In this document: positions 1-64,000 of the stretch, one piece after another | Numbering within the stretch: position 1 is the first letter of the stretch | Layout of the letters: every line of letters begins with the position of its first letter | Origin: Escherichia phage vB-Eco-KMB43 | Sequence record: OR525698.1 | DNA: 64,000 bases | Direction: 5' to 3' (one strand) | Position numbers and translations under genes: made by a program | The notes under the pieces: model-generated | The model's input: the letters and a program-made list of their open reading frames with translations, nothing else | The model's database searches: none | Told to the model about the DNA's origin: nothing

Positions 1-119
1 TCTAGATATGTAAACATACCATCAATATTAGGTCTTTGTTCGTAACTCCAACAATCACGCAAAATACGCTTTTCGTATTCGCCAACCAACGCATAGGTCT
101 TACCTTCTTCCCATTTCAT
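1..119 (-). CDS. hypothetical protein, N-terminal part only (gene runs past window start); paralog of 124..621
   Basis: ATG at 119-117; translation MKWEEGKTYALVG resembles MKWELGKMYTLDG of the next ORF. Confidence 0.4.
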   Translation of the reverse strand, partial: MKWEEGKTYALVGEYEKRILRDCWSYEQRPNIDGMFTYL

Positions 120-123
120 AATA

Positions 124-621
124 TTATCTCTCATTTTTGATACGTGATTCTAATTGGATCATACGGTCGCGCGTTTGCTTGTATTCACGGATAGCACCGA
201 TCCGGCTAGGCATACCATCTAGGACGCTCTTAATCCCTTCTAGGGTAGTGATTTTAGCAATGCTATTATGTAACCCCATCTTATCGATCAACTGAATGTC
301 GTAGGCTTCCATAAGCAGACCCAGACGTTCTAAGGTTAGATCTGGTTCTTTAACTTCTTTAAAGAATCGACGTTCACCAGCCCAAAACCACGCACCGTGC
401 GCACCAATTGGAGTGTCTCGAACAGAAATACATTTACCATCACTTAACGAGATTTCAAGAACATGACCCTCATTACTCATAACCTCGACTGTAAAAGGAC
501 GTCCATCAAGAAACTCAGCAACTTGACGGTTGATTGACAGTTCAGATTTGGTAAATTCTGCTTTCTTCTCATCACCATCAAGAGTGTACATCTTACCCAA
601 TTCCCATTTCATAGCAATCAC
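124..621 (-). CDS. hypothetical protein (probable start near 612)
   Basis: ORF track; start overlaps nrdG stop; N-terminus paralogous to ORF at 1..119. Confidence 0.55.
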   Translation of the reverse strand: MIAMKWELGKMYTLDGDEKKAEFTKSELSINRQVAEFLDGRPFTVEVMSNEGHVLEISLSDGKCISVRDTPIGAHGAWFWAGERRFFKEVKEPDLTLERLGLLMEAYDIQLIDKMGLHNSIAKITTLEGIKSVLDGMPSRIGAIREYKQTRDRMIQLESRIKNER

Positions 622-622
622 C

Positions 623-1132
623 TCAAATAATTTTTACTGGAATACTATTAACAATCTTGTATTGTACTTGATTGTCAGACCCCCGCCACGGCTTCTTCGT
701 TGGCATATCTTTAATATAACGACCATCGATGAACATGTCAACTGATTCTACAATTTTTCTTTGCTCATCATTCAATTGGTCAAGGGTATAACCAGACCAT
801 AGCCAAATATCTTTATTTGGCATCCATGATTTTACTTCATCGATGATCCGCTGTACACCCTTTAAATTGCGTTTATACAGTGGATCTCCACCTAAGAATG
901 TTAGCCCCTGAATAAAATCAGGTCTAAGCAGATCCAGAATCAATCCCATTGTATCATCGGTGAATGGTTCCCCGTTCTTAGGATTGAGTAGACTAGCATT
1001 AAAGCAACCATCACATGCGTGTGAACATCCGGTAACGTAAAGGGAGACTCTCACTCCCTCACCGTTAACCATATCACAATCTTTAATATCGGCATAGCGT
1101 AATTTGCCGTATGTATCAGAACTCATATTCAA
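623..1132 (-). CDS. nrdG: anaerobic ribonucleotide reductase activating protein (radical SAM)
   Basis: CxxxCxxC motif (CSHACDGC); size and position downstream of nrdD as in T4-type phages. Confidence 0.85.
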   Translation of the reverse strand: MNMSSDTYGKLRYADIKDCDMVNGEGVRVSLYVTGCSHACDGCFNASLLNPKNGEPFTDDTMGLILDLLRPDFIQGLTFLGGDPLYKRNLKGVQRIIDEVKSWMPNKDIWLWSGYTLDQLNDEQRKIVESVDMFIDGRYIKDMPTKKPWRGSDNQVQYKIVNSIPVKII

Positions 1133-1343
1133 TTACCCCGAACTCGTTTACAATCTGCGCTTTATAGTAACCACCGCGAGATGCTAATAGATAAGCTGGG
1201 CTTAGGTATTCGTATTCGCGGATTTCTACTTGTGCGTTTTCAGTTTCCCAAATCAGTAAAGTCCACATATTTGATTCTCCTGTAAAGTTGTATCTCGTCT
1301 TGATGAATATAGTATAGGGGATCGCGAGATCCCCGTCAAGCAT
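1116..1343 (-). CDS. small hypothetical protein (likely 1116..1268, ATG at 1268)
   Basis: Track ORF start lies inside the promoter; internal ATG preceded by GGAGAATCAAAT RBS. Confidence 0.4.
   Translation of the reverse strand: MLDGDLAIPYTIFIKTRYNFTGESNMWTLLIWETENAQVEIREYEYLSPAYLLASRGGYYKAQIVNEFGVIEYEF
1311..1339 (-). promoter_or_regulatory. sigma70-type early promoter (TTGACG -17- TATACT), palindromic GGGGATC..GATCCCC spacer
   Basis: Reverse complement reads TTGACG gggatctcgcgatcccc TATACT; RBS and ATG follow. Confidence 0.6.
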
Positions 1344-1357
1344 TTATTTTAAAAATC

Positions 1358-1903
1358 TCAAAGTATTCTTTCTAGCCATTCGCGACCAGTCATATGAGTA
1401 CCCGCAATCATAAAATTATGGTCTGGCGAGGACCGAAACATATCTAAAATAAACTTCCGACATTCCTCATAGTCATCACGTTTAAGATAGACCACGTTCT
1501 CGCCAGTGCCAATAACTCCTTTACGATAGCCATGTTCTTTACGCGTAGACCATTGCACAGTATCCTTTTTAACTCGAATCACGATTGGTTCCCAATATCC
1601 AGCACATCCAGCATGACCACACGAACAAGTAAGGAAGTATTGACCCTTTGCTTTGTTCTCATCCCATCCAACATTAATCGGATAACATTCATGAAACAAT
1701 GCTAAAACATCATGTGTCTCGTCAATATCTTTATCGTCAATTCGTGCAGTAAACACCCAAACAGGGATCTTATTACCTATTGGTTCATAATCATCGCCCC
1801 ACTCGTCATAAATAGTTTCTAAGGTCATATCAATATTGATTGATTTTGCCGCGTCAATATGTCGTTGTGCTTTACGTTTACGGTTTAATGATTTCATAGT
1901 CAC
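1358..1903 (-). CDS. hypothetical protein (Cys/His-rich)
   Basis: ORF track; between nrdD and nrdG on the same strand; no motif recognised. Confidence 0.55.
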   Translation of the reverse strand: MTMKSLNRKRKAQRHIDAAKSINIDMTLETIYDEWGDDYEPIGNKIPVWVFTARIDDKDIDETHDVLALFHECYPINVGWDENKAKGQYFLTCSCGHAGCAGYWEPIVIRVKKDTVQWSTRKEHGYRKGVIGTGENVVYLKRDDYEECRKFILDMFRSSPDHNFMIAGTHMTGREWLERIL

Positions 1904-1914
1904 CTCACATTATT

Positions 1915-2454
1915 TCAAAGATCGCGATATTGTACATTATGAAAATGAGAACTTGCATTACCAATATTGTAGATAACAAATTCTTCATCCGGCGCTTGCG
2001 CTACAAATTGAGTATGAGCAACCGCCACAACCTTAAAAATACGATCCGTGATCTTGTGTTTAATTTCTGCCCCTACTTCCATAGGAACATATTCATTTGT
2101 TTCTGTTTCAGTCGCAAAACAGCCATCTTCTTCATAAGCACGAACAAATCGGTCGCAATCAGTACGCTTAACAAATTCAAGAGTATATAATTCTCGTGAA
2201 TTGTCGGTATAGACCAATACAGAATTATTATGATAGCGAATCACATACAGGTTATTATCATCGTCAATTACGCAAAAGCTACGGATTCCTTCGCCTTGAC
2301 TCCAGCAGATATTAACCACCGTTCCTCTAATAAAAAAACTTTCCTTTAAATTAAAACTAGCCAATGTGCTAGCGTGCATTTTAACAACAACGCCATCACC
2401 AATTTCCAGTTTACGAAGTTTAACTTCTTTGCTCAGTACACAAAACATCATCAT
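1915..2454 (-). CDS. hypothetical protein
   Basis: ORF track; preceded by promoter cassette and RBS. Confidence 0.55.
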   Translation of the reverse strand: MMMFCVLSKEVKLRKLEIGDGVVVKMHASTLASFNLKESFFIRGTVVNICWSQGEGIRSFCVIDDDNNLYVIRYHNNSVLVYTDNSRELYTLEFVKRTDCDRFVRAYEEDGCFATETETNEYVPMEVGAEIKHKITDRIFKVVAVAHTQFVAQAPDEEFVIYNIGNASSHFHNVQYRDL

Positions 2455-2483
2455 GTTATCCTCTCGTTGTTTTCGATGTGAGC

Positions 2484-2511
2484 ATTATACATTAGCTAAT
2501 CAGGTTGTCAA
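2484..2511 (-). promoter_or_regulatory. sigma70-type early promoter (TTGACA / TATAAT)
   Basis: tgtcaa at 2506-2511 and attata at 2484-2489 on the top strand; member of the repeated cassette family. Confidence 0.6.
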
Positions 2512-2520
2512 CACCCCAAA

Positions 2521-2550
2521 ACGAAAAAGCCGACCCTTTCGGATCGGCTG
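2521..2550 (-). terminator. rho-independent terminator after nrdD
   Basis: Hairpin GCCGATCC-gaaa-GGGTCGGC followed by a T-run on the minus strand. Confidence 0.7.
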
Positions 2551-2554
2551 AAAA

Positions 2555-4417
2555 TTACATGTGCTTAACGCGGTTTACCATCTCGGAGTGTTTCCCGTGG
2601 TTAAATGGACGCAGATCAACAGATCCAAGATATCCACTAACGCGACGGATAACATTCATCTTTTCCAGATTGTCATTGCCGCAATCAGGGCAAACAAAAC
2701 CAGACTCGGTCGCTCTCATTTCCTTATTAGATCCGCATACATGACATACATCAGAAGGAGTATTAACACCGAAGTAGTGCAATTTATCCATTGCATAGTC
2801 TACTACAGTTTCAAGACCTTTCAGGTTGTTTTTCATGTCTGGGAACTCAACATAAGAGATCATGCCACCGGACGCCAGCCAGTGATAATCTTTCTCAAAG
2901 TCGATTTTCTCAAACGGTGTGACTTTCCGGTCTACGTCAAGGTGGAATGAGTTGGTGTACCAGTCTTTATCGGTAGCACCCTTAACAATACCAAATTGCT
3001 CTCGGTCCAGTCGATTAAATCGATAGCAAAGGCTCTCGGCTGGAGTACCGTAAAGACTAAACCCAAGTCCGGTTTCGTCCTTCCATTTTTCAGTATAATG
3101 ACGCAAGATCTTAAGAATATGTTTACCGTATCGCTGCGCATCTTCCGAATCAAACGGATGAACACCAAACAGGACGCTCAATACCTCATGTAAACCAATA
3201 TATCCAAGAGAGATACTAGCGCGACCATCTTTCAACACTTCCAAAATTTCATCGTTTTGATGAATACGGAAAAACGCACCTTCGGTATACAGTACAGGAG
3301 CAACATTGGCTTTAGCACCTTTTAAAGCGTCTACGCGACTCATGAGCGCATCAAAGCAAATAGGCATACGATTAGCTAGCTCTTGTTCGAATAGCTCAAT
3401 TCTGCGCATTACAGACGCTTTACCAGCACGACGCGCGGCAATAAGGGCAATACGCGGAAGATTCAGAGTCACAACACCTAAGTTATTACGTCCGTCTAAT
3501 ACTTCCTCGCCTTTCTCATTATGCCACACACCCAGGAAGCTACGACAACCCATCGGGCTAACCGGAACACTAGATCCGGTGATACTACGGTTATTCTTCG
3601 CAGAGATATAATCAGGGTAAAGACGCTTACTAGAACATTCCAATGCAAGTTGCTTAATGTCGTAGTTCGGATCTTCCGGTTTAAGGTTTAATCCTTCTTC
3701 TAAGAACATCACCAGCTTAGGAAACACCGGAGTGATACCATCTTTACCTAAACCTTTAGTTCGAACGTTCAGGATCGCTTTCTGAATCAGTTTTTCTTCC
3801 CAGCTAGTCCCCATACCAAATGTTAAAGTCACAAAAGGTGTTTGACCGTTGGTGGAGAACAAAGTGTTGATTTCATATTCCAACGCTTGATACCCGTCTA
3901 GCGTTTCTTTTTCTGTCTTCTCTTGTGCATAGAGAGTATCCGCTTTGATTCCGTAGGTTTCGGCATCAGCAAGGTGTTTATGATATGTTTTCTCAACGTA
4001 TGGCGCTAAAACCTGATCGATGTTTGCAATTGTGGTCCCGCCATATTGATGACTTGCCACCTGTGCGATAATTTGAGCGGTTACAGCACAAGCAACGCCG
4101 ATTGATTTCGGACTTTCGATTTGTGCGCTACCCAATTTAAAACCATTCTCTAACATGTCTTTGAGGTTAACAAGACAGCAGTTAGTAAACGGCATAGCGG
4201 GTGCATAATCCATATCATGATAATGAATGTCACCGTCTACATGCGCTTTATAGATGTGCTCAGGTAACACGGTTTTAGCAATCTGTTTAGACACAGCACC
4301 AGCAATCAGATCTCGACGTGTCGGGAATGTTCGCGCGTCTTTGTTCGCGTTCTCTTTGCTTACTTCGTTTTCTTTACCCGTTGCGATCTCTGTAATGTCT
4401 TTGATTAGTTTTTCCAT
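2555..4417 (-). CDS. nrdD: anaerobic ribonucleoside-triphosphate reductase (glycyl radical enzyme)
   Basis: C-terminal RVSGY glycyl-radical motif plus CxxC zinc ribbon; N-terminus closely resembles T4 NrdD as recalled; uninterrupted 620 aa ORF. Confidence 0.95.
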   Translation of the reverse strand: MEKLIKDITEIATGKENEVSKENANKDARTFPTRRDLIAGAVSKQIAKTVLPEHIYKAHVDGDIHYHDMDYAPAMPFTNCCLVNLKDMLENGFKLGSAQIESPKSIGVACAVTAQIIAQVASHQYGGTTIANIDQVLAPYVEKTYHKHLADAETYGIKADTLYAQEKTEKETLDGYQALEYEINTLFSTNGQTPFVTLTFGMGTSWEEKLIQKAILNVRTKGLGKDGITPVFPKLVMFLEEGLNLKPEDPNYDIKQLALECSSKRLYPDYISAKNNRSITGSSVPVSPMGCRSFLGVWHNEKGEEVLDGRNNLGVVTLNLPRIALIAARRAGKASVMRRIELFEQELANRMPICFDALMSRVDALKGAKANVAPVLYTEGAFFRIHQNDEILEVLKDGRASISLGYIGLHEVLSVLFGVHPFDSEDAQRYGKHILKILRHYTEKWKDETGLGFSLYGTPAESLCYRFNRLDREQFGIVKGATDKDWYTNSFHLDVDRKVTPFEKIDFEKDYHWLASGGMISYVEFPDMKNNLKGLETVVDYAMDKLHYFGVNTPSDVCHVCGSNKEMRATESGFVCPDCGNDNLEKMNVIRRVSGYLGSVDLRPFNHGKHSEMVNRVKHM

Positions 4418-4461
4418 TGTATCACCTATGAAAAAGCGGGATTTCTCCCGCTCGTTGATAG

Positions 4462-4956
4462 TTATTTTACCAGTTCTGCTAATTCTTTTTCCGCCGCTTC
4501 CAGTTCAGCTTTCAGTTGTTTGATCTCTTGTCGCTTCTTATTAGCGGCTTCCTGCTTACTATTTCGGATAATCTGATCTAGATATGAATCCCACTCCTGA
4601 ATATTTTTGATAATGTAACCGTCAACATTAATTGGTCGGAGATTTAGTACAGCTTCCAGTTTAGTTGCAAAAACTTTAATTGCTGGTGTGAAGTATTCAT
4701 ACTCGTTATCTTCAAACCAATAGCCTAGACTTGCATTCTCAATACGAAGACGAAGTTCAAGATCAAGGTCTTTATCTTCGGTGTAAAGATCTTGCACATG
4801 CCCCATCGAACTAACAACAACTTTAAAACGAATTTTATCAACACCACCAAACACACCAGTAAGTATACCAGCAATTGAGCTATTAGCGCAAGATTGGTCG
4901 CTGAATGCGTCAAGGTTTTCTTTAGTTACAGTATACCAAACATCTTGTACCCACAT
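4462..4956 (-). CDS. hypothetical protein with C-terminal coiled coil
   Basis: ORF track; C-terminal heptad-like tail (KQLKAELEAAEKELAELVK) similar in character to tails of 5011..6189 and 6246..6830. Confidence 0.55.
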   Translation of the reverse strand: MWVQDVWYTVTKENLDAFSDQSCANSSIAGILTGVFGGVDKIRFKVVVSSMGHVQDLYTEDKDLDLELRLRIENASLGYWFEDNEYEYFTPAIKVFATKLEAVLNLRPINVDGYIIKNIQEWDSYLDQIIRNSKQEAANKKRQEIKQLKAELEAAEKELAELVK

Positions 4957-4980
4957 AATATAATCCTCTCGTTGTTAAGT

Positions 4981-5014
4981 GGGAGTATTATAGCATACTC
5001 CCTTCGCATGTCAA
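4981..5014 (-). promoter_or_regulatory. early promoter with inverted repeat GGGAGTAT..ATACTCCC spanning the -10
   Basis: tgtcaa at 5009-5014; perfect 8 bp inverted-repeat arms at 4981-5002. Confidence 0.55.
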
Positions 5015-6189
5015 ACACTAACTTTTTTCTTTACTGCTTTCACCTTCTGGCGAATTGCTCGAATCTCTTCGATCTCTTTTTCAGTCTCTTTAACAATTTC
5101 TTTGCGATTCTGAATATCTGTATCTAGATTCTCATCGAGTTTAGGAAGCATGTCGATCAAGAACTTTTTAAGGTCTTTCAGGTTGCGAATAACAGTACCT
5201 TCACCCATTACCGCAACACCCACACCATCCGGCAGATCACCAAACAGCTTAACCAGTTCAGACAGATGATCATGATCTTCTAGTGCTTCTTCCGGTTCAG
5301 ATGGCAGTTCAACAAAGTTATAACGTTCATCATTGCTGATCAAGTGATACCAGCAAAGCCCGAAAGATTTCGGTGTATATTCTACACCATCAATTTCAAC
5401 CGCGTCAACACTTCCATAATCATCTACTTTAGTTACCTTAAATCCTTGTCCCAGCTTTTGAACAATTTCAACAACATGACTTGATACAGTTTCAGCGGTA
5501 AACCAATATGGCAAATTATGCTGATTTGGCTTGTAGCGTTCACCTACTTTAAATCTCTGACCATCCGCTTGCATAGCATGAAATTGTTGTTGCGTGATTT
5601 CCGCGAAGTATTCAAATTCGCTACCGTCAAACAAGCAATTCCATTGATCACAAAAACGATCTGCCTTAACAGTTTCACCTTTCGCGGTGATCATGGTAGC
5701 TGATCCGTGCAATTCTTCTTCAACTAAAAAGCCATATTCGACAAAATCAACAAGTTTCATAGCTTCTTTGTGATCTGGATCATGCTCTCCCCAGAATCGC
5801 TTAAATTCTTGCAAACCTTCTGGGGTAAACGAATAACATTTACCTTTTTCAAAGTAAGTCGGCATTGCATCCTCTTTCTTGTTCATCGCTTCGTATGCCT
5901 CTTTTGAGATACGTTTAAAGTATTTGCGCTCATTGTTCATAATCATAGTAGCCCAATAATCCACAATATCATTAGCGGAATAAACTACATCTCCAGCTTC
6001 AATAGTAATAACATGACCGTGGTCATCTTTTTCTAATACTTTAAAGCCCTTTTCTACGATTTCAGCAACCCGAATATGACCACGGCGCGAAGCATCGGTC
6101 AGAATAATTGAATAGCGAGAAAAGTCTAGAAACTCATCTTTACCGCCTTCACGGAATGCATAGTAATGACCTTCAAAGAATTTAGCCAT
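5011..6189 (-). CDS. hypothetical protein with three copies of an ~80 aa repeat domain
   Basis: Internal repeats (YYAFREGG...KGFKVLEKDDHGHV; QGFKVTKVDDYGSVDAVEIDGVEYTPKSF) shared with ORFs 6246..6830 and 6839..7159. Confidence 0.65.
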   Translation of the reverse strand: MAKFFEGHYYAFREGGKDEFLDFSRYSIILTDASRRGHIRVAEIVEKGFKVLEKDDHGHVITIEAGDVVYSANDIVDYWATMIMNNERKYFKRISKEAYEAMNKKEDAMPTYFEKGKCYSFTPEGLQEFKRFWGEHDPDHKEAMKLVDFVEYGFLVEEELHGSATMITAKGETVKADRFCDQWNCLFDGSEFEYFAEITQQQFHAMQADGQRFKVGERYKPNQHNLPYWFTAETVSSHVVEIVQKLGQGFKVTKVDDYGSVDAVEIDGVEYTPKSFGLCWYHLISNDERYNFVELPSEPEEALEDHDHLSELVKLFGDLPDGVGVAVMGEGTVIRNLKDLKKFLIDMLPKLDENLDTDIQNRKEIVKETEKEIEEIRAIRQKVKAVKKKVSV

Positions 6190-6204
6190 AATATAATCCT
6201 CTCG

Positions 6205-6239
6205 TTGTTTAGATGGGAGTATCTTACTACTCCCGTTTC
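6205..6239 (-). promoter_or_regulatory. early promoter (TTGACA -17- TAAGAT) with inverted repeat GGGAGTA..TACTCCC over the -10
   Basis: tgtcaa at 6234-6239; atctta at 6211-6216; inverted repeat 6205-6224. Confidence 0.6.
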
Positions 6240-6245
6240 ATCATG

Positions 6246-6830
6246 TCAAGCGTTAAATGACTTTTGGATCTCTTTCAGTTCAGCTACTTTATCGGCGCTA
6301 TATTTTGCTTGATGTTCCATGCGCTTAAGCTCACCTTTGATATAGGTTTCTAGCTTAGGTTTATTCTCAATCAGAAAATCTTTCAAGTCATCGGCATTTT
6401 TAAAGTATAGCTGATTGTCAAAGCTAAAATCTTCCAGCGTCAATGATACCAAAGAAGACTTCGCAAACAAGTTAATCAGACCTTCCAGAGATTCTTCTTT
6501 CTTAACTGGTTTCATTTCTTCAAACTGCTTTTTAGTGATGCGTTTAAAGTATTTGCGCTCGTTTGCAGCAATCAGAACAGATGCACCTTCATACCCATGA
6601 GTTTCTACCAGATACACACGCCCCATCGCATCAACAGTGAGAACTTTAAAGCCGTTACAAAGCACGTCATACAAGAACTTATTATGTTGCGGACATCGTT
6701 TGATAAATTCTGCGGCTGTTTCTGCACTACGGAAAGTGTAATAACGACCTCGTTCAAAAACAGCATCATTTGAAGACTTAGCCGGATACAATTTATACGT
6801 TTTCTGTACCATAATATAATCCTCTATCAT
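6246..6830 (-). CDS. hypothetical protein, paralog of 5011..6189 (one repeat domain plus helical tail); probable start 6812
   Basis: Shares NERKYFKRI(S/T)K and GFKVL motifs with neighbour; internal ATG at 6812 (MVQKTYK). Confidence 0.6.
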   Translation of the reverse strand: MIEDYIMVQKTYKLYPAKSSNDAVFERGRYYTFRSAETAAEFIKRCPQHNKFLYDVLCNGFKVLTVDAMGRVYLVETHGYEGASVLIAANERKYFKRITKKQFEEMKPVKKEESLEGLINLFAKSSLVSLTLEDFSFDNQLYFKNADDLKDFLIENKPKLETYIKGELKRMEHQAKYSADKVAELKEIQKSFNA

Positions 6831-6838
6831 TTCACTAA

Positions 6839-7159
6839 TTAAACAGCACGGAACAGAATGCGCTCACACGGAAGCAGCATAAATTCCCAACGCGGGTCAA
6901 AGTCTTTAGCGGTGTATGTTTTCCCATCAACCGCTATTTCACTTACATAACCAACAGGTGACACTTTAAGAACAGTAAACCCATTCTTGATGACTTCGTA
7001 GGTATCTTTCACCCCTTCGTATTCATCATCTAAGAAGTCTTTATGTGCTTGCTCAGATTTAAAAACATAGGCCACACCGGATTTAAACATCTTACGCATT
7101 GTTGATTCTCCTTCTTGATTAGATGGGAGTATTTTACTACTCCCATTTCTTATTGTCAA
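6839..7159 (-). CDS. small hypothetical protein, single repeat domain of the same family (probable CDS 6839..7099)
   Basis: Track start is TTG inside the promoter -35; ATG at 7099 (MRKMFKS) has GGAGAATCAACA RBS; NGFTVLKVSPVGYVSEIAVDGKTYTAKDF matches the family repeat. Confidence 0.5.
   Translation of the reverse strand: MTIRNGSSKILPSNQEGESTMRKMFKSGVAYVFKSEQAHKDFLDDEYEGVKDTYEVIKNGFTVLKVSPVGYVSEIAVDGKTYTAKDFDPRWEFMLLPCERILFRAV
7125..7159 (-). promoter_or_regulatory. early promoter with GGGAGTA..TACTCCC inverted repeat
   Basis: tgtcaa at 7154-7159; inverted repeat 7125-7144. Confidence 0.55.
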
Positions 7160-7162
7160 CTA

Positions 7163-7651
7163 CTATCTTAATCTTTGTATGAATTGTTTCTTATACTTCT
7201 TCGTGATTTCTTCTCGTGTATCAGCGTCACAGTAATCGAAACCTTCTGCGTCCATAATATCAACCATCTCCGCGCGTGTCAAGCGTGAAAATCGTTTTAC
7301 TTTATCAACGGCATATTGAGGATGTAAATGATTGTTGGTGTAGTCTCCTTTGATGTAATTAACATAGTTTGTAGCCCAAACAACGAAATCAGCACCTAAA
7401 GCACCAACACCAAACCGTTTAAAGTCTCCGGTCAACGATCCTTCTAGGCGGTTGCAACACGAATGAAGCAATCCCCTTACTCGGCCTTGCCCTTTCCCAT
7501 CTAGATCATGATCATGGTCAAGATGGTTTTTGCTCATATCCTCAAAAAGTGGCAATTGACAAAGGGGGCAAATGCCCCCCTGTTTTTCGAATAGTTCTTG
7601 TTTGTACTCTTTAGCACTCTTAGCAGTCAGTAACATAAATTCACCCTCCAA
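7163..7651 (-). CDS. 49: recombination endonuclease VII (Holliday junction resolvase)
   Basis: CPLCQ...NHLDHDHDLDG...GRVRGLLHSCCN motifs match T4 gp49 as recalled (zinc site plus His-Me finger). Confidence 0.9.
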   Translation of the reverse strand: MEGEFMLLTAKSAKEYKQELFEKQGGICPLCQLPLFEDMSKNHLDHDHDLDGKGQGRVRGLLHSCCNRLEGSLTGDFKRFGVGALGADFVVWATNYVNYIKGDYTNNHLHPQYAVDKVKRFSRLTRAEMVDIMDAEGFDYCDADTREEITKKYKKQFIQRLR

Positions 7652-7660
7652 AGAAGGTAT

Positions 7661-7954
7661 TTAACCATTAATCTTGTTTTTGACTACAAAGGATCGGAAC
7701 TCATCAAAACCACCGATATAATCACCGTCATAGAAAATCTGCGGCATGGTGGCAATAACTTCTACCCCTGCGCGATCCTGAATGTCGGCAATGATAGAAT
7801 CAATCTTTACCGGACGACCGTTTTCGTCTACACCATCATTAACCGGAATGTAGATGTAAGGGATCTTACGCGATTCACAAAGGCGCTTTGCATTCTGGCA
7901 ATACTTACAGTTGTAACCTTCAAAACCAAAAATTTCTACCATGTTATACCTCAT
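7661..7954 (-). CDS. nrdC: glutaredoxin/thioredoxin (RNR electron donor)
   Basis: CKYCQNAKRL active-site CxxC and C-terminal MPQIFYDGDYIGGFDE resemble T4 NrdC as recalled. Confidence 0.85.
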   Translation of the reverse strand: MRYNMVEIFGFEGYNCKYCQNAKRLCESRKIPYIYIPVNDGVDENGRPVKIDSIIADIQDRAGVEVIATMPQIFYDGDYIGGFDEFRSFVVKNKING

Positions 7955-8699
7955 TCAGTTCTATATCAAGTTCATTTTCAATAATATAGGCATTAACTGC
8001 CCGTGCCGCATCATCTTCTGTGTCAAATCTTCCTATATACACACCGCGAACTTTAGCACCGTAATTACCTTGTTTTGGTACTTTGTAAACGTATCTATGA
8101 CGGGAACTTGCTGCTTTTTGGAGCTTCTTGCCATATTCAGACTTTGCATATTCTATATCATCAATCTCGTTTATACAAGACCTATCACCAAAATGTTTCA
8201 ACGCGGCAAGATTATATGCATACGCCGCGCCGATCTCGGAGGGAAAATATCCTAAATGTATCGACTTCCCATCCAACATTATTGCACCAGTCCAATAACC
8301 TTTATTCTTATTAAACGACACACCTTTATACTTCGAATATGTTTTGCATTTGGTCTTGCTCATATTCATATTATTTTGTTTGCGTGTCGTCTCTCTAAGG
8401 TTTTCAATGCGGCTATTATAACGATCTCGGTCTTTATGATCTATATACTTAGGACAATGACCATGAAACATATGATAGATAACACGGTGCATACGTTCGT
8501 ATCGCTCGCCAGTCCATACAATACGATACCCATCGGGGGTATCACTTCCAGCTAATCCGTTTATAACACCTTTTCGGTGCGGGTGAATCTTCCACCTAAG
8601 AAAACCATCATCATAATAAAACCGTGAATGATATAAATCATATAAACGTTTATCTTCTGGAGTCTTGTGTATAACCTCATATTTTAACATTGGTGACAT
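7944..8699 (-). CDS. free-standing HNH homing endonuclease with two AP2-like DNA-binding domains
   Basis: HNH core (IDHKDRDRYNSRIENLRETTRKQN) plus two YKGVS/YxYKV...GxYxGRF AP2-type repeats. Confidence 0.8.
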   Translation of the reverse strand: MSPMLKYEVIHKTPEDKRLYDLYHSRFYYDDGFLRWKIHPHRKGVINGLAGSDTPDGYRIVWTGERYERMHRVIYHMFHGHCPKYIDHKDRDRYNSRIENLRETTRKQNNMNMSKTKCKTYSKYKGVSFNKNKGYWTGAIMLDGKSIHLGYFPSEIGAAYAYNLAALKHFGDRSCINEIDDIEYAKSEYGKKLQKAASSRHRYVYKVPKQGNYGAKVRGVYIGRFDTEDDAARAVNAYIIENELDIELNEV

Positions 8700-9492
8700 A
8701 AACTTCCTTAGTATCGGATTTTTTACCCCCGCTACGATCTAAACAATATGTTTTATCCAGTTCAACAACAGAAACATCATTACGTTCGATAAAATCGAGC
8801 AAATGGTTGTTAACTTTCCCTTTGTGGTGAGTAACATTGCTTAATCCAAACTTAGCACCGCTAGACATTAATGATTCTATCCACATGTAGAATTTAATCT
8901 CTTCTTCTTCACTCCAGAACTTATTATATTCTGCCGACGTGATCCAATATGGCGGATCAAGGAAAACGAAATCACCTGGCAAGATCTCGATCTCGTCATA
9001 GCGACCAGACGTAAAACTGATTCGACCGTCTTTGTTTTCTTCCTTAAAATTCAGGACACGCTCTACCGCGTTTTCGTTAAAAGTCCGGCGACCAAAATTA
9101 GCATTAAATTCGCCCTTCCGGTTATGGCGGTTAATGTTGCTAAAACTATGCTGAATCAACACAAACAGCGATAGCGGATCTGGATTCTCATTATACTTCT
9201 TACGGAATGCCATGTAAGCGTCTTTATCTTCGCGAGACAAACCATTTTCGGCAATAATCCGCTTGATCGTAGAAACCGGATCAGGACACTCGTCAATGGC
9301 CTTGTAAGCGTCAATTAAGCGGTGATCATAGTCATTAGCCAGCACATCCCCTTCGACGTACAGAGACACGCTCAAGCCGCCACAAAAGGCATCAACAAAG
9401 CGGTTATAGTGCTTAGGGAAATACTTACTAACACCGGGCAATAACTTTTCCTTATTGCCAGTATAGGGAATTAAACCTAATGCTTTCTTCAT
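8677..9492 (-). CDS. dam: DNA adenine methyltransferase (Dam-type, N6-A)
   Basis: YTGNK, FVDAFCGGLSV (SAM site) and DPPY motifs; near-collinear with T4 Dam as recalled. Confidence 0.9.
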   Translation of the reverse strand: MKKALGLIPYTGNKEKLLPGVSKYFPKHYNRFVDAFCGGLSVSLYVEGDVLANDYDHRLIDAYKAIDECPDPVSTIKRIIAENGLSREDKDAYMAFRKKYNENPDPLSLFVLIQHSFSNINRHNRKGEFNANFGRRTFNENAVERVLNFKEENKDGRISFTSGRYDEIEILPGDFVFLDPPYWITSAEYNKFWSEEEEIKFYMWIESLMSSGAKFGLSNVTHHKGKVNNHLLDFIERNDVSVVELDKTYCLDRSGGKKSDTKEVYVTNVKI

Positions 9493-9923
9493 TATCCCTT
9501 CCTCAAATAAGTTCGCTCAATCTCTACCAGTTCGAAAAATTCATTCCAATCACACGGAAAATTGCAGTTTCCAAAATGGTCTTCGTTATAGAGTTCTTTA
9601 CCGGATGGCAGCTTAATATCTGTTACAGTATACCAACCGCAACAATCGCAATCACCCTCAGCAACAGAAACCTTCGTAGGAATTTGCATCATTGCTAGAT
9701 AGGTCGGTACGTCAGACTGTTCAAAGATCATGTAACCTTCATGGTCAAACGAGACAAAATTGTCATCACCCAAAAAAGGAATGTAATGGTCATAATCGGT
9801 TACAGGTTGACCGTGCAATTCCCATTCTACAATTTTAACATTACCACTAAACTTTATACCCATAATTTCAACAAGAAAATGAGTATCGTCAATGTAAATC
9901 TTACTAGGAGTTGGATAAACCAT
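9492..9923 (-). CDS. hypothetical protein
   Basis: ORF track; RBS GAGGA upstream; no motif recognised. Confidence 0.5.
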   Translation of the reverse strand: MVYPTPSKIYIDDTHFLVEIMGIKFSGNVKIVEWELHGQPVTDYDHYIPFLGDDNFVSFDHEGYMIFEQSDVPTYLAMMQIPTKVSVAEGDCDCCGWYTVTDIKLPSGKELYNEDHFGNCNFPCDWNEFFELVEIERTYLRKG

Positions 9924-9933
9924 TATATAATCC

Positions 9934-10230
9934 TCATATCTCAGAGAATAGAATCTCTGTTAGCTTCACTGACTGCTCTCTGAATGTTAGCGTATACTCG
10001 AAAGGAAAGTCAACACCCAACTTCAAAAGAGAATAGCCTACCGCCTCTTTATGCTTATCGGTTAGGGCGATCCTAACCAATTCCCGTTGAATCTCTTTAG
10101 GCGGTGAATGGATAGTAACACGGGTATCATGCAATGTCCAGTCACCATTACGAATTAAGATTAACGGTTTATCGTCATTGAAGATCACCGACCCCTTTCC
10201 GGTCGGTGAGTGTTTTATACTAATCATCAA
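9934..10230 (-). CDS. hypothetical protein
   Basis: ORF track; tightly packed in minus-strand operon. Confidence 0.5.
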   Translation of the reverse strand: MMISIKHSPTGKGSVIFNDDKPLILIRNGDWTLHDTRVTIHSPPKEIQRELVRIALTDKHKEAVGYSLLKLGVDFPFEYTLTFREQSVKLTEILFSEI

Positions 10231-10441
10231 ATTCTAAGAAATATTCTGGAACGATATAACCGTTAAAGTCATTACACTTATAAAAATGTGGTGCATTTAA
10301 TGCTGGATGAGCATTAGTAAAGAGTTTACCCTCTAGAAACAGAATGTAATTAATAGGTCTAATACCGACAGAATCAGGGTCTAAACCTTTTTCTTTCAGT
10401 TCAGCCAGCGTTAAAACTCGTCCAGATCGTAACTTAGCCAT
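10220..10441 (-). CDS. hypothetical protein
   Basis: ORF track; start/stop overlap with neighbours. Confidence 0.5.
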   Translation of the reverse strand: MAKLRSGRVLTLAELKEKGLDPDSVGIRPINYILFLEGKLFTNAHPALNAPHFYKCNDFNGYIVPEYFLEFDD

Positions 10442-10727
10442 GATTTACCCCTAATTCATCAAGATTATGTCGCAGCATTTCAGAGTATTTTTCTACTTCC
10501 TTGATCTTAGTGTGGATCTCCACGATCTCATCTTCACTATCAGAAAGTTTAATGGCAATAGCGAGCGTGCTTTTACCCGCTTTCACAGTCTCTTTCAGTT
10601 CAGCCAACAGGTCAGCGTGTTTCAATAGTAATTCTTCACGTCGAACATAAGCGACGGTCAAAGCCTCATCAGCAATTTCTAAAGCGTTTTCAGCGACACC
10701 AACAACCATTTTACGAGTAGACAGCAT
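10434..10727 (-). CDS. hypothetical protein (helical)
   Basis: ORF track; overlapping stop/start with neighbours. Confidence 0.5.
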   Translation of the reverse strand: MLSTRKMVVGVAENALEIADEALTVAYVRREELLLKHADLLAELKETVKAGKSTLAIAIKLSDSEDEIVEIHTKIKEVEKYSEMLRHNLDELGVNHG

Positions 10728-10741
10728 AAATTCACCTCACA

Positions 10742-11050
10742 TTATTTCACGTTAACGCCGTCATCAATCCAGCCGACGCTATTTGGTTTAACAGTTTTAC
10801 CATAGGATGCATACTTAATCAAGCATGGTTTAACATCATTATCAAATCTTCCTAAACGTACTCCCAAATCAGGAATATCCATGTATGCGGCTTTATATCC
10901 CCATGTGCCATATTCAGAATCAATCTCAACCGGACGGCCTTTAAAAGCATACACTACACCGTGACGGTCAACGATAACATAACAATAACCAGCCGGAAGA
11001 TACACAGTTTCGCCGTAAACTTTAACTGGAGTAGCAGAAGAGATAAACAT
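10742..11050 (-). CDS. hypothetical protein
   Basis: ORF track; preceded by promoter cassette at 11085-11113. Confidence 0.55.
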   Translation of the reverse strand: MFISSATPVKVYGETVYLPAGYCYVIVDRHGVVYAFKGRPVEIDSEYGTWGYKAAYMDIPDLGVRLGRFDNDVKPCLIKYASYGKTVKPNSVGWIDDGVNVK

Positions 11051-11084
11051 AATATAATCCTCACATCGTTCATTTGATGCGGCT

Positions 11085-11113
11085 ATTATAGATTAACCGC
11101 ATTTTCATGTCAA
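11085..11113 (-). promoter_or_regulatory. sigma70-type early promoter (TTGACA -17- TATAAT)
   Basis: tgtcaa at 11108-11113 and attata at 11085-11090. Confidence 0.65.
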
Positions 11114-11120
11114 ACAGTTT

Positions 11121-11495
11121 TTAAAAATCTTCTTCCGGTTTATATCGACCGTCATCGACTGGTTTTGGACTGAATCCTTTATGCGTGCGCGGCTTCGCTT
11201 CCGGTTTACCAGCAATCATCAAACCAAAACATTTCAGCCCCTTATAACACATAACAATATCAACCACGGTCCACGTTATAGGCCATAAGATTGCAGCAAT
11301 ACAAAATGCTCCTGTATCGACCTCTTTGGTGTCCTTGTCGAATCTGGCGTACAAGCAGAATACTAGATACGAGATCATTGCACCAGTAGTCCAGATATAA
11401 AGCACATTAACAATATCTTGTGTTGTCACATTATCCTCCTTACATGTCTTGCAGTGCATAAAAGCATTTTTCTTCGTAGTCATAGAAAATGTCAA
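11121..11495 (-). CDS. hypothetical membrane protein (start uncertain, possibly ATG at 11483 or 11459)
   Basis: ORF track; hydrophobic segments; track start is TTG. Confidence 0.45.
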   Translation of the reverse strand: MTFSMTTKKNAFMHCKTCKEDNVTTQDIVNVLYIWTTGAMISYLVFCLYARFDKDTKEVDTGAFCIAAILWPITWTVVDIVMCYKGLKCFGLMIAGKPEAKPRTHKGFSPKPVDDGRYKPEEDF

Positions 11496-11775
11496 AGTAT
11501 GCTTTTTCTACATACTCACCATTGATCCAAGCGGCAGTAACAATCAGAGTGGTCCAGTTAGATCCGCTCTCAACGGTAAAGGTTTTAATACCCAGCTTCA
11601 CAGCAAGGTCACGAGCAAACTGGTCACAACCACGGCAGGAAGTGATATTGGAAGTTTTGATTTTAAAGCCACCGCGAGTTTTAGAAATTTCTACTTTAGC
11701 GAAAGACAGGTTGCTCATTTTGATTCTCCTTAAGAAAGTGTGTTTCGTTTTGATGTGTGTAGTATAGGGGATCAC
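11440..11775 (-). CDS. hypothetical protein (probable CDS 11440..11718)
   Basis: Internal ATG at 11718 (MSNLSFAKV) with GGAGAATCAAA RBS and promoter cassette upstream. Confidence 0.55.
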   Translation of the reverse strand: MIPYTTHIKTKHTFLRRIKMSNLSFAKVEISKTRGGFKIKTSNITSCRGCDQFARDLAVKLGIKTFTVESGSNWTTLIVTAAWINGEYVEKAYFDIFYDYEEKCFYALQDM

Positions 11776-11789
11776 CGATCCCCTGTCAA
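11761..11789 (-). promoter_or_regulatory. early promoter (TTGACA -17- TATACT), spacer GGGATC..GATCCC palindrome
   Basis: tgtcaa at 11784-11789; agtata at 11761-11766. Confidence 0.6.
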
Positions 11790-11806
11790 CAACTTTTTTT
11801 ATGATT

Positions 11807-12127
11807 TTAGTGAATTAACTCTACACCAAAATGAGGCACAGAGAACGCCTTACGAAACACATATTCATCATGTTTAGGAATCGCGCCTAACCTCTCTATT
11901 TCGCTCGCTAACACGATAAACTGTTTATCTGGTGCATATGCCTTGTGTGCTTCAACAACGCACGGAAAACGCGTTTTAGAGAGTTCTGGATAGTTTTCTG
12001 AATCCAGAAGGACAATGAATACCCTGTTACATTGATTGTAGAATCCTGTTTTTGATTTCATCAAGTTTTCTTCTCTGTACAATTCGTGCAATCTTCCTTT
12101 CATGATTTCGTTGGTTCTTGTCTTCAC
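11807..12127 (-). CDS. hypothetical protein (start probably 12103 or 12061)
   Basis: ORF track; overlaps 3' end of next ORF in another frame. Confidence 0.45.
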   Translation of the reverse strand: MKTRTNEIMKGRLHELYREENLMKSKTGFYNQCNRVFIVLLDSENYPELSKTRFPCVVEAHKAYAPDKQFIVLASEIERLGAIPKHDEYVFRKAFSVPHFGVELIH

Positions 12128-12368
12128 AGTTTACCCACTCAACAAGATCTTTACCTAACTCGAAAGCCCATTCTCGGTCTTGCTTTACATTTTGTAGGTA
12201 TGGACTTTCCGACACTCGACGAAGTGATCTTGTCGTAACAAGAATGATCCCAGGAATGTTCGGATGTTCCTTTCCATATACAATAGGACGCGAGTCACTA
12301 TCAATACCCTGTAAGAAGGTGTATCCTGAATCACTTAGGATCATATACATTTTCATTTCATACATCAC
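12027..12368 (-). CDS. hypothetical protein
   Basis: ORF track; several in-frame ATGs near the start. Confidence 0.45.
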   Translation of the reverse strand: MMYEMKMYMILSDSGYTFLQGIDSDSRPIVYGKEHPNIPGIILVTTRSLRRVSESPYLQNVKQDREWAFELGKDLVEWVNCEDKNQRNHERKIARIVQRRKLDEIKNRILQSM

Positions 12369-12622
12369 AGTTTCCTCAACCAGTTATTAAAGCGAGTAAA
12401 CCATGATGCTTTTCGTGCTTCTTTTACTTTATATGCACGCAAACCACTGAAACACCATTCATAATCATCACTGAAACATGATTCAACAGGAACACCCGCA
12501 TTTCGTAGTTCTCTGGTCTTTATCATGAATCCTTGACATAAGGGGCGACCTTCAACAATGATAGGAAGTTTAACTTTTTCCATGAAAGTATACCCAGCAC
12601 GGTCAATAATTTCAATCTTCAT
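12365..12622 (-). CDS. small hypothetical protein, YEWCF family paralog
   Basis: MKIEI...YEWCFSG shared with 12633..12845. Confidence 0.55.
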   Translation of the reverse strand: MKIEIIDRAGYTFMEKVKLPIIVEGRPLCQGFMIKTRELRNAGVPVESCFSDDYEWCFSGLRAYKVKEARKASWFTRFNNWLRKL

Positions 12623-12632
12623 AATATAATCC

Positions 12633-12845
12633 TCAATTAGTTATAGCGCGTGCTTCGTTGCCAGTAAAGCACCATTCATACTTACGATTATGAATACCTG
12701 AAACAGATACACCAGCTTTGATCAATTCTCCAGTTGCCACAAGAAACGATCCGCCAAACTTCTTACCTTCTACAACAATTGGTAATTCAACACCTTTCAT
12801 AAAGCTAAATGCAATATCTTCTAAAGTAAAAATTTCAATTTTCAT
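12633..12845 (-). CDS. small hypothetical protein, YEWCF family paralog
   Basis: MKIEI...KYEWCFTG; adjacent paralog. Confidence 0.55.
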   Translation of the reverse strand: MKIEIFTLEDIAFSFMKGVELPIVVEGKKFGGSFLVATGELIKAGVSVSGIHNRKYEWCFTGNEARAITN

Positions 12846-13089
12846 TTACATTATCTCCATAGATCTTTCCAGCAATATCAATTTCACCAGCGCGAACATC
12901 TAGGATAAGATGCGGTAGGTGAATGCAGTTTTCCCACCCTACGCGCTTCATTTCTGAAACAGTGACGTAAGCCCATCCGTTCGCTGTAATAAAGTCTACT
13001 TCAACCTTGAGAGGAAAGCAAGACTTTTCTATGTTTTCAAATCCGATAATGTGTTTTGTCGTTGAATATGGAATATATCCGGTGATCAT
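12835..13089 (-). CDS. hypothetical protein
   Basis: ORF track. Confidence 0.45.
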   Translation of the reverse strand: MITGYIPYSTTKHIIGFENIEKSCFPLKVEVDFITANGWAYVTVSEMKRVGWENCIHLPHLILDVRAGEIDIAGKIYGDNVNEN

Positions 13090-13547
13090 TTTGTGATCTC
13101 CTTATACTCAACACACCATAAGCGGGTAGCCCATGATAAACGCTCATAACGCTGGCAGAAATCGGACCATAGATATTGTGTACCGTCTTGCATGGTTGAA
13201 ATATGCGTTTTCTCACCTACTTTCACGAAAGAAGTATTCGATTTTGTGATCTCGACCGGAGTATATCCGAAAGCTGGTTCCAAGTCAACATCTGAACTAA
13301 ATGCTAATTTAACAGAATTTGTTTTTCTGACCGCTGTCCGGTTTCCTTCTGGGTATAGCACAGCAGGTTTAGCGCCTAAGCGGATAAACTCAGTGTTTTT
13401 AATAAACAGAATATCATGATAACCGTCATATTCCGACACTTCCATAGTAACAGGAAAATCGACAGGTTCTAAACCTGGTAGATCTCGCATATCATGAAAG
13501 GTCGCCATCAACTTTTTCATTCTATATTCCTCACTCTTCTGTTTCAT
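13086..13547 (-). CDS. hypothetical protein
   Basis: ORF track; overlapping stop/start with neighbours. Confidence 0.5.
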   Translation of the reverse strand: MKQKSEEYRMKKLMATFHDMRDLPGLEPVDFPVTMEVSEYDGYHDILFIKNTEFIRLGAKPAVLYPEGNRTAVRKTNSVKLAFSSDVDLEPAFGYTPVEITKSNTSFVKVGEKTHISTMQDGTQYLWSDFCQRYERLSWATRLWCVEYKEITK

Positions 13548-13767
13548 TTCTTTTATATGGTACTATAACAGGATTAATACAGCAAGCACCAATTACGTTA
13601 TGAGCACCACAATTTAAGCATTTATAATCATGGAACTTATTAAGGAATCGCCCGAACTCATAACCGACCAACGCCGAGTGTACTTGAGTCTCGATCTCAT
13701 CCATATCAGCCAATGTTTTAACCTTCATAATATAATCCTCAAATACTGGTTTTGCGAAGATGGTCAT
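13531..13767 (-). CDS. small Cys-rich hypothetical protein
   Basis: ORF track; CLNCGAHNVIGACC cysteine cluster. Confidence 0.45.
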   Translation of the reverse strand: MTIFAKPVFEDYIMKVKTLADMDEIETQVHSALVGYEFGRFLNKFHDYKCLNCGAHNVIGACCINPVIVPYKRNETEE

Positions 13768-14029
13768 TACATGCTTTTAATGCATCAGTCGCGGTGTCAT
13801 AGCGAGTATTATCATAGCACCAATAACCATCTGTCAACTGATAAATTAATCCATCCTTTTTAGCGTCGATGAAAGACAATTCTTTGAAAGTTTCTACTTT
13901 CTTTGCTGATACTCCACGGTCACGGCGTTTATAGAGTTTAGCTAAAACGCGTTCAGCTTGTTCCTCTTTATCGCCAGACAGATCCCAGATGACGTTTCTG
14001 ATATGCTTGATTAATTGTTCAGTGGTCAT
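13739..14029 (-). CDS. hypothetical protein
   Basis: ORF track; promoter cassette and RBS upstream. Confidence 0.55.
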   Translation of the reverse strand: MTTEQLIKHIRNVIWDLSGDKEEQAERVLAKLYKRRDRGVSAKKVETFKELSFIDAKKDGLIYQLTDGYWCYDNTRYDTATDALKACNDHLRKTSI

Positions 14030-14059
14030 ATTTGATTCTCCTTAGTTGGTATGGTTATC

Positions 14060-14088
14060 ATTATACGGGGATTTCTCCCCGTGTCAAC
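14060..14088 (-). promoter_or_regulatory. early promoter (TTGACA -17- TATAAT), spacer GGGGA..TCCCC palindrome
   Basis: tgtcaa at 14083-14088; attata at 14060-14065. Confidence 0.65.
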
Positions 14089-14090
14089 AA

Positions 14091-14312
14091 TTAAATGATC
14101 TCTGCTTCACCGTTAAGGAAGAAAGACCATGTTTTGTTAGGATAGCGAAGCGCCCATGATTCAGCAGTTTTAACACCAGCTTCAAACAATTGACGGCTGG
14201 TTACTTTAGCCATACCATCTTCGATGGCAACGTTTTCAATAATCATCGGGTACTTAGCGCCACGCATGAAACCGAAGCCAGCGGAAGATTTGATAATTTT
14301 AACAGTTGCCAT
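14091..14312 (-). CDS. small hypothetical protein, distant member of the YEWCF-like family
   Basis: Similar size and pattern (GFMRGAKYPMIIEN...AGV) to 12365..12845 ORFs; own promoter. Confidence 0.5.
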   Translation of the reverse strand: MATVKIIKSSAGFGFMRGAKYPMIIENVAIEDGMAKVTSRQLFEAGVKTAESWALRYPNKTWSFFLNGEAEII

Positions 14313-14353
14313 TTTTGATTCTCCTAGAAAGTGTATCTCGTTTCGATGTGTGT

Positions 14354-14382
14354 ATTATGCAATAACACAGGATCGCTGTCAA
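14354..14382 (-). promoter_or_regulatory. early promoter (TTGACA -17- CATAAT) with conserved leader
   Basis: tgtcaa at 14377-14382; leader CATCGAAACGA...GGAGAATCAAAAATG. Confidence 0.65.
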
Positions 14383-14400
14383 CACTTTCTAAGAAAAATT

Positions 14401-14685
14401 TTAAACTAATCGAATGTAGCCCAGAATTTCAGCACCTTTAGCCAGACCTAAAACTTCCCATTCAAGGTCGCCGTAGTCATAATTTGCAACCATCAACTGA
14501 CCATTTTTCATGCAGCAATCATGAGAGAAAATTTGCCCCGCATAAACTACGATAGTAATAAACTTTCCTGATTCTGGCGGTGTGGAAGACAAAGCGACCA
14601 TATGACCATTCAGCTTAGTCACCAGTGATGGAACAATAAAATTCGGGCTTACCTGAATACCGTTAAATTCGTTTGTGTCTTTCAT
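14401..14685 (-). CDS. hypothetical protein
   Basis: ORF track. Confidence 0.5.
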   Translation of the reverse strand: MKDTNEFNGIQVSPNFIVPSLVTKLNGHMVALSSTPPESGKFITIVVYAGQIFSHDCCMKNGQLMVANYDYGDLEWEVLGLAKGAEILGYIRLV

Positions 14686-15032
14686 GCCATACCCCTTAAA
14701 ACACTAATAGCATAATCATGCTGGTTATTCATAATATCAATTGCATTGTGATAACGAGCTAAACCATCAAGGATAAATTCTTGTTTATCCTGTTTCAGTT
14801 TGGTATCACGCGCAGCCATAAGAGCATCAAGAACAGGTCCAAAGTGATTATCTAATTCATCTTCGGTTGCAATATTTCCTATTGCCTCGTCGATCCGTGA
14901 TTCTAATGCTTGCTTTTCGTTGATCACTTGCTGGGTATATTCCAACACATCAAGAATATCGCGGGTAACGTCGCCATGATAAGGTATTCCCGCATGAAGA
15001 TGATCAATTAATCGCTGAATATCAATGTTCAT
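14682..15032 (-). CDS. hypothetical protein
   Basis: ORF track; ATGA-type overlap with neighbours. Confidence 0.5.
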   Translation of the reverse strand: MNIDIQRLIDHLHAGIPYHGDVTRDILDVLEYTQQVINEKQALESRIDEAIGNIATEDELDNHFGPVLDALMAARDTKLKQDKQEFILDGLARYHNAIDIMNNQHDYAISVLRGMA

Positions 15033-15367
15033 TTGTAACCCTCCTCTGAAAGCACATCCCAGATCGTTGAGTCAAGGTGCATTAAATTCCACATAATAGA
15101 GTCATAACTACCGAAGCCAGAAGTAAAAATTACATCACACTGGCGATATGTCTTATGAAAATCGGTGGCTGTCTCTGCATCAATCGGCATATCGTCACCT
15201 GAAAGCACCAGACATTTAAGAATCATAACTCTGTTAGCCGTTGGCGCTTGCTTAGTCTTTTCAGCATATTTTTCGATGATCCGTTTTGCCTTTTCTTCTT
15301 TGATACGTCCAGACCAAATCCGGTTTCGGTATTGATTCATAATAATTTCAATCACATCATTTTGCAT
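15029..15367 (-). CDS. hypothetical protein
   Basis: ORF track. Confidence 0.5.
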   Translation of the reverse strand: MQNDVIEIIMNQYRNRIWSGRIKEEKAKRIIEKYAEKTKQAPTANRVMILKCLVLSGDDMPIDAETATDFHKTYRQCDVIFTSGFGSYDSIMWNLMHLDSTIWDVLSEEGYK

Positions 15368-15566
15368 TCTTCACGGTCTCCATAATTGTTTTGTAAGCCA
15401 GTTTAAGATGATCACCGAAAAACTTTGCGGTGTTACCCTTCGGATCGCGGAGCATGGTTTCTACGATCTCATCGGCAGTAACAATTTCTCCTTTCTTTGC
15501 TGCATGTTCTACCATATACTTCAAAGTTTCTTCGGAAGCAAGTGCTGCCGCTACTGGATTAATCAT
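15357..15566 (-). CDS. small hypothetical protein
   Basis: ORF track; promoter cassette and RBS upstream. Confidence 0.5.
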   Translation of the reverse strand: MINPVAAALASEETLKYMVEHAAKKGEIVTADEIVETMLRDPKGNTAKFFGDHLKLAYKTIMETVKNAK

Positions 15567-15595
15567 TTTTGATTCTCCTTTGTTGTCGATGTGTG

Positions 15596-15625
15596 CATTA
15601 TGCTATACCCTATTCCGGTTGTCAA
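15596..15625 (-). promoter_or_regulatory. early promoter (TTGACA -17- CATAAT)
   Basis: tgtcaa at 15620-15625; conserved leader and RBS. Confidence 0.65.
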
Positions 15626-15631
15626 CACCTA

Positions 15632-15664
15632 AAAACGAAAAAGCCACCCTTTCGGATGGCTTTT
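15632..15664 (-). terminator. hairpin terminator (usable in both directions)
   Basis: GCCACCC-tttc-GGATGGC stem flanked by A-run and T-run. Confidence 0.65.
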
Positions 15665-15894
15665 GATTATATTTTATTCACGTCCATTTGTATAGTAGTG
15701 TTTGAATCGACCTTTGCTAAACTAGTTAAACATAGTAACCAATTCACCATCCCTTTCCAATGATAACCCTTCCTCGTCTTAGACGGGTCTTCCGATTCGG
15801 CAGTAATTGAACACGCGAAAGTATGAGGAAGCCAAATAGTTGTCTTAATGCTAGTATTCTTTTACTTCTGGTATGCATCCCACGGTGACTAACA

Positions 15895-16392
15895 TTAAGA
15901 CAGTCGAGTGAGTTTATAAATTGTTTTAAAACATAGAGCTTTGATATCGTCTAAAACGCTCTGTAACGAGCTATCAACATCATTATAAATCTCACTAGCC
16001 ATTTGCGTTAACTCTTGCAAATAGGCAATTTCGCTAATCTCCTTGCGGACGACCAACGTTGGCTGATAACGACCAGTGATCCCAATATTGGTTTCAGTGA
16101 AATCATCAACCAATTCTTGCATTTCAAGATAGAACTCTTCTAGAGCCTTATGTTTTGCATAAGATCCAGGACCAGTTACCCCAAAATGCGCAGAATGCAT
16201 ATAAGTAACACTCATCAGACATTCACCGATAAAGCGGTCAACTTTATTAGCTTTCCCCTCTTCGGACGTCTTTCGAAAATCACTGAATTTCATGTTCTCG
16301 ATTCTCCATATTATGCAACATAACAAACTGTTGTGCGGCATATTCCCCCATAATAAAACACTGCTTAGAATCCATACATTTACTACGAGCAT
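15895..16392 (-). CDS. hypothetical protein (probable CDS 15895..16293)
   Basis: Internal ATG at 16293 (MKFSDF) with GGAGAATCGAGAAC RBS. Confidence 0.5.
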   Translation of the reverse strand: MLVVNVWILSSVLLWGNMPHNSLLCCIIWRIENMKFSDFRKTSEEGKANKVDRFIGECLMSVTYMHSAHFGVTGPGSYAKHKALEEFYLEMQELVDDFTETNIGITGRYQPTLVVRKEISEIAYLQELTQMASEIYNDVDSSLQSVLDDIKALCFKTIYKLTRLS

Positions 16393-16582
16393 ACATCTTC
16401 ATAATATGGGCATGAAATTTCTGGCTGGTTTCAATGGAAGGAGATATTTTGTTTACATATACTATCATTGCGCCGTCGAAATAATCAGTAAAGTCACCAG
16501 TTGGATCATATTGATCAGCACTGACACTTCCGACCGCAGTCAAGCATATTGCCGCTGTTAGAGTTTTACGAATAAATGACAT
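16280..16582 (-). CDS. secreted small protein with N-terminal signal peptide
   Basis: MSFIRKTLTAAICLTAVGSVSA signal-like N-terminus; TATAAATA motif upstream on the minus strand. Confidence 0.5.
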   Translation of the reverse strand: MSFIRKTLTAAICLTAVGSVSADQYDPTGDFTDYFDGAMIVYVNKISPSIETSQKFHAHIMKMYARSKCMDSKQCFIMGEYAAQQFVMLHNMENREHEIQ

Positions 16583-16615
16583 AAGTCATTCCCCCAGATT
16601 AAAAATATTCAGTTA

Positions 16616-16623
16616 TATTTATA
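16616..16623 (-). promoter_or_regulatory. possible T4-type late promoter motif (TATAAATA) inside a hairpin loop
   Basis: tatttata on the top strand, flanked by CCCCAGATTA/TAATCTGGGG inverted repeat 16591-16630. Confidence 0.35.
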
Positions 16624-16650
16624 ATCTGGGGCTTTATTTATGATTAACTC

Positions 16651-17247
16651 TTATTTGGTAGTACCGTCAATAAAATGTTTACGACACACAGAAACATATT
16701 TATCCTCTGCACCAACTTCTATTTGAGCACCATCGCGAATAACATTACCATCTTTATCTACGCGAAGGACCATAGTCGCTTTCTTGCCACAATGACAAAT
16801 ACCCTTCATTTCGACCAGTTTATCAGCAAATGCCATTAATGCCGTAGATCCTTCAAATAGATTGCCCTGAAAGTCAGTGCGAAGGCCATAGCACAGTACA
16901 GGGATATTAGCATCATCAACAAGCGCACACAAGCCTAAAACATGCTCTTTAGTCATAAATTGGGCTTCGTCTACAAAAACTGCATCTGGACGCCATCGAT
17001 CCGGTCTACGCTTACCTAACGATTCACGATAAACCAAGTCGAAAAGATCATCCGATTTAGTGAAGGTGATCGCTGGAGCACTTAGGCCAATTCGGGAAAC
17101 GACTTCACTTTCTGAATCTCGATTATCAATCGCTGGCTTAAGAATTAATACTCGCATATCACGTTCGGTATAGTTATAAGCACTTTGTAACAGAGAAGTT
17201 GATTTGCCAGCGTTCATAGATGCATAGTAGAAATATAATTGCGCCAT
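16651..17247 (-). CDS. tk: thymidine kinase
   Basis: P-loop YFYYASMNAGKST, VDEAQF, CYGLRTDFQG and C-terminal Cys cluster match bacterial/T4 thymidine kinases as recalled. Confidence 0.9.
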   Translation of the reverse strand: MAQLYFYYASMNAGKSTSLLQSAYNYTERDMRVLILKPAIDNRDSESEVVSRIGLSAPAITFTKSDDLFDLVYRESLGKRRPDRWRPDAVFVDEAQFMTKEHVLGLCALVDDANIPVLCYGLRTDFQGNLFEGSTALMAFADKLVEMKGICHCGKKATMVLRVDKDGNVIRDGAQIEVGAEDKYVSVCRKHFIDGTTK

Positions 17248-17540
17248 TAATTAATCTCCAAAAATCCAACAAGGCCTAAACCGATATAAGTCCAGATACC
17301 AATGAAAAAGATGTTAATGCTCATGGCAAGGATAAACCCTTTCAGAGTTTTGGGATACCCGACCCAATATTCCCGACCATCTTCTAACCGGATCAACTTA
17401 TTGCCTTGCGAGTCCATATCAACTACAACATGTTTATTTCGAGATTGCAATAGATATTGTTTTACAATCTCTACACCCGCCATAATAACAATAACGAAAA
17501 TAAAAGTCCACACAACAAGATTAATGATAGTCTCAAGCAT
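17247..17540 (-). CDS. small membrane protein (2-3 TM)
   Basis: ORF track; long hydrophobic stretches. Confidence 0.5.
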   Translation of the reverse strand: MLETIINLVVWTFIFVIVIMAGVEIVKQYLLQSRNKHVVVDMDSQGNKLIRLEDGREYWVGYPKTLKGFILAMSINIFFIGIWTYIGLGLVGFLEIN

Positions 17541-17775
17541 TTTCTATCACCTCCACCCAATCAGGTGTTTCCTGAAAGACTCCTTCACCTTCATGATGGT
17601 CGCAACCTTTATTGCTGCAATACATCCACCAATCCCACATTCCCCACGGTAAACGCTGCATATCGTCGTTACAGCAAGTGAAGATAATAGGCCAACCACA
17701 TCTAACACATCGGCAGTTTTCCTTCATGTGTGCGGTATTAGGCTTCTTCATAGATGACTCCAATATAATCGACAT
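17533..17775 (-). CDS. small Cys-rich (zinc-finger-like) protein
   Basis: CRCVRCG...CC...C...C..H pattern. Confidence 0.5.
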   Translation of the reverse strand: MSIILESSMKKPNTAHMKENCRCVRCGWPIIFTCCNDDMQRLPWGMWDWWMYCSNKGCDHHEGEGVFQETPDWVEVIENA

Positions 17776-17978
17776 TTACATTTAGGGCAATGCGGTTCTT
17801 TAATATAATACCCGTCTGTCTTTGGAACACTAACAGGAGCGGTTTTTATATTGTATTCAGTGAAACAACGAAAACAAGTTACGTTTTCTACAGACTGACG
17901 TTTCACCCAATCACCGGAATATAGATCATTTTTATTTGTCATATTCAACCACCACAATGTTAATGTCTGGAGTAGCAA
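17748..17978 (-). CDS. small zinc-ribbon-like protein
   Basis: CFRCF ... CPKCKC cysteine pairs. Confidence 0.5.
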   Translation of the reverse strand: MLLQTLTLWWLNMTNKNDLYSGDWVKRQSVENVTCFRCFTEYNIKTAPVSVPKTDGYYIKEPHCPKCKCRLYWSHL

Positions 17979-18387
17979 TATTAATGATCTCTTCTACACA
18001 TTCCCACTCAAGGCCACCGATACCGCAACCGATTTTAGGAATATAGAAAGGCTGTATAGCACCTTCAAAAACATCATTGATAGTCTCAAATCCTTTCAGG
18101 ATAGCACCATATTCAGCATTTGGACCCGGTCGGAATTGGGTATAGAGATTCACCCCGCACCAGTTATAACCATTAACTTGATGCGTCCAGACACTAAACC
18201 CACCCAGCTTTTCTACCTTACCGCGAGAAGTTTGCTTGTCAATCTCTAACGCTTGCGGGAACTCTTTCGCGATCTTTGCAGCAATACCAGCGCCCATAGT
18301 ATGAAAACAATTACAACCATGAATTAAATGACCGTTTCCTTGTTTAAACAGGGCGATGAGATCGCCCTTTACAGTATCAATAATCAT
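17932..18387 (-). CDS. macrodomain protein (TARG1/DarG-like ADP-ribose hydrolase fold)
   Basis: GDLIAL...HGCNCFHTMGAGIAAKIAKEF matches the TARG1/OARD1-type macrodomain signature as recalled; 151 aa. Confidence 0.6.
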   Translation of the reverse strand: MIIDTVKGDLIALFKQGNGHLIHGCNCFHTMGAGIAAKIAKEFPQALEIDKQTSRGKVEKLGGFSVWTHQVNGYNWCGVNLYTQFRPGPNAEYGAILKGFETINDVFEGAIQPFYIPKIGCGIGGLEWECVEEIINIATPDINIVVVEYDK

Positions 18388-18402
18388 AATATAAACCTCT
18401 CA

Positions 18403-18762
18403 TTAGTCACGGGAAGACAACCCAGCCATAAAACGGCTTAACAGTGTGTCGCGATAAGCAAAGCATAATTGCTTATCAGGGGCAGTATCACAAAGGTTGC
18501 GTTTTGTTTTAGCAAAGCTGGCAATACTCAGATCCCATGCTCGATTTTTTCGTTTTTCGTCTCGACCTTGTTTGTATGCTTCGTCGAGTTCAAGTGCGAT
18601 AAAATCACTACACATGTTATCATCATCACAGAAAGTTTTAATGATCTTTTTGTTGATCTCAAATCCTTTGTATTCGAACTTTGGATAAGGGCGCTCATTA
18701 CTAGCAAGCGCACCAGCCGAGAACATCATAGCAATCATAGCAATTATTGTCAACTTTTTCAT
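18403..18762 (-). CDS. secreted Cys-containing small protein
   Basis: MKKLTIIAMIAMMFSAGALA signal peptide. Confidence 0.5.
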   Translation of the reverse strand: MKKLTIIAMIAMMFSAGALASNERPYPKFEYKGFEINKKIIKTFCDDDNMCSDFIALELDEAYKQGRDEKRKNRAWDLSIASFAKTKRNLCDTAPDKQLCFAYRDTLLSRFMAGLSSRD

Positions 18763-18769
18763 ATATTCC

Positions 18770-19360
18770 TCAATAGCGTTTAGTCTTAAGAATGCCTTTA
18801 CTCTTTAGATGGTTAGCCTTTTTTAGTACGTCATCAGCATAACCTAATCCGGCTTTATAGTTCCATCCAGCATTGTAAGAAGCTAGCGCGAGTCGGATAT
18901 TACCGTTTCGAACATCCAGCCAGTATGCTAACTCATCCATCGCGTAGAATGCAGAAACCTCGCGATTCATGATAAAGTTGATAGTCTGGCGATCACTCAT
19001 TTTAACACCGCGCTTTGCATTTTTCGCTTTCACCGTTTTAAGGTAATTTTGAAATAATCCATAAGCATGATGATTTTTCTTTGGTGCTAAGTTTGCACCC
19101 GCGCTTGATTCTTGCCATGCGATACCCGCCAGGATGTGACCTAAACCCTTTCCGTTATAGCGAATATTCGGATGGTCCTTTTTCAACTTACCGCTTTTCT
19201 CGAATTGCTCGCCGTATTGATAGGCGAAATGTAAATTATCTAGTTGGTGTGCTGTAAAGTTGTCTATCGGCGCTTTTTTGATCGGTGCGCTAGTCGATGC
19301 GTGTGTAGCACCAACGGCTAGTGACAGACTCAATACTATCGCTTTTAGAACTTTTAACAT
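18770..19360 (-). CDS. secreted lytic transglycosylase-like protein (SLT domain)
   Basis: Signal peptide, then AWQESS, GLFQ and YNAG motifs typical of family 1 lytic transglycosylases. Confidence 0.6.
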   Translation of the reverse strand: MLKVLKAIVLSLSLAVGATHASTSAPIKKAPIDNFTAHQLDNLHFAYQYGEQFEKSGKLKKDHPNIRYNGKGLGHILAGIAWQESSAGANLAPKKNHHAYGLFQNYLKTVKAKNAKRGVKMSDRQTINFIMNREVSAFYAMDELAYWLDVRNGNIRLALASYNAGWNYKAGLGYADDVLKKANHLKSKGILKTKRY

Positions 19361-19446
19361 TAATTTCTCCTGTTTGGCTTAACTTTCTGATTCCATAATA
19401 TAGCCCTATCACCAGAAAGTCAAGCATTATTTTTAACCAATTTCCA

Positions 19447-19941
19447 TTATTGGTCTACCTTCAAAACAACCGCCGACATTTTACCCGCCAGTCGTTTTGG
19501 ATTCTCTATAATCATTCGACAGCATAGACCGTGATACGGCTTGCCGTCTTCAATTAGGTCTACTGTCATCCCGATCCACATGTTACCGTCAGTAATTTCT
19601 AATCGATTAGGTCGGTCTTCCATTTTCAGGAAGTCGAAGATCTCCGGCAAACGAGTTTCTATCTTATTGAATAGTTCCATTGTCTTATGTTCATCGATAT
19701 GACGATCGGTTAGACGGTCGATCATATGCGGACTAAAGCGAATAAAAATATACTCACCATAACCATCATTCAAACACTTTTCTTTGATCTGCGCATTGGT
19801 TTTGCGCATTTCGGTTTCGAAGAATCTACGCAGCTTACTACGGCGAACATGTACGTTAATTGTTTCCATTTTATTATCCTTTCTTAAACAAATTGCGAAT
19901 CCAGTATACAAACGGGATTTCTTTAAACTTGAACTTGTCAA
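19447..19941 (-). CDS. hypothetical protein (probable CDS 19447..19869)
   Basis: Internal ATG at 19869 (METINVH) preceded by AGGA RBS. Confidence 0.5.
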   Translation of the reverse strand: MTSSSLKKSRLYTGFAICLRKDNKMETINVHVRRSKLRRFFETEMRKTNAQIKEKCLNDGYGEYIFIRFSPHMIDRLTDRHIDEHKTMELFNKIETRLPEIFDFLKMEDRPNRLEITDGNMWIGMTVDLIEDGKPYHGLCCRMIIENPKRLAGKMSAVVLKVDQ

Positions 19942-20269
19942 TAGTTAATTCTTTAGTAGCAAGATGAATACCATAAGCATCATGTGTAACTATATGCCAT
20001 TTTCTATAGTCCAAATGTGAACAACCGTCTGGATCTAGGTTAATAAGAGTTTCTCTCTCACTAGGATTATTTTTCCACAATTTTGTAATAGGATCGCACA
20101 TAATTCGACCTAGCGTACCATGAATAATCTCACAACGGTAAAGTTTTCCAGCAGTGAGATAGGCGCACCCGTCATAGTCGGTATAAACAAACACTTCTTT
20201 AACACTCATTTTAATACTCCTTTGTTGTTTCGATGGGGGTATATTACTACCCCCGATCATGTGTGTCAA
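19874..20269 (-). CDS. small hypothetical protein, GCSHL family (probable CDS 19874..20209)
   Basis: Track start lies in the promoter; ATG at 20209 with GGAGTATTAAA RBS; DPDGCSHLDYRKWHIV motif. Confidence 0.5.
   Translation of the reverse strand: MTHMIGGSNIPPSKQQRSIKMSVKEVFVYTDYDGCAYLTAGKLYRCEIIHGTLGRIMCDPITKLWKNNPSERETLINLDPDGCSHLDYRKWHIVTHDAYGIHLATKELTIDKFKFKEIPFVYWIRNLFKKG
20241..20269 (-). promoter_or_regulatory. early promoter (TTGACA -17- TAATAT) with GGGGGTA..TACCCCC inverted repeat
   Basis: tgtcaa at 20264-20269; inverted repeat 20235-20254. Confidence 0.6.
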
Positions 20270-20530
20270 CTACTTTTTCAAGATTTTTTTGATTGCATTC
20301 CAAAGACCTTTATTTCCAGGTTGTTTTGGTTCTTCGATCAGTGTCCATGTTCGACCGTCTAAGTGTGCACAATTTTTAAGACAAATAAAAATCTGGTGTC
20401 CCTTATCATCACGGATATAACCACTATTCGCAAATCTTTCATGTGGTGTATATTCATACAGTGTATTAGGTGTAATATACTTGCGGTTACTATAAGGTGT
20501 CATCACATACATCATGGTACTAACTCCCAA
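20270..20530 (-). CDS. small hypothetical protein, GCSHL family paralog
   Basis: CLKNCAHLDGRTWTLIEEP motif shared with neighbours. Confidence 0.5.
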   Translation of the reverse strand: MGVSTMMYVMTPYSNRKYITPNTLYEYTPHERFANSGYIRDDKGHQIFICLKNCAHLDGRTWTLIEEPKQPGNKGLWNAIKKILKK

Positions 20531-20706
20531 TTATCACCGCGAAGATGAGAACATCCACCATCAAGAAGGATCGTAATACGATAACCTATATCATCTTTGA
20601 TGTAACCGATTGTCGGTGGATTTTCGTAGTCTCGTGTCGGGGTAAAATCATACATCTTTCCTGGCGTAATATCTTGTCCTTTATTGCTATTGGTATAAAC
20701 TTTCAT
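20512..20706 (-). CDS. small hypothetical protein, GCSHL family paralog
   Basis: LLDGGCSHLRGDNWELVP motif. Confidence 0.5.
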   Translation of the reverse strand: MKVYTNSNKGQDITPGKMYDFTPTRDYENPPTIGYIKDDIGYRITILLDGGCSHLRGDNWELVP

Positions 20707-20727
20707 TTTCTTAATCTCCTATATTAA

Positions 20728-21426
20728 CTAACCACGGGTATAGTGTTCCAGAACAACTGTCAGATGAATATATTCTAATAAATCTTTCCAAAAGTCAACA
20801 TCTGGTTCTTCCGGCATACCGTTTTTCTTTGCCTCTTCACGAGCGAGTTTAACACGCTCGTAGAGATCTTTCAATTCTTCCCGCACATTATCAAAGGTTC
20901 TTTCTCCTAACTTACACGCTAAAATAGAAGAACGTCGCGCGAGCGGGAATTGTAGATCACCTGTCTGATAGATTTCAAGTAGCTGATAACCAACACGCAG
21001 AGCATGAGAAAGATCTTTCCAGTTACTGAAATACTTTTCAGATTTGGCTACCTGCTTTTTGAGATAGCCAGACAAACCCCACATACCAACATGATAGAAT
21101 TTATCTCGATGTGTTCGGATGTATTCCCATTCTCTGGAGGATTCAATCAACATGTTACTAGGAGCGTGCACCATGTCAATAGCGCCGATATCGCCTTTAC
21201 ATGCCAGATTGATAAACCGTTTTAGACTGAACATATTAACATCAATATCGTCTTTGGTGTTCTTGATACCTTGACCGCTAGTGCTTTGGTCATAGTGTTC
21301 TTTCATCGATCCTAAGATAATTTCTTTCGCAGTCGGAACAAAGATACCACGATAATCTTTATCGGAATTTTCAGTATCAAGGCCGTATAAGTGAGATCCG
21401 AAGACCATTTTAACCATTGTATGCAT
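20728..21426 (-). CDS. nucleotidyltransferase-fold protein (pol-beta/MNT-like GS...D.D motif) with C-terminal helical domain
   Basis: MVFGSHLYGLDTENSDKDYRGIFV fits the GS-x(9-13)-D-x-[DE] minimal nucleotidyltransferase signature. Confidence 0.55.
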   Translation of the reverse strand: MHTMVKMVFGSHLYGLDTENSDKDYRGIFVPTAKEIILGSMKEHYDQSTSGQGIKNTKDDIDVNMFSLKRFINLACKGDIGAIDMVHAPSNMLIESSREWEYIRTHRDKFYHVGMWGLSGYLKKQVAKSEKYFSNWKDLSHALRVGYQLLEIYQTGDLQFPLARRSSILACKLGERTFDNVREELKDLYERVKLAREEAKKNGMPEEPDVDFWKDLLEYIHLTVVLEHYTRG

Positions 21427-21470
21427 AATTAAACCCTCAGTTGATTAAGAGATTGCATCATATCATCATA

Positions 21471-21504
21471 AAACGAAAAAGCCAACCCTTTTCGGATTGG
21501 CTTG
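21471..21504 (-). terminator. rho-independent terminator after the grcA-like gene
   Basis: GCCAATCC-gaaaa-GGGTTGGC hairpin followed by a T-run on the minus strand. Confidence 0.65.
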
Positions 21505-21512
21505 ATGAAAAA

Positions 21513-21929
21513 TTAGAGAGATTCGGTAAAGGTACGAGCGATAACATCACGTTGCTGGTCTGGAGTCAGACTATTGAAGCGCACTGCGTAACCAGAAACG
21601 CGAATTGTAAGCTGCGGGTACTTCTCAGGATGTTCAACAGCGTCCAGCAACATTTCTCGTAACAATACGTTAACATTCAAATGCTGACCACCTTCGACAA
21701 CCGGAGCACCATTATCTACAATCACCGGACGGAAGCTAGTTGTGTGCAGTGCCAGCGAATCGACGTCTTCTGCGGTGATCACATGGTCTTCTGCGAAAGT
21801 TTTACTAACAATTACTTTAGCGCCGATCAGTGCTTTCGGTTCGGATACCAGAATCATAGGCGCGAAGTGTCCACCAATAATAGTACCTTTATGTTCACCT
21901 TTCATGATTTGAATTGCTTTAAATTCCAT
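21513..21929 (-). CDS. grcA: autonomous glycyl radical cofactor (GrcA/YfiD-like)
   Basis: C-terminal ~60 aa ([12 protein letters not shown]...[36 protein letters not shown]) near-identical to E. coli GrcA as recalled. Confidence 0.8.
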
Positions 21930-21939
21930 AATTCACCTC

Positions 21940-22065
21940 TTATAGATCAGGACGTTCGTCATTAATTTTACCAACCAAAACACCATAGAGTTTATCAGGT
22001 TGGACTTTACGATTCTTATTGATTTTAGCACGGAATCGACGAGCTACGCTATCTTTATTTTTCAT
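21940..22065 (-). CDS. possible small basic protein (41 aa), not in the ORF track
   Basis: ATG overlaps upstream stop (TAATG); stop overlaps the grcA RBS; translation MKNKDSVARRFRAKINKNRK... Confidence 0.3.
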   Translation of the reverse strand: MKNKDSVARRFRAKINKNRKVQPDKLYGVLVGKINDERPDL

Positions 22066-22556
22066 TAGTTGATACCTAAGCCAATGAAAATAGGTTGGTC
22101 TTCTACATTACCCATCCCAACACTAAGTCGATTTACTTCTAAAAACTGCAATACGCTGTCAGTAAATCCGCGCATGGTAGTATCTAGGATAAAAATTGTT
22201 TTGTCAAGACTACGACCTCGCCATGTGATCGGATTCAGGAAAGTTCGGATCGACGTACAATCTACATTTGAAATATTTACATTTTCACCGCGACCGCGAT
22301 CTCGGATCGTTTTGGCATGTCCCCGCGTCGTTGAAACGATAAAGACACTATAGCCTTTTCTCGTATAATGGTCATATAACTTGATTGTAGCGTCTGTATG
22401 CCCTGTCTGACGGCCTAAATTGATTGAGACAATGGAATCTAGGTCATCAGCAAAATTGCGTCGCTTACGGCGTTCTATGATGCAATTTACGGCAGAAATA
22501 CACGCAGCATAAATCAAATCTTTACTTTCTAATTCTAAATCAATGTCAATATTCAT
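22065..22556 (-). CDS. hypothetical protein
   Basis: ORF track; preceded by GC hairpin 22577-22607. Confidence 0.5.
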   Translation of the reverse strand: MNIDIDLELESKDLIYAACISAVNCIIERRKRRNFADDLDSIVSINLGRQTGHTDATIKLYDHYTRKGYSVFIVSTTRGHAKTIRDRGRGENVNISNVDCTSIRTFLNPITWRGRSLDKTIFILDTTMRGFTDSVLQFLEVNRLSVGMGNVEDQPIFIGLGIN

Positions 22557-22618
22557 GGTAAAGTCTCCAGTGAACGGGGAGAGATCCTTAGATTGTCTCC
22601 CCGTTGATGGTTAATATT

Positions 22619-23194
22619 TTATTTTGGATCTGGGAAATTCAATAGAGCATATTCTCCATAAAATTTCCTAGCTGCATTATCATAAGCGATTGCAGCTTCG
22701 ATTTCTGTGTCATATTGTCCAAGAACATGTCTTTGTAGGTTGACCATTATACTAGCTCTCCATTTCTTACGCAAATCCTTCCTGTTACACTTACTAACAC
22801 CCTTATACACACTAGAAAACTTTTTAGACTTCTTCTTTCTATTATGTTGATTTTGCGCGTCGGTTGCCTCCCTAAGATTTGGAGGATTGTTATTAGCAGG
22901 ATTACCGTCAATATGATCAATTAATCTAACTTGCGTCCCATGTTCTAGAAACCAAACAACCCTATGCACGAATAAATGAACTCTAGGAAGACCGTCATCT
23001 CTACTATGCCAAAATCGAAGATGACCATCTTTATTTGTTCTGACTTTAACTAAATCGCCGTGTTTATATCTACTCCCTAATGGTCGTCCTTTGATAGCTT
23101 TACTATCGACTCTATAATATAAGATACCCTCTATATGAGCATATCTAAGTTTTATCTCGTTTTGTAGGGATTCATCCCAATATTTAAAAGCCAT
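22619..23194 (-). CDS. free-standing HNH homing endonuclease with AP2-like domain
   Basis: HNH core IDHIDGNPANNNPPNLREATDAQNQHN and AP2-type YKGVS...W.A.I segment. Confidence 0.75.
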   Translation of the reverse strand: MAFKYWDESLQNEIKLRYAHIEGILYYRVDSKAIKGRPLGSRYKHGDLVKVRTNKDGHLRFWHSRDDGLPRVHLFVHRVVWFLEHGTQVRLIDHIDGNPANNNPPNLREATDAQNQHNRKKKSKKFSSVYKGVSKCNRKDLRKKWRASIMVNLQRHVLGQYDTEIEAAIAYDNAARKFYGEYALLNFPDPK

Positions 23195-23239
23195 TTTATA
23201 ATCCTCACAAAGCCAGCGATTAAGCTGGCTTGATTTTAG

Positions 23240-23629
23240 TTATACCGGGTCTGGATATACCTTTTTATCGAGTTCCATATGCGGTCCGTCTTTAAAAGTA
23301 ACCCAATCAACACCGCAGATAACAGGAACACCCAATTCTCGACCAGCTTGTTTAAATGCATCCGCGATCATGCGGTAGTATTTCATGTTCCATGTATCCT
23401 TATCTTTCGGATACGCTACAACGTCAACCGCGAAACCGTGAAGATGACGAGATTTCATAGTCTTAGATTTACCTTCCGCAACATATTTCTTTTGCGTTTC
23501 TAGACTACGTACACCTTCCGTAATACCAAAATCGACCGGAGTCAGTTCTAACGCACGATGAACGACTTTTACCAGGTCAGGATGCACACCAACAAGCCGA
23601 TCTTTGCTTCTTTGAGATAATTTAAACAT
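23240..23629 (-). CDS. peptidase M15-like protein (VanY/L-Ala-D-Glu peptidase fold), candidate endolysin
   Basis: SRHLHGFAVDV and DWVTFKDGPHMEL resemble the H-x6-D...H zinc site of M15 peptidases; no signal peptide. Confidence 0.6.
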   Translation of the reverse strand: MFKLSQRSKDRLVGVHPDLVKVVHRALELTPVDFGITEGVRSLETQKKYVAEGKSKTMKSRHLHGFAVDVVAYPKDKDTWNMKYYRMIADAFKQAGRELGVPVICGVDWVTFKDGPHMELDKKVYPDPV

Positions 23630-23657
23630 TATTCACCCCCTTTGTGAGTGATAATAT

Positions 23658-23849
23658 TTAGATTCCGGCGATCCTGCATAGAGTTCTTGTATTAGCACCA
23701 ATAAGGATAGCATTAACGACAACCATTCCCCAATCAACCCACGGATTATTATAAATGCTAAATCCGTTTGCTAGGCCAAATACAAGCATTCCGGTACACA
23801 TACTCAGAGCAATAATCAACATCACGGTAAAACCAAATGCAAATCTCAT
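23658..23849 (-). CDS. tiny hydrophobic membrane protein
   Basis: ORF track; 2 predicted TM segments. Confidence 0.45.
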   Translation of the reverse strand: MRFAFGFTVMLIIALSMCTGMLVFGLANGFSIYNNPWVDWGMVVVNAILIGANTRTLCRIAGI

Positions 23850-23850
23850 A

Positions 23851-24117
23851 TTATTTTCCTTTTCTCTGTTTACGTTTATAAAAGTAATACATTACCTCAT
23901 CGCGTCCGGTGATCCAACATGCTAGGGCGGTAAACAGGTTTACAATTCCCAACACACCTACGGATGCGGCGCTGTCAACAGACATAGGAACAGTAAAGGC
24001 CATAGCTAACATAGCAACGCCACAAATGACATTAAGCACCATTATAATAAGACCGAAGAAAACCATTGTCAATCCTCCGACACAAGAAAACCAACAATCA
24101 CGCCAGTGATAAGACAT
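23851..24117 (-). CDS. small membrane protein
   Basis: ORF track; hydrophobic core, basic C-terminus. Confidence 0.45.
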   Translation of the reverse strand: MSYHWRDCWFSCVGGLTMVFFGLIIMVLNVICGVAMLAMAFTVPMSVDSAASVGVLGIVNLFTALACWITGRDEVMYYFYKRKQRKGK

Positions 24118-24260
24118 GATGCGCCGCTAATCAGACAACCCGCACCAAGTGATTCCCACCAGATCAGAGAAGCGACAATAACACAGAATCCCCACACTAC
24201 CGCAATCACAACATAGGCAAGGGTCGCCCAAAACATATATTTGTTCATAATAAATCCCAT
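24069..24260 (-). CDS. tiny hydrophobic membrane protein
   Basis: ORF track. Confidence 0.4.
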   Translation of the reverse strand: MGFIMNKYMFWATLAYVVIAVVWGFCVIVASLIWWESLGAGCLISGASCLITGVIVGFLVSED

Positions 24261-24433
24261 TCACCAAACAAATAAGAAAAAAGCCATATCAACAGAAACG
24301 AGGCAATTGATCCGACAAGCAAAATGATATTAGAGAATCCGCCGTCTATCCAGGCGACAAAACAGAATACACCAGTATAGAAGCATAAACCCATTACAAA
24401 ACATACTATAAGCAACCATAGACAAAACGCCAT
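24245..24433 (-). CDS. tiny hydrophobic membrane protein
   Basis: ORF track. Confidence 0.4.
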   Translation of the reverse strand: MAFCLWLLIVCFVMGLCFYTGVFCFVAWIDGGFSNIILLVGSIASFLLIWLFSYLFGEWDLL

Positions 24434-24656
24434 AGAAAGCCCTCCAGTGAGCTAATTTAGTGCGGGTAGTACATTACCCTACCCGTATTGTTAATCATCG
24501 CAGAGCTTCTTCTAGCGCGATCCCAAACCATCCACAAACAACGCCCATACAGACAGCTACAAGAAGATTCATTCTCTCTTTAGGGATCATTGCAATCATA
24601 ACAACAACCATACAGAAAGCCATTACCATTGAAGTTAACATTTGTTCAACCATTTA

Positions 24657-24995
24657 TCACACCTTTAAAGTCATAGACGCATAAACATTAATGCCAGGCC
24701 AGTTAGGATCGCAATTATACTCAACATCCCACAAATAAAGCGGTTTAGATGTATCAGCCAAGTTTTTAAAATCTTCTACCCACATTTCAAGGCTATATGA
24801 TGGATAAACTAGGCTATCATATCCGCCGTAACGTTGGCCTACTGGTCGGTCAGTAAAAACTACCTCAAGATCCGGTAATTCTTTTTCAAGGATAACCGCC
24901 AGCGCATAAATCAGACGGTCTTCCTTGTTACGCTGCCGAAGGACCGTTGTCAGTTGGTTTTTCTGGTTCACTAGCAAGCACCTCCACATTTTCAC
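24657..24995 (-). CDS. hypothetical protein
   Basis: ORF track; start uncertain (overlaps next ORF). Confidence 0.45.
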   Translation of the reverse strand: MKMWRCLLVNQKNQLTTVLRQRNKEDRLIYALAVILEKELPDLEVVFTDRPVGQRYGGYDSLVYPSYSLEMWVEDFKNLADTSKPLYLWDVEYNCDPNWPGINVYASMTLKV

Positions 24996-25248
24996 AGAAT
25001 GAAATTTTCACAGACACAATTTTACCATAAGTGAAGAATGAATATACATTATCGAGATATTCAACGTCACCTACAATCACATCAAACTGCGGATCAGCAA
25101 CCACCGCAACATATTCTACCAGTTCATCAAGAGAATGCAACTTAATTTCATCAATTCGGCTGTATTTGGTCGCATCTTTAATTTTAAAACCAAGTTCTTT
25201 CAGCTTGTCAATCAGAATTTCACGCGGAGTTTCAAACAGTTTGCTCAT
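24928..25248 (-). CDS. hypothetical protein
   Basis: ORF track; GAGGATTATATTATG RBS and start. Confidence 0.5.
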   Translation of the reverse strand: MSKLFETPREILIDKLKELGFKIKDATKYSRIDEIKLHSLDELVEYVAVVADPQFDVIVGDVEYLDNVYSFFTYGKIVSVKISFCENVEVLASEPEKPTDNGPSAA

Positions 25249-25269
25249 AATATAATCCTCACATTAAAT

Positions 25270-25470
25270 CTAAAATTTGTTAACGACGAATTGCATAATT
25301 AGACTAATCACAAACATTGCAAACCAAGTATAAATGCAACAGATAAAAGCTACATACAATTCAATCTGGTCAGAGAATACACCGGGTAAAAGCATTAGCA
25401 AAATAACAACAGTAAAGACGCTAGCGATACCCGCAACAAAACCAATATCATTTTTACTAATCGTCATCAA
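25270..25470 (-). CDS. tiny hydrophobic membrane protein
   Basis: ORF track. Confidence 0.45.
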   Translation of the reverse strand: MMTISKNDIGFVAGIASVFTVVILLMLLPGVFSDQIELYVAFICCIYTWFAMFVISLIMQFVVNKF

Positions 25471-25664
25471 GTCACCGTTTTGTAAAGAAACACAATAAAA
25501 TCCCAGACAAAAAAGACAGTGAAAATAATCATCGTCAAGACAATAAACACTGTCAGATTTTCATCGTTAGTTAATTCATGACCGTCCATCCATATAATCA
25601 CCAGATAAAACATCGAAATCAAGGAGGCGAATACCAAATTATAAAACTCTTCCTTTAATGACAT
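25467..25664 (-). CDS. tiny hydrophobic membrane protein
   Basis: ORF track; ATGA overlap with neighbour. Confidence 0.45.
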   Translation of the reverse strand: MSLKEEFYNLVFASLISMFYLVIIWMDGHELTNDENLTVFIVLTMIIFTVFFVWDFIVFLYKTVT

Positions 25665-25665
25665 A

Positions 25666-25848
25666 CTACACCTCGTCGCGGCTTAAGTCAACAGCAATTG
25701 CATACAGCATAATTAATATGCTAGCAGATCCGAGAATCAATGCACCCTCACATTTTGAAACTCGCTCATCAAAATGTAACATTATCCATCCGAGGATGTT
25801 AAAGGCGCAGACCGCGCCTATGTTCGCTAACCAATTAATCTTTTTCAT
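25666..25848 (-). CDS. tiny hydrophobic membrane protein
   Basis: ORF track. Confidence 0.45.
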   Translation of the reverse strand: MKKINWLANIGAVCAFNILGWIMLHFDERVSKCEGALILGSASILIMLYAIAVDLSRDEV

Positions 25849-25856
25849 AATATACC

Positions 25857-26183
25857 TTAGAAAGAAACAGTTTTCAAGAAATCCAGATTTTTAGTACCGA
25901 AAACAGAAAAGTAGTGTTCTCCTTTTTCGGTTTTAGAGAAAGCGATTGTCTTCTCTACATGGTGACGGAAGCCAGACAGACGATCACCCAGGTCAAGGCG
26001 GCAAGCGTAAGTAGTGCCGTTTTCGAAAGTAACCTCGATTTGAGTTTTGTCATATTCGCTTTCATAGGCTTTTGCTGCTGCGTCCTGTGCTTTACGCTCG
26101 AAGTCTTCGAAGTGGAATACTTCGTTTGCGTTAGCGAATACAGAAGATTCAGAGAAGATAACTTTAACAGATACTGGTTTCAT
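25857..26183 (-). CDS. hypothetical protein
   Basis: ORF track; promoter cassette with conserved leader upstream. Confidence 0.55.
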   Translation of the reverse strand: MKPVSVKVIFSESSVFANANEVFHFEDFERKAQDAAAKAYESEYDKTQIEVTFENGTTYACRLDLGDRLSGFRHHVEKTIAFSKTEKGEHYFSVFGTKNLDFLKTVSF

Positions 26184-26225
26184 TTTGATACTCCTTAGTA
26201 GTTCGTGTTTCGTTTCGATGGGTGT

Positions 26226-26254
26226 ATTATGCTATACACCCTCTCTCGTGTCAA
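26226..26254 (-). promoter_or_regulatory. early promoter (TTGACA -17- CATAAT) with conserved leader
   Basis: tgtcaa at 26249-26254; attatg at 26226-26231. Confidence 0.65.
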
Positions 26255-26262
26255 CAACTTTT

Positions 26263-26451
26263 TTAGTCTTTTTTCATAATTTCTAGAGCTGTTTCTACAG
26301 CACCTTTCCAACCCTCCCACATAATGGACATAGTAAGGAAGTTAAAGCACCCGCAGGAATCAACCTTTTTAGAGATAAACCATTCTACAAACGCTTCGCT
26401 CATACCATGCTCTTTAGCGGATTCGCGTAATTGTTCAATTTGGTCTTCCAT
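26263..26451 (-). CDS. small hypothetical protein
   Basis: ORF track. Confidence 0.45.
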   Translation of the reverse strand: MEDQIEQLRESAKEHGMSEAFVEWFISKKVDSCGCFNFLTMSIMWEGWKGAVETALEIMKKD

Positions 26452-26473
26452 AGTATCACCTCAACACTTAACG

Positions 26474-26668
26474 TTATTCAAACTCAAACGGTCTATTCAA
26501 CCTATTGTAAAAGTACATATAACAAGCAAAATTATGCTTTGGCTGTACCGTATCAGATAGACACGCTTTTACAGCCTCGCGGTCCGATGGGTCTACACCC
26601 TCAGCTTTAAGTAATGCTAAAATCTGGTTATAGCGTACTCTTAGTTGTACTAATGGTTTATCCCCCAT
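26474..26668 (-). CDS. small hypothetical protein
   Basis: ORF track. Confidence 0.45.
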   Translation of the reverse strand: MGDKPLVQLRVRYNQILALLKAEGVDPSDREAVKACLSDTVQPKHNFACYMYFYNRLNRPFEFE

Positions 26669-26677
26669 ATTACCCCC

Positions 26678-26905
26678 TTATAGTTGATCAGCAATGTATG
26701 CGGTGCATTTGCGGAGTTTAGCCATAGCACCACCTTTCATGTCGCTTGCGCCTACAATGTTCATGATCTCTAAGCGATCAGCCGGATTCAGTCTAGTAGC
26801 CCAGATCTGGTTAGCCAGTTCCATTTTACCCATCTGCGGTTCCATCTCAAACATTTCACGCTCAAAGTCGATAATTTCTTTTGCTGCGTCTTTAAAGTTA
26901 ATCAT
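26678..26905 (-). CDS. small hypothetical protein
   Basis: ORF track; promoter upstream. Confidence 0.5.
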   Translation of the reverse strand: MINFKDAAKEIIDFEREMFEMEPQMGKMELANQIWATRLNPADRLEIMNIVGASDMKGGAMAKLRKCTAYIADQL

Positions 26906-26934
26906 TTTGGTCCTCCCGTTTCGTTGATGGTTGT

Positions 26935-26963
26935 ATTGTAGGGGAGTTATCCTCCCATGTCAA
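26935..26963 (-). promoter_or_regulatory. early promoter (TTGACA -17- TACAAT)
   Basis: tgtcaa at 26958-26963; spacer contains GGGAG..CTCCC. Confidence 0.55.
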
Positions 26964-26971
26964 CACTTTTA

Positions 26972-27157
26972 TCAGAAATATGCAATATAGTTTGCCAGTC
27001 CTACAGAGTCATCATTCGGCATTGCTTTTACCGCCAGTTCAAACCCTGCTTCAACTTTCTGTTTAGCGGATTCTTCGTTATAACCCCAGATGACCAGAAT
27101 AGCTACTACGTTTTCTTTGCTTACTGCTTTCAGTGCTTTAGTGATGCGACGTGCCAT
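26972..27157 (-). CDS. small hypothetical protein
   Basis: ORF track; promoter and conserved leader upstream. Confidence 0.5.
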   Translation of the reverse strand: MARRITKALKAVSKENVVAILVIWGYNEESAKQKVEAGFELAVKAMPNDDSVGLANYIAYF

Positions 27158-27203
27158 AATTTGATTCTCCGTTTAAGAAAGCGTGTTTCGTTTCGATGGG
27201 TGT

Positions 27204-27232
27204 ATTATGCTATAGGCGTGATCTGGTGTCAA
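27204..27232 (-). promoter_or_regulatory. early promoter (TTGACA -17- CATAAT) with conserved leader
   Basis: tgtcaa at 27227-27232; leader CATCGAAACGAAACAC...GGAGAATCAAATTATG. Confidence 0.65.
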
Positions 27233-27258
27233 CAACTTTTTTAAAAAAATTTTAGGCA

Positions 27259-27286
27259 ATAAAAAAGCCACTCCGAAGAGTGGCTT
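27259..27286 (-). terminator. rho-independent terminator (UUCG tetraloop hairpin)
   Basis: AGCCACTC-ttcg-GAGTGGCT perfect 8 bp stem followed by a T-run on the minus strand. Confidence 0.75.
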
Positions 27287-27290
27287 ATAG

Positions 27291-27434
27291 GGAAGGTAGC
27301 GAATCTTCCTTGTCTCCAACCTGCTAGCGGCCTAGCAAGTGAATGCTTTAGCGTACCGGATCACCCCATACGCTGTAATAAATGCGGCTAGGTGACGTCC
27401 AAATCATTCTAACCGCGCTGTCTTTAGTTCACTA
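27291..27434 (-). ncRNA. ORF-free structured 3' region, possible small RNA (speculative)
   Basis: 144 nt without ORF between gene end and terminator; several local stem-loops (GGAAGG..CTTCC; GCGGCTAG..CTAACCGC). Confidence 0.2.
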
Positions 27435-27653
27435 TTATTTATATCGCTTTCTCTCGCGACGTTTTTGATCTTCTTCCTTGATAGAGTTAAACGCATCAAA
27501 AAGACACATGACACTGATAATGAACATAACCGTATTTTCTACGATATCCCACGGCTTCGCATCAGTACAGATCCCCCAAACGGTAAGAAATGCAAATAGT
27601 GCAGAAGAGATCACAAGCATGATACTTGCTAAGATATAAAAAGTCATTTTCAT
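27435..27653 (-). CDS. small membrane protein
   Basis: ORF track; hydrophobic N-terminal half, basic tail. Confidence 0.45.
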   Translation of the reverse strand: MKMTFYILASIMLVISSALFAFLTVWGICTDAKPWDIVENTVMFIISVMCLFDAFNSIKEEDQKRRERKRYK

Positions 27654-27844
27654 GGTTTTACCTCAATTCTTCGATATTCATCACACATCCACGCAGTAAG
27701 CAAGAATCCCAGCACATAAGCAACAAAATACGTTAATGCTTCTTCTGGTTCGGTGCTATGCGCCATCATCAGACCAGCGAGAAAGGTCTTAACAATTACA
27801 TTTAAAATAATTAGCCACGCAAATAATTTCATCGTTTGCCCCAT
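27650..27844 (-). CDS. tiny hydrophobic membrane protein
   Basis: ORF track. Confidence 0.45.
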   Translation of the reverse strand: MGQTMKLFAWLIILNVIVKTFLAGLMMAHSTEPEEALTYFVAYVLGFLLTAWMCDEYRRIEVKP

Positions 27845-28068
27845 TTCGGTCGAGTCTTTTCAAACTTATACATCCCGTAACAATCTCGAATCATCCACGT
27901 AACAAGAGCACCAGTCAACACAGACAATACACAGAAGAAGTAAAACGGTCCGGTTGCATTATCAACATGAGCAAGCCAGGTAAAGAAAACACATGCTAAG
28001 AATGTGAAGAACATCATAAAACACAAGAAAGCAAAATATTTTATGCTACTCATAGCGCCACCATACAA
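27829..28068 (-). CDS. small membrane protein
   Basis: ORF track. Confidence 0.45.
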   Translation of the reverse strand: MYGGAMSSIKYFAFLCFMMFFTFLACVFFTWLAHVDNATGPFYFFCVLSVLTGALVTWMIRDCYGMYKFEKTRPKWGKR

Positions 28069-28156
28069 CAGATCATAAGAAAACCCAACGCAATAAGAAT
28101 TGCATCAAATTTAGTGAACTCCGGTCCACATATCAACATCATTCGTTCCTGTTCAT

Positions 28157-28399
28157 TCATAGATCACAGAGCCATCTTAAAGCACCACATAAAGCGAGCA
28201 GAATACTAGGTATAAACGAGATCAAAACAAGTTTGCAAAAATCATCTAAGGTAATACCGGAATAGATACCAACTGTAACAACACCGATCATCAGACACAG
28301 AAAGAAAACAAATGCAATCAGAAACAAAGTATTGCTAAACAGTTTAGTGATCATTAGACACCCCACGACGATCAATTTCAAAAACTTTTTTATCATCAA
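28157..28399 (-). CDS. small membrane protein
   Basis: ORF track. Confidence 0.45.
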   Translation of the reverse strand: MMIKKFLKLIVVGCLMITKLFSNTLFLIAFVFFLCLMIGVVTVGIYSGITLDDFCKLVLISFIPSILLALCGALRWLCDL

Positions 28400-28547
28400 C
28401 GAAGCATGTCACAACTGCCTCGTTGACTTCCGCAAATTGTTGTGTTACCCACTTAAGGTCAGAGCGAAACAATGTTCTATTAATAACAAATGTTTTACCT
28501 TTCTTATCCATACCCATAAATTTTGCTTTAACCATATCCAATTCCAT
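28344..28547 (-). CDS. dmd: Dmd-like antitoxin (inhibitor of host RnlA/LsoA-type toxins)
   Basis: MEL.KV.FMG...DD..W.TQQ.AEVN.A.V..F.DDKKV.E.D.RG pattern matches T4 Dmd along its full length as recalled. Confidence 0.75.
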   Translation of the reverse strand: MELDMVKAKFMGMDKKGKTFVINRTLFRSDLKWVTQQFAEVNEAVVTCFVDDKKVFEIDRRGVSNDH

Positions 28548-28556
28548 ATTATCACC

Positions 28557-28715
28557 TTATTTGCTAATCGCTAAACCCAATCCGAAGAGAGCACCCGATG
28601 CTACAGTATACCCGAAAGTTTCAAAGGCAGTAAAGATATCTAAGCCGCCAGCTAACAGAGTTGCAGTAAACAGAGTACCAGCTACGAACATAAAAGTTTT
28701 ACCGATAAATTTCAT
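28557..28715 (-). CDS. possible tiny hydrophobic/Gly-rich protein (~52 aa), not in the ORF track
   Basis: ATG at 28715 preceded by GGAGAATCAAA RBS and promoter cassette. Confidence 0.4.
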   Translation of the reverse strand: MKFIGKTFMFVAGTLFTATLLAGGLDIFTAFETFGYTVASGALFGLGLAISK

Positions 28716-28747
28716 TTTGATTCTCCTTTCGTTTGTTTGTGGGGGGT

Positions 28748-28776
28748 ATCTTACTACCCCCGTTTCATGTTGTCAA
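28748..28776 (-). promoter_or_regulatory. early promoter (TTGACA -17- TAAGAT) with GGGGGTA..TACCCCC inverted repeat
   Basis: tgtcaa at 28771-28776; inverted repeat 28741-28761. Confidence 0.6.
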
Positions 28777-28782
28777 CTGTTT

Positions 28783-29157
28783 TTAAGAAAATTTTACTTC
28801 GTCTACAATGTCTTTCATGACATTGATTTCCATTCCGGTCAGAACACGTTGGAACATGTGCTGCACATACGCTTTCAGGTATTCATTTGATGGCTTGCTA
28901 TCGAAAGTCTTTTTAGTGTAGTAGTCATCACCGAAAGCTACTGTAATTACATTTTCGTCGTCGTTCCAAGCGATATAAGCAAATTTGCCGTTATCCCAGA
29001 AGCGAGCACTAATTGCTACTTTTGTTGAATCGAATCCTACTTCGCTGTGAGATTCAAGAACTACTTGCGTGCCAGTTTCTTTATGAATGTAGTAGCGGGA
29101 TACTAAGTCAAAGTTACGGGTGTAGTGACATTCGAATTTATCTTTAAACATCATCAT
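28783..29157 (-). CDS. hypothetical protein
   Basis: ORF track; promoter cassette and RBS upstream. Confidence 0.55.
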   Translation of the reverse strand: MMMFKDKFECHYTRNFDLVSRYYIHKETGTQVVLESHSEVGFDSTKVAISARFWDNGKFAYIAWNDDENVITVAFGDDYYTKKTFDSKPSNEYLKAYVQHMFQRVLTGMEINVMKDIVDEVKFS

Positions 29158-29195
29158 TTTTGATTCTCCTAAGTGTGTTTCGTTTCGATATGTGC

Positions 29196-29224
29196 ATTAT
29201 GCTATAGTCGTTTATGGTTGTCAA
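29196..29224 (-). promoter_or_regulatory. early promoter (TTGACA -17- CATAAT) with conserved leader
   Basis: tgtcaa at 29219-29224; attatg at 29196-29201. Confidence 0.65.
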
Positions 29225-29229
29225 CACCT

Positions 29230-29261
29230 AAAAACAAAAAACCCCGAAAAATTTTTCGGGG
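29230..29261 (-). terminator. rho-independent terminator after 57B
   Basis: Perfect palindrome CCCCGAAAAATTTTTCGGGG followed by a long T-run on the minus strand. Confidence 0.75.
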
Positions 29262-29268
29262 TATAGAA

Positions 29269-29739
29269 TTACAGTTTGGTCGTCCACTCCAGGTCTAGAT
29301 CTTCGACATACTCATGAGATCGGACAATCTCTAAATCGAACTCAAGGTCAGTGCCAAATTTACGCGCACCAACATCATAAGAAAGCGTGATATGCGGTAC
29401 ATATTCAGGATAATCCCACGTCGCACCTAAAGCAGTGCCGATATCGTGTCTGAATTGCATGTAGTCGCTTTCAAATGCCAGCACAAGCGCATTAGTACCG
29501 GATTGAGTTTCAAACACTTTCAGATGGCATAGAGAGCCTAAGAACTTCTCCCCTTCTTCTGGGATAAACGGAACATAGACACGAGAATATAAGATAGTGC
29601 TATGCAGTTTATCACGAGGAACGGCATTAGGCAGATCGTAGAACTCCTGCAATTTTTCAATGCGGTCTAGTGTATCCTCAGTGAATTTAACCGCCGCATA
29701 TGTACCTTTAACGGATTCTCTAAACGGGGTCATAATCAA
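29269..29739 (-). CDS. 57B: 2H phosphoesterase, Acb1-type anti-CBASS nuclease (T4 gene 57B position)
   Basis: Two H-x-T/S motifs (HSTILY, HITLSY); position next to 57A and gene 1 as in T4. Confidence 0.75.
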   Translation of the reverse strand: MIMTPFRESVKGTYAAVKFTEDTLDRIEKLQEFYDLPNAVPRDKLHSTILYSRVYVPFIPEEGEKFLGSLCHLKVFETQSGTNALVLAFESDYMQFRHDIGTALGATWDYPEYVPHITLSYDVGARKFGTDLEFDLEIVRSHEYVEDLDLEWTTKL

Positions 29740-30002
29740 GCCTCCGTGATCAGTTCTACTTCCTCTTCTGCTTCTTCTGCGGCTTCGTCTTTAGGGAGAA
29801 GTGCTTTCACTTCTTCGACGATAGCATCAAGGGAAACAGTCCCGTTTTCGTCTGGCTGAATACCCAGAATGCGTACCAGTTCCATCAATACACGCTCACG
29901 ATCTTTCAGTTGGCCTTCTAAGAATGCGGCCTTTTCTTGAGTGTCAAACAGACGTACTTTCAGGACATTAATCATTTGTTCATGCTGATTGGACATATTC
30001 AC
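29736..30002 (-). CDS. 57A: tail fiber assembly chaperone
   Basis: Small acidic helical protein resembling T4 gp57A as recalled; synteny with gene 1. Confidence 0.7.
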   Translation of the reverse strand: MNMSNQHEQMINVLKVRLFDTQEKAAFLEGQLKDRERVLMELVRILGIQPDENGTVSLDAIVEEVKALLPKDEAAEEAEEEVELITEA

Positions 30003-30028
30003 ATCTCCTACTTGTTGATAACTTTTTA

Positions 30029-30685
30029 TTAAATGTTCGCGAGAATCGCGCTTTCAAATTCTTCTAATGTACCATTATTTATGATAATGGTTTCACTGTC
30101 AATAGGCAAAATTCCTTTTTCGGTGGAGTGAGTCGATACAATACCAGTATCACGCTGAATATGCAACACCTTAGCACCCATAGCACGCACGAGAGCAATT
30201 TCAATAGGCTGACGCACATCAACCACTACAAAATAACCTTCTTCATTTTTGCGCTTCATAAACTCATTAACGAAGAGATTACACCAATAAAGCGGATTGA
30301 TCAAGTTAACCATTATATCAGTACCGAGAGTGGTTAACATGAGACGAATAGACCAGACGTTATTATGTTTTTCGCCAATCTCATTAACGACCTTGTAAAT
30401 CTCAGCCAGACGATCACAAGTAAAGGAACTACCTCCATACTTCGAATCTAGCATAAGCAGACACTGAATAAACCACTTATGCGCGGTATAGGTATCAATA
30501 CCTAGATCGGATTCTCTGTCACGCCCTAACCCGTCAAAGTCAAGATAAGTCAGACCTAAGTCTGGTTGACATTCGCACAATATTTCTTTGATCGGTGCTG
30601 CCAGTTGATAACTATGTCCATCAATGATTAACGCGGCAGTGTCTTTTCCTACTCGCTTTTTACCACAAAGTGCAATCAATTTCAT
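30029..30685 (-). CDS. 1: deoxynucleoside monophosphate kinase
   Basis: P-loop GKKRVGKDT and LGTD, MGAKVLH, THSTEKG segments match T4 gp1 as recalled. Confidence 0.85.
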   Translation of the reverse strand: MKLIALCGKKRVGKDTAALIIDGHSYQLAAPIKEILCECQPDLGLTYLDFDGLGRDRESDLGIDTYTAHKWFIQCLLMLDSKYGGSSFTCDRLAEIYKVVNEIGEKHNNVWSIRLMLTTLGTDIMVNLINPLYWCNLFVNEFMKRKNEEGYFVVVDVRQPIEIALVRAMGAKVLHIQRDTGIVSTHSTEKGILPIDSETIIINNGTLEEFESAILANI

Positions 30686-30700
30686 TATATAAGCCTCTTA

Positions 30701-31291
30701 TTACTTTCTAAAAGCAGGGTGCATAGCTTTAATACCTTCCACCCGCTGACGATCCGCCGCCTGAATTGCTGGGCGAGGAACGATCAGTTGACCATCACGT
30801 TCAATGCTCATTGTTTTAAAGGGAAGAATTGCAGTACACACCAGAGATTCATGCATATCATCGGTGTATGTTAACTCAAGTTCCCCCAATTGTGAACACC
30901 AACAACCATAAAAGTTAAAAGTGCACACAATGTTACGTCGTTCGTTGTCCATCATGTGAACTTGAACGGCTTCCGGCATTGAATCCTTCCACGCAGTGGA
31001 GTTACCGTTATTGTAGTCTACTATAGAAAGCATCCATGTGTAAAGGTTTAGATAACTTTCCAAATGCTCATCGACAATAAACCGGACTACCAACGGGTCA
31101 AACTCCACATGACTAGAAGGATAATCAGCAACCGCCAAACCATATTGACCAGCAACTTGCTTAGTCGGTGGAATGGTTATAGCCGGAAGTGTAACACCTT
31201 GAGCATTTAAAGTAAAGCCTTTTGTTAGTTGTCCATCTGGAATATTGATCTGCCAGTTGCTGGGGTTAGCATAGTTAAAGAGATTGGACAT
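30701..31291 (-). CDS. 3: tail completion / sheath stabiliser protein
   Basis: Position between gene 1 and gene 2 as in T4; similar size; sequence not independently verified. Confidence 0.6.
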   Translation of the reverse strand: MSNLFNYANPSNWQINIPDGQLTKGFTLNAQGVTLPAITIPPTKQVAGQYGLAVADYPSSHVEFDPLVVRFIVDEHLESYLNLYTWMLSIVDYNNGNSTAWKDSMPEAVQVHMMDNERRNIVCTFNFYGCWCSQLGELELTYTDDMHESLVCTAILPFKTMSIERDGQLIVPRPAIQAADRQRVEGIKAMHPAFRK

Positions 31292-31480
31292 TTTCGATTC
31301 CTCAAATGAAAATATTTATTAACAATTGTCGCTTTGCGACGTGCCGGAGGCACTGACTACTTTTTAACCGAAACAAATTTCTATTATTCTAAAGATCTTT
31401 CTTCGTTTTGGTTATGTTTTAACCAATAACTATATTTTTATACAGTAATAAATAAAACGGGTACTATACGAGGACTTCTT

Positions 31481-31735
31481 ATGACAGAAGACATTTTGTT
31501 AAAACTCTATGATCGTTTGGATAACGAATTAGCAACATTGCGGGGTGAAGTTCTCTATTTGTCTAAATGCAATACAGATCTGCTTAAGCAGATTGCAGAA
31601 AGGGATGATCAAATAAAATCCCTTTCAGGTGCATTACGTGATCGCGACAAGGCATTAGAGATTTTACAGCGTGTTACCAATAAGGAAGAATTAAAAGACT
31701 TCTTACATGGTTATGCTCATGCTATCGATCTATAA
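31481..31735 (+). CDS. hypothetical coiled-coil protein, opposite strand to its neighbours
   Basis: 84 aa ORF with GAGGA RBS; heptad-like sequence; ends at a terminator hairpin. Confidence 0.45.
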   Translation: MTEDILLKLYDRLDNELATLRGEVLYLSKCNTDLLKQIAERDDQIKSLSGALRDRDKALEILQRVTNKEELKDFLHGYAHAIDL

Positions 31736-31763
31736 TAAAAAAAAGCCCGTCAATGACGGGCTT
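31736..31763 (-). terminator. rho-independent terminator after gene 2
   Basis: AGCCCGTC-att-GACGGGCT stem followed by T8 on the minus strand. Confidence 0.75.
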
Positions 31764-31767
31764 AATG

Positions 31768-32589
31768 TTATGCATCCTTCCAAACTTTCCTTGCGTCGTA
31801 TTTCTTGCCTTTTGACATAAACTGATATGTCGGCATATAGATAATATTGCTCCAGTCTTTCGGGCTAATCTCAACAAGTTTTGTTTTAATGTGTCCCGGT
31901 AGATATGCTTTGATCATGTGGTCACTACCACGCATACCTTTTACATCGCTCCATTTGATTTTTAAGCGTGTTTTATTGCTCAAGGTAGGAGTAGATGCAT
32001 ATTGCTTTAAAAGTGCTTCCAGAAACTGCTGACGGGCTTTAGGCGTTACATAGTGTAAGTTAAGACCCAGCATTACAGTATTACCCGCCTTTGTCTTAGA
32101 ATCACCCAGACAAATGATCAGCGGGAAAACATCCCAATATGGCAAAGTGTCTTTATACTTCGCATCATACATAAAGGTATAGATTCGCCCTACTTGCGGT
32201 TTTACAATCTGGTGTCCCTTTATTCCCGCTTTTATTGTTTTAGTAAACCACTCCTGTGATTTTTCTTTAGGACGACTCTTTGATACAGCACGCATAGACG
32301 CACGAAAATCATTAATCATCATCATTGCGCGTTGCTGCTTATTGAGACCCTTTGCGCCTTTCCCTTTTAGTTTTTCAACTTCTATTGCTGTTTTAATTTC
32401 GCTTGCATAACGAGACATACTTTTAGTGAAAGTCGCATAGGCTATTCCCTTAGAATCTGCAAATGCTTTAGCTGTCATGCCTTTGGCTTTTGCTTTCGCA
32501 AATTCTACACCCAATTCGACCCACTGTTTAGACTTTCTTTTTTGGGGAGACGGCTTTTCGTCTTCTGTGATTATTTCAAATACGCTCAT
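31768..32589 (-). CDS. 2: DNA end protector protein
   Basis: Position and size as T4 gene 2 between genes 3 and 4; basic N-terminus. Confidence 0.65.
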   Translation of the reverse strand: MSVFEIITEDEKPSPQKRKSKQWVELGVEFAKAKAKGMTAKAFADSKGIAYATFTKSMSRYASEIKTAIEVEKLKGKGAKGLNKQQRAMMMINDFRASMRAVSKSRPKEKSQEWFTKTIKAGIKGHQIVKPQVGRIYTFMYDAKYKDTLPYWDVFPLIICLGDSKTKAGNTVMLGLNLHYVTPKARQQFLEALLKQYASTPTLSNKTRLKIKWSDVKGMRGSDHMIKAYLPGHIKTKLVEISPKDWSNIIYMPTYQFMSKGKKYDARKVWKDA

Positions 32590-32600
32590 AATATTATCCT

Positions 32601-33077
32601 CTATTTGTTAAGCCCTTTAAAGCCAAACACTTTCTTTAATGCATGTTCGGTGATGATCTTAAACTCCATGTTATGCTTTTGGCACAAATCAACCGCAGCT
32701 TTCCACTTTTCCGTGTTTACAGTATATGTGTAACACTCTTGCATGTATCTTTGCTTAGTCTTAGTGGTTATTCTTTTTGGCCTTTCCGGTGGCCGTGTCT
32801 CTTTTGCCGGTTTAACTTCCCATAAGAACTCTTTACCATCTACAAATTTCACCCAAAAATCCATATGATACTTTCTGGATCGTTTATCTGCGCTAGACCA
32901 GTAAGGTATAATCACACACTCAGAGTTCCATTTAGACACGCTAGGACTACGGTCCAAAAATTTCATTATGTGCAATTCCCAGCTTGATCTATAAGTGATT
33001 TTATGCAAGTTGTTTCCTTTGTACTTCTCAGGATTTTCTGGCTTGAACTTGCCCTTATAAGTGTTAGATCCTCCCAT
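32601..33077 (-). CDS. 4: head completion protein
   Basis: Position divergent from gene 53 as in T4; size similar. Confidence 0.65.
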   Translation of the reverse strand: MGGSNTYKGKFKPENPEKYKGNNLHKITYRSSWELHIMKFLDRSPSVSKWNSECVIIPYWSSADKRSRKYHMDFWVKFVDGKEFLWEVKPAKETRPPERPKRITTKTKQRYMQECYTYTVNTEKWKAAVDLCQKHNMEFKIITEHALKKVFGFKGLNK

Positions 33078-33092
33078 TTTAGCACCCTTTAT

Positions 33093-33100
33093 TATAAATA
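33093..33100 (+). promoter_or_regulatory. T4-type late promoter motif TATAAATA upstream of gene 53
   Basis: Exact TATAAATA 33 nt upstream of the start codon. Confidence 0.65.
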
Positions 33101-33132
33101 CATAATACTATTTATCAATTGAGGGTGCTAAA

Positions 33133-33687
33133 ATGCTCTTTTCTTTCTTCCCTGCCATTGAATACAACGGCAAGATGATTACTGACATTGTGCGCAATTA
33201 CCGCGCCTATTTCAACGCAATAATTTCTGATTATAACATACAAACATATTACATTCAAGGTAGTCCACGACCGGAACAAGTTGCATATGAAGTATACGGA
33301 AACCAACAACTTTATTGGATCTTGCTGATGCTTAATGACGTATACGATCCGTTCCATGACTGGATCACCGATCAAGAGACAGCATATGAATCAGCCGAAC
33401 AGCGATATGCAAATGTAGGAGGAAATCAAGTATTATACCACGTTGATATTGACGGAAACAAGTATTGGAATCTTACCGAATATCCGAAAGGATCAAGCAA
33501 TTGGTATGATAAAGGGGATATTCATCATCGTCATTTGCAGTTTCAAGGTGCACTATCGGCAGTAGACACACTGGAAGATGCGATCCTCCGTAATGAGGAA
33601 CGACGCAAGATCAAGATCATAGATCCTACACAAATTAAACAATTTATTAACGCATTCATTCGAGAAATGGAAAAGGCTGATGTGTAA
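33133..33687 (+). CDS. 53: baseplate wedge protein
   Basis: Immediately precedes gene 5 as in T4; late promoter upstream. Confidence 0.75.
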   Translation: MLFSFFPAIEYNGKMITDIVRNYRAYFNAIISDYNIQTYYIQGSPRPEQVAYEVYGNQQLYWILLMLNDVYDPFHDWITDQETAYESAEQRYANVGGNQVLYHVDIDGNKYWNLTEYPKGSSNWYDKGDIHHRHLQFQGALSAVDTLEDAILRNEERRKIKIIDPTQIKQFINAFIREMEKADV

Positions 33688-33698
33688 GGTGATTAATT

Positions 33699-35498
33699 AT
33701 GCTAATGTTTAATAACTCCGTTAAATGGTTTACCGGAATTGTAGAAAACAGGGAAGACCCATTAATGCTGGGGCGTGTTCAGGTTAGGATTCATGGTATA
33801 CATCCCTCGCTATCCGCACACGGTGACATTCAAGGTCTCCCAACCGAAGATCTATTATGGATTACGCCAGTACAAGATATTACAAGCGCGGCGATCTCCG
33901 GTATAGGTCAAAGCCCTACTGGTATTGTTGAAGGTTCAATGGTATTTGGTTTGGCTTTAGATGAACGTTATTTAAACTGCGTTATTCTGGGTACTATTGC
34001 CGGACAATATACAGAGAAACCACTCACTACAGAAGGTTTTTGCGACCCTTCTGGTGCATATCCTCGTTATATTGGTAATGATGTTAATATTCTTGCTCGT
34101 GGCGGTATTAACCCAGAAACCGGACAAACAACAAAACCTGATAGTGTCTATATTCGAGATGAAAACACTGGAGTTGCAGTAAATCCAGACGACGAGCCAT
34201 TAGACCAAATTCCGGTTGATGATAATCCTGATTTTACAATAGAAAAAATGCTGCGGGGCGATGAGGGATATCGCGAGAAATGGTATCTTGATTCAGAAGG
34301 ATATCCGACAATAGGCATCGGGCATTTGATCATTTATAAGAAAACCAGTGATCTGGGTATTATCAATAATGAACTTTCTAAGCTGGTAGGGCGTGAAGTT
34401 ACAAACGGAAGACTTACCGCCGAAGAAGTTAGTAAAGTATTTGCCGACGATATAGAAAAGACTCGTCGTGATATGCGCAAACATCCACGAATTGCACCTG
34501 TCTATAATAAATGTAATGCTTCTCGTCGTATGGCATTAGAAAATATGGCGTTTCAAATGGGTGTTGGTGGATTGGGTAAATTTAAGAATAGTCTTGCTGC
34601 GATGTTAGCGGAAGAATGGAAACAAGCCTATGATGGATTACGTCAATCTGTATGGGCTAACCAAACTCCAGGACGATCCAGCCGTGTTTCTAAAATTATT
34701 TTAACTGGTAACTTAGAATCATATGGCGTAATTGCTCCAAAGAAAGATGAATCTGTTTCTGATGATCCGCGAGCACGTTTGAGAAATGCCCGTATTGCTG
34801 CCTATAAGACGCAGAGAGCAGAAGAAGACCCAGAAGCACCGTTTACCCCACAAGACACACGAATCATGTTTAAAGAGCCTAAGAGTTCGTATTCTGCGAG
34901 GTATCCTTATAACCATGTGTACGAGTCAGAGAGCGGTCATATTATCGAGATTGATGATACTCCTTCTCACGAACGTTATCACCGCAAACATCCTTCTGGT
35001 ACATTTGAAGAAACCAGACCGGACGGAACGAGGGTAGAAAAGATTGAGGGTGATGATTATCTGATCGTTAAGCAAGGCCGGAAAGTCAACGTTAAGGGTA
35101 ATTTGCAAGTTGTTGTTGAAGGTGACGCGCAAGTTTATTATATGGGTAATGTAATGCAAACCGTTGATGGTAACGTCACTGAATTTATTCGTGGCAATGT
35201 TAATCAGACCGTTGAAGGTACTGCTAACATGCATGTTGTAGGTGATGTTACCGCTCAGCTTGACGCTAATTTAACGGCTAATGTCAAGGGTAATGCTGAA
35301 TTAATGATCGAGGGTAACACTACCGAAACAATTAAAGGTAACTATGATTTAACCGTTGAGGGTAATTTTAATATGACCGTCAATGGCACTAAATCAGATC
35401 AGGTTAATGGTGACTGGTCCCGTAATTGTGGTGCAAGCGTTAAAGATATTGCATCTGGTACAGTTAAAATTGATGGTAGCCGTATTGATCTTGGGTGA
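33699..35498 (+). CDS. 5: baseplate hub / cell-puncturing protein with lysozyme domain and C-terminal beta-helix
   Basis: Lysozyme motif DSEGYPTIGIGHL; C-terminal VxGxxxxx repeats (VEGDAQV, VDGNVTE, VEGTANM, IEGNTTE). Confidence 0.92.
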   Translation: MLMFNNSVKWFTGIVENREDPLMLGRVQVRIHGIHPSLSAHGDIQGLPTEDLLWITPVQDITSAAISGIGQSPTGIVEGSMVFGLALDERYLNCVILGTIAGQYTEKPLTTEGFCDPSGAYPRYIGNDVNILARGGINPETGQTTKPDSVYIRDENTGVAVNPDDEPLDQIPVDDNPDFTIEKMLRGDEGYREKWYLDSEGYPTIGIGHLIIYKKTSDLGIINNELSKLVGREVTNGRLTAEEVSKVFADDIEKTRRDMRKHPRIAPVYNKCNASRRMALENMAFQMGVGGLGKFKNSLAAMLAEEWKQAYDGLRQSVWANQTPGRSSRVSKIILTGNLESYGVIAPKKDESVSDDPRARLRNARIAAYKTQRAEEDPEAPFTPQDTRIMFKEPKSSYSARYPYNHVYESESGHIIEIDDTPSHERYHRKHPSGTFEETRPDGTRVEKIEGDDYLIVKQGRKVNVKGNLQVVVEGDAQVYYMGNVMQTVDGNVTEFIRGNVNQTVEGTANMHVVGDVTAQLDANLTANVKGNAELMIEGNTTETIKGNYDLTVEGNFNMTVNGTKSDQVNGDWSRNCGASVKDIASGTVKIDGSRIDLG

Positions 35499-35506
35499 GG
35501 TAACTA

Positions 35507-36073
35507 ATGGTTGAAATTCTTCCGATGAGTTCAAAATTGGAGGATATCAGCGAGCGAGAAATCTTTGAGGTGGTGTTCTCTTATAAAGCAACGCCACCGG
35601 ATGCAAATACCACATACACGATTAAAGAGTTTAAGATCAGCGAGTATCGCCCTAATAAGGGCGTTACCGTTGAAGAAACTAAAATATCTGGTGAGTATCG
35701 GGATAGTTTTTCGCTTGGCGCGGATTCTCTTAAATATATAACGAAAGATAGAATTAAAAAATCTGCCGGAAGTTTTGATGATTTACCAGATCCAACTACC
35801 GCAGATCTATATTATTTTAACGCTCCTACACGTCTACAGGAGGTTTATACTTATAAAGTAACCCTAACCTATATCCAATCTGTTTCAGAGTCTTCTGGTG
35901 GTTCTGATGAAGGAAATAGTGGTGGTTCCAATAGCCGAGAGGGTGCTGGTGAAACTAATCCGCCTCCGGTAGTAACCGAGCACACAATAGAGAAAGTTTA
36001 TACTCAAACCGTTTTTGGAAATTGGGATGTGTGGGCGCAGCAACTAAGAGATTATGTACATAGGGGTGTTTAA
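35507..36073 (+). CDS. hypothetical protein in gene 5.1 position
   Basis: ORF track; between gene 5 and the PAAR gene. Confidence 0.55.
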
Positions 36074-36366
36074 TGGCTGGATTATCCTACGATAAAGCTA
36101 AAACTACAGGGCACGGAAACTACCCACCTACGGTAATTAATGCAACTCAATCTAAGGTATTTGTTGAGGGTATCCCTGTATTAGTCGAAGGAGACCCAAT
36201 TACACCACATACAAAAACAACAAAGCCTTATGATACACACGGGGGAACTACGGTCGCCAGTACCCCGAAAGTATTTGTTACCGGAAAGAAAGCAATTCAA
36301 ATGGCAGATCGTATTAGCTGTGGCGATACCGTCGCTATGGCATCACCGAAGGTATTCATAAAATGA
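36073..36366 (+). CDS. 5.4: PAAR-repeat spike tip protein
   Basis: 97 aa; position and size as T4 gp5.4; overlapping stop/start. Confidence 0.75.
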
Positions 36367-38267
36367 CAAAGCAAAAGATTACACAAATTCCTGATATTTT
36401 TAATGCTGCTACATTCGATGAAATTAAAAGCGCATTAACAGACTGGATGAGAAACCAGGAAGAATTTAAAGATTTTGATTTTAATGGTGCTGGTATTAAC
36501 GTATTGATGGACTTGCTCGCATATAATACCCTTTATATTCAGCAATTCGCCAACGCCGCGCTATATGAATCTTTTATCAGAACGGCAATTAAGCGTAGTT
36601 CAGTTGTTCAAGCCGCGCAAGATTTAGGATATTTGCCAGCAAGTAAAACTAGTGCATCGACTACAATTATGTTGCACGTATCCCATCCGCGAAATCCGGC
36701 AAGTATTCGAATCCCACGAGGAACTAAATTTATTGCAAGTGTGGATCGCCAGACGTCTTACCCGTTTGTGACTACAGAAGACGTTGTGAGCGTTTTAGGT
36801 TCAAATGGTTTATATACGCCCATGCTTAAAGTCGCACAAGGTCGTATTGTTCGTACAGAAATGTTATTTGATCCGAAGAAACAAATTCTGATCCGTGATC
36901 CTGATATTGACCGCGCTCAGGTTAAGTTGTGGGTAGACGGTGCTGAATGGAAAGACTGGACGCGAGAAAGCATTGTTAATGCAACTGGCGCTAGTAATAT
37001 TTTCTATATGCGTGAAACCGTAGACGGACATACTGAAATTTTCTTTGGTGAGGGCGAATCAACTTTATCTGCTGCTGGTGGGGCGCTGGAAGCAAATTAT
37101 ATTGGTGGACTTAAGCCGTCAACTGGTGCTAATATTGTTATCGAATATATCAGCACTAAGGGCGCGGAAGCAAACGGTTCAGTTAATTTCACATACGCGG
37201 ATACCCTTGCATCTATCTCTATTGTTAAAATTATTGAGAATCCGACAAATGATCGTGATTATGTCGGTGCAGATGGTGGTGGTGATCCTGAATCAATCGA
37301 ACGTATCCGTGAACTTGCTCCGGTAATGCGTGAATCTCAGCGTCGTTGTGTAACTGCTTCCGACTACGAGGCTTTTGTATCTAGCCGTTTTGGTAGTATT
37401 GTTCAGGCGGTACAATGTTTCACCGACCGAGAAAAACCAGGTTATGCTTTTGTTGCTGTTAAGCCTAAATCTGGCTTGCGCTTGACAACTGTTCAAAAAG
37501 AAGATATGCGGGATTATCTGGCAAAATATAACCTTGCCCCTATCACGCCGAGCATCATTGACCCTAACTATCTGTATATTAAACAGAATATTAAAGTTTC
37601 CTATTCAATCAATGACTTGTCAGAATCAGAGCAGTGGTTGCGAGGTGCGGTTATTGATCAGATTGATGCATATTATACCGACGAAGTGGAAATTTTTAAC
37701 CAGACATTTAGTAAGTCTAAAATGCTTGCTCGTATTGACAAAGCTGATGTATCTGTGATAGGTTCTAGTGCAGAAATCGAGATGGTGCGAGAGATCGACA
37801 ACTTCTATAAAGCACCGATGGCGGGAATCAAGTTTTTAAACCAGTATAAGAGCGGAATCAAGTCTAGTTCATTCAACTTCGAAAAGGACGACAAGCAATA
37901 TCCGATCCATTATGTAAGTACAGAAATGAACAAAGAATCCGGTTTAGCTAAATTGTTGGTTGGACCTTTCCCTGTTGATTCTACAATCGCTTTACCGCAC
38001 TATTCCGGCACTGATTTTGATAAAGAGGTTATTGACGGGGCGGACCTATACTTTGAGGTTGGAGAGGTTCAGCATTATGACGACCTTATTTCATGGGATC
38101 TGGGTAAACTGAATATCAATAGCGATCGCTTTACTGGTTCATATATTGAGTTGACAGCTAAACCGATTGCTGATAACATCTTTACTAAAGACGGTTCTTT
38201 GATCGTGTTTGAAAACGATCTCCGTCCTCAGTACACAACTATTAGTCTGGAGGCAATTGCTCAATGA
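36363..38267 (+). CDS. 6: baseplate wedge protein
   Basis: Size and synteny (5.4-6-7-8). Confidence 0.85.
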
Positions 38268-41200
38268 TTAAAGCGCCTAGTGTAACTAGCTTGACAATAG
38301 AAAAATTGTCTGCTAATCAGGCGTATATCACATGGGATGACGTAGGCGAAAACTTCTTTTATTTTGTGGAGTTAGCCGAAACCAGAACACGAGACGGGGA
38401 GATCATCCCCGTCGATGAGTTAAGCTGGGTAAACCTGGGATATACTGCCGACCAAAACTGGTTTGAGGATAAAAACCTTTTTCCAGAATATTATTACAAA
38501 TTTCGTGTAGCAGTAGCCGCAGAAGGATTTGAACAAAGTAAATGGATTGAAACCGAAGAGTTTCAGACATTTAAAACAAACGCATATAATTTTTCTATGA
38601 TGCGAGAGTTCAACCTTGCAAACGAGTTTATAAAGGAAAAATTTACATACGATAATCGAGAGTATGTCAAGTTTAATACCGACCTTATTCAAGCATCATT
38701 GATGAAGGAAGATTTTGTCTTTAGTCCTGAATATGCAAACATGACAAATATCTCAAACTACATTGTAGTTGATGAGAACTTTCATGAAATACAGGATCAC
38801 ATAGAAAAAGTTTGTATTGATATAAACCGCACTATGTTAGCGGAAATGAACGGTGTTTTGTACCTTTTCGAACGGTTCCAGCCGATTGTGAAAGTGTCAA
38901 ATGATAAAGGTCAATCATGGAAAGCATACAAGGCTTTTAATGACCGTGTAGGAAATCCGGTTTCCCGCACATGCGTTTATCAGTCTAAAACCACTACTTA
39001 CGTTTTAGGATATGACCGAATCTTTTACGGACGACAAGCTAGCGATACTCGATGGAGCGCGGACGATGTTCGATTTAGTGATGATACGATCACTTTTGCA
39101 AAGGTTGGTGACGAGAACGATTTAGGCTTTGACGTTGAGGTCTTTGGTGTATTTTCCAGATTAACAGGGGACACCACAAAATACGCCGAAGCTATGGCGT
39201 GCAGTGATGACTATTTGTGGGTTGGTGCTAAAGATGTTATTCGCCGGATTCGTCTTAAGAATACTCCAGTTGATACCGTACAGGGTTCGCCTACGTTTGG
39301 AGAAAAAATATTCGATCCTGATGTTATCCGAGTAACAGGAAATGATAAAGCTGTCATTCAGAAAATGGATGTGATCGACGGTAAATTGCTTGTATTTGTT
39401 ACTGGTGAAGTTAAACAGCGTTATCAAGATCCAACCAAACCAGAAAACGTTGTTCCGTCAGATGATGCGGGTGTATACTTAATAGGGAGTGATGGTCTGT
39501 CTTTTCAGAGAGTATTTGGCAACACTCCGCAGGAAAGGGAATATATTCAGCATGGGTTCAGTAATATGTCAACCAATGGTGATGAGGTGTTCATAAGCCA
39601 TTATAATCATCACTTCGAAAGCATTTTACCTGATCCAGAAACTGCCGAGAAATATGAATTGGGCGAAGCTGTAAAATATTCTCAGGAGCCAACTTATCTA
39701 ACTGATAAGAAAATACATCAAACGACTTTCAGAGCAAGTTATGATGATTTGCGTATTTGGGAATTAGGACCGCAAGCGTATTATAATGAGGCTGATTATA
39801 CATGGATGCGTCGAAACGGTGTTCGTGTATGGATCACAAATGATAATCGCCCGTTGGTTGTTTATCCAGAGGTTATCTATACTCAAGAAGTTGATACTTC
39901 CGGCATTCTTGATAAAAACAGAATTAACCGTGAAGTTTATGATAAAGGGACCGTGACCTGTTATCTTAACAATGTTAAATTTGAAGGATTTAAACAATAT
40001 GCATCCGGTGTAATGTTCCATAAAAACACGGGAGAGATCATAGGATTCTATCAATTTAACTATCGCGTTCGTGATCAGGTTGGTGTATATTGGAAACCTA
40101 CAAATGTAGCATTTGTTGCTGAATTGCAAAATCAGGTTCGAGAGGTTCCCTGGGTTCCGGTTCACTACGATCGAGAACAAGACCCAGATTTGCGACCTTT
40201 ACTGAATAAGATGACACCTGATAGCTTTTTACTTGAGAACGAAAATTTCAGAAAATTCTCTGAATATTATCTGCAATTCTTAAGTGATGGTTCAGGAACA
40301 TATTATAATAAACTAAAAAATCTGATTAAAAACAAATATCCACGCGAGCAAGATGCATATGAGTATCTTTGGTCAGAGATGAACAAACGAAACATCTATG
40401 CAGATAAAAACAAGCGAGATGCGGTCGTAAGATTCTTTGAATCCCGCAAATCAGATTTTTATTCCACTAAGGGCGTGGAGGCTTCTTATAAGTTCTTGTT
40501 TAAGTTACTTTATAATGAAGATGTGGAAATTGAGGTTGAATCACAAGCCGGACTAGAGTATGATATTGTTGTTAGTTCAACGAACATTGACGAGGATATC
40601 GTAGGTCGCACGATTTATACCACGACCGGACGGGCTAACGTGACTTATCTTGAAAGGGAATATGAAGGTGGACGTCTACGCTGGCGAGTAACCATTCATA
40701 ACCTGATCGGGCGGTTCGAAGAAGGTCAAGTGATCAAATCAGAGAAAACAGCGTTTGAAGGGATGATCCTTGTTGGTGTACGTGGTAAAGAGTTGCTGAG
40801 TAGTTCAATCGACTATATCAACCGATCACGAAGCCAATACACCATGAAGATTAAAAGTGCATTGCCAGTTTCGCGCTATGCAAATGATGTAATGCGATTC
40901 GTTCATCCTGTCGGCTTTGGGTTTATCGGTGTTACCCTGCTTACGATGTTCATTAACAGCGGGTTGAGCATGAAGCACACCGAGACTATAATTCAATCTC
41001 TGAAAAATTATAAGTTTGACAGCGGATTGCCTAGCGTGTATCCTGATCGGGTGGCAGACCTTGATGTTGATGGAAATATTAAGATTGACCCACTAACAGG
41101 GAAACCATTATACTTAACGTCACCGACAATTGGCGAAGAGTTCCCTGTTCCTCCTGAATATGATCAGGAGAACAGCGAATTGTTCCACGGACTTAAAGCA

Positions 41201-41350
41201 AGCGAACGAAGATTTGCAATGAGTCCACTGTTTGACCAGTCGGCGGTAACATTCTCTATGTTCCGTGAACTTGTAGATAAAAGGTTGAAGGATAATATAG
41301 GGAATCCACGCGATCCGAAGAATCCGACACAGAGGAAAATTAATGGCTAA
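38264..41350 (+). CDS. 7: baseplate wedge protein
   Basis: 1028 aa ORF in gene 7 position. Confidence 0.85.
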   Translation: MIKAPSVTSLTIEKLSANQAYITWDDVGENFFYFVELAETRTRDGEIIPVDELSWVNLGYTADQNWFEDKNLFPEYYYKFRVAVAAEGFEQSKWIETEEFQTFKTNAYNFSMMREFNLANEFIKEKFTYDNREYVKFNTDLIQASLMKEDFVFSPEYANMTNISNYIVVDENFHEIQDHIEKVCIDINRTMLAEMNGVLYLFERFQPIVKVSNDKGQSWKAYKAFNDRVGNPVSRTCVYQSKTTTYVLGYDRIFYGRQASDTRWSADDVRFSDDTITFAKVGDENDLGFDVEVFGVFSRLTGDTTKYAEAMACSDDYLWVGAKDVIRRIRLKNTPVDTVQGSPTFGEKIFDPDVIRVTGNDKAVIQKMDVIDGKLLVFVTGEVKQRYQDPTKPENVVPSDDAGVYLIGSDGLSFQRVFGNTPQEREYIQHGFSNMSTNGDEVFISHYNHHFESILPDPETAEKYELGEAVKYSQEPTYLTDKKIHQTTFRASYDDLRIWELGPQAYYNEADYTWMRRNGVRVWITNDNRPLVVYPEVIYTQEVDTSGILDKNRINREVYDKGTVTCYLNNVKFEGFKQYASGVMFHKNTGEIIGFYQFNYRVRDQVGVYWKPTNVAFVAELQNQVREVPWVPVHYDREQDPDLRPLLNKMTPDSFLLENENFRKFSEYYLQFLSDGSGTYYNKLKNLIKNKYPREQDAYEYLWSEMNKRNIYADKNKRDAVVRFFESRKSDFYSTKGVEASYKFLFKLLYNEDVEIEVESQAGLEYDIVVSSTNIDEDIVGRTIYTTTGRANVTYLEREYEGGRLRWRVTIHNLIGRFEEGQVIKSEKTAFEGMILVGVRGKELLSSSIDYINRSRSQYTMKIKSALPVSRYANDVMRFVHPVGFGFIGVTLLTMFINSGLSMKHTETIIQSLKNYKFDSGLPSVYPDRVADLDVDGNIKIDPLTGKPLYLTSPTIGEEFPVPPEYDQENSELFHGLKASERRFAMSPLFDQSAVTFSMFRELVDKRLKDNIGNPRDPKNPTQRKING

Positions 41351-42338
41351 TGAAAATAGTGTGATCTATCGCTCAATCATTACTAGCAAATTCAGAACAG
41401 AAAAACTTCTGAACTTCTATAATTCTGTAGGCGATGGAGCAAATCAAATTACAATTTATGGAACGTTTGGACGTTCGGAGCCGTGGTCAGAAAACGAAAA
41501 AGAGGTGGGCTTTGCCCCACCTTATCCGACCGATTCAACGGCTGGTGTTGTTGACATGTGGACCCATATGATGGGGGCGGTTAAGATTAACAAATCACTT
41601 CTTGATGCGGTTATCCCTCGTAAAGATTGGGGTGATACCGGACAGGATAACCCGCGCACGTTCTTTATCAATGACATTGTTGTCGTAAACTCAGCACCAT
41701 ATAACCGTACAGATGTTGGTAGCGGCTGGATGGTTTACCGTGTAACTGATGTTCCTGATCGCGGTTACTGCTCGATTTCAAGCATTGACGCTAAAGTAGA
41801 GTGTTTGAAGTTGGGCGGAAAGTGGACACCTACCCATGAATCAATTGCGCCACCTGTAGGAAAGGGCGATTCTATTGATATGGGTGATGGGTATCGTTGG
41901 GAATATCTGTACACAATTCCGCCTGATGCGGCGATCAACCGTTGCACCAATGAACATATTGTTGTACCGTTCCCCGATGAACTGCGACAAGATCCGGCGC
42001 GTTGGGGCTATGACAATGTGATCACCTGGTATAATGACTATAATCTGCTTTATCGGCTGAAAGTAGTAACTTTGCGTTTTCAGGCTTATATGGACTCTGC
42101 GCAATTCCCAACTACCGCGTTAGTGGGTAATACTGGTTTCCGTCAGTTAAGCATTATCCTTAACCCATTGGAAAAGAAAGCACGCCCTAGCGATCCAGAC
42201 GTTAAAGCGGTTAAATATAAGTACCGACCGCAAGACTTAGAGCCACACTCAGGAGAAATGATCTACATGGAAAACCGACAACCTATCGTTCGGTCATTAG
42301 ACCAAACAGAACTTGTTTCTGTATTGTTTGAGTTCTAA
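41343..42338 (+). CDS. 8: baseplate wedge protein
   Basis: 331 aa in gene 8 position. Confidence 0.85.
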   Translation: MANENSVIYRSIITSKFRTEKLLNFYNSVGDGANQITIYGTFGRSEPWSENEKEVGFAPPYPTDSTAGVVDMWTHMMGAVKINKSLLDAVIPRKDWGDTGQDNPRTFFINDIVVVNSAPYNRTDVGSGWMVYRVTDVPDRGYCSISSIDAKVECLKLGGKWTPTHESIAPPVGKGDSIDMGDGYRWEYLYTIPPDAAINRCTNEHIVVPFPDELRQDPARWGYDNVITWYNDYNLLYRLKVVTLRFQAYMDSAQFPTTALVGNTGFRQLSIILNPLEKKARPSDPDVKAVKYKYRPQDLEPHSGEMIYMENRQPIVRSLDQTELVSVLFEF

Positions 42339-42351
42339 GTGTATGATTTTA

Positions 42352-42380
42352 AAAGCCAATTCGAGAGAGTTGGCTTTTTC
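42352..42380 (+). terminator. rho-independent terminator after gene 8
   Basis: AAAGCCAA-ttcgagagag-TTGGCTTT hairpin followed by TTTTCC. Confidence 0.7.
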
Positions 42381-42391
42381 CATTTTTGGTG

Positions 42392-42419
42392 TTGACAATA
42401 TTATTTGGTAAGGTATAAT
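42392..42419 (+). promoter_or_regulatory. sigma70-type promoter (TTGACA -16- TATAAT) inside the late structural cluster
   Basis: TTGACA at 42392-42397, TATAAT at 42414-42419; GGAGGA RBS and ATG 30 nt downstream. Confidence 0.7.
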
Positions 42420-42448
42420 GCTCACATCTAAACAACGGAGGATAAATT

Positions 42449-42706
42449 ATGGCACGTCGTAAATTTACAGATAATTGTGAAGCAATTCAGGTATCCCCTT
42501 GCGGTTGGTATGTGATCGCGAACGGTGAAAAGATCGGAGAGATCATCGATCATACTCATTCATCACTAGCCGATTACACCGATGAACTATGGGAGGGTAT
42601 CAACTTCATGAATGACACTAAACGATTCAAGACTATCGACGAAGCTATCTATTTTGTGTATAATCCAACTTTCGGTATGTGGGGAACTAGAAAATGGCAC
42701 GCGTAA
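42449..42706 (+). CDS. hypothetical protein (insert ORF 1)
   Basis: 85 aa; GGAGGA RBS; stop overlaps next start. Confidence 0.6.
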   Translation: MARRKFTDNCEAIQVSPCGWYVIANGEKIGEIIDHTHSSLADYTDELWEGINFMNDTKRFKTIDEAIYFVYNPTFGMWGTRKWHA

Positions 42707-43023
42707 ATATTAAACTGCATTATACAATGGGTAAACCAAAACATCCAATGCATAAAGTGTTTTGGGGCTTGCATCTTCAAGAAAAATGGCATGATAACTA
42801 TTGGTTTTGTGACCATGATAAGAAGTGGCATTCTCAAGATGAAGTTAATGCGATGATGGAACATGGTATAAAATTTAATTACTCTAATTATGACCATAGC
42901 ATTACTTGTATTCGAAAATTGAAACGGTTTATTCGAAAGAATCCGCAATTTAAAAACTTTGTGTTCTTTATGTCTCATGTTTATTTGGGGCATAGCGTTA
43001 CCGTAACAGCAAAGGTTAAATAA
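42694..43023 (+). CDS. hypothetical His/aromatic-rich protein (insert ORF 2)
   Basis: 109 aa; translationally coupled (TAATG) to the next gene. Confidence 0.6.
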   Translation: MARVNIKLHYTMGKPKHPMHKVFWGLHLQEKWHDNYWFCDHDKKWHSQDEVNAMMEHGIKFNYSNYDHSITCIRKLKRFIRKNPQFKNFVFFMSHVYLGHSVTVTAKVK

Positions 43024-43862
43024 TGGCACGACTTTCTAAACAAGAGCAAAAATTACACGATCGGGCGATGGAGCTAATCAATTCAGATCGCCCATTGACC
43101 TATGAAGAAAAAGAATTTTGCTATAACAACTATCATGGCGATGGGCTAGGTGGTTCCGGTGCATTCTTTACCCCAGAAGGGCTTGCCTGGGATTTTACCA
43201 TTGATGCACACTGCACCGGAAAAGTATTGGACCTTTGTGCTGGGATCGGTCGTTTATCTTTTTGTATGTTGCATCGCTGTAAGCCAGAAAAGATCGTATG
43301 CGTCGAACTCAATCCAGAATTTGCGAGGATTGGCAAGCGACTATTACCGGAGGCAGAATGGATCACCAGCGATGTATTCGAATTTGAGTCAAACGAGAAA
43401 TTCGATGTTGTAATTAGCAATCCACCTTTCGGGAAAATCAATACAACCGACACAAAGGATGTATTTGAGTACACTGGCGGCGAATTTGAATTTAAGGTTA
43501 TGACATTAGGCCAGAAGTTTGCCGATGTAGGTTATTTTATTGTTCCTACTGGTTCCGCTGGTTTTGCCTATTCCGGTAGACCTTATTATGATGGATCAGT
43601 GAAGTCTAATAAATATCTAAAATGGAGCAAACAAACTGGTTTGGTGACTTATGCCGGATGTGGGATCGATACATCAATCTATCGCGATGAATGGCACAGT
43701 ACCAACGTTTTAACAGAAGTGGTTGAGGTTCGGTATTACGAGAAAGAAGCCGTAGAAGCGCCTAAATCGCGTCCTAACGAACAAATAGAAGAAAGTAAGG
43801 AGATTACCTTACCGGAACAAGAAACAGCGTCTGGGACGCTCTCAGACTTGTTTGACATTTAA
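43023..43862 (+). CDS. class I SAM-dependent amino-methyltransferase-like protein (NPPF motif)
   Basis: Motif I VLDLCAGIGRLS and motif IV VISNPPFGKI about 55 aa apart (gamma-like order); acidic C-terminal tail. Confidence 0.65.
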   Translation: MARLSKQEQKLHDRAMELINSDRPLTYEEKEFCYNNYHGDGLGGSGAFFTPEGLAWDFTIDAHCTGKVLDLCAGIGRLSFCMLHRCKPEKIVCVELNPEFARIGKRLLPEAEWITSDVFEFESNEKFDVVISNPPFGKINTTDTKDVFEYTGGEFEFKVMTLGQKFADVGYFIVPTGSAGFAYSGRPYYDGSVKSNKYLKWSKQTGLVTYAGCGIDTSIYRDEWHSTNVLTEVVEVRYYEKEAVEAPKSRPNEQIEESKEITLPEQETASGTLSDLFDI

Positions 43863-43865
43863 TTA

Positions 43866-43893
43866 TAAGCCGTCCTCGTGGGCGGCTTTTTTG
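43866..43893 (+). terminator. rho-independent terminator after the methyltransferase-like gene
   Basis: AGCCGTCC-tcgtg-GGCGGCT stem followed by T6. Confidence 0.65.
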
Positions 43894-43902
43894 TATGTAT
43901 TT

Positions 43903-43910
43903 TATAAATA
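43903..43910 (+). promoter_or_regulatory. T4-type late promoter motif TATAAATA upstream of gene 9
   Basis: Exact TATAAATA 28 nt upstream of the start. Confidence 0.65.
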
Positions 43911-43937
43911 ATACATCATAACATGAGGAATTAAACA

Positions 43938-44792
43938 ATGGCACAAGTTCCAAAGAAAAGAATAGACACAGGTACGGTCGGCAATCCATCGACTGGCGAT
44001 ATCTTATATGATGGCGGTAATAAAATTAACGATAACTTTGATTCAATATATGACGCATTTGCTGATCAACGTCTAAAAGAGATTGATCATGGTGCTGGTC
44101 GAATGATTATTCATGCCACGGGATACTATCAGAAACACCCACGACAAAGCTATGCAGGATCGGCGGTAGAGATTGGTAGCTTACATGATATTGACACAAC
44201 TCAAGGCGCATTAATAGCAATTCTTCCTAAAGCTAAAGTTGGTGAGGGTGTTGTGTTCATAAATAGTAACGGTAGCTTTTCGGCAACAACACCACTAAAC
44301 ATTAGAACTCAAGCAGGAGATTCTATTAGCGGGTATTCCGGTGACGCGGTAATAACTCAACCTTTCTCAAAAGTCACCGTCTGGTGTACTGCCGTCGAAG
44401 GTAGTAGAGTTACCTGGCGGCTGGGCATCGAAAGTATGTTTACCGACACAACCACACCACTAGATAGGACAGTTAATGTAACTGGAGTTGCAACCAACGT
44501 TGCTATTGCAGCAAAAACAGAATATGTATCAATTAAACTATTAACAACCGCTAGCAATACGACGGGTTCAAAAATGCGCTCAAGCGAAACTCTATTGATG
44601 ATTGATGCCAGAGCCGGAAAAGTTTACGCGACAGAATATGCGGTTTTACAGAAAACAGAAGACGAATTATACACGGTTCGTTATTTCATTGGTTCCGGCG
44701 ATAAAGTATATGCAGAGTATAAGGCTACTGGCGAAAATATTCGTTTAGCAGTTAAAGCCACAGACACTATTAAAATCGGGGTTGCTACATGA
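43938..44792 (+). CDS. 9: baseplate wedge protein / long tail fiber socket
   Basis: 284 aa in gene 9 position. Confidence 0.8.
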   Translation: MAQVPKKRIDTGTVGNPSTGDILYDGGNKINDNFDSIYDAFADQRLKEIDHGAGRMIIHATGYYQKHPRQSYAGSAVEIGSLHDIDTTQGALIAILPKAKVGEGVVFINSNGSFSATTPLNIRTQAGDSISGYSGDAVITQPFSKVTVWCTAVEGSRVTWRLGIESMFTDTTTPLDRTVNVTGVATNVAIAAKTEYVSIKLLTTASNTTGSKMRSSETLLMIDARAGKVYATEYAVLQKTEDELYTVRYFIGSGDKVYAEYKATGENIRLAVKATDTIKIGVAT

Positions 44793-46591
44793 AACAATTA
44801 ATTAATATCGGTAACGTTGTTGATGACGGTACTGGTGATTATCTAAGAAAAGGCGGTCAAAAGATCAACGACAACTTTTCTGAACTTTATACTAAGCTGG
44901 GGGACGGCGATACCCCCCACGCATCCGGTGCATGGAAAACGCATACAGCGCCATTATTAAAGCCTAATTTTGGGGATGCGTGGGCTATCAATACAACAAA
45001 CAACGCGGTGTCGGTAGAGCTTCCTAAAGGTGGAGTTGGTGATTATAACAAGACAATTAAACTTCGTGATGTTTGGCGCTCGTGGGCGTCTCATAACGTA
45101 ACACTTAAGCCAGCACAAGGCGATACAATTAAAGGATCACCAATTGACCGAGAATTGTATAAAGATTTTATGGATGTTGAACTGGTTTATTGTGCGCCTG
45201 GGCGCTGGGAATATATCGAAAACAAGCGAGTTGACACGATCACCACGTCTGACCTAAGCACAGTAGCTAAGGAAGTTTATATTGCCACAGAAGGGCAAAC
45301 AGATTTCCCTAATGTATTTGGTTCTAACACATATAACACTCGAAATGTTGAAGTATATTATCGAGGAAACCTTTTATATTATGGTAAGTCTTTTAGTAAT
45401 GACTCTAACTACGGTTCAATTGGTGAGGATGGATCACTTGTTGAACTTGATGGCAAAAGCATAAAACTTCGTTTTCCTTGTTCGGCTGGGGACACCGTTC
45501 AAATTATTACATACATGGACGGAATTGCATCATTCCGATCTAGTTATATCACACACACAATTAGAGTGTATGATACCGGAATGACAGCACTAGAAACTAT
45601 TCCGGGTGAAGTGTGGGTAGGTGATTTATCGACGAAAAAAGAATTTACCAATGCTGATTTGGGAGTTAGTAAACGTGATATAATTAACCCAAATTCATTT
45701 GAGTTATTAATAAATGGTACTCAAATGATTAAAGCTGGTGATGCTGATCTTCCTTCGTTTGTCTGTGAAGGTGCTGACGGAGAAACCGAAGAGAGTTGCG
45801 CACTTGCTGGCGGTCAGTGGGTACAGTCTGGAGAAGATTATTCACTGGTATTTGATGAGAATAGCATTGTAACAGGGATTAAATTAGCTAAAGCGTTGGA
45901 CAATAGAGATACTATAACAATTCGTTGGTTTAATAACGATATCGGAACTCTATTAGAATGGGATGGTGTCGGCGGAATTAAAGAAAAAGCAGACAAGATT
46001 TATCTCAATAACGAAGACGAAGTTAATTTAACAAAACAAATTGAATATACAGACTTCCAGAATCCTAGTCAGAAAAACACTCGTCCGGCAGAAGAGTATT
46101 CAGGTCGAATTATGGATATATATTCACTGTTTGATATTTTTCATCCGGTCGGCACGATATACGAAAACGCACATAACCCAGCTAACCCAGCGACCTATAT
46201 GGGGTTTGGTATCTGGGTTCGGTATGCGGAAGGAGAATTTCTTGCTGGTTGGTCTTCCGATGCCAGCGACCAGAATTTTGCATTAAACAATAACGATCTT
46301 GATATTCATGGACAACCTACACACACCGCTGGTGGTACTGGTGGTGAAGTTGCCTATCAAATCAAGAAAGATATGATTCCTGAATTACAATCCAGCGATC
46401 GTGTTTTGGTGAAAGACGATACAGGGTCAATTATCATTGGTGGCTGTCAAGTTGATCCTGATGCGGCAGGTCCAGCGTTTACGAAATATAGAGAGGATAT
46501 CGTAAAAGTTAATTCTGGAAATGCCGATCCATCAATGATGGGTATTCTTCCTCCATATCGCACCGTTCATCGCTGGTTAAGGGTAGGTTAA
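44789..46591 (+). CDS. 10: baseplate wedge protein
   Basis: 600 aa in gene 10 position. Confidence 0.8.
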   Translation: MKQLINIGNVVDDGTGDYLRKGGQKINDNFSELYTKLGDGDTPHASGAWKTHTAPLLKPNFGDAWAINTTNNAVSVELPKGGVGDYNKTIKLRDVWRSWASHNVTLKPAQGDTIKGSPIDRELYKDFMDVELVYCAPGRWEYIENKRVDTITTSDLSTVAKEVYIATEGQTDFPNVFGSNTYNTRNVEVYYRGNLLYYGKSFSNDSNYGSIGEDGSLVELDGKSIKLRFPCSAGDTVQIITYMDGIASFRSSYITHTIRVYDTGMTALETIPGEVWVGDLSTKKEFTNADLGVSKRDIINPNSFELLINGTQMIKAGDADLPSFVCEGADGETEESCALAGGQWVQSGEDYSLVFDENSIVTGIKLAKALDNRDTITIRWFNNDIGTLLEWDGVGGIKEKADKIYLNNEDEVNLTKQIEYTDFQNPSQKNTRPAEEYSGRIMDIYSLFDIFHPVGTIYENAHNPANPATYMGFGIWVRYAEGEFLAGWSSDASDQNFALNNNDLDIHGQPTHTAGGTGGEVAYQIKKDMIPELQSSDRVLVKDDTGSIIIGGCQVDPDAAGPAFTKYREDIVKVNSGNADPSMMGILPPYRTVHRWLRVG

Positions 46592-46592
46592 T

Positions 46593-47237
46593 ATGATTTC
46601 TAAAACACGTTCTAAAGCAAGCGTATTTTCTAGCGACGCAGCATTCATTTCATACGATCCGGGGTCGAAAGACCCCATTATTGGTGACATTCGCCCAATT
46701 GGTGGATTAAACGTAGACCAATCTCGCAAAGGTTCTTTTATTAACAACGTACAATCAGCCATTGATGATTTGTATAGCATTTCTATGCTTAATGTCGGTG
46801 ATGTATTGGTAACTACAAATTCAACTCCACCGGAAGCGGCGGGACAAATAGAAACTCTTTCTTTCACTGGAACGGTAACAAATAAACACGATCCAGCCGC
46901 GACAAAAGTTGTAATTGAAGTTTTGGGTTATCCATTTGTTGTTAATGTTGGAACATCGAATGTTGCATTATGCGAAATGGTCACAACAAAATTTACTGAA
47001 TTGAAAGACAAAAGTATCTTATTCTCTAGAGTTGAGAGGAAAGGTACTGGCAACGATAAAATAGAGATTCAGTATATTGATTCAAATGCACACGAAGCAA
47101 CGGTCGTAGAAAAATATGGTATTAGCGTTCGTGGGGAAATAAATTCCCCTGCTCGTTATGGTTATGGTGCATGGTCCAGAATGGGAACGGAAGAAAAATT
47201 TGGTTCAACACTATTTTATTTTAAGCGTATTGCGTAA
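46593..47237 (+). CDS. 11: baseplate wedge protein (short tail fiber attachment)
   Basis: 214 aa in gene 11 position. Confidence 0.8.
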   Translation: MISKTRSKASVFSSDAAFISYDPGSKDPIIGDIRPIGGLNVDQSRKGSFINNVQSAIDDLYSISMLNVGDVLVTTNSTPPEAAGQIETLSFTGTVTNKHDPAATKVVIEVLGYPFVVNVGTSNVALCEMVTTKFTELKDKSILFSRVERKGTGNDKIEIQYIDSNAHEATVVEKYGISVRGEINSPARYGYGAWSRMGTEEKFGSTLFYFKRIA

Positions 47238-47247
47238 GGTGTAAATT

Positions 47248-48651
47248 ATGAATAACACTATTAATCACGTAAAAGACGATGCACAGTATGTTAAGTTTGA
47301 CCCTACCGGAAATTGGCCTAGCAATATAAAAAACGTACAAGCGGCATTAGCCGCTATTCAGGGGTTTGCTATTGCAGGTCTTCCAACGGCAACCGAAGAA
47401 ACAGCGGGTATTGCTGAAATTGCTACTCAAAAAGAAGTAGATGATGGGTTGGATGGAACTAAAATTGTTACCCCAAAAACATTGGCTGTTAAGCTGTCAA
47501 GACCGGACGCAACAAAACTTGTCAAAGGGATCACTCGCTATGCTAATAACGATGAAGCTATGGGCGATACTCCAAATATTGCAATTGGTCCTGATACATT
47601 AACCCATGTATTCGAGAAGAAGAAGGCAACGGAAACCGTACAGGGTACAATTAAAATTTGTTCTATGGATGCGGCAAAAATAGGTAGCGATGACACTATG
47701 GCAGTAACGCCTAAAAAGATGCACGCTGCGATTGCTCAGATTGTTCCTGGATTGATCCCAGAGCAAAATACCGCTTCCGAATCCCGTGAGGGTCTAGTTA
47801 GGCTGGCAACAAGCCAACAAACGCTTGCTGGTACTATCAGAGAAGGATTTGCCGTTAGCCCATATGCATTTTCCAACGCAAGAGCCAATGAAAATCAGGC
47901 GGGTACTGTTAAAATTGCGTCATCCCAACAAATGATTGACGGTAATGACAACACAGTAGTAGTATCAGCACAAAAATTTGCGAACACTAAAGCAACCACT
48001 GGACAATTCGGTGTTGTTAAGCTAACAGATAATCCCGGTTCCGGTGAAGCAAATGCTGCGTTATCTGCAAATGCTCGTGTATTGCCTCTAAGCGGTGGTG
48101 TCGTTACTGGTGATGTGTATCGTCATAGTGGAGGTGACGGAAACCAGTTTACCACTAAAAACGAAATGGATGCATGGTGTATGCCAATTGGTGCAATTAT
48201 TCTAACTGCATTCAATAGCAATGATCACGGTGCATTTAAAATTTGTAACGGGCAATGGTTGAATAAACACCAATATCCTACGCTATTTGCTCGCATCGGA
48301 TTTACATATGGTGGTGACGGTGGAGATCATTTCGCTGTTCCAGATATGCGCGGTCTTGTTGCTCGTGGGTGCGATTGGGGAAGAGGTTTAGACCCAGGTC
48401 GTGGATTTGGTACTTATCAAGACGACACCATGCAACATATGACAGGTAACTTCCCTGTAGCTAACCGTTGGCGCGGTTGGACTGGTGGTGCATTTGCTAT
48501 CACAGGTGGTCAATGGAGCACGAACTATAAAAACGGTGGTGGTGATGATTGGGGTAGTATTGTTAACTTTGACAGCGCAAGACAGGTTAGAACGTCTGGC
48601 GAAACTCGCGTTAAAAGCCTTGCATTAAACTACGTTATAAGGGTACAATAA
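47248..48651 (+). CDS. 12: short tail fiber protein
   Basis: Gly-rich repeats; C-terminal GGDHFAVPDMRG...MQHMTG region typical of gp12-type receptor-binding tips. Confidence 0.8.
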   Translation: MNNTINHVKDDAQYVKFDPTGNWPSNIKNVQAALAAIQGFAIAGLPTATEETAGIAEIATQKEVDDGLDGTKIVTPKTLAVKLSRPDATKLVKGITRYANNDEAMGDTPNIAIGPDTLTHVFEKKKATETVQGTIKICSMDAAKIGSDDTMAVTPKKMHAAIAQIVPGLIPEQNTASESREGLVRLATSQQTLAGTIREGFAVSPYAFSNARANENQAGTVKIASSQQMIDGNDNTVVVSAQKFANTKATTGQFGVVKLTDNPGSGEANAALSANARVLPLSGGVVTGDVYRHSGGDGNQFTTKNEMDAWCMPIGAIILTAFNSNDHGAFKICNGQWLNKHQYPTLFARIGFTYGGDGGDHFAVPDMRGLVARGCDWGRGLDPGRGFGTYQDDTMQHMTGNFPVANRWRGWTGGAFAITGGQWSTNYKNGGGDDWGSIVNFDSARQVRTSGETRVKSLALNYVIRVQ

Positions 48652-50420
48652 TGATCGAACAATTAAACATTCGAAAGATCCCTAACGTCGATGGTGTCCC
48701 TGGAGAGGGACAACATTCTATTAGCTGGATTAAAAATGGTGAATGTCTAAGCGCAGCAACCACAGAAACAGGACACGAGGGGACGCTTAACCGCGCCCCT
48801 TATGCGATTCAAGAAAATATTGTTCGTTTGGATGAAAATTCTAAGACAACGGTAACAAAAGTTAACGAAGTTGTTACAGCAGTTAATGATATTAAAACTA
48901 CTTTAGGCGCGGTTGCTGATGGTAGTATTATTGATATTGTCAATCAAACTATTGCAAAGGTTGAGTCTGTAGAAGAAAATTTAGGAGAAACTTCAAGGAC
49001 ATTACAAACCACAGTAGATGAACTGGCGGAGACAGGAAAGAAAATTGGTGTTCGTCCGGCAGCAGATCCGAGTACACGAACAATATATGATGATATTTCT
49101 TTCATCAAACAAGAATTGGGCGCTTTCCCTAACTTCAATATCAACGGTTATCCAGATCCAGGTAGTTCCGGTTCCGGTATCAAATATCGAGTTATCCAGA
49201 ATACGGAAGCATTAAACAACCACGGTCAGCGAATCCGCCAACTAGAAAACGACTGGCAAGATTCTGACGTTGGAGAGCTAACAGAACAAGTTAACAAAAT
49301 GCGAAGCGAGCTAGGAGACACATCACTAGCAACACAGGACAATGTTTATCTTCGTCTTCGCACAAACACTCGCAATATCGCTAGTATATCAAACGAAGTT
49401 CAGGAAGTAAAGAAAGCGATTCTATTTGAATCAATTCCCGATATCGGGACTAAAGTAACTAAGCTACAATCTGATTATACACAGCTTAATGATGAAGTCA
49501 ACGGCTTTGACGCTGGTATCCGTCCTCGTTTAACTCTTCTGGAAAATAAGATCGGCAATCCTCAAGCCGCTGGAAGTATTGATTATCGATTGACCAATCA
49601 AGAACTGGAATTTGTAGATCTTAAATCTATTGTCGGTGTCAGTGGTGCTGATGGCCTACGTGGTGAGGTTGCACGAATCTCTAACACAGTTGGTACTGAC
49701 AGTGAGCGTCATACTATCGCAGGTCGTCTAAAAATTGTAGAAAACACACAGGGACGACTAGAAGCTAGCGTACAGGATATCGAGCAAATGATCGGCGATC
49801 GAGATTCCGGTCTAACCGCCGGGGTTATTAAGCTGTCAAGCGACATGTACGGCAATCCAGAAGGAAGCACGCAGCTTGAACAAGATGGGATCGTGAAAAC
49901 TGTTAAGGAATTGAGCACATCAAATGCAAGCAAGGTAACAGACGTTCCTGATGATGGTTTCCATTATCTACGTAAGCACGGGGAATGGGTTCAGGTCGCA
50001 TGGGCGGCTGGTGCATTTAAAAACACCGCTCAGATTGATATTACTCTCGACGGACAAGATCAATACAAAGGAATCCCGCTAAACGATATGACCGAAGAAG
50101 TTCCTGCGCGTGGAATGGTTAAGAGCGAATCTCTTGTTACGGTTAACGACAAAGGCTTATTCCGTTGTGTTTTCCGTTGTTCTGTAAATGCGGCACATAA
50201 CGCTACTTTCGTAGTCGGTATTGCTAAAAATGGTCAGATTGTACATGAGGTACGACATGGTCATTATGGAACTGATGATTTAATTAGCTATTCTACCAGT
50301 GCTTTCCTAAATATTGAAAAGGGCGACCGGATCGATATTCGCATTAAGGGCGTATCCGAAGAAGCATTAGCGCAACAGCTACAAATTAAAGAGTTCCTCT
50401 TTGGGATTTCTCCGGTATAA
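48651..50420 (+). CDS. wac: fibritin (whisker/neck protein)
   Basis: Long coiled-coil-like central region; position between genes 12 and 13. Confidence 0.8.
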   Translation: MIEQLNIRKIPNVDGVPGEGQHSISWIKNGECLSAATTETGHEGTLNRAPYAIQENIVRLDENSKTTVTKVNEVVTAVNDIKTTLGAVADGSIIDIVNQTIAKVESVEENLGETSRTLQTTVDELAETGKKIGVRPAADPSTRTIYDDISFIKQELGAFPNFNINGYPDPGSSGSGIKYRVIQNTEALNNHGQRIRQLENDWQDSDVGELTEQVNKMRSELGDTSLATQDNVYLRLRTNTRNIASISNEVQEVKKAILFESIPDIGTKVTKLQSDYTQLNDEVNGFDAGIRPRLTLLENKIGNPQAAGSIDYRLTNQELEFVDLKSIVGVSGADGLRGEVARISNTVGTDSERHTIAGRLKIVENTQGRLEASVQDIEQMIGDRDSGLTAGVIKLSSDMYGNPEGSTQLEQDGIVKTVKELSTSNASKVTDVPDDGFHYLRKHGEWVQVAWAAGAFKNTAQIDITLDGQDQYKGIPLNDMTEEVPARGMVKSESLVTVNDKGLFRCVFRCSVNAAHNATFVVGIAKNGQIVHEVRHGHYGTDDLISYSTSAFLNIEKGDRIDIRIKGVSEEALAQQLQIKEFLFGISPV

Positions 50421-50426
50421 GAAATT

Positions 50427-50450
50427 AAAGGGGCGTTAAGCCCCTTTTCC
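50427..50450 (+). terminator. rho-independent terminator after wac
   Basis: GGGGC-gttaa-GCCCC hairpin followed by TTTT. Confidence 0.65.
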
Positions 50451-50466
50451 GTTTATAGGTGATATT

Positions 50467-51399
50467 ATGTCAGGATATGTAACCAATAACCCAAGAGAAT
50501 TAAAAGACGCTATTCTGCGTCGTTTAGGCGCACCAGTAATTAACGTAGAAGTCACAGAAGACCAGATTTACGATTGTATTCAGAGAGCACTAGAACTCTA
50601 TGGGGAATATCATTTCGATGGTGTGAATAAAGGATATAAAGTATTTCGTGTTAGTGCAGAGCAAGCGCAACACGGGGTATTTGATTTAAGCGATTCTGGA
50701 GTATTCGCAGTAACTAAAATAATTCGAACAAACGTAGGTAGCGCGGCTACGATGGATGGCACTGCCGTTTATCCGTGGTTTACTGACTTTCTGTTGGGTT
50801 TAGCGGGTGTAAATGGCGGTTTAGGATCTGGCTGTAGTAAATTTTATGGTCCAAATGCAATGGGTGGTGATCTAGGATATTTCGAACAGCTTATGAGCTA
50901 TCGAGCCACTATGCAAAATATGCTCAATCCGCTGCCAGACTATTGGTATAATAGCGCAAACGGACAACTTAAGATTACAGGAAACTTCCGAGAAGGTGAT
51001 CTCATTGTTGTTGAATTATATGTTAAAAGCTATATAGACGTTCCTGACATGATCGGCGCGGTTGCTGGTTATGCTCATGCAGGAGGATGTTCTACCGCTG
51101 GCGGGATTAGCGCCGTTTATGATAATCCAACTGCTGGTTTAAGCGGGATTGTTGCTGGAATGGGACCGATCCGTGATAACAAGCAGGGCGCATATAATAA
51201 CCGTTGGGTTAAAGACATGGCAACCGCTTTCACTAAGGAGGTGTGGGGGTCCATCATGGCTAAACATCAAGGTCTGCAATTACCCGGCGGTGTCACTGTT
51301 GATGGTATCCGAATCATTGAAGAAGCACGCGCCGACATTGAGAAATTGCGACAAGAACTAGAATTATTAGATCCTCCGTTCGGCATCCTCATGATTTGA
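50467..51399 (+). CDS. 13: neck protein
   Basis: 310 aa in gene 13 position. Confidence 0.8.
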
Positions 51400-51435
51400 T
51401 TTATTGGGGGAGTATTCCCCCATTTGGAGTAACAT

Positions 51436-52176
51436 ATGTTTAACAACACTCTTTTTGCTCGCCTTGAATCGCAGAAGGACTACGAGAATACACGACAAAC
51501 AGAGATTCTTAATCCTTATGTGAACTTTCACAAATATACAAATACTCAGACGTTAGCCGACGTTATGGTCGCCGAAGCTATTCAGATGCGAGGTGTAGAA
51601 TTATATTACATCCCTCGTGAATTTGTCAAACCAGATATGATCTTTGGTGAGGATGTTCAAAGCAAATTTACTAAAGCATGGAAATTTGCGGCTTATATTA
51701 ACTCATTTGATGGGTATGAAGGAGCGGGTAATTTCTTCTCTAGTTTCGGGTATCAAGCTAATGATGAACTAACTTTTACGGTTAACCCCAACCTATTCAA
51801 GCATCAAGTAGATGATCAAGAGCCAAAATCAGGTGACTTAATTTATATTCCTATGAGCAATGATTTATTTGAAATCTCATATGTAGAGCCATATCAGCCG
51901 TTTTTTCAGGCTGGCAAAAATGCCATGCGTAAAATTATTGCAGAGAAATTCGTGTATAGCGGTGAGGAATTGCGACCAGAATTACAACGCAATGAGGGAA
52001 TTAATGTTGATGAGTTTGCGGATCTGGATCTTGCACCGATCACTAATCTGGACGGGTTAACAGATATCAACTTAGATCAGTACAAAGAAGATAAGCAATT
52101 CAGAAGCGAAGGACAAGATTTTATTGATCCGTTTGATCCTATTAATGGCAAGGGTTCACCTTTCGCCGATTTTTGA
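51436..52176 (+). CDS. 14: neck protein
   Basis: 246 aa in gene 14 position. Confidence 0.8.
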
Positions 52177-53036
52177 TAAATACTCATAAACAAGGGGGTC
52201 AAATGTTCGGTTGGCACTATAATTCGTCAATTAGAAGGTATATTGTATTGCTGGGTAATTTATTCTCCGGCGTACAAATTAAAAGGGTGCGTAGTGACGG
52301 TGAGCGTTTTATTAAAGTTCCTATCACCTACGCAAAGAAAGAAAAATTCATGATGAGTCTGGACAAATATAACAATATCTTAAGCGAGGAAGACGTAGCA
52401 AAGGTAGAAACTATTTTACCTCGTATGTGTCTTTCTTTGATTGATATGACATACGCCCAGAACTTTAAAACCAATATTGCAAATAAGACAGTACCAAAAT
52501 ATACAGAGGATGGAATCAGGAGCGTAACACAATATAATCCTGTACCATATAAGTTTACTTTCGAGTTAGGGATTTATACGCGTAACGAAGATGATATGTT
52601 TCAGATAATTGAACAGATTCTTCCTTACTTCCAGCCTCATTTTAACTGTAAGATTAAAGAACTACACGGTAATGATGTATGGATTGATCGAGATATTCAG
52701 GTCACAATTAGTTCTATTACTCCAGATGAACAGGTAGGCGAAGATAAGTTTTCTCGTCGTCGTCTTGAGTGGACCATTATGTTCGAATTTATCGGGTTTA
52801 TATATCCTCCAGCTACCGACGTTAAGGGGGAAATCAGAACGATTTATCTTGATTTTCATGCTAATTCTCGTGAATTGAATCCTAGCGGTAATTTTGAATC
52901 AGTGGATCACGAGGTCGTTAAACGTGACGTCGAGCAAGAAGATTGGGACGGAACTATCAAAGAATCATATTCTAGTGATATTCCAATACCAGTTGCACCG
53001 ACTCCACCGGGTCCACGTAGTGTAAGAGAATTTTAA
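52173..53036 (+). CDS. 15: tail sheath terminator/stabiliser protein
   Basis: 287 aa in gene 15 position. Confidence 0.8.
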
Positions 53037-53049
53037 GAGGTAATTTATT

Positions 53050-55370
<2,321 letters not shown>

Positions 55371-55401
55371 CGATAATGCATAAAAAGATGAGGAAATTCT
55401 A

Positions 55402-57402
55402 ATGACTCTATTATCACCGGGTTTCGAAACGAAAGAAACTACTCTCTCCACTACCATTGTGCAATCTGCGACTGGTCGCGCGGCGCTGGTAGGTAAATTT
55501 CAATGGGGTCCAGCTTTCCAGATTGTTCAAGTAACTAATGAAGTTGAATTAGTTAATAAATTTGGTCAGCCGGATAATAACACCGCAGACTATTTCATGA
55601 GCGGGGCTAACTTCCTCCAGTATGGCAATGACCTGCGTGTTGTTCGTGTACTCAATAAAGAAAAAGCAAAAAACGCAACCGCACTGGCTGGTAACGTCGA
55701 GTTTGAAATCACAAACGAAGGTTCAAACTATGAAGTAGGCGATACCATCAAGATTAAACATAACCGTCAAGATATTGAAACGGCAGGTAAAGTAACTAAA
55801 GTTGATGGTGATGGTAAAGTTAAGGGAGTATTTATCCCAACTGGTAAAATTATCGCTCACGCTAAAGCAATTGGTGTTTATCCAGAACTTGATGGCGATT
55901 GGACGGCAGAGTTCACTTCTTCGTCAGGTAACGGCAGTGCGGCGCTGTCAGTAACTAAAATTGTTACTGATTCCGGTCTTCTGTTAACGGATCTGGAAAC
56001 TTCCCGCGCCAATATCACAAATCAAACTTTCTTGACTAAACTCCAGAAGTATGATATGCCAGCGGTAAGCGCGATCTATGCTGGTGAGATTGGCAACTCG
56101 CTGGAAGTGGAAATTCTGGCGCGTAGTGCGTTTAAGAACACTGCACCGGATCTGACCATATATCCTTATGGTGGCGAGCGCACCGCAGCACGCAACCTGA
56201 TTCCATATGCACCGCAGAATGATAATCAATATGCGTTTATTGTTCGTCGTGATGGTGTTGTGGTAGAATCCTATGTACTGTCTACTCTGAAAGGGGATAA
56301 AGACGTATACGGCAATTCTATCTATATGGACGACTTCTTTGCTCGTGGTTCTAGCCAGTACATCTATGCAACCGCTCAGGGCTGGGTAGATGGTTTCAGT
56401 GGCATTATCTCTCTTGCTGGTGGCGTTTCTGCTAACGAATCCGCAACTGCTGGTGTTGGTGCTGATCCGTTCATCGGTGCGATGATGCAAGGATGGGATC
56501 TGTTTGCTGAACGTGAATCTATTCACGTAAACCTGTTGATTGCTGGTGCATGTGCTGGCGAAGGCGATGCGTTCTCTACCGTACAGAAACATGCTGTTTC
56601 CATCGGTGACGAGCGTCAGGATTGCTTAGTAATGGTTTCTCCGCCGCGTAGCACTGTTGTTAATATTCCGGTGACTACCGCAATTGATAACCTGATTGCA
56701 TGGCGCGAAGGTTCAGGAAACTATAATGAAAACAACATGAACATTAATACCACTTACGCGGTTATTGATGGTAACTACAAATATCAGTATGACAAATACA
56801 ACGACGTAAACCGTTGGGTTCCGTTGGCTGCTGATATTGCTGGTTTATGTGCTCGAACTGATGTGGTATCTCAACCGTGGATGAGTCCGGCAGGTTATAA
56901 CCGTGGTCAGGTCATGAACGTGGTTAAACTGGCAATTGAGCCTCGCAAGGCGCACCGCGATCGTCTGTATCAGGCCGCAATTAACCCGGTAATCGGTGCT
57001 GGTGGTGAAGGGTTTATCCTGATGGGTGATAAAACCGCTACGACTGTTCCTAGCCCGTTTGACCGCATTAACGTTCGTCGTCTGTTTAACATGCTGAAAA
57101 AGAATATCGGCGATTCAAGCAAATACAAACTGTTTGAAAACAACGATAACTTTACTCGCGCTTCCTTCCGTATGGAGGTTTCGCAATATCTCAGCACGAT
57201 TCGCTCTCTTGGTGGCATTTATGACTTCCGAGTACAATGCGACACCACGAACAACACGCCTGATGTAATTGATCGTAATGAATTTGTTGCTAGCATGTTC
57301 ATCAAACCGGCAAAATCGATCAACTATATCATGCTCAATTTCACTGCTGTTGCAACTGGTGCTGATTTTGACGAAATTATCGGTCCAGCTAACCAGGCAT
57401 AA
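55402..57402 (+). CDS. 18: tail sheath protein
   Basis: 666 aa in gene 18 position. Confidence 0.9.
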   Translation: MTLLSPGFETKETTLSTTIVQSATGRAALVGKFQWGPAFQIVQVTNEVELVNKFGQPDNNTADYFMSGANFLQYGNDLRVVRVLNKEKAKNATALAGNVEFEITNEGSNYEVGDTIKIKHNRQDIETAGKVTKVDGDGKVKGVFIPTGKIIAHAKAIGVYPELDGDWTAEFTSSSGNGSAALSVTKIVTDSGLLLTDLETSRANITNQTFLTKLQKYDMPAVSAIYAGEIGNSLEVEILARSAFKNTAPDLTIYPYGGERTAARNLIPYAPQNDNQYAFIVRRDGVVVESYVLSTLKGDKDVYGNSIYMDDFFARGSSQYIYATAQGWVDGFSGIISLAGGVSANESATAGVGADPFIGAMMQGWDLFAERESIHVNLLIAGACAGEGDAFSTVQKHAVSIGDERQDCLVMVSPPRSTVVNIPVTTAIDNLIAWREGSGNYNENNMNINTTYAVIDGNYKYQYDKYNDVNRWVPLAADIAGLCARTDVVSQPWMSPAGYNRGQVMNVVKLAIEPRKAHRDRLYQAAINPVIGAGGEGFILMGDKTATTVPSPFDRINVRRLFNMLKKNIGDSSKYKLFENNDNFTRASFRMEVSQYLSTIRSLGGIYDFRVQCDTTNNTPDVIDRNEFVASMFIKPAKSINYIMLNFTAVATGADFDEIIGPANQA

Positions 57403-57435
57403 TCAGTAAATTAGCATAGATTAAAAGTTAAATCA

Positions 57436-57460
57436 AGCGGGGAGAAAATCCCCGCTCTAT
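57436..57460 (+). terminator. intergenic hairpin GCGGGGAGAAAATCCCCGC (terminator or RNA-stability element)
   Basis: 8 bp GC stem after the gene 18 stop; weak U-tract. Confidence 0.45.
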
Positions 57461-57475
57461 TAAGGAATATCAATT

Positions 57476-57970
57476 ATGGCACTCGATTTGAATGATATTA
57501 CACGCGGTTTCGAGTCTGGCGATTTTGCTCGTCCTAACCTGTTTGAAGTTGAGATCCCGTATCTGGGGCAAAACTTTAAGCTGATGTGTAAGGCTGCGAC
57601 CGTCCCGGCTGCGACCGTAGAAAAAATTGCTATAGGTTATCAAAACCGTAAAATTAACATCGCTGGCGACCGTGTATACGACGACTGGACCATCACTGTA
57701 TTCAACGATGACGCACACAAGATCCGTGATGCTATCGTTGCATGGAGCGATCAGACACACGGCACTGGTTCGGCGATCACTGGCGCAACTCCTGCACAGT
57801 ATAAGAAACAAGCTATTGTTCGTCAACTTAACCGTAACACCGAATCAACTAGCGAAAAAACATTGTACGGTATTTTCCCGACCAACGTAGGTGAAGTAAC
57901 CCTCGATTGGGAACAAAACAACGAAGTTGAAACGTTTGAAGTTACTTTTGCTATCGATTGGGTAGAATAA
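57476..57970 (+). CDS. 19: tail tube protein
   Basis: FESGDFARPNLFEVEI...TFEVTFAIDWVE closely resembles T4 gp19 as recalled. Confidence 0.92.
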   Translation: MALDLNDITRGFESGDFARPNLFEVEIPYLGQNFKLMCKAATVPAATVEKIAIGYQNRKINIAGDRVYDDWTITVFNDDAHKIRDAIVAWSDQTHGTGSAITGATPAQYKKQAIVRQLNRNTESTSEKTLYGIFPTNVGEVTLDWEQNNEVETFEVTFAIDWVE

Positions 57971-57982
57971 ATATATTATCAT

Positions 57983-58001
57983 GCGGGGAGAAGTTCCCCG
58001 C
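57983..58001 (+). terminator. intergenic hairpin GCGGGGAGAAGTTCCCCGC (same family as 57436-57460)
   Basis: Near-identical hairpin after gene 19. Confidence 0.45.
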
Positions 58002-58028
58002 CTAATTTCTCCCAATTCGAGGTGAATA

Positions 58029-59594
58029 ATGTTTAGTAGATTAAAAATGCTTGCGCGTTGGGCTGATTTTGACAACGACAAATACGAAGAACAAATTAAA
58101 GATAAAGCAGAGTCTATCGCCGCACCTAAAAACAATGATGGTGCTACGGAAGTAGAAATTAATGATAATTTACCTGCTAGCGCGTGGAACTCTCTTACCC
58201 AGCAATTTTACAGCACCGACCAGAAAATCAGCACAACTAAGCAATTAGTTAACACATATCGCGGTTTGATGAATAACCATGAAGTCGAAAACGCTGTACA
58301 AAATATCGTTAACGATGCGATTGTATTTGAAGAAGGTCATGAAGTTGTTTCATTAAATCTTGAGGCGACTGGTTTTAGTGAATCTGTAAAAGAGCGCATT
58401 CATGAAGAATTTAAAGATCTTTTAAACACTATCCAGTTTGATAAGCGTGGTCAGGATATGTTCCGTCGCTGGTATGTCGATTCGCGTATTTTCTTCCATA
58501 AGATCATCGGTAAAAATCCAAAAGATGGTATCGTAGAATTACGCCAGCTTGATCCACGAAATCTTGAATATGTTCGCGAGATCATTACAGAAGACACCCC
58601 GGAAGGTAAAATTTATAAAGCAACGAAAGAATATTTCATTTACACCGTAGGCAATAGTTCTTATTGCGCGGGCGGTCAAGTATTCTCTCCTAATAGTCGC
58701 GTTAAAATCCCGCGTAGTGCTATTACATACGCTCACAGCGGCTTGATGGATTGCGATGATAAATATATCATTGGTTATTTGCATCGGGCTGTTAAGCCAG
58801 CAAACCAGCTTAAATTGTTGGAAGACGCAATGGTCGTTTATCGTATCACGCGTGCACCGGAACGCCGAGTGTTCTTTATTGATACCGGAAACATGAACAA
58901 CCGCAAGGCTGCACAGCACATGAACTCAGTGGCACAGTCTTTTAAAAACCGCGTTGTTTATGATGCATCGACTGGTAAACTTAAAAACCAGCAAGCAAAC
59001 CTATCAATGACAGAGGACTACTGGTTACAGCGTAGAGATGGTAAAGCAATCACCGATGTTACTACTTTACCCGGTGCATCCGGTATGAGTGATATCGATG
59101 ATATTCGCTACTTTAACCGTAAATTGTATGAAGCGTTGCGTGTGCCATTGTCACGTAGCAATCTCTCCGATGCTAATATGGTGATCGGTGGTGACGGTTC
59201 AGAAATTACTCGCGATGAGTTGGAATTTTCGAAATTCATTAGAACTCTGCAATCACAGTTTTCGGAAGTATTGCGCGATCCGCTTAAATATAATCTGATT
59301 CTCAAAAATGTAATTACGGAAGACGATTGGGATCGTGAAATAAATAATATCAAGGTGGTTTTCCATCGGGACTCTTACTATACAGAAGTTAAAGACGCGG
59401 AAATTTTAGAACGTCGAATCGGTCTAATCGAACGTATTACACCTTACATTGGTAAATATTTCTCTAACCAGACAGTGATGCGTGACATTCTGAAATATAC
59501 CGATGACCAGATGGACACCGAGAAGAAACAGATCGAAGAAGAAGCGAACGATCCGCGCTTTAAACAAACTCCCGATGAAATAGAGGATTTTTAA
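58029..59594 (+). CDS. 20: portal vertex protein
   Basis: 521 aa in gene 20 position. Confidence 0.9.
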   Translation: MFSRLKMLARWADFDNDKYEEQIKDKAESIAAPKNNDGATEVEINDNLPASAWNSLTQQFYSTDQKISTTKQLVNTYRGLMNNHEVENAVQNIVNDAIVFEEGHEVVSLNLEATGFSESVKERIHEEFKDLLNTIQFDKRGQDMFRRWYVDSRIFFHKIIGKNPKDGIVELRQLDPRNLEYVREIITEDTPEGKIYKATKEYFIYTVGNSSYCAGGQVFSPNSRVKIPRSAITYAHSGLMDCDDKYIIGYLHRAVKPANQLKLLEDAMVVYRITRAPERRVFFIDTGNMNNRKAAQHMNSVAQSFKNRVVYDASTGKLKNQQANLSMTEDYWLQRRDGKAITDVTTLPGASGMSDIDDIRYFNRKLYEALRVPLSRSNLSDANMVIGGDGSEITRDELEFSKFIRTLQSQFSEVLRDPLKYNLILKNVITEDDWDREINNIKVVFHRDSYYTEVKDAEILERRIGLIERITPYIGKYFSNQTVMRDILKYTDDQMDTEKKQIEEEANDPRFKQTPDEIEDF

Positions 59595-59828
59595 ATGAAA
59601 CAATTTATCGAAGCAATTAAAACTCGCGATCTAACGCTGATCGAAAAAGAATTTGATAAGATCATGGAGGCTAAAAAAGCCCAGATCATCGAATCCCAGC
59701 GTGTCGAAATCGCATCCAGTATCATGATCGAAGGTGAAGAAGAAAAAGACCGCGATGATGAAGATATGGAAGATGAGGACGACGAAGATCGCAAAGACGA
59801 TAAAAAAGACAAAGAAGACGACGAATAA
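59595..59828 (+). CDS. 67: prohead core protein (acidic tail)
   Basis: 77 aa with highly acidic C-terminus; position after gene 20. Confidence 0.7.
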   Translation: MKQFIEAIKTRDLTLIEKEFDKIMEAKKAQIIESQRVEIASSIMIEGEEEKDRDDEDMEDEDDEDRKDDKKDKEDDE

Positions 59829-59840
59829 TAGGAAGCCAAC

Positions 59841-60248
59841 ATGATTAAAGATTTTACTCCTAAAGCTGACTTAGAAACTTTTCTGCCGGAAGCACAGGAA
59901 AAATTGGACATGTTGGCTATGTTTGAGTCAGAAGAACTATTGAAAATCGTTGAAGGTATCTCCGAGGATGAGCCGGAACTGGCGGTAGCAATGCTGTCTA
60001 TCATCGACGGAATTACTGTAAATGAAGCAATGGTTAAACATGTAAACGCACGCGGGGAAGTTGCACGTAAGAAAGATCGCAAAACCCGTGAGCGTAATGC
60101 TTACATGACTACTGGCCTAAGCAAAGCTAAACGCCGTCAAATTGCCCGTCGTGCTGCAAAAACCAAACGTGCAAATCCATCTATAGAACGTCATGCGGAA
60201 CGTAAGCGCAAAAAAGCAATGCGTAAACGTAAGGCGTTAGGATTATAA
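59841..60248 (+). CDS. 68: prohead core protein
   Basis: 135 aa; basic C-terminus; position before gene 21. Confidence 0.7.
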   Translation: MIKDFTPKADLETFLPEAQEKLDMLAMFESEELLKIVEGISEDEPELAVAMLSIIDGITVNEAMVKHVNARGEVARKKDRKTRERNAYMTTGLSKAKRRQIARRAAKTKRANPSIERHAERKRKKAMRKRKALGL

Positions 60249-60259
60249 CAGGAAACAAC

Positions 60260-60955
60260 ATGGAAAAGAACGAATTACTGATCGAACAATGGGGCGTTCC
60301 TTGTGCTCGCGGTAGTTCGTCATTGCTTGAATCATTTGATGATAAGGCTACAGGAAATCTCTATATTCAAGGGATTTTCCTGCAAGCCGAAACGGTAAAC
60401 CGCAATAAACGCTGGTATCCTCGCAGTGTTCTAGAAAATGCGGTTACTAAATACATACATGAACAAGTTGAGACACATCAAGCTCTAGGCGAACTTAATC
60501 ACCCAGCAAGAGCAATGCCAGATCCATCTAATGCTTGCATCATAATTGAAAAATTATGGTGGGAAGGTAATAACGTGATGGGTAAAGCCCGTGTTATTGA
60601 AGGGGATAAAGGCGCAGGTGATAAACTTGCTGCACTGATTCGCGCTGGCTGGATTCCTGGCGTTTCCTCCCGTGGGTTGGGTCGTTTGAAAGACTCAGGT
60701 CGCGGATACAATATTGTACAGGAAGGTTTTGTGTTGACGGTTGGTGTTGATGTTGTATGGGGTCCGAGCGCACCTGATGCGTGGGTAACTCCGGTGGTTG
60801 AGTCAACGGATAGCGATTCTAGCGCGTCAGACGCACCAGAAAGCGATAAAACCGAAAAAGTGACTAACCCTACAGCCTCGCAACAAAACATCGTAGAATC
60901 GAATAATAGCGCGTTTATGGCGCTCGCAGAAGCGTTATCTAAACGCTATAAATAA
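60260..60955 (+). CDS. 21: prohead core protease
   Basis: 231 aa in gene 21 position. Confidence 0.85.
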   Translation: MEKNELLIEQWGVPCARGSSSLLESFDDKATGNLYIQGIFLQAETVNRNKRWYPRSVLENAVTKYIHEQVETHQALGELNHPARAMPDPSNACIIIEKLWWEGNNVMGKARVIEGDKGAGDKLAALIRAGWIPGVSSRGLGRLKDSGRGYNIVQEGFVLTVGVDVVWGPSAPDAWVTPVVESTDSDSSASDAPESDKTEKVTNPTASQQNIVESNNSAFMALAEALSKRYK

Positions 60956-60986
60956 TAACGTCGTTATCAACAAGAAGGTTATAACC

Positions 60987-61781
60987 ATGCTTAAAGAAAT
61001 GCTGCTCGAAGAAGCAAAACAGATCACCGTAGACCTTGCTCTCGATGACCTGTTTGAATCCGTCGAACTGTCGCCGGAAGTAAAAGAAAATTTTGGTACT
61101 ATCTACGCTCAGGCGGTAAAAGCTAATGCTGTTGCACTGGCAGAAAGCCACATTGAAAAAATCGCCGCTAAAGCCGATGAACTGGTAGAATCAAAGGTCG
61201 AAGAAGCACGCACCGAGATTGAAACCAAACTGTACGAAGATGCAGATAAATTCCTGAATCACTTAGGCGCTAAATGGCTGGCAGAAAATAAAGAAGCCGT
61301 TACCCGTAATATTAAAGCGGATCTGTGCGAATCCCTGATTGGTTCTCTGAAAGATGTTTTCGTTACTCACAATGTTGTAGTACCGGAAGAATCTGTAGAC
61401 GTTGTTGCTGAACTTGACGAAGCACTCAAAGAAGAAAAAGAAAAAACCTCCGAACTCTTTGATGCCAAACTGCAACTTGAAAGCGAAATTCGTGGCATGA
61501 AGCGCGAACAAGCGATCAATGAAAGCACTCGTGATCTTTCCGATACTCAGAAAGAAAAAGTAACCGCGCTGATTGAAGGTCTGGAATATAGCGAAACTTT
61601 CGATAAGAAATTAACTGCAATTGTCGAAATGGTTGCTAAGAAAGAAGACAAACCAGCGAAGATTGAAGAATCACTAAATACTGATGCCGACAAGCTGAAT
61701 GTTATTGCAGAAGCTGTCGAAGAATCAGAGAAAAAGGCAACTGTAGATTCCGGCGTATCCCGCTACCTGAATTTCATCTAA
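60987..61781 (+). CDS. 22: prohead core scaffolding protein
   Basis: 264 aa, acidic and helical; position before the major capsid gene. Confidence 0.85.
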   Translation: MLKEMLLEEAKQITVDLALDDLFESVELSPEVKENFGTIYAQAVKANAVALAESHIEKIAAKADELVESKVEEARTEIETKLYEDADKFLNHLGAKWLAENKEAVTRNIKADLCESLIGSLKDVFVTHNVVVPEESVDVVAELDEALKEEKEKTSELFDAKLQLESEIRGMKREQAINESTRDLSDTQKEKVTALIEGLEYSETFDKKLTAIVEMVAKKEDKPAKIEESLNTDADKLNVIAEAVEESEKKATVDSGVSRYLNFI

Positions 61782-61799
61782 TGTAATTCAAATCTACTT

Positions 61800-61807
61800 T
61801 ATAAATA
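61800..61807 (+). promoter_or_regulatory. T4-type late promoter motif TATAAATA upstream of gene 23
   Basis: Exact TATAAATA 34 nt upstream of the start. Confidence 0.7.
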
Positions 61808-61840
61808 CTTTAGGTTAACAACAAACAAGGTTTAAAGAAC

Positions 61841-63439
61841 ATGAAAACTACCAAAGAACTGATGGAAAAATGGTCCCCGCTGCTGGAGAACGAAAAACTG
61901 CCGGAAATCGCAACTGCGTCTAAGCAGAAACTGGTTGCTAAAATTCTGGAATCTCAGGAAGCGGATTTTGCTGTAGACCCGATCTATAAGGATGAAAAAG
62001 TTGTTGAAGCATTCGGTGGCTTTATCGTAGAAGCCGAAGTTGCTGGCGACCACGGTTATGACGCATCTCAGATCGCGGCTGGTCAGACTACTGGTGCAAT
62101 CACTAACGTAGGTCCGGCTGTTATCGGTATGGTTCGCCGTGCTATCCCTAACCTGATCGCATTTGATATTTGTGGTGTTCAGCCGATGAGCACTCCGACT
62201 AGCCAGATCTTTGCAATCCGTTCTGTATACGGTCCAGATCCGCTGGCAGGTGGCAATGCTCAGAATGTTCGTGAAGCATTCCATCCGATGTATGCACCTG
62301 ATGCGTTCCATAGCTCTCTTGCTGCTAAAGGTGCAACTGTAGGTTCACCAACTGGTACTGCATTCGCTAAACTAACTCTCAGTACTCCGATTGCTGCAGG
62401 TGATATTGTACACCACACCTTCGCAGAAACTGGCATTGCATATCTGCAAAACGTTACCTCAGGACAAGTAACCCCGACCAAATCTGGCAGCGAGTCAGAT
62501 GATGAAGTTGTCATGAAGCTGATTGAAGAAGGTAAACTGGCTGAAATCGCTTTCGGTATGGCGACTTCCATTGCCGAAATTCAGGAAGGATTTAACGGTT
62601 CCAGCAATAACCCGTGGGCTGAAATGTCAATGCGTATTGACAAACAGGTTGTTGAAGCGAAATCTCGCCAACTGAAAGCCCGTTACTCTATCGAAGTTGC
62701 GCAGGATCTGCGTGCTGTACACGGTATGGATGCTGACGCTGAACTGAATGCTATCCTGGCTAACGAAGTTCTGCTGGAAATCAACCGTGAAATCGTTGAC
62801 GTCATCAACTTTACCGCTCAGGTTGGTAAGACTGGTATGACTCAGACCGTTGGTTCTAAAGCTGGTGTATTTGACCTGCAAGACCCGATCGATACTCGCG
62901 GTGCTCGTTGGGCTGGTGAATCCTTCAAATCTCTGATCTACCAGATCGACAAAGAAGCTGCTGAAATCGCTCGTCAGACTGGTCGCGGTGCTGGTAACTT
63001 TGTTATCGCTTCCCGTAACGTTGTAAACATTCTGGCTTCTGCTGATCAGGGTATCAGTCTTGCTATGCAGGGTGCTGCAAAAGGTCTGAACACCGACACC
63101 ACTAAAGCTGTTTTCGCTGGTGTTCTGGCTGGTAAGTACAAAGTGTTCATCGACCAGTATGCTCGTCAAGACTACTTCACCGTAGGTTACAAAGGCGACA
63201 ACGAAATGGATGCTGGTATCTACTATGCTCCGTATGTTGCTCTGACTCCGCTGCGTGCAACTGACCCGCAGTCTTTCCACCCGGTTCTGGGCTTCAAGAC
63301 TCGCTATGGCATCGGCATTAACCCGTTTGCAGACAGCAAATCCCAGGCACCGTCCGCTCGCATCACCTCCGGTATGTTGAGCAAAGACAGCGTAGGTAAA
63401 AACGCATACTTCCGTCGTGTATGGGTTAAGGGTTGCTAA
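61841..63439 (+). CDS. 23: major capsid protein
   Basis: Long blocks nearly identical to T4 gp23 as recalled (GPAVIGMVRRAIPNLIAFDICGVQPM; DAGIYYAPYVALTPLR; YGIGINPFA). Confidence 0.97.
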   Translation: MKTTKELMEKWSPLLENEKLPEIATASKQKLVAKILESQEADFAVDPIYKDEKVVEAFGGFIVEAEVAGDHGYDASQIAAGQTTGAITNVGPAVIGMVRRAIPNLIAFDICGVQPMSTPTSQIFAIRSVYGPDPLAGGNAQNVREAFHPMYAPDAFHSSLAAKGATVGSPTGTAFAKLTLSTPIAAGDIVHHTFAETGIAYLQNVTSGQVTPTKSGSESDDEVVMKLIEEGKLAEIAFGMATSIAEIQEGFNGSSNNPWAEMSMRIDKQVVEAKSRQLKARYSIEVAQDLRAVHGMDADAELNAILANEVLLEINREIVDVINFTAQVGKTGMTQTVGSKAGVFDLQDPIDTRGARWAGESFKSLIYQIDKEAAEIARQTGRGAGNFVIASRNVVNILASADQGISLAMQGAAKGLNTDTTKAVFAGVLAGKYKVFIDQYARQDYFTVGYKGDNEMDAGIYYAPYVALTPLRATDPQSFHPVLGFKTRYGIGINPFADSKSQAPSARITSGMLSKDSVGKNAYFRRVWVKGC

Positions 63440-63524
63440 TATAAGCCAATTCCTGAAAACTCCGGTCGGGTGCAATACCCGACTTATCATAAACCTTATG
63501 ACAGTGTAAAGTGTTAATTCCAAA

Positions 63525-63555
63525 GGGAAGACTCGAAAGGGTCTTCCCTTTTTGC
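63525..63555 (+). terminator. rho-independent terminator after gene 23
   Basis: GGGAAGAC-tcgaaagg-GTCTTCCC stem followed by T5. Confidence 0.8.
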
Positions 63556-63569
63556 GTATTATAACCAGT

Positions 63570-63577
63570 TATAAATA
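63570..63577 (+). promoter_or_regulatory. T4-type late promoter motif TATAAATA
   Basis: Exact TATAAATA just downstream of the gene 23 terminator. Confidence 0.55.
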
Positions 63578-63753
63578 AGGTTGCAAGCCTATATTCTATT
63601 GGGAGCGAAAATAGATACACACAACAAAGACAGGAAGATGCAGAACATCGGTGGGTTGCTAGCCTAAATCCGGTGGCTATGATATGTGATTGATTTTGAT
63701 GCTGGATTTATTAAAACACAACAAACAATTCCACCAATTTTCGTAGTAACTGC

Positions 63754-63942
63754 ATGGCAAAGGGACCAATGAATGAAATGAGCGTTCATGTTGATATTGG
63801 GTCGGATAGATTTGGTAGATATACAGATCTGGTGTCTGCCGACCTTGTTATGACATTCCAGTGTGACGCTAGCGGTAATTTTTGGTTTTGGTACGCTGTT
63901 CCCCGAATTAACCCAAAATTCTCCATAAGGAGGAATGCATGA
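63754..63942 (+). CDS. possible small late protein (62 aa)
   Basis: Stop overlaps the next start (ATGA); no clear RBS. Confidence 0.3.
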   Translation: MAKGPMNEMSVHVDIGSDRFGRYTDLVSADLVMTFQCDASGNFWFWYAVPRINPKFSIRRNA

Positions 63943-64000
63943 GTAAGAAAGAAAACAGCTATGTTATGACTCGTAAGGAATACAACGAATTGATGTTAGC
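63939..64000 (+). CDS. hypothetical protein, N-terminal fragment (continues past window end)
   Basis: AAGGAGGA RBS 4 nt upstream of ATG; translation MSKKENSYVMTRKEYNELML. Confidence 0.5.
   Translation, partial: MSKKENSYVMTRKEYNELML

Follow-up and report, generated by a model that had tools for sequence, protein, structure and literature searches.

Along the first 30 kb of the analysed DNA (the window, 64,000 nt of Escherichia phage vB-Eco-KMB43, OR525698.1), near-consensus promoters followed by a similar leader recur on the minus strand, which raises the question of what these repeats are and what they do. By sequence comparison the window belongs to the genus Krischvirus, with 97-99% identity to GoldenSnicker, W115, FL04, Phi1 and JSE. 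This genus is the RB49/Phi1/JSE group of T4-type coliphages. We are highly confident that the repeats are promoter-early stem-loops (PeSLs), the dispersed cassettes from which RB49/Phi1-type T4-like phages express early genes. The type was defined from Phi1 and RB49, whose genomes hold ~52 copies each (Arbiol, Comeau, Kutateladze, Adamia and Krisch 2010, Genome Biol Evol 2:140; PMC2839356), and combines a near-perfect TTGACA-N17-TATAAT with G(n)-loop-C(n) stems (PMC4122927). A first-pass annotation had likened the repeats to such cassettes of some T4-type phages, and this likeness is borne out, the window being Krischvirus and containing all PeSL components. The array is already known and ordinary for Krischvirus, a textbook-level feature of the genus, and the present analysis mainly confirms that comparison. 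The occurrence of the leader across phage families is the sole point about these cassettes that is possibly new.

Anatomy of the cassettes

Of the 18 cassettes in the window, all but one, the plus-strand unit at 42351-42451, are on the minus strand, where they span 1266 to 29262 and include a weak unit. GTTGACA is present in 22 copies where 8.85 are expected, a count reached in no shuffle, and 16 of the 22 copies map to the minus strand below 29.3 kb. Thirteen seed cassettes were used to build a profile, which at a threshold of E<1e-5 gave 17 matches, 16 on the minus strand (1252-29248) and one on the plus strand (42366-42454). With a weaker unit at 19423, the 16 add up to 17 minus-strand cassettes, in agreement with the earlier count of at least 17 within 1311-29224, and an independent repeat finder recovered the same families (D1-D6, D8). 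Calling the copies near-identical was an overstatement: their gapless identity to a reference copy is 60-89%, and the exact tract common to a pair of cassettes is 33 nt at its longest, with a median of 9 nt. Sub-families reach 82-89% identity across 62-67 nt, i.e. past the functional core. The composite pattern GTTGACA...TAATCATCG... has no match in the window because 5-6 variable bases lie between the -10 and CATC.

Each unit runs from an A/T-rich tract (consensus AAAAAGTTG upstream of the -35, as in PeSL promoters) through GTTGACA, 16-17 nt, (T/C)ATAAT, 5 nt and CATC to an unstructured A/C-rich leader, a Shine-Dalgarno (SD) site and ATG. The -35 is TTGACA in 16/18 units, 14 units have a 17-nt spacer and the other 4 a 16-nt one, and A2 and T6 of the -10 hexamer are present throughout (18/18). 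The stop codon of the upstream gene overlaps the -35 or precedes it by at most 44 nt in 17/18 units, while SD and ATG follow 29-46 nt after the -10, which is the stop-to-start placement of a PeSL. Two SD modules are found, (A)GGAGAATCAAA(A)ATG and GAGGATTATATTATG. As expected of PeSLs, which are present in many copies in hyperplastic regions of T4-type phages, the early region from nrdG to 57B holds 17 copies, most of which precede hypothetical genes.

The window and the Phi1/RB49 PeSLs (PMC2839356) come from the same genus and orthologous loci and have their components in common (A/T tract, TTGACA-N17-TATAAT, G(n)-loop-C(n) stem-loop, SD and ATG). They are also alike in the position of the stem-loop (upstream of, between or overlapping the promoter boxes), in the placement in hyperplastic regions before ORFans and adjoining nrdD, and in the type of cassette-bounded gene swap; there are no essential differences. 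The isolate does have its own swap set: it lacks gp38 where Phi1 carries it, and it has additional HNH-AP2 genes. The PeSL/PmSL elements of T4/PST and KVP40/nt-1 (Comeau, Arbiol and Krisch 2014; PMC4122927) are likewise composite promoter-terminator motifs around variable genes, but their promoter consensus (TTTACW.../TAYWAT, TTGYVH.../TAWWAT) is weaker than that of the window cassettes, their stem consensus is another one, and their stem-loops lie directly upstream of the promoter. Rfam gave no matches at the gathering score in the whole window.

A cassette may work as follows. The ~90-130 bp unit, which fills the gap from one small early gene's stop codon to the following gene's start codon, would supply an A/T-rich, UP-like tract upstream of a near-consensus sigma-70 promoter, to be read by the unmodified host RNA polymerase right after infection. 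The A of CATC, 7 nt past the -10, would be the first transcribed base, and the transcript would open with a 23-40 nt unstructured A/C-rich leader followed by a strong SD site. The GC stem-loop, whether a true intrinsic terminator that precedes the promoter or a G-run/C-run hairpin located in the spacer or spanning the -10, would lie entirely upstream of +1 and therefore be present only in read-through RNA from upstream, which it may terminate, attenuate or cap, insulating each unit. In lacZ fusions three Phi1/RB49 PeSL promoters were active and strong and one stem-loop attenuated transcription; the evidence for promoter strength, stem-loop termination and mini-circles comes from a few Phi1/RB49 PeSLs (Arbiol et al., PMC2839356). 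Early 5' ends of RB49 are reported to agree with the consensus (Desplats et al. 2002, as relayed by Nolan et al. 2006), and a literature search found no Krischvirus transcription-start map. Judging from its sequence, each cassette of the present phage is presumably active.

Stem-loops and terminators

In 16/18 units there is a GC stem-loop (-7.9 to -16 kcal/mol), which ends before +1 in all of them. It lies upstream of the promoter in 5 units, in the spacer in 4 and over the -10 in 7, as is characteristic of PeSLs. Four minus-strand cassettes had been said to follow a terminator, and their hairpins are indeed found at the positions stated. The cassette at 29155..29262 (hairpin 29262-29241 with a T-run, -35 at 29224-29219, CATAAT at 29201-29196) continues with the leader tATCGAAACGAAACAC, then AGGAGAATCAAAA and an ATG at 29157. 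At 27155..27286, the terminator (27286-27265) is followed by CATAAT, the exact leader 16-mer, GGAGAATCAAATT and ATG 27157, and at 15564..15664 (terminator 15664-15639) by CATAAT, a short leader, AGGAGAATCAAAA and ATG 15566. The fourth, just downstream of nrdD at 2452..2549 (terminator 2549-2528), has TTGACA-16-TATAAT and ATG 2454. The sole plus-strand cassette (42351..42451), inside the baseplate/late block, is built in the same way, with a terminator at 42351-42378, TTGACA-16-TATAAT, the leader CATCTAAACAAC, then GGAGGATAAATT and ATG 42449.

A fifth minus-strand terminator, described before as having no recognisable promoter, exists at 21457..21503 (hairpin 21503-21479, family D5). It belongs to the cassette family and lacks a strong promoter, but its 3' arm overlaps with a weak match, TTGGCT-17-TGnTATGAT. 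In JSE a homing-endonuclease gene lies 20-30 bp downstream of it. The four best minus-strand terminator-like sites in 14-30 kb all belong to this set of terminators, 21503-21479 included.

Overlooked in the first pass were G-run/C-run stem-loops in 11 further cassettes, placed in the spacer or across the -10, which is the PeSL hallmark. All lie on the minus strand. Spacer stem-loops occur at 26903..26988 (GGGAG/CTCCC at 26956-26942, between -35 and -10; ATG 26905), 14027..14112 (ACGGGGA/TCCCCGT at 14082-14065), 11716..11814 (AGGGGATC/GATCCCCT at 11784-11766; ATG 11718) and 1266..1364 (GGGGATC/GATCCCC at 1334-1317; ATG 1268). The stem-loop covers the -10 at 28713..28801 (GGGGGTA/TACCCCC at 28761-28742, -10 TAAGAT; ATG 28715), 26181..26279 (GGGTGTAT/ATACACCC at 26241-26220, exact leader 16-mer; ATG 26183), 20207..20294 (GGGGGTA/TACCCCC at 20254-20235, -10 TAATAT; ATG 20209), 7097..7184 (ATGGGAGTA/TACTCCCAT at 7146-7123, -10 TAAAAT; ATG 7099), 6187..6274 (GGGAGTA/TACTCCC at 6234-6215, GAGGATTATATTATG; ATG 6189 of a frd.2 homologue) and 4954..5039 (GGGAGTAT/ATACTCCC at 5002-4981, GAGGATTATATTATG; ATG 4956), and also at 11048..11138, where it spans 11102-11077 in a perfect promoter (TTGACA-17-TATAAT) with SD module GAGGATTATATTATG. 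A U-tract is absent from all 11 embedded stem-loops, which are therefore not canonical intrinsic terminators; termination has been tested by others on one PeSL stem-loop (PMC2839356). Two minus-strand units deviate. At 14310..14407 (ATG 14312) a weak stem, TGTGT/ACACA, lies across the -10, and the unit at 19358..19448 is atypical, with CTTGACT-17-TATTAT, neither a GC stem-loop nor a CATC leader, and ATG 19360 of a vs.1 homologue.

The palindromes in the spacer or across the -10 are in the classic position of operators, between -35 and -10, so a phage-encoded dimeric repressor of early promoters might bind them as such, rather than their acting as RNA or ssDNA hairpins, and the lack of a detected MotA or middle-promoter system in RB49-type phages (Nolan et al. 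2006) leaves room for another early shut-off. We regard this as very improbable. Only the G-run/C-run is common to the palindromes, while arm sequence, loop size (3-8 nt) and position differ between cassettes, and five cassettes have a separate upstream terminator instead. Among orthologues the stems are kept, and variation falls in the loops and in the spacer half outside the stem; the weak stem at 14310..14407 reads GGTGT/ACACC in relatives, a compensatory pair at 14382. That pairing is preserved over sequence (loop changes, G-U-compatible changes and this T-A to G-C compensatory pair) led us to largely reject operator sites.

Conservation and gene exchange

Comparison of five relatives revealed variable sites at 0% in the -10, 2% in the -35, 5.6% in the leader (+1..+15) and 4.7% from SD to ATG, against 16.7% at third codon positions (leader vs third codon positions, P=8e-7). 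The conservation of hexamers, stems, leader and SD is evidence that the cassettes are functional.

As about 17 copies stand in direct orientation within 28 kb, recombination between cassettes may occasionally delete, insert or swap the genes they flank. The first-pass annotation had suggested modular gene shuffling, to be sought as cassette-bounded swaps among related phages; in the window this is weakly visible, with one clean case, the adhesin gene gp38, among 12 indel events. Phi1, RB49, JSE and Cognac carry terminator-gp38-terminator-promoter (908 bp) where this phage and G2248 have a lone cassette (14027..14112), and homology resumes in the leader. The removal at a cassette of gp38, a host-range determinant, links the cassettes to host-range change. 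Enrichment of breakpoints at cassettes is not significant (3/24 vs 6.7% expected, P=0.21, 12 events). Beside the gp38 case, the cassette-linked observations are a breakpoint at cassette 1339, where the divergence from relatives has its junction at 1353/1354 within 1266..1364, and an indel hotspot at 15712-15784, directly upstream of cassette 15625 (15564..15664). Of the 12 events, five or six are due to inserted homing endonucleases and one to the deletion of a tandem paralogue. For the deletion of ORF074 in JSE and G2248, the SD-module repeat was rejected as the cause: two tandem paralogues have recombined through their similar 5' ends. Most cassette pairs have less than 15 nt of exact identity and are therefore poor substrates for homologous recombination. 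In Phi1 and RB49, PeSL-to-PeSL mini-circles have been detected, with crossovers mapped between the -10 and SD/ATG (Arbiol et al. 2010, PMC2839356).

Dispersed, multi-copy and associated with variable ORFans, the cassettes might also be taken for copies of a small mobile element, autonomous or not, comparable to a MITE or an integron attC site, and Arbiol et al. themselves drew the analogy to integron cassettes (PMC2839356). We give this next to no credence. All copies are co-oriented with transcription and placed exactly from stop to start codon, and a mobile element was rejected in the absence of terminal inverted repeats, target-site duplications, and a transposase or integrase in the region.

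Shine-Dalgarno sites and the leader

The minus-strand gene for the endoribonuclease RegB is located in the window (19447..19869; PF10715, E=1.5e-48), and the GGAGAATCAAA SD sites match the RegB/S1 cleavage consensus. Ten minus-strand matches to GGAGRAYARAA were found against 2.5 expected, nine of which are cassette SDs; such SDs occur in 9 minus-strand cassettes and in the plus-strand one, each agreeing at 10/11 positions. Sites of this type are confined to promoter-proximal SDs in the window, and the leaders carrying them are predicted to be unstructured. As in T4 targets of RegB/S1 (Durand et al. 2006, PMC1702504; Uzan and Miller 2010, PMC3014915), GGAG at the SD is combined with an A-rich heptamer, although position 8 is C in the cassettes and preferably A in the T4 consensus. 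The SD of regB itself, GGATAATAAAA, has GGAU and a perfect A-rich tail (AAUAAAA), as reported for RB49. The GGAGAAUCAAA SD sites are thus probable RegB/S1 targets, and cleavage there would shut off promoter-proximal genes after the early period, a simple and testable model for immediate-early genes in phages with no detected MotA/middle-promoter system. Leader, RegB sites and cross-family recurrence are not discussed in the 2010 PeSL paper, from whose text the words 'leader', 'untranslated' and 'RegB' are absent (PMC2839356).

The exact leader 16-mer CATCGAAACGAAACAC has two copies in the window, or five if as many as 3 mismatches are allowed, and every one of them falls within a cassette. Unrelated lytic phages also have the leader CATCGAAACGAAAC, anchored to +1, behind promoters; besides Krischvirus, it is found in T1-like Drexlerviridae, other T4-like genera (Slopekvirus- and Karamvirus-type), 350-kb jumbo phages and some Vibrio phages. 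A promoter and SD context was found for 36/72 matches vs 0/23 for a reversed-sequence control. At least 10 copies are present in the T1-like phage IME542, and a 39-nt query, an idealised composite of cassette leader and SD parts, matched 720 phage records. The gap from the -10 to the leader is exactly 5 nt in 42/43 matches, while the distance to the start codon varies from 27 to 46 nt. By BLAST the 39-nt query had no match in E. coli genomes; across bacterial genomes the 16-mer is about as frequent as chance predicts and scattered over random phyla, with a promoter and SD context in 7/124 matches, five of them one orthologous Vibrio gene. A literature search found no paper for leader 13-mers and only unrelated primer sequences for 10-mers.

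The T7 promoters A1 and A3 (Hsu and Han 2025, PMC12464699) also have +1 at the A of CAT, and their purine-rich starts, ATCGA.A.G.ACAC and ATGAAACGACAG, resemble the cassette ATCGAAACGAAACAC at 12/16 and 11/16 positions, respectively. Near-consensus promoters are limited by escape, a limit that the A1 initial transcribed sequence relieves (PMC12464699). We tentatively propose, with somewhat less than even confidence, that the first ~15 transcribed nt, (A)UCGAAACGAAACAC, may form a distinct, undescribed functional module, directed at the host machinery, shared by lytic phages and locked to the transcription start, as the 5-nt gap to CATC suggests. Its likely function would be to aid escape from very tight promoters, to provide a favourable mRNA 5' end, or both. 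If functional, it would be a compact natural part for strong enterobacterial expression and a way to study the limits on initiation at consensus promoters.

With 49% A, 10% G and essentially no predicted structure, the leader might instead act mainly at the RNA level, its A-rich, C-punctuated 5' end serving as a ribosomal protein S1 or 30S standby site that boosts translation and, with GGAGAAUCAAA, as a RegB/S1 recognition region, rather than as a promoter-escape DNA sequence. AACGAAA and AAUCAAA are each similar to RAYARAA, the S1-dependent portion of the RegB/S1 site, and the confinement of RegB-type sites to promoter-proximal SDs fits as well. It is from the -10, however, and not from the SD that the motif keeps a fixed distance, and the T7 A1 transcript starts with a similar sequence ~430 nt upstream of the first gene, so that we consider an RNA-level element rather unlikely.

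A further possibility, which we hold to be real but the less probable outcome, is that convergent optimisation alone keeps each cassette, independently of the others, near the optimum of host RNA polymerase and ribosome (a consensus promoter, initial transcribed bases that ease escape, a leader free of structure and a strong SD), with recombination between cassettes incidental and of little consequence for the genome. It would account for a start-anchored leader after different promoter types in unrelated phages, with its many copies in IME542 and the phage records, its fixed -10 gap and its similarity to the T7 A1 and A3 starts, of which that of A1 allows easy promoter escape, and it agrees with the non-significant breakpoint enrichment and the short exact homology between cassettes. 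The clean cassette-bounded replacement at the gp38 site, the mini-circle junctions and the sub-family identity past the functional core argue against it; it is also compatible with the PeSL assignment and does not exclude it. The conserved leader had earlier been ascribed to either spread by recombination or a common 5'-UTR element. Both gain some support, the former from the mini-circle crossovers of Arbiol et al., the latter from the constraint among orthologues, the RegB/S1-type site at the SD and the presence of the 5' part in unrelated phages.

Cassettes of the early region and their relation to PeSLs

Over positions 26000-30000 and 40000-48000 the window is 97-99.9% identical to Krischvirus genomes (GoldenSnicker, W115, LF73P4, FL04, Phi1, JSE and others). 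Judged from the records of Phi1, RB49 and JSE, the early region occupies the minus strand over positions 1-33000 and runs from nrdG/nrdD to genes 57B, 57A, 1 and 3, with the plus-strand baseplate genes coming next; the GC skew switches sign at ~34 kb, in agreement with this layout of minus- and plus-strand genes. At 33076-33135 the divergent genes gp4 (minus strand, ATG at 33077) and gp53 (plus strand, ATG at 33133) share the same translation-initiation region, AGGGTGCTAAAATG, and the two copies form a 14-bp inverted repeat around a promoter-like site, ATTGATA-16-TATAAT.

GTTGACA occurs 22 times in the window against 8.85 expected, a count reached by no shuffle, and 16 of the 22 are minus-strand copies below 29.3 kb. 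A search profile derived from 13 clear-cut cassettes gave 17 matches in the window (E values of 1.6e-21 to 6e-6, the next best no better than 0.3), 16 on the minus strand (1252-29248) and one on the plus strand (42366-42454). With a weak unit at 19423 included, 17 minus-strand cassettes lie within the range for which the first-pass annotation had counted at least 17, and the same families were recovered by an independent repeat finder. To call them near-identical was an overstatement: the copies are 60-89% alike, and the exact tract common to a pair has a median of 9 nt and reaches at most 33 nt (cassettes 26254/27232, named by one coordinate each; 23 nt in 6249/5014). Likewise, the proposed leader string, the 16-mer CATCGAAACGAAACAC, occurs exactly only twice in the window, and five times at up to three mismatches, always within cassettes; what holds is a conserved core of CATC at a constant position followed by an A/C-rich run. 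The repetition of the cassettes is confirmed, with four corrections. At 11113-11085 (minus strand) one cassette carries a perfect natural consensus promoter, TTGACA-17 nt-TATAAT, and both hexamers are consensus with a 16-nt spacer in cassettes 14087, 5014, 2511 and, on the plus strand, 42392.

The four cassettes described as preceded by a terminator (near 2484-2550, 15596-15664, 27204-27286 and 29196-29261) were found, as was a fifth terminator, and in 14-30 kb the four best terminator-like sites of the minus strand are all among these. The fifth (21503-21479) had been placed correctly and reported to lack a recognisable promoter, but a weak match, TTGGCT-17-TGnTATGAT, overlaps it. A terminator ahead of the promoter is present in five units, the four above and the plus-strand cassette; a further 11 cassettes contain G-run/C-run stem-loops that had been missed (-7.9 to -13.1 kcal/mol), located between -35 and -10 in four units (26963, 14087, 11789, 1339) and across the -10 in seven (28776, 26254, 20269, 11113, 7159, 6249, 5014). 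All 11 stop upstream of the predicted +1. These positions correspond to the subclasses that define the promoter-early stem-loops (PeSLs) of Phi1 and RB49, which number ~52 per genome, lie mainly in hyperplastic regions ahead of ORFans and adjoining nrdD (PMC2839356), and combine near-perfect TTGACA-N17-TATAAT promoters with G(n)-loop-C(n) stems (PMC4122927). The cassettes have all sequence-level characters of PeSLs, which supports the initial reading; they are a feature already known for the genus. What appears to be new, at the level of sequence, is the cassette inventory, the gp38 swap, the confinement of RegB-type sites to cassette Shine-Dalgarno (SD) elements and the occurrence of the leader across phage families.

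Constraint on the leader and its occurrence in other phages

The window was aligned with Phi1, RB49, JSE, G2248 and Cognac, and sites differing in at least one relative were scored as variable. The proportion was 0% in the -10, 2% in the -35, 4.7% from SD to ATG and 5.6% in the leader (+1 to +15), compared with 10.5% in the spacer and 16.7% at third codon positions; the leader differs from the latter with P=8e-7. Changes in the spacer are confined to loops and to the non-stem half, while the stems are retained with G-U-compatible changes, and one cassette stem shows a compensatory replacement of a T-A by a G-C pair at 14382. Pairing kept in this way argues for a paired structure and disfavours a sequence-specific operator. 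The reading of the promoters had been made dependent on transcription starts coinciding with the predicted -10 and -35 elements; this is partly answered by a relative, RB49, whose early 5' ends are reported to be consistent with the consensus.

In IMG/VR, CATCGAAACGAAACAC has 79 exact matches at 71 loci, against 24 for the reversed sequence. A -10-like hexamer 4-7 nt upstream, together with an SD and a start codon downstream, accompanied 36 of 72 evaluable matches and none of 23 controls (P=3e-6). The matches lie on Krischvirus-like contigs and on others of T4-like size, of 45-50 kb and, in one case, of 366 kb. One contig of 46.5 kb is the T1-like Escherichia phage IME542, which has at least 10 promoter units of its own type (TAGCAC..TTGCTAAA..TATAGT; for example at 5235, 11722, 12866, 13236, 14987, 28921 and 40626), with the pattern TAGCAC(G/T)WWTTGCTAAA ... 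TATAGT/TATTAT and CATCGAAACGA after each. These units look like dispersed cassettes of PeSL type, here in a phage of an unrelated family, the Drexlerviridae. A 39-nt query, an idealised composite of cassette leader and SD parts, matched 720 phage records, including Drexlerviridae of Escherichia, Shigella and Klebsiella, KP27-type and Miller-type T4-likes, Felix O1-sized phages and Vibrio phages, and had zero matches when run against 5,426 genomes of E. coli. Matches to the 16-mer in bacterial genomes are scattered over random phyla at roughly the frequency expected by chance, the only recurrent promoter context being one Vibrio VOC-family gene. There, in five Vibrio species, a TATACT -10 is followed after 6 nt by the exact 16-mer and then by a conserved 160-aa VOC/glyoxalase-family gene, and the sequence upstream looks Fur box-like by eye.

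In 42 of 43 matches exactly 5 nt separate the -10 from CATC, while the distance to the start codon varies from 27 to 46 nt; hence the position of the motif is set by the transcription start, not by the ribosome site. The leader is predicted to be unstructured, with 49% A and 10% G. T7 A1 and A3, for which the annotated start is the A of CAT, have the sequences CATCGAGAGGGACAC and CATGAAACGACAG. Near-consensus promoters are limited by escape, their output differs 50-144-fold according to the initial transcribed sequence, and escape is easy with the purine-rich sequence of A1 (PMC12464699). We infer that the 5' leader may act as an escape-friendly initial transcribed sequence, as a favourable unstructured 5' end, or as both. 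Selection from the host machinery would then maintain it, and would carry its conservation beyond that expected from recombination between copies. No paper describing the motif was found within the searchable library.

SD modules and putative RegB sites

A single SD module, (A)GGAGAATCAAA, had been described; it is present, but alternates among cassettes with a second, GAGGATTATATTATG. This 15-nt module also precedes four minus-strand genes without a promoter cassette (25260, 13740, 12634, 6824), which indicates that SD-spacer modules are repeated independently of promoters.

The target consensus of RegB/S1 is GGAGRAYARAA (PMC1702504, PMC3014915). At up to one mismatch it occurs at 10 sites on the minus strand of the window, against 2.5 expected, and nine of these are cassette SDs, all reading GGAG(A/G)A(T/C)CAAA; the SD of the plus-strand cassette, GGAGGATAAAT, is also of this type. 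Among the SDs of non-cassette early-region genes no RegB-type match was found. The window encodes regB itself (19447-19869, minus strand; PF10715, E=1.5e-48), with the SD GGATAATAAAA as reported for RB49, where the regB SD is cleaved in vivo (PMC1702504, PMC3014915). Sites of the GGAGAAUCAAA type, but not those of the GAGGAUUAUAUU type, are predicted to be cleaved inside GGAG, and RegB would inactivate promoter-proximal early messages. The first-pass annotation had suggested a shared 5'-UTR regulatory element, for which such inactivation is a concrete candidate.

Gene exchange at and outside the cassettes

Between the window and the five relatives there are 12 differences of indel or replacement type. 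Of the proposed cassette-bounded gene swaps, one clean case was seen, between ORF080 and ORF078. Here Phi1, RB49, JSE and Cognac have a terminator-gp38-terminator-promoter segment of 908 bp, gp38 being the long-tail-fibre adhesin gene, while the window (14054-14090) and G2248 have one cassette, whose stem-loop is in the spacer; homology restarts at the leader CATACCAAC. By tblastn no gp38 homologue was found anywhere in the 64-kb window, and the adhesins of this phage may be arranged in another way. The breakpoint of a second event coincides with the upstream border of cassette 1339. The third event concerns an insertion hotspot at 15712-15784, some 50 bp upstream of the cassette 15625 terminator. 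This site is empty in the window; G2248 has an extra 1986 bp there, with a 2.1-kb gene, and Phi1 an additional 153 bp, the ORFan 84.1 region.

Overall, breakpoints are not significantly enriched in cassettes (3 of 24 against 6.7% expected, P=0.21, for 12 events and five relatives). Support for a role of the cassettes in recombination comes mainly from published mini-circle work, in which crossovers were located between the -10 and the SD/ATG, i.e. within the leader (PMC2839356). The cassette pairs 29157/2454 and 27157/42449 have first codons in common (ATGATGATGTTT and ATGGCACGTCG), after which the encoded proteins diverge; the shared codons may have been left by crossovers extending into the coding start.

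Insertions of HNH-AP2 or other homing-endonuclease type are found at 3538, 7954-8813, 21439, 22635-23278, 31756 and 32604. Two of the largest differences from the relatives are due to minus-strand genes of homing-endonuclease type, each with HNH_3 + AP2: the one between nrdC and dam (7944-8699) is absent from all five, the other (22619-23194) from Phi1, RB49 and Cognac and present in JSE and G2248. The remaining events are divergent replacements and a tandem-paralogue deletion (12623-12827). The latter affects two tandem small genes (12365-12845, minus strand) whose starts are nearly alike over 20 nt (ATGAARATTGAAATT); one of them is missing in JSE and G2248 with a junction overlap of 18-19 bp, and the deletion is the outcome of recombination between the similar 5' ends of the paralogues.

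Follow-up and report, generated by a model that had tools for sequence, protein, structure and literature searches.

The 64,000-nt stretch of Escherichia phage vB-Eco-KMB43 DNA analyzed here (OR525698.1), referred to as the window, belongs to an RB49-like coliphage (Krischvirus). Its interval between gene 49 and nrdD holds four minus-strand genes, designated A, B, C, and D, and all four open reading frames were confirmed. The features of this interval and of related genes elsewhere in the window, including promoter-early stem-loops (PeSLs), are as follows.

7125-7159, minus strand: PeSL upstream of A; -35 TTGACA at 7159-7154, 17-nt spacer, -10 TAAAAT at 7136-7131
6839-7099, minus strand: gene A, 86 aa, a single predicted barrel domain of the GoF/Frd.2 N-terminal type
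6246-6812, minus strand: gene B, 188 aa; predicted barrel domain at about 6513-6761, NERKYFKRITKK linker, C-terminal module with helical tail
6215-6249, minus strand: PeSL upstream of C; -35 TTGACA at 6249-6244, -10 TAAGAT at 6226-6221
5011-6189, minus strand: gene C, 392 aa, three domain copies and a C-terminal module
5884-6189, minus strand: gene C repeat 1 (C1), aa 1-102
5569-5859, minus strand: gene C repeat 2 (C2), aa 111-207
5284-5559, minus strand: gene C repeat 3 (C3), aa 211-302, the copy nearest to T4 Frd.2
5011-5283, minus strand: gene C C-terminal module; predicted short helix, beta-hairpin, and second helix some 55 residues long (aa 337-391), then the stop codon
4981-5014, minus strand: PeSL upstream of D; -35 TTGACA at 5014-5009, 16-nt spacer, -10 TATAAT at 4992-4987
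4462-4956, minus strand: gene D, 164 aa; divergent predicted barrel domain at about 4660-4956, conserved C-terminal module, predicted coiled-coil tail
4431-4451, minus strand: intrinsic terminator, GCGGGA-GAAA-TCCCGC followed by TTTTT, ending the cluster upstream of nrdD
124-612, minus strand: gene E, a 162-aa paralog directly downstream of nrdG, outside the interval
1-119, minus strand: truncated gene after E, N-terminal 39 codons (MKWEEGKTYALVG...), cut by the window edge

The start codon of A lies at 7099, as in the initial annotation. That of B had been placed at 6830 but is most likely the ATG at 6812, 27 nt past the stop codon of A, because a GAGG Shine-Dalgarno sequence is found there and this start agrees with the annotation in other phages. 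Gene A lacks the C-terminal module entirely, and its product has 90 aa in most other Krischviruses versus 86 aa here. The terminator, which was identified from its sequence and predicted fold (-17 kcal/mol, z -4.8), was not listed by the terminator scan of the window. The family had been described as filling the nrdD-gene 49 interval, which proved too narrow. Gene E and RB49p051 are orthologs whose C-terminal parts are identical and whose N-terminal domains have diverged, and the gene at 1-119 begins with the N-terminal motif also present in E and in RB49p049/p050, as seen in a DNA repeat, in the translation, and in matches to RB49 p048-p051. This suggests that the latter gene encodes another paralog, the fragment being below the size for a domain model. 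RB49 itself carries 8 genes of this family with 11 domains.

BLASTP, shuffling, and an external HMM all support the repeated domain. In all-versus-all BLASTP, A had two matches in C (E values of 4e-7 and 8e-7) and one in B (1e-6), while B had three in C (3e-9, 5e-8, and 0.01). Smith-Waterman z scores of 10-14 were obtained for A-B, A-C1, A-C3, B-C1, C1-C2 (14.0), and C1-C3, and 0 of 500 shuffles scored as high. The external HMM, composed solely of sequences from outside the window (T4 GoF, T4 Frd.2, and T4 MotB.1, plus metagenomic relatives), gave E values of 1.7e-12, 8.5e-10, and 1.2e-13 for the three repeats of C, 4e-18 for A, 4e-10 for B, 2.8e-7 for D, and 2e-13 for gene E; the top unrelated reading frame of 273 in the window scored 0.06. 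Moreover, a profile of five units searched against 1.84 billion representative proteins recovered the C ortholog, which was matched over three distinct stretches. Single pairs might be taken to indicate similarity by chance or composition instead of a real repeat family, since C2-C3 (z 1.9) is not significant alone and D reached at most z 2.0 with the other window units. The external HMM and the shuffle tests refute this reading, the library-wide search speaks against it as well, and we attach practically no probability to it.

The interval thus contains six domain copies, one each in A, B, and D and three in C. The earlier count of at least five, three in C and one each in A and B, holds for those genes and missed the divergent copy in D. 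The family link of D is weaker than that of the other copies and is seen at the profile level only: its top pairwise partner was T4 Frd.2 (z 3.6), and hhalign of D against the five-unit profile returned a collinear match with E 1.3e-3 and probability 18%. The C-terminal module is common to B and C (z 7.8) and probably present in D too, because C and D align with z 4.1 and have the same predicted layout of short helix, beta-hairpin, and long helix. No significant similarity was detected between the C-terminal part of E and those of the other copies. Three genes had been proposed to share either the NERKYFKRI motif or a helical tail; we find the motif only in B and C1, and the tail module in B, C, and probably D.

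We show that each repeat represents one copy of the approximately 90-aa domain found N-terminally in the T4 GoF/Frd.2/MotB.1 family, and A to D are, with little room for doubt, Krischvirus members of this family of small early accessory proteins. The initial annotation had recognized no known domain here, a conclusion corrected by phrog_622, BLASTP, and existing frd.2 annotation. It is understandable, because Pfam gave no significant match for any of A to E, and none of these proteins was hit at E<=1 by the FRD2 model (PF03197, gathering threshold 29 bits). That model detects T4 Frd.2 (133 bits, 5e-39) and is narrow, also missing T4 GoF and MotB.1. In contrast, phrog_622, which contains T4 GoF (4.6e-38) and Frd.2 (4.1e-46), matched C in three stretches (7.8e-21), B (7e-6), and A (8e-7). 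Gene A was further matched by phrog_16115 (1.4e-56) and D by phrog_3710 (4e-4), and phrog_8944, named "goF mRNA metabolism modulator", includes B (7e-97) and C. T4 Frd.2 matched phrog_8944 at positions 198-301, corresponding to C3. Likewise, BLASTP aligned C3 with residues 1-106 of T4 Frd.2 (E 3e-6; z 10.4) and B with residues 5-51 of T4 GoF (E 5e-5). Gene C is already annotated as frd.2 in RB49, Phi1, and JSE, and as frd.2 or Frd.2-like in ECD7. The family and its predicted LSm-like/SH3-like barrel fold were published in 2025 (PMC12152347), and what is new here are additional members and an expansion; the kind of family is unchanged.

T4 Frd.2, an early gene product, as those described here are predicted to be, has the same order of N-terminal barrel domain, acidic linker, and small C-terminal module. 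However, it comprises one domain in 128 aa, whereas C combines three domains with a coiled-coil-like helix some 55 residues long in 392 aa, and its gene adjoins gene 32 in T4, while C lies between gene 49 and nrdD. T4 GoF (ComC-alpha, annotated as "mRNA metabolism modulator") is acidic, like most of the copies here, and early and non-essential, as these genes are predicted to be, and is linked through phrog_622 and through the goF name of phrog_8944, but has a single domain and lacks the long helical tail. The functional data on GoF concern only the D25Y mutant and not the wild type, and the goF-derived name that PHROG-based pipelines put on B and C overstates what is known. MotB.1, the third published member, shares the same predicted barrel but is the remotest one, reaching no better than 1.3e-3 with phrog_622, and no pairwise similarity to the window copies was detected.

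The predicted fold of the domain is an SH3-like ("LSm-like") beta-barrel of five strands, in which helices separate strand 1 from strand 2 and strand 4 from strand 5. In the AF2 model of C (mean pLDDT 72), built like that of D from a shallow alignment, the pattern b1-a-b2-b3-b4-a-b5 occurs three times before the C-terminal module; C1 reads b1-a-b2-b3-b4-a-b5-a, and C2 shows the same secondary-structure pattern. The model of D (mean pLDDT 83.5, about 90 in the N-terminal domain), partly circular as its alignment included paralogs, keeps b1, b2, b3, and b5, with a helix replacing b4. The structure prediction that the initial annotation called for thus yielded a small beta-barrel pattern in the C repeats and in D. 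Low-confidence linkers precede the C-terminal module (298-310 in C, 94-106 in D). Accordingly, B, C, and D consist of a barrel, a linker, and a separate C-terminal module, as in the GoF/Frd.2/MotB.1 family, and judging from its sequence E probably has the linker and C-terminal domain as well. BFVD yielded 29 matches at E<1e-3 (28 with probability 0.99-1.00), all uncharacterized or unnamed phage proteins, mostly from T4-like phages.

The top PDB matches of the C model, none of them significant, were all SH3-like barrels: a Mib repeat, FeoA (four entries), ScaR, an Sm-like protein, NusG, and Tudor. The same neighbors were given for GoF/Frd.2/MotB.1, with FeoA and the C-terminal SH3-like domains of the DtxR family (ScaR/SloR/IdeR) as the nearest (PMC12152347). 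FeoA entries 6e55, 2k5l, and 7r7b (TM-scores 0.42-0.47 on target) and ScaR 3hru are among the neighbors of C, but at Foldseek E values of 0.4-2, which are not significant, and sequence similarity is absent; GoF is reported to lack metal-binding histidine motifs (PMC12152347). The resemblance is one of fold class, not membership. The "LSm-like" name, an archaeal Sm-like protein among the weak PDB matches, and the stabilization of an mRNA by GoF(D25Y) could also be read as pointing to true Hfq/LSm-type RNA chaperones, whose barrels would form rings and bind RNA, the triple-domain C being a pre-linked half-ring. We consider this improbable: the helix is placed after strand 1 and before strand 2 instead of at the N-terminus, FeoA and Mib SH3-like domains match better than the Sm-like protein (only E 4-8), and most copies are strongly acidic. 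Only B has a basic N-terminal domain, and charges are -21 for C, -9 for the N-terminal domain of D, -11 for T4 GoF, and -15 for T4 Frd.2. Furthermore, in the 2025 study stabilization of a reporter RNA was seen with the mutant GoF(D25Y) alone and with neither wild-type GoF nor MotB.1, and AlphaFold3 produced no confident hexamers (ipTM <0.3) (PMC12152347). We therefore do not class the window proteins as LSm proteins.

Three of the four genes, A, C, and D, have their own sigma-70-type promoter cassette, in line with the initial annotation, and B has none. These cassettes correspond to PeSLs, described in RB49 and Phi1 in 2010 together with experiments supporting promoter and terminator activity as well as recombination (Arbiol et al., PMC2839356), in a paper that does not discuss these particular genes. 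As in the PeSLs of RB49 and Phi1, a sigma-70 consensus promoter (12/12 positions matched for D, 11/12 for A, and 10/12 for C) is overlapped at its -10 element by a stem-loop, has its hexamers 16-18 nt apart, lies in an intergenic position ahead of an accessory reading frame, whose Shine-Dalgarno sequence and start codon follow directly, and can have the stop codon of the preceding gene at or within the -35: the -35 upstream of C (6249-6244) contains the TGA of B, and that upstream of D (5014-5009) the TGA of C. The stem-loops are GGGAGTA-N6-TACTCCC at 7125-7144 for A (-13.8 kcal/mol, z -3.1) and at 6215-6234 for C (-13.6 kcal/mol, z -3.9), and GGGAGTA-N8-TACTCCC at 4981-5002 for D (-13.3 kcal/mol), with stems of 7-8 bp and z values of -2.0 to -3.9 across the three. 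Unlike the usual polyG/polyC stems, including the GGGGG/CCCCC stems of the other PeSLs in the window, this motif occurs at these three sites (0 expected) and nowhere else in the 64 kb, and is a private subtype of the A, C, and D cassettes within the window.

A deposited phage isolate, KFS-EC, carries a natural deletion of A and B, and its junction joins the 5' half of the PeSL of A to the 3' half of that of C. KFS-EC thus lost both genes by a PeSL-to-PeSL crossover, which, as in RB49 and Phi1, removes the genes in between and shows that such recombination is still active here. The earlier proposal of a tandemly duplicated paralog family agrees with our data, tandem duplication having acted inside a single gene as well as from gene to gene: the cluster grew through internal domain triplication, and it originated, we believe with good confidence, by duplication of promoter-plus-gene PeSL cassettes. 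The four-gene block was found in 56 of 58 Krischvirus records, and one screen (CRISPRi-ART) placed T4 frd.2 among the fitness genes, which might suggest a conserved housekeeping or structural phage function. We regard this as very improbable, considering that KFS-EC lacks A and B, that the promoters are of early type, that variability is high relative to neighboring core genes, and that close relatives of the C architecture (8 clusters, 82-92% identity, from 5.8 billion proteins) were confined to Krischvirus-like sequences.

Across related phages, dN/dS of the cluster genes was 0.19-0.35 versus 0.03-0.09 for flanking genes, 3-10 times that of nrdD, gene 49, and nrdC. At the gene and domain level it ranged from 0.15 to 0.40, the maximum being that of the D N-terminal domain, and never exceeded 1, while dS was raised in the same blocks (0.52-0.61 versus about 0.08). 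Domain-sized blocks occur as discrete alleles with sharp edges and near-identical flanks that reassort independently among 10 phages. Nucleotide identities of the alleles were 95% versus 62-65% for the D N-terminal domain, 98% versus 72% for the C-terminal part of B, 99-100% versus 86% for the B N-terminal domain, and 99% versus 89% for C3. The N-terminal domain of D falls to 46% aa identity and that of E shares about 50% identity with the RB49 ortholog, whereas the tails of D and E stay 86-100% identical. With dN/dS at 0.15-0.40 and dS raised, the data favor the import of diverged modules through recombination and do not demonstrate positive selection.

Arms-race selection, as initially proposed, is therefore only suggested, by the raised dN/dS and the allele-like domain swapping. 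It would be the driver if the genes formed a counter-defense or host-specificity battery, in which the barrels were variable recognition modules facing a polymorphic host target on a constant tail, and diversifying or balancing selection kept alleles circulating. This possibility, which overlaps with our preferred explanation, fits the elevated dN/dS, the hypervariable N-terminal domains of D and E on conserved tails, the reassorting alleles, and the presumably early and dispensable nature of genes in a plastic region. Nevertheless, we consider it unlikely, though well worth keeping in mind: dN/dS nowhere exceeds 1, the raised dS can be explained by import of old diverged alleles without positive selection, and the most variable part of B is C-terminal, not the barrel.

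Taken together, we favor as the probable overall explanation a cassette-built expansion of the GoF/Frd.2 family whose domains would serve as binding modules. The A to D proteins would be made immediately after infection from promoters used by host RNA polymerase and would be dispensable, although, given the fitness score of frd.2, dispensability may not extend to every member or host. The barrels may bind a host or phage macromolecule, and the long C-terminal helix may mediate self-association, an oligomerization that we infer only from its predicted length; for this combination of binding modules and oligomerizing tail we see about even chances. A protein ligand is likelier than direct RNA binding because most copies are acidic. 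By analogy with GoF(D25Y), mRNA stability might be affected, and a role specifically in RNA metabolism appears doubtful.

It is tempting to speculate, as a rather unlikely extension, that the Krischvirus expansion forms a modular "variable head, constant tail" system comprising no fewer than 8 genes and 11 barrels located around nrdD/nrdG. Interchangeable barrel alleles would each recognize a different host factor, for example, defense or RNA-decay proteins, and would be swapped between co-infecting phages via conserved flanks, formed at one end by the PeSL and first codons and at the opposite end by the linker or tail, with the triple-barrel C as a multivalent version. If true, the family would be a phage equivalent of arsenals of diversified binding domains and not a collection of redundant accessory genes.

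Among the unexplained early genes of T4-type phages, the GoF/Frd.2/MotB.1 family makes up one of the larger blocks, and in a recent T4-wide knock-down screen frd.2 was alone among the genes of unknown function in being scored as a fitness gene. Our analysis reveals that an RB49-type phage holds roughly three times the copy number of T4, including a triple-domain protein, that copies spread via PeSL cassettes, and that discrete alleles of single domains are in circulation. Naturally occurring variants, among them two classes of D heads, two classes of B tails, and the A and B deletion of KFS-EC, provide material for tests of host range and partner binding.

Four consecutive genes, A to D, occupy the interval between gene 49 and nrdD, and a fifth, E, directly follows nrdG. 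As transcribed, the order is dam, homing endonuclease, nrdC, gene 49, A, B, C, D, nrdD, three ORFs, nrdG, E, all on the minus strand.

Genes of the locus
7661-7954, minus strand, nrdC
7163-7636/7651, minus strand, gene 49 (endonuclease VII)
6839-7099, minus strand, A
6246-6812, minus strand, B
5011-6189, minus strand, C
4462-4956, minus strand, D
2555-4417, minus strand, nrdD
623-1132, minus strand, nrdG
124-612, minus strand, E

The window is an RB49-like T4-type coliphage of the genus Krischvirus. A 2.85-kb region was matched in 58 phage records, all of them Escherichia, Shigella or Enterobacteria phages and Krischvirus where the genus was examined; 56 of these showed 90-99% identity across at least 80% of the region. 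Between nrdC and dam lies a 251-aa ORF (7944-8699, minus strand). An HNH or homing endonuclease is annotated at its position in GEC-3S, ELT3, and phiS. It is absent from RB49, ECD7, Phi1, and the majority of the others, nrdC being followed directly by dam; this suggests a polymorphic insertion of a mobile endonuclease. In JSE (L010 156-2778), nrdD is annotated in two pieces with a homing-endonuclease gene between them, unlike the single 620-aa ORF of the window and the other Krischviruses. Between nrdD and nrdG, two ORFs of 181 and 179 aa (1358-2454, minus strand) carry no family assignment and fall outside the barrel family (domain HMM E above 0.5); RB49 p054 is the counterpart of the 181-aa ORF, with a differing N-terminal region.

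The repeated domain that the initial annotation had proposed for these genes was borne out by BLASTP, shuffled Smith-Waterman comparison, and an external HMM built from T4 GoF, Frd.2, MotB.1, and relatives of metagenomic origin. BLASTP among the four proteins aligned A with B, A with C at two positions, and B with C at three (E values of 1e-6 to 3e-9), and six unit pairs reached z = 10-14 against 500 shuffles. The external HMM, whose metagenomic relatives were originally retrieved by a profile of the window's units while its T4 sequences are fully independent, matched C repeats 1, 2, and 3 (1.7e-12, 8.5e-10, and 1.2e-13), A (4e-18), B (4e-10), and D (2.8e-7); none of the other ORFs among the window's 273 did better than 0.06. 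A MAFFT alignment of the units recovered the previously noted motifs F-x-x-G-x-x-Y-x-F, G-F-K-V-L, G-x-V, and G-x-x-Y, and also showed W...L...(N/D)E(R)xYF. On the strength of its HMM match, D provides a sixth domain copy in the interval, which is also supported by a phrog_3710 match (4e-4) and by collinearity of the D family with the five-unit profile (hhalign E 1.3e-3, probability 18%).

This repeat is the domain found at the N terminus of T4 GoF/Frd.2/MotB.1 family members, and the initial impression that it resembled no known domain was not upheld. PHROG 622, which contains T4 GoF (4.6e-38) and Frd.2 (4.1e-46), matches three separate segments of C (7.8e-21) as well as B (7e-6) and A (8e-7), and phrog_8944 ("goF mRNA metabolism modulator") includes B and C. 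T4 Frd.2 matches the phrog_8944 profile at positions 198-301, exactly the third repeat; in BLASTP, its residues 1-106 align with C repeat 3 (E 3e-6), and GoF residues 5-51 align with B (5e-5). Gene C is named frd.2 in the RB49, Phi1, and JSE records, so the homology has stood in public annotation for many years. The domain escaped recognition because Pfam is blind to the window proteins: none of A to E scored above threshold, and FRD2 (PF03197) matches T4 Frd.2 and misses A to E, T4 GoF, and MotB.1. Weak Pfam matches to RecT and LYR (about 8e-4, under the cut-offs) were dismissed as spurious. Our literature search found no paper joining frd.2 with RB49, and ORFs 057-060 are not mentioned in the paper on promoter-early stem-loops (PeSLs; PMC2839356).

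The initial view of a family filling the nrdD-gene 49 interval was too narrow, as more members lie beyond nrdG. E is one (external HMM 2e-13), and a further candidate gene, opening with MKWE.GK.Y as E does, begins at 119 and leaves the window. In RB49, nrdG is followed by p051 (the E ortholog), p050, the two-domain p049, and p048, each of which matches the domain model (1e-8 to 1e-29, the p049 ortholog having sat in its seed). RB49 thus carries at least eight genes with 11 domains in roughly 9 kb, whereas T4 has three genes of one domain each. A library-wide HMM search gave only 13 matches, among them two-domain relatives (P0149 and P0154), and retrieved the three-domain form only as the C ortholog cluster. 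P0146, P0148, and P0153 were rejected as Ig or cadherin-like repeats in which a short strand-turn-strand segment matched many times. A word-indexed search with C limited its close architecture to 8 near-identical clusters (82-92% identity) and added no useful diversity; the same search with a mixed alignment returned mostly Tequatrovirus GoF orthologs. Gene A encodes 86 aa in the window, SSG23, and AV108, and 90 aa in the eight other compared phages carrying it (L004 was among those compared), with QLVK or QLVT added at the C terminus.

The AlphaFold2 model of C (mean pLDDT 72; alignment of 20 sequences with depth over repeat 1 only) runs three times through the order b1, helices, b2, b3, b4, helix, b5, helix; beyond a disordered linker (298-310), a short helix leads into a beta-hairpin and a single long helix (337-391). 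The D model (mean pLDDT 83.5, about 90 in the N-terminal domain) consists of b1, two helices, b2, b3, a helix (62-74) replacing b4, and b5, and then a disordered linker and the same helix, hairpin, and long-helix module as in C; this agreement is partly built in, since paralogs were present in the alignment of D. A helix between b1 and b2, rather than at the N terminus, is closer to FeoA-type SH3-like barrels than to canonical Sm folds. Foldseek against the PDB gave no match at E<1e-3 and was used for fold class only; the top of the list nevertheless consisted of SH3-like barrels (the Mind bomb Mib repeat at 0.012, four FeoA entries, ScaR, an Sm-like protein of archaeal origin, NusG, and a Tudor domain). 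These neighbors of the predicted fold agree with Kim et al. 2025 (PMC12152347), who defined the family, predicted a five-stranded bent beta-sheet termed LSm-like, and reported that the closest solved structures were FeoA, SloR/IdeR, and Hfq. Among predicted viral structures there were 29 matches at E<1e-3, all of them to uncharacterised or unnamed phage proteins. Most come from T4-like Escherichia, Morganella, Proteus, Cronobacter, Pectobacterium, Citrobacter, Klebsiella, and Aeromonas phages, and a length of 225-317 aa makes many of them likely multi-domain. Pairwise similarity of the C-terminal parts of E, GoF, and Frd.2 to those of B, C, and D was not significant, and therefore we claim a common C-terminal domain for B and C only, with D probable.

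A, C, and D each have an upstream cassette that is a PeSL in the sense established for RB49 and Phi1. Each cassette has a promoter of TTGACA, a 16-17-nt spacer, and TAAAAT, TAAGAT, or TATAAT (10-12 of 12 consensus positions), with a 7-8-bp stem-loop (-13.3 to -13.8 kcal/mol) over the -10 element. Promoter and terminator activity of PeSLs was demonstrated experimentally, and they were proposed to mediate modular shuffling (Arbiol et al. 2010, PMC2839356). At 6244-6249 and 5009-5014 (minus strand), the TTGACA (-35) hexamers of the following promoter contain the TGA stops of B and C, fusing coding end and promoter. Within the 64 kb, the stem GGGAGTA...TACTCCC appears three times (0 expected) and only at these cassettes, and PeSL-like cassettes elsewhere in the window have GGGGG/CCCCC or other stems, which speaks for joint duplication of promoter and gene. 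The leader GAGGATTATATTATG is likewise common to B, C, and D. A canonical hairpin with a T-run 3' of D, recognized from sequence and fold and absent from the terminator scan output, closes the cluster ahead of nrdD. KFS-EC lacks A and B, and at the junction the A cassette's 5' half is fused to the 3' half of the C cassette, precisely the type of PeSL-to-PeSL deletion that the 2010 study described.

Two further promoters were noted on the minus strand. One, within the 3' part of gene 49 (7254-7282), is near-consensus sigma-70 (TTGACA, 17 nt, TATTAT; 11/12 positions) with an upstream TG. The other, 3' of nrdD, is a 12/12 consensus promoter (2511-2484) immediately after a canonical terminator hairpin and T-run (2528-2549); this terminator-then-promoter arrangement (2484-2549) is unlike that of the A-D cluster PeSLs, in which the hairpin is embedded.

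Substitution rates among 12 Krischvirus sequences
D: dN/dS 0.35, dS 0.37
C: dN/dS 0.26, dS 0.11
B: dN/dS 0.25, dS 0.33
A: dN/dS 0.19, dS 0.14
nrdD: dN/dS 0.03, dS 0.09
gene 49: dN/dS 0.04, dS 0.07
nrdC: dN/dS 0.09, dS 0.09
D N-terminal domain: dN/dS 0.40, dS 0.52
B C-terminal part: dN/dS 0.22, dS 0.61

In these 12 sequences no gene-level positive selection was found, dN/dS being at most 0.40 in every region, and dS was high in the most divergent blocks, compared with about 0.08 in the flanks. By nucleotide identity to the window, the blocks come in discrete classes, and these assort independently from phage to phage: 93-97% or 62-65% for the D N-terminal domain, 98-99% or 69-72% for the B C-terminal part, 99-100% or 86% for the B N-terminal domain, and 98-99% or 89-92% for C repeat 3. 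Block edges are sharp, as seen in the FL20 and B profiles. FL20 is 97-100% identical to the window from the terminator into the start of the D tail (about 4550), 83-87% deeper in the tail, about 57% over 4610-4935, and 100% at the first codons of D and the PeSL. In B, two divergent blocks are parted by an island of full conservation at the NERKYFKRITKK linker, and the NERKYFKRI(S/T)K linker coincides with this island. The NERKYFKRI(S/T)K linker is also conserved in DNA between C repeat 1 and B (77% over 53 nt, 5882-5934 and 6511-6563), about 26 nt at its core being nearly identical, and may be a recombination junction between paralogs. The pattern recurs in E, as E and RB49 p051 are about 50% identical in the N-terminal domain and identical in the last 66 residues. 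Our reading is that domain-sized modules have been swapped by homologous recombination through conserved flanks. Such exchange is compatible with diversifying or balancing selection and proves neither; of the arms race suggested initially, the allele-like swapping fits diversifying selection, but no dN/dS exceeds 0.40.

Family assignment, number of domains, build of the cassettes, the deletion, the mosaicism, and the acidic charge are all shown. Early expression would be expected from the type of promoter and because the homologous T4 genes are early; the barrels may serve as binding modules, and the long helix may mediate self-association. GoF and MotB.1 also run at dimer size in SDS-PAGE without reducing agent, a reporter mRNA was stabilised only by mutant GoF(D25Y), and wild-type GoF had no RNA effect (PMC12152347). 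Since the majority of copies carry an acidic charge (C -21, D N-terminal domain -9) and wild-type GoF lacks an RNA effect, we consider a protein partner likelier than direct RNA binding. Some records label B and C "mRNA metabolism modulator", which is an over-transfer.

The observed repeat family is confirmed and extendable, and its initial interpretation was partly right. Neither the domain nor the promoter cassettes are new in kind; within the scope of the searchable literature, the expansion, the protein with three domains, and the allele-like exchange of domains are details not previously described.

Follow-up and report, generated by a model that had tools for sequence, protein, structure and literature searches.

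Two predicted free-standing HNH-AP2 homing endonuclease genes, each linked to a diverged end of the neighbouring gene, in a Krischvirus coliphage

Introduction

Between nrdC and dam of Escherichia phage vB-Eco-KMB43 lies an open reading frame that most near-identical phages lack, and a comparable one stands beside the endolysin gene, raising the question of whether these are intact homing endonuclease genes and how they came to occupy their present sites. The 64,000-nt stretch analysed here (the window) derives from the genome of a Krischvirus (RB49-like) coliphage with RB49 relatives 94–98% identical to it. A first-pass annotation had proposed two free-standing genes that combine an HNH nuclease core with AP2-type DNA-binding repeats, at 7944–8699 and 22619–23194. 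Both coordinate pairs proved exact, and both reading frames, designated HEG1 and HEG2, lie on the minus strand. As proposed, HEG1 is located between nrdC (7661–7942, minus strand) and dam (8677–9492, minus strand), and HEG2 lies next to the M15 endolysin gene (23240–23629, minus strand). Each is a separate ORF in a short intergenic gap, outside introns and inteins and with its neighbour genes intact, so that the description as free-standing is borne out. A tblastn search of the window with both proteins returned no additional HNH-AP2 copy.

Earlier publications recognise the HNH-AP2 class (PMC2993671, Table 5; PMC5714182, group 2; PMC10448857). It was tabulated in 2010 for RB49 and JSE, with two HNH-AP2 homing endonuclease genes credited to JSE (PMC2993671, Table 5), and PMC2248197 and PMC10448857 (citing Magnani 2004) describe HNH-AP2 genes as dispersed and free-standing.

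Results

Domain architecture of HEG1 and HEG2

HEG1 (7944–8699, minus strand) encodes a protein of 251 aa whose assignment to the homing endonucleases is based on its ORF, Pfam and PHROG matches and annotated orthologues, including a match to PHROG 99 ('HNH endonuclease') at E 3e-56. Its HNH_3 (beta-beta-alpha-metal) core spans residues 70–111 (8367–8492, minus strand) and is located by Pfam PF13392 (E 6e-14; 51.8 bits against a cut-off of 24.8), by alignment to I-HmuI and by Foldseek. Within this core, residues D87, H88, N100, and N109 align with D74, H75, N87, and N96 of I-HmuI (PDB 1u3e) and are invariant in an alignment of 12 sequences. The structural model of HEG1 matches I-HmuI (1u3e_M) with a Foldseek probability of 0.96 and an rmsd of 3.9 Å over 97 columns; the model is of moderate confidence because a word-indexed protein search returned just 13 homologues, leaving a shallow alignment.

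The first AP2 DNA-binding domain of HEG1 (residues 122–168; 8196–8336, minus strand) is supported by Pfam PF00847 (E 1e-8; 35.6 bits against a cut-off of 33.3), by a phmmer match to the AP2 domains of WRI1 (E 3.8e-10) and by the model, in which it forms three strands and a helix across residues 127–173. A second, divergent AP2-like module at residues ~202–241 (7977–8096, minus strand) is weak by sequence, the AP2 match of 14 bits (E 0.065) being the sole Pfam match of the C-terminal 65 aa. In the AF2 model, this block (pLDDT ~58–82) adopts strands at 202–206, 213–217, and 220–225 followed by a helix at 228–241, the same strand and helix layout as the first AP2 domain. The best fold match of the HEG1 model is the double-AP2 protein WRI1 (E 1.4e-5, 157 columns), and comparison with ERF1 (1gcc) gives a TM of 0.77. 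As modelled, HEG1 thus consists of one clear AP2 module and one divergent AP2-like module behind the nuclease core.

HEG2 (22619–23194, minus strand; 191 aa) is assigned by its ORF, Pfam and PHROG matches, the latter to PHROG 99 at E 1e-43, and by a counterpart in JSE. Its HNH_3 core occupies residues 75–116 (22847–22972, minus strand), as indicated by Pfam PF13392 (E 2.6e-10; 40.2 bits against a cut-off of 24.8), conservation and Foldseek. Residues D93, H94, N106, and N115 were located by alignment to HEG1; across 45 sequences, H94, N106, and N115 show no variation, and conservation of D93 is at least 90%. The HEG2 model (pLDDT 94) matches 1u3e_M at E 1.8e-3 and probability 1.00, with an rmsd of 3.5 Å over 105 columns. 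The AP2 domain at residues 129–180 (22655–22810, minus strand) falls under the Pfam PF00847 cut-off (E 2e-5; 25.2 bits against 33.3) and is placed by model superposition: it superposes on the AP2 domains of TEM1 and ERF1 at 1.0–1.8 Å, with an rmsd of 1.0–1.1 Å and 41% identity to the TEM1 domain and a TM of 0.82 to the GCC-box domain of ERF1 (1gcc). HEG2 is accordingly predicted to carry a single AP2 domain, its fold confirmed by the pLDDT-94 model. The proposed combination of HNH core and AP2 repeats therefore holds for both genes with respect to the HNH_3 core and the presence of AP2, while multiple AP2-like modules occur only in HEG1. The catalytic histidine and asparagines, whose absence would have counted against the proposal, are present in both proteins (H88, N100, and N109; H94, N106, and N115).

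Family assignment and comparison with known systems

The closest solved relative is I-HmuI from Bacillus phage SPO1, which shares with both proteins the nuclease core and the D-H...N...N arrangement (fold probability 0.96–1.00), whereas sequence identity is just 22–28% and the I-HmuI gene lies inside a group I intron. I-HmuI carries a helical/HTH C-terminal DNA-binding region instead of AP2, and it nicks one strand. Among T4 genes, SegF, SegG, and MobE are free-standing homing endonucleases known for 'intronless homing'. Like HEG1 and HEG2, T4 free-standing homing endonuclease genes are ORFs between conserved genes with a patchy presence in relatives, and they spread by break repair that co-converts flanking markers (PMC2993671). 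The families differ, however: Seg enzymes are GIY-YIG proteins and Mob enzymes classical PF01844-type HNH proteins of His-Me group 1, a type that often has Cys-based metal-binding motifs, both without AP2, whereas HEG1 and HEG2 combine HNH_3 with AP2, and the His-Me group 2 takes in the I-HmuI/HNH_3 and AP2 architectures while Mob stands in group 1 (PMC5714182). Membership of the T4 Mob-type family was rejected because Pfam, searched at E up to 0.1, gives HNH_3 and no PF01844; HEG1 and HEG2 resemble the mob genes by lifestyle, not by family. The activity of the T4 enzymes is experimentally established, whereas the nucleases of HEG1 and HEG2 are predicted from sequence.

The same order of N-terminal HNH(N) and C-terminal AP2 is found in the HNH-AP2 and HNN-AP2 proteins of cyanobacteria, Tetrahymena, and phages Xp10, OP1, and Xop411, and the same two-part architecture in the IPA-HNH genes of vibriophage ICP1. 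The HNH-AP2 proteins of cyanobacteria, Tetrahymena, the Xanthomonas phages and ICP1 are nevertheless distant in sequence, and the ICP1 genes have diverged beyond the reach of the Pfam HNH_3 profile that HEG1 and HEG2 match strongly. The closest paralogues occur at other T4-like intergenic sites, namely regA/gene 43 and 55.x/gene 47. NCBIfam gave zero matches for the two proteins. PADLOC matched only generic 'homing endonuclease' models, and a role in a defence system was dropped on that account. Collectively, HEG1 and HEG2 very probably belong to the HNH-AP2 class as intact, free-standing genes for homing endonucleases, with an I-HmuI-type HNH_3 (His-Me finger) core joined to AP2.

The dam–nrdC site of HEG1

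HEG1 is tightly fitted between its neighbours, both of which are identified by profiles and by the annotation of relatives: dam, a D12-class N6-adenine methyltransferase gene, on the upstream side and nrdC, encoding a glutaredoxin/thioredoxin, on the downstream side. HEG1 begins with an ATG at 8699, placed out of frame within the final codons of dam and producing a 23-nt overlap, and its TAA stop falls in the ribosome-binding region of nrdC, 1 nt from the nrdC start. In RB49, MIZ4, G2248, and kvi, the site appears as a 729-bp gap (7957–8685) with dam and nrdC spaced by 8 bp. HEG1 is present in 7 of 58 related records, the remainder having a clean empty site.

Presence of the gene coincides with a variant 3′ end of dam, defined by allele comparison (8700–8965, minus strand). 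This tail accompanies HEG1 in 7/7 records, while all 51 records lacking HEG1 carry the RB49-type tail. Over ~280 bp it is 58–72% identical in nucleotides and ~79% in amino acids to the HEG-less allele; the variant tract begins at 8686, inside the HEG1 ORF, and ends at ~8890 in comparison with MIZ4. The nrdC flank, in contrast, is ~99% identical to HEG-less phages. The variant dam end is probably a co-converted, cleavage-immune tract. As to its origin, a distant blastn search with HEG1 and the dam tail and a tblastn search with the variant dam C-terminus matched only Krischvirus records; in the latter, the nearest other dam tails are of RB49 type (79–81% aa identity), and all else falls below 60%.

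The endolysin–vs.8 site of HEG2

HEG2 is located between the M15 peptidase endolysin gene, which lies upstream and was identified by profile searches, and vs.8. In HEG-less genomes its site corresponds to a 644-bp gap (22635–23278). The gene is present in 13 of ~60 related records, and the others (~45 without HEG2) show a clean empty site. Here too the upstream gene carries a variant 3′ end by allele comparison (23240–23325, minus strand), comprising the last ~27 aa of the endolysin. This tail of ~85 bp has ~73% identity to the HEG-less allele (~27% different) and is found in all 13 HEG2-positive records with a match of at least 98.6%, whereas the spacer downstream of HEG2 is ~98% identical to the HEG-less allele.

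The left junction of the HEG2 cassette, mapped by alignment to HEG-less phages, is the unstranded 16-nt segment TTATTTTGGATCTGGG (22619–22634), which codes ...PDPK-stop in HEG2 and, in those phages, in the endolysin gene. Close HEG2 homologues mostly terminate at, or a few residues from, LNFP(D/E). Given this shared PDPK-stop and the position at which the homologues end, the last codons of HEG2 appear to be left over from the original endolysin 3′ end. The endolysin gene is separated from HEG2 by a cassette-borne spacer (23195–23239, minus strand), which contains the GAGGA ribosome-binding site of HEG2 and a hairpin, AAGCCAGC-TTAATC-GCTGGCTT (23210–23231), at which the G2248 annotation places a terminator. 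Comparison of database records revealed no donor lineage of the HEG2 cassette outside Krischvirus.

Diversity of the cassettes and expression signals

The first-pass annotation had regarded both genes as marks of recent insertion and had suggested a comparison with endonuclease-free relatives. That comparison identified precise empty sites for HEG1 and HEG2, each gene being present or absent at the same site among phages 94–98% identical, and recent insertion is upheld by the linkage of each gene to a diverged neighbour-gene tail and by cassettes far less diverse than their flanks. Specifically, nucleotide diversity among HEG1 carriers is 0.0047 in HEG1 and 0.0079 in the dam tail against 0.022–0.066 in the flanks, and among HEG2 carriers it is 0.0056 in HEG2 and 0.0033 in the endolysin tail against 0.022–0.062, so that both cassettes are 3–10 times less diverse than their own flanks. 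The pattern is also asymmetric, with upstream gene tails 58–73% identical to the HEG-less alleles and downstream flanks ~98–99% identical. Together, the one-sided diverged tail and the low cassette diversity are consistent with recent horizontal spread through homing in which co-conversion acted on one side.

Eight T4-late motifs, TATAAATA, occur in the window, none of them near HEG1 or HEG2, and sigma-70-like matches around both genes are at the level of shuffled sequence or chance, giving no promoters of their own. Since a dedicated promoter was not found, expression of both genes would depend on read-through.

Discussion

Competing accounts of the two genes

The same genes could be read as inactive or decaying remnants, immobile and kept by vertical descent alone. 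Decay of homing endonuclease genes after fixation is known, for example in the degenerate HNH-AP2 series of Xanthomonas phages (PMC2248197), and both the promoter search and the degenerate sequence of the second AP2 module of HEG1 would agree with it. We nevertheless regard this as unlikely, given full-length ORFs in all carriers, intact catalytic D-H, N, and N residues and the HEG2 fold at pLDDT 94, while the 3- to 10-fold lower diversity of the cassettes relative to their carrier backbones favours recent horizontal movement over long vertical descent. Direction of change presents a separate issue, as presence and absence alone would equally allow an ancestral gene deleted in most Krischvirus genomes rather than inserted in a minority, and hyperplastic regions of T4-like phages often undergo small deletions. 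Such a history is highly improbable: 51 HEG1-less and ~45 HEG2-less records have an identical, precise and functional junction together with a different upstream tail, and independent losses would not also swap 85–280 bp of the neighbour gene. Cassette diversity well below that of the backbone, and final HEG2 codons that seem to derive from the HEG-less endolysin 3′ end, weigh in the same direction.

The co-option of homing endonuclease DNA-binding domains as regulators, as in plant AP2 factors and in CapR of the ICP1/PLE system (PMC10448857), lends some appeal to a function unrelated to homing. HEG1 and HEG2 would then be accessory DNA-binding or nicking proteins, acting in regulation, in competition with satellites or phages or in attack on host DNA, and spreading through ordinary recombination by virtue of their usefulness. 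The wholly intact nuclease core, the occurrence of each gene in just ~12–22% of otherwise near-identical genomes and profile searches that give homing-endonuclease families only make this account quite improbable, and the exact gene-junction position with a one-sided diverged flank is a specific footprint of homing with co-conversion.

Proposed mechanism of homing

Homing by intact endonucleases, the preferred reading, would proceed as follows. On co-infection with a HEG-less Krischvirus, the enzyme would use its AP2 module or modules to bind an extended site and would nick or cut the HEG-less genome near the empty site; a double-strand break is not assured, since the nearest relative of solved structure, I-HmuI, acts as a nickase. 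HEG1 would most likely target the 3′ end of RB49-type dam, and HEG2 the terminal ~85 bp of the RB49-type endolysin gene. T4-type recombination-dependent repair would then copy the endonuclease gene and the adjoining variant gene tail from the HEG-carrying genome, and the variant tail, co-converted with the gene, would confer on that genome immunity to cutting. Cleavage activity, target sites, and the exclusion of related phages that the first-pass annotation associated with such genes are extrapolated from the T4 seg and mob genes.

To judge from sequence comparison, the HEG-less dam and endolysin genes may contain the targets in their 3′-terminal parts, and fine mapping narrows the probable target to ~85 bp for HEG2 and ~200–280 bp for HEG1. 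The diverged tails could also be mere donor sequence brought in by recombination, distinct from the recognition site. We tentatively consider, at somewhat less than even weight, that each endonuclease gene and its diverged upstream-gene 3′ tail form a two-part mobile cassette in which immunity is determined by the tail and the target resides in the HEG-less version of that tail. If true, homing would rewrite the methyltransferase C-terminus (the last ~95 aa, from just past the DPPY motif) and the endolysin C-terminus (the last ~27 aa), the 16-nt segment encoding PDPK-stop at the HEG2 junction would preserve the footprint of an original ectopic, microhomology-mediated invasion, and the source of that invasion would be an unsampled Krischvirus-like lineage.

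Relation to annotated genes in published phages

HEG1 corresponds to GEC-3S ORF63 (YP_009118746, 'Putative HNH homing endonuclease'), which has the same length of 251 aa and the same dam/nrdC position and was published in 2012 as a GEC-3S-specific putative homing endonuclease (PMC3528706). Its orthologues in GEC-3S, Sf20 (gp204), ELT3 (ELT3_198), phiS (gp263), PHB13, and pEJ01 show 98.7–99.6% aa identity, and those of GEC-3S, Sf20, ELT3, and phiS are annotated as putative HNH homing endonucleases. The window backbone differs from these phages by 2.5–3.6%, while the gene itself shows no substantive difference. HEG2 corresponds in the same way to JSE EpJSE_00105 (191 aa; same endolysin/vs.8 position; no substantive difference), with further orthologues in G2248, G5211, SAP, TB34, JK32, FL04, Whisky, phiS, pEJ01, PTE-Eco09, and OZ035808, and its cassette is at least 98.6% identical to theirs. 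Annotation of these orthologues varies among hypothetical protein, homing endonuclease, and AP2/ERF factor, with SAP, TB34, JK32, and FL04 using homing endonuclease or AP2/ERF protein.

HEG1, HEG2, and the HNH-AP2 class are already known, and because both genes and their family are annotated in published relatives, the finding is correct but ordinary. Conceptually nothing is new, free-standing HNH-AP2 homing endonuclease genes having been described before, as has the way they affect mosaicism in T4-like genomes, and practical value is limited. Within this genome, the two genes account for local mosaicism in two places, the tails of dam and of the endolysin gene, and the HEG-linked dam and endolysin alleles encode proteins different from those of the common alleles, a point relevant to Krischvirus comparison or therapy engineering. 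HEG1 and HEG2 are the only differences of their size between the window and RB49-type genomes; in comparison with RB49, MIZ4, G2248, and kvi, the window has just one further insertion, a 205-bp small-ORF segment.

Gene context and domain architecture

The window derives from a Krischvirus, an RB49-like T4-type coliphage with 94–98% identity to many sequenced relatives, and its 27546–64000 portion aligns collinearly with RB49 at 93.9%, free of large indels. The two homing endonuclease genes (HEGs) occupy exactly the coordinates proposed in the first-pass annotation, both on the minus strand: HEG1 is a 251-aa ORF at 7944–8699 and HEG2 a 191-aa ORF at 22619–23194. Profile matches also bear out the neighbours named there, with the order endonuclease VII, nrdC, HEG1, dam at one site and vs.8, HEG2, M15 endolysin at the other, all on the minus strand.

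In HEG1, a Pfam HNH_3 domain spans aa 70–111 (E 6e-14) and an AP2 domain aa 122–168 (E 1e-8, over the gathering score). In HEG2, HNH_3 covers aa 75–116 (E 2.6e-10) and AP2 aa 129–180 (E 2e-5), the latter at 25.2 bits, under the 33.3-bit gathering score. Both proteins match PHROG 99, 'HNH endonuclease' (E 3e-56 and 1e-43, respectively), and share 39% identity across 114 residues spanning the HNH and AP2 regions; judged by sequence, they are paralogues within one family, not recent duplicates. A tblastn search of both proteins against the window detected no further HNH-AP2 copies.

The catalytic HNH histidine and asparagine, whose absence the first-pass annotation held would count against its reading, are present in both proteins on alignment. 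Specifically, HEG1 D87, H88, N100, and N109 align by phmmer with D74, H75, N87, and N96 of I-HmuI, an HNH homing endonuclease of solved structure (1u3e), and the HEG2 equivalents are D93, H94, N106, and N115. Alignments of 12 and 45 homologues show each of these positions to be either invariant or conserved in at least 90% of sequences.

AlphaFold models HEG2 with confidence (pLDDT 94, pTM 0.87). In this model, I-HmuI is matched by the N-terminal part (E 1.8e-3, 105 columns), and the AP2 domain of Arabidopsis TEM1 can be superposed on the C-terminal domain at 1.0–1.1 Å (41% identity), as can the GCC-box domain of ERF1 (TM 0.82). The AP2 assignment for HEG2 thus stands on the model even though its Pfam score falls short of the threshold. 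The HEG1 model, built on a shallow alignment, is less confident (pLDDT 81); it places the HNH core ahead of a first AP2 module (strands 127–152, helix 155–173), followed by a linker helix and a second module at aa 202–241, again of three strands and a helix. Its top fold match is the double-AP2 protein WRINKLED1 (157 columns), with I-HmuI also among the matches. Because the second module is weak by sequence (sole Pfam match AP2, E 0.065), the AP2-type repeats originally ascribed to both proteins are moderately supported for HEG1 and do not extend to HEG2, which has a single AP2 domain.

Insertion junctions and variant gene ends

Relative to RB49, MIZ4, G2248, and kvi, in which 8 bp separate dam from nrdC, HEG1 corresponds to a 729-bp gap at 7957–8685. 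The HEG1 ATG (8699, coding strand) lies out of frame within the final dam codons, 4 nt behind an AAGGAAG ribosome-binding site, and its TAA stop falls within the nrdC ribosome-binding region, 1 nt ahead of the nrdC ATG; dam and nrdC therefore retain their signals. The nrdC-side flank is ~99% identical to HEG-less phages, whereas the final ~280 bp of dam (8686 to ~8965; to ~8890 versus MIZ4) show 58–72% DNA identity to the HEG-less allele, and the aligned C-terminus ~79% protein identity. This divergence begins immediately after the DPPY motif, whose codons (8950–8961) coincide with the far edge of the variant tract against RB49, kvi, and G2248. Against MIZ4 that edge lies ~70 bp nearer HEG1 (region 8890–8965), so cross-over points vary among lineages and the strictly HEG1-linked part is only ~200 bp (8686–8890). 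In phiS, one additional C in a C-run near the dam 3′ end, at ~8725 in the window, frameshifts the final ~15 codons, and dam is annotated there as truncated; the extra base may reflect an error in sequencing or a genuine lesion adjoining the HEG.

At the HEG2 site, HEG-less phages lack a 644-bp stretch (22635–23278). The left junction is a 16-nt segment at 22619–22634, TTATTTTGGATCTGGG, which codes for ...PDPK-stop in HEG2 and likewise in the endolysin gene of phages lacking the HEG. Most close HEG2 homologues stop at LNFP(D/E) or only a few residues from it; the stop of HEG2 and the codons just before it thus look as if left over from the original endolysin 3′ end, which would make this a microhomology junction. 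The inserted cassette carries its own spacer, with a hairpin at 23210–23231 and a GAGGA ribosome-binding site, and a substitute 3′ end for the endolysin gene (23240 to ~23325, final ~27 aa) that is ~27% different from the HEG-less allele. The endolysin terminates in ...VYPDPV with HEG2 and in ...KYPDPK without it.

Distribution and sequence diversity

HEG1 is present in seven of 58 matching records (GEC-3S in two records, Sf20, ELT3, PHB13, phiS, and pEJ01) and missing from the remaining 51. Its linkage to the dam tail is perfect: the variant tail occurs at ≥99% in 7/7 carriers and the RB49-type tail in 51/51 non-carriers. HEG2 occurs in 13 records (JSE in two records, G2248, G5211, SAP, TB34, OZ035808, Whisky, phiS, pEJ01, JK32, FL04, and PTE-Eco09), all of which match the whole 864-bp segment at ≥98.6%, and is missing from ~45. 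Both genes are present in phiS, pEJ01, and the window.

Across its seven carriers, HEG1 has a nucleotide diversity of 0.0047 and the dam tail linked to it one of 0.0079, against 0.022 in the gp49/nrdC flank and 0.045–0.066 on the opposite side. Seven HEG2 carriers give 0.0056 for HEG2 and 0.0033 for the endolysin tail, against 0.062 in vs.6–vs.8 and 0.022–0.029 on the opposite side. The precise empty sites of HEG-less relatives and the lower diversity of the cassettes agree with the earlier proposal that the genes mark recent insertion points. The nearest non-identical relatives (51–52% identity) lie at other T4-like intergenic sites, regA/gene 43 and beside gene 47, and tblastn places family members in 1666 phage records.

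Proposed homing model and alternatives

Domains, catalytic residues, and empty sites together support the reading of HEG1 and HEG2 as free-standing HNH-AP2 homing endonuclease genes. At the sequence level, near-identical cassettes, each with foreign sequence on one flank only, sit in diverged backbones, the pattern that intronless homing with co-conversion produces; the general mechanism is known from T4-related phages (PMC2993671). The AP2 module(s) would probably bind a long site, and the enzymes would probably nick or cut HEG-less Krischvirus DNA close to the empty site; recombinational repair off a co-infecting HEG-bearing genome would then copy the HEG and the adjacent tail. Because divergence is limited to the upstream gene, the predicted targets lie in the 3′ end of RB49-type dam for HEG1 and in the final ~85 bp of the RB49-type endolysin gene for HEG2, and the variant tails would be immune alleles. 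These tails could instead be mere donor sequence, with cleavage elsewhere nearby. As I-HmuI is a nickase, two routes are, by analogy, equally plausible: a direct double-strand cut, or a single-strand nick that replication turns into a break. A search around both genes detected no promoter of their own, and expression is assumed to occur by read-through from the upstream genes.

Decay of both genes into immobile remnants is unlikely, given intact ORFs and catalytic residues and low cassette diversity. Co-option for a regulatory or competitive role without homing is a still weaker candidate: it leaves the one-sided flank replacement unexplained, and profile libraries return homing-endonuclease families only. 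Deletion in the majority of Krischvirus, rather than insertion in a minority, is highly improbable against uniform empty junctions, tail replacement linked to the HEG, and the endolysin remnant at the HEG2 end.

Relation to known elements

Both genes are already known. ORF63 of GEC-3S (251 aa) is the same gene as HEG1 and was counted in 2012 among two homing endonuclease genes that GEC-3S alone carries in the RB49 group (PMC3528706); its orthologues carry an HNH homing endonuclease annotation in several records. HEG2 is the same gene as JSE EpJSE_00105, and orthologues elsewhere are annotated as homing endonuclease or AP2/ERF protein. A 2010 table of HEGs in T4-related genomes has an 'HNH-AP2' column listing one for RB49, two for JSE, and six for RB16 (PMC2993671). 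This architecture is grouped with I-HmuI in His-Me finger group 2 (PMC5714182), has been reported from Xanthomonas phages (PMC2248197), and occurs in divergent form in ICP1 (PMC10448857). Membership of the T4 Mob family was rejected on a differing HNH profile, although the lifestyle is shared. The present analysis adds base-level junctions, perfect HEG–tail linkage, the diversity contrast, and narrowed predicted target regions, all routine for the HNH-AP2 HEG class.

Other variable sites

Positions 21441–21466, between nrdC.11 (20728–21426) and vs.6 (21513–21929), mark the unoccupied site of a third free-standing HEG. A 500–600 bp endonuclease gene resides there in JSE (EpJSE_00101, 531 nt, 'Homing endonuclease') and MIZ4 (594 nt, 'HNH endonuclease'); the site is also occupied in JK32, phiS, Whisky, and FL04, with a named endonuclease only in JK32 and phiS, and holds no gene in the window, RB49, kvi, or G2248. 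At 350–590 and 1350–1860, upstream of the nrdG/nrdD region, lie small hypervariable segments with no relation to the HEGs, short patches whose megablast similarity to kvi, MIZ4, and G2248 is low or absent. An insertion of ~2 kb in G2248, at ~15712–15754 of the window, encodes the 714-aa hypothetical protein G2248_00084 and is not in the window, kvi, or MIZ4. In addition, a 205-bp segment (12623–12827), present in the window and MIZ4 and not in kvi or G2248, contributes a 70-aa minus-strand ORF (12633–12845), apparently a tandem paralogue of the adjoining 85-aa ORF (12365–12622), the two sharing the start MKIEI....
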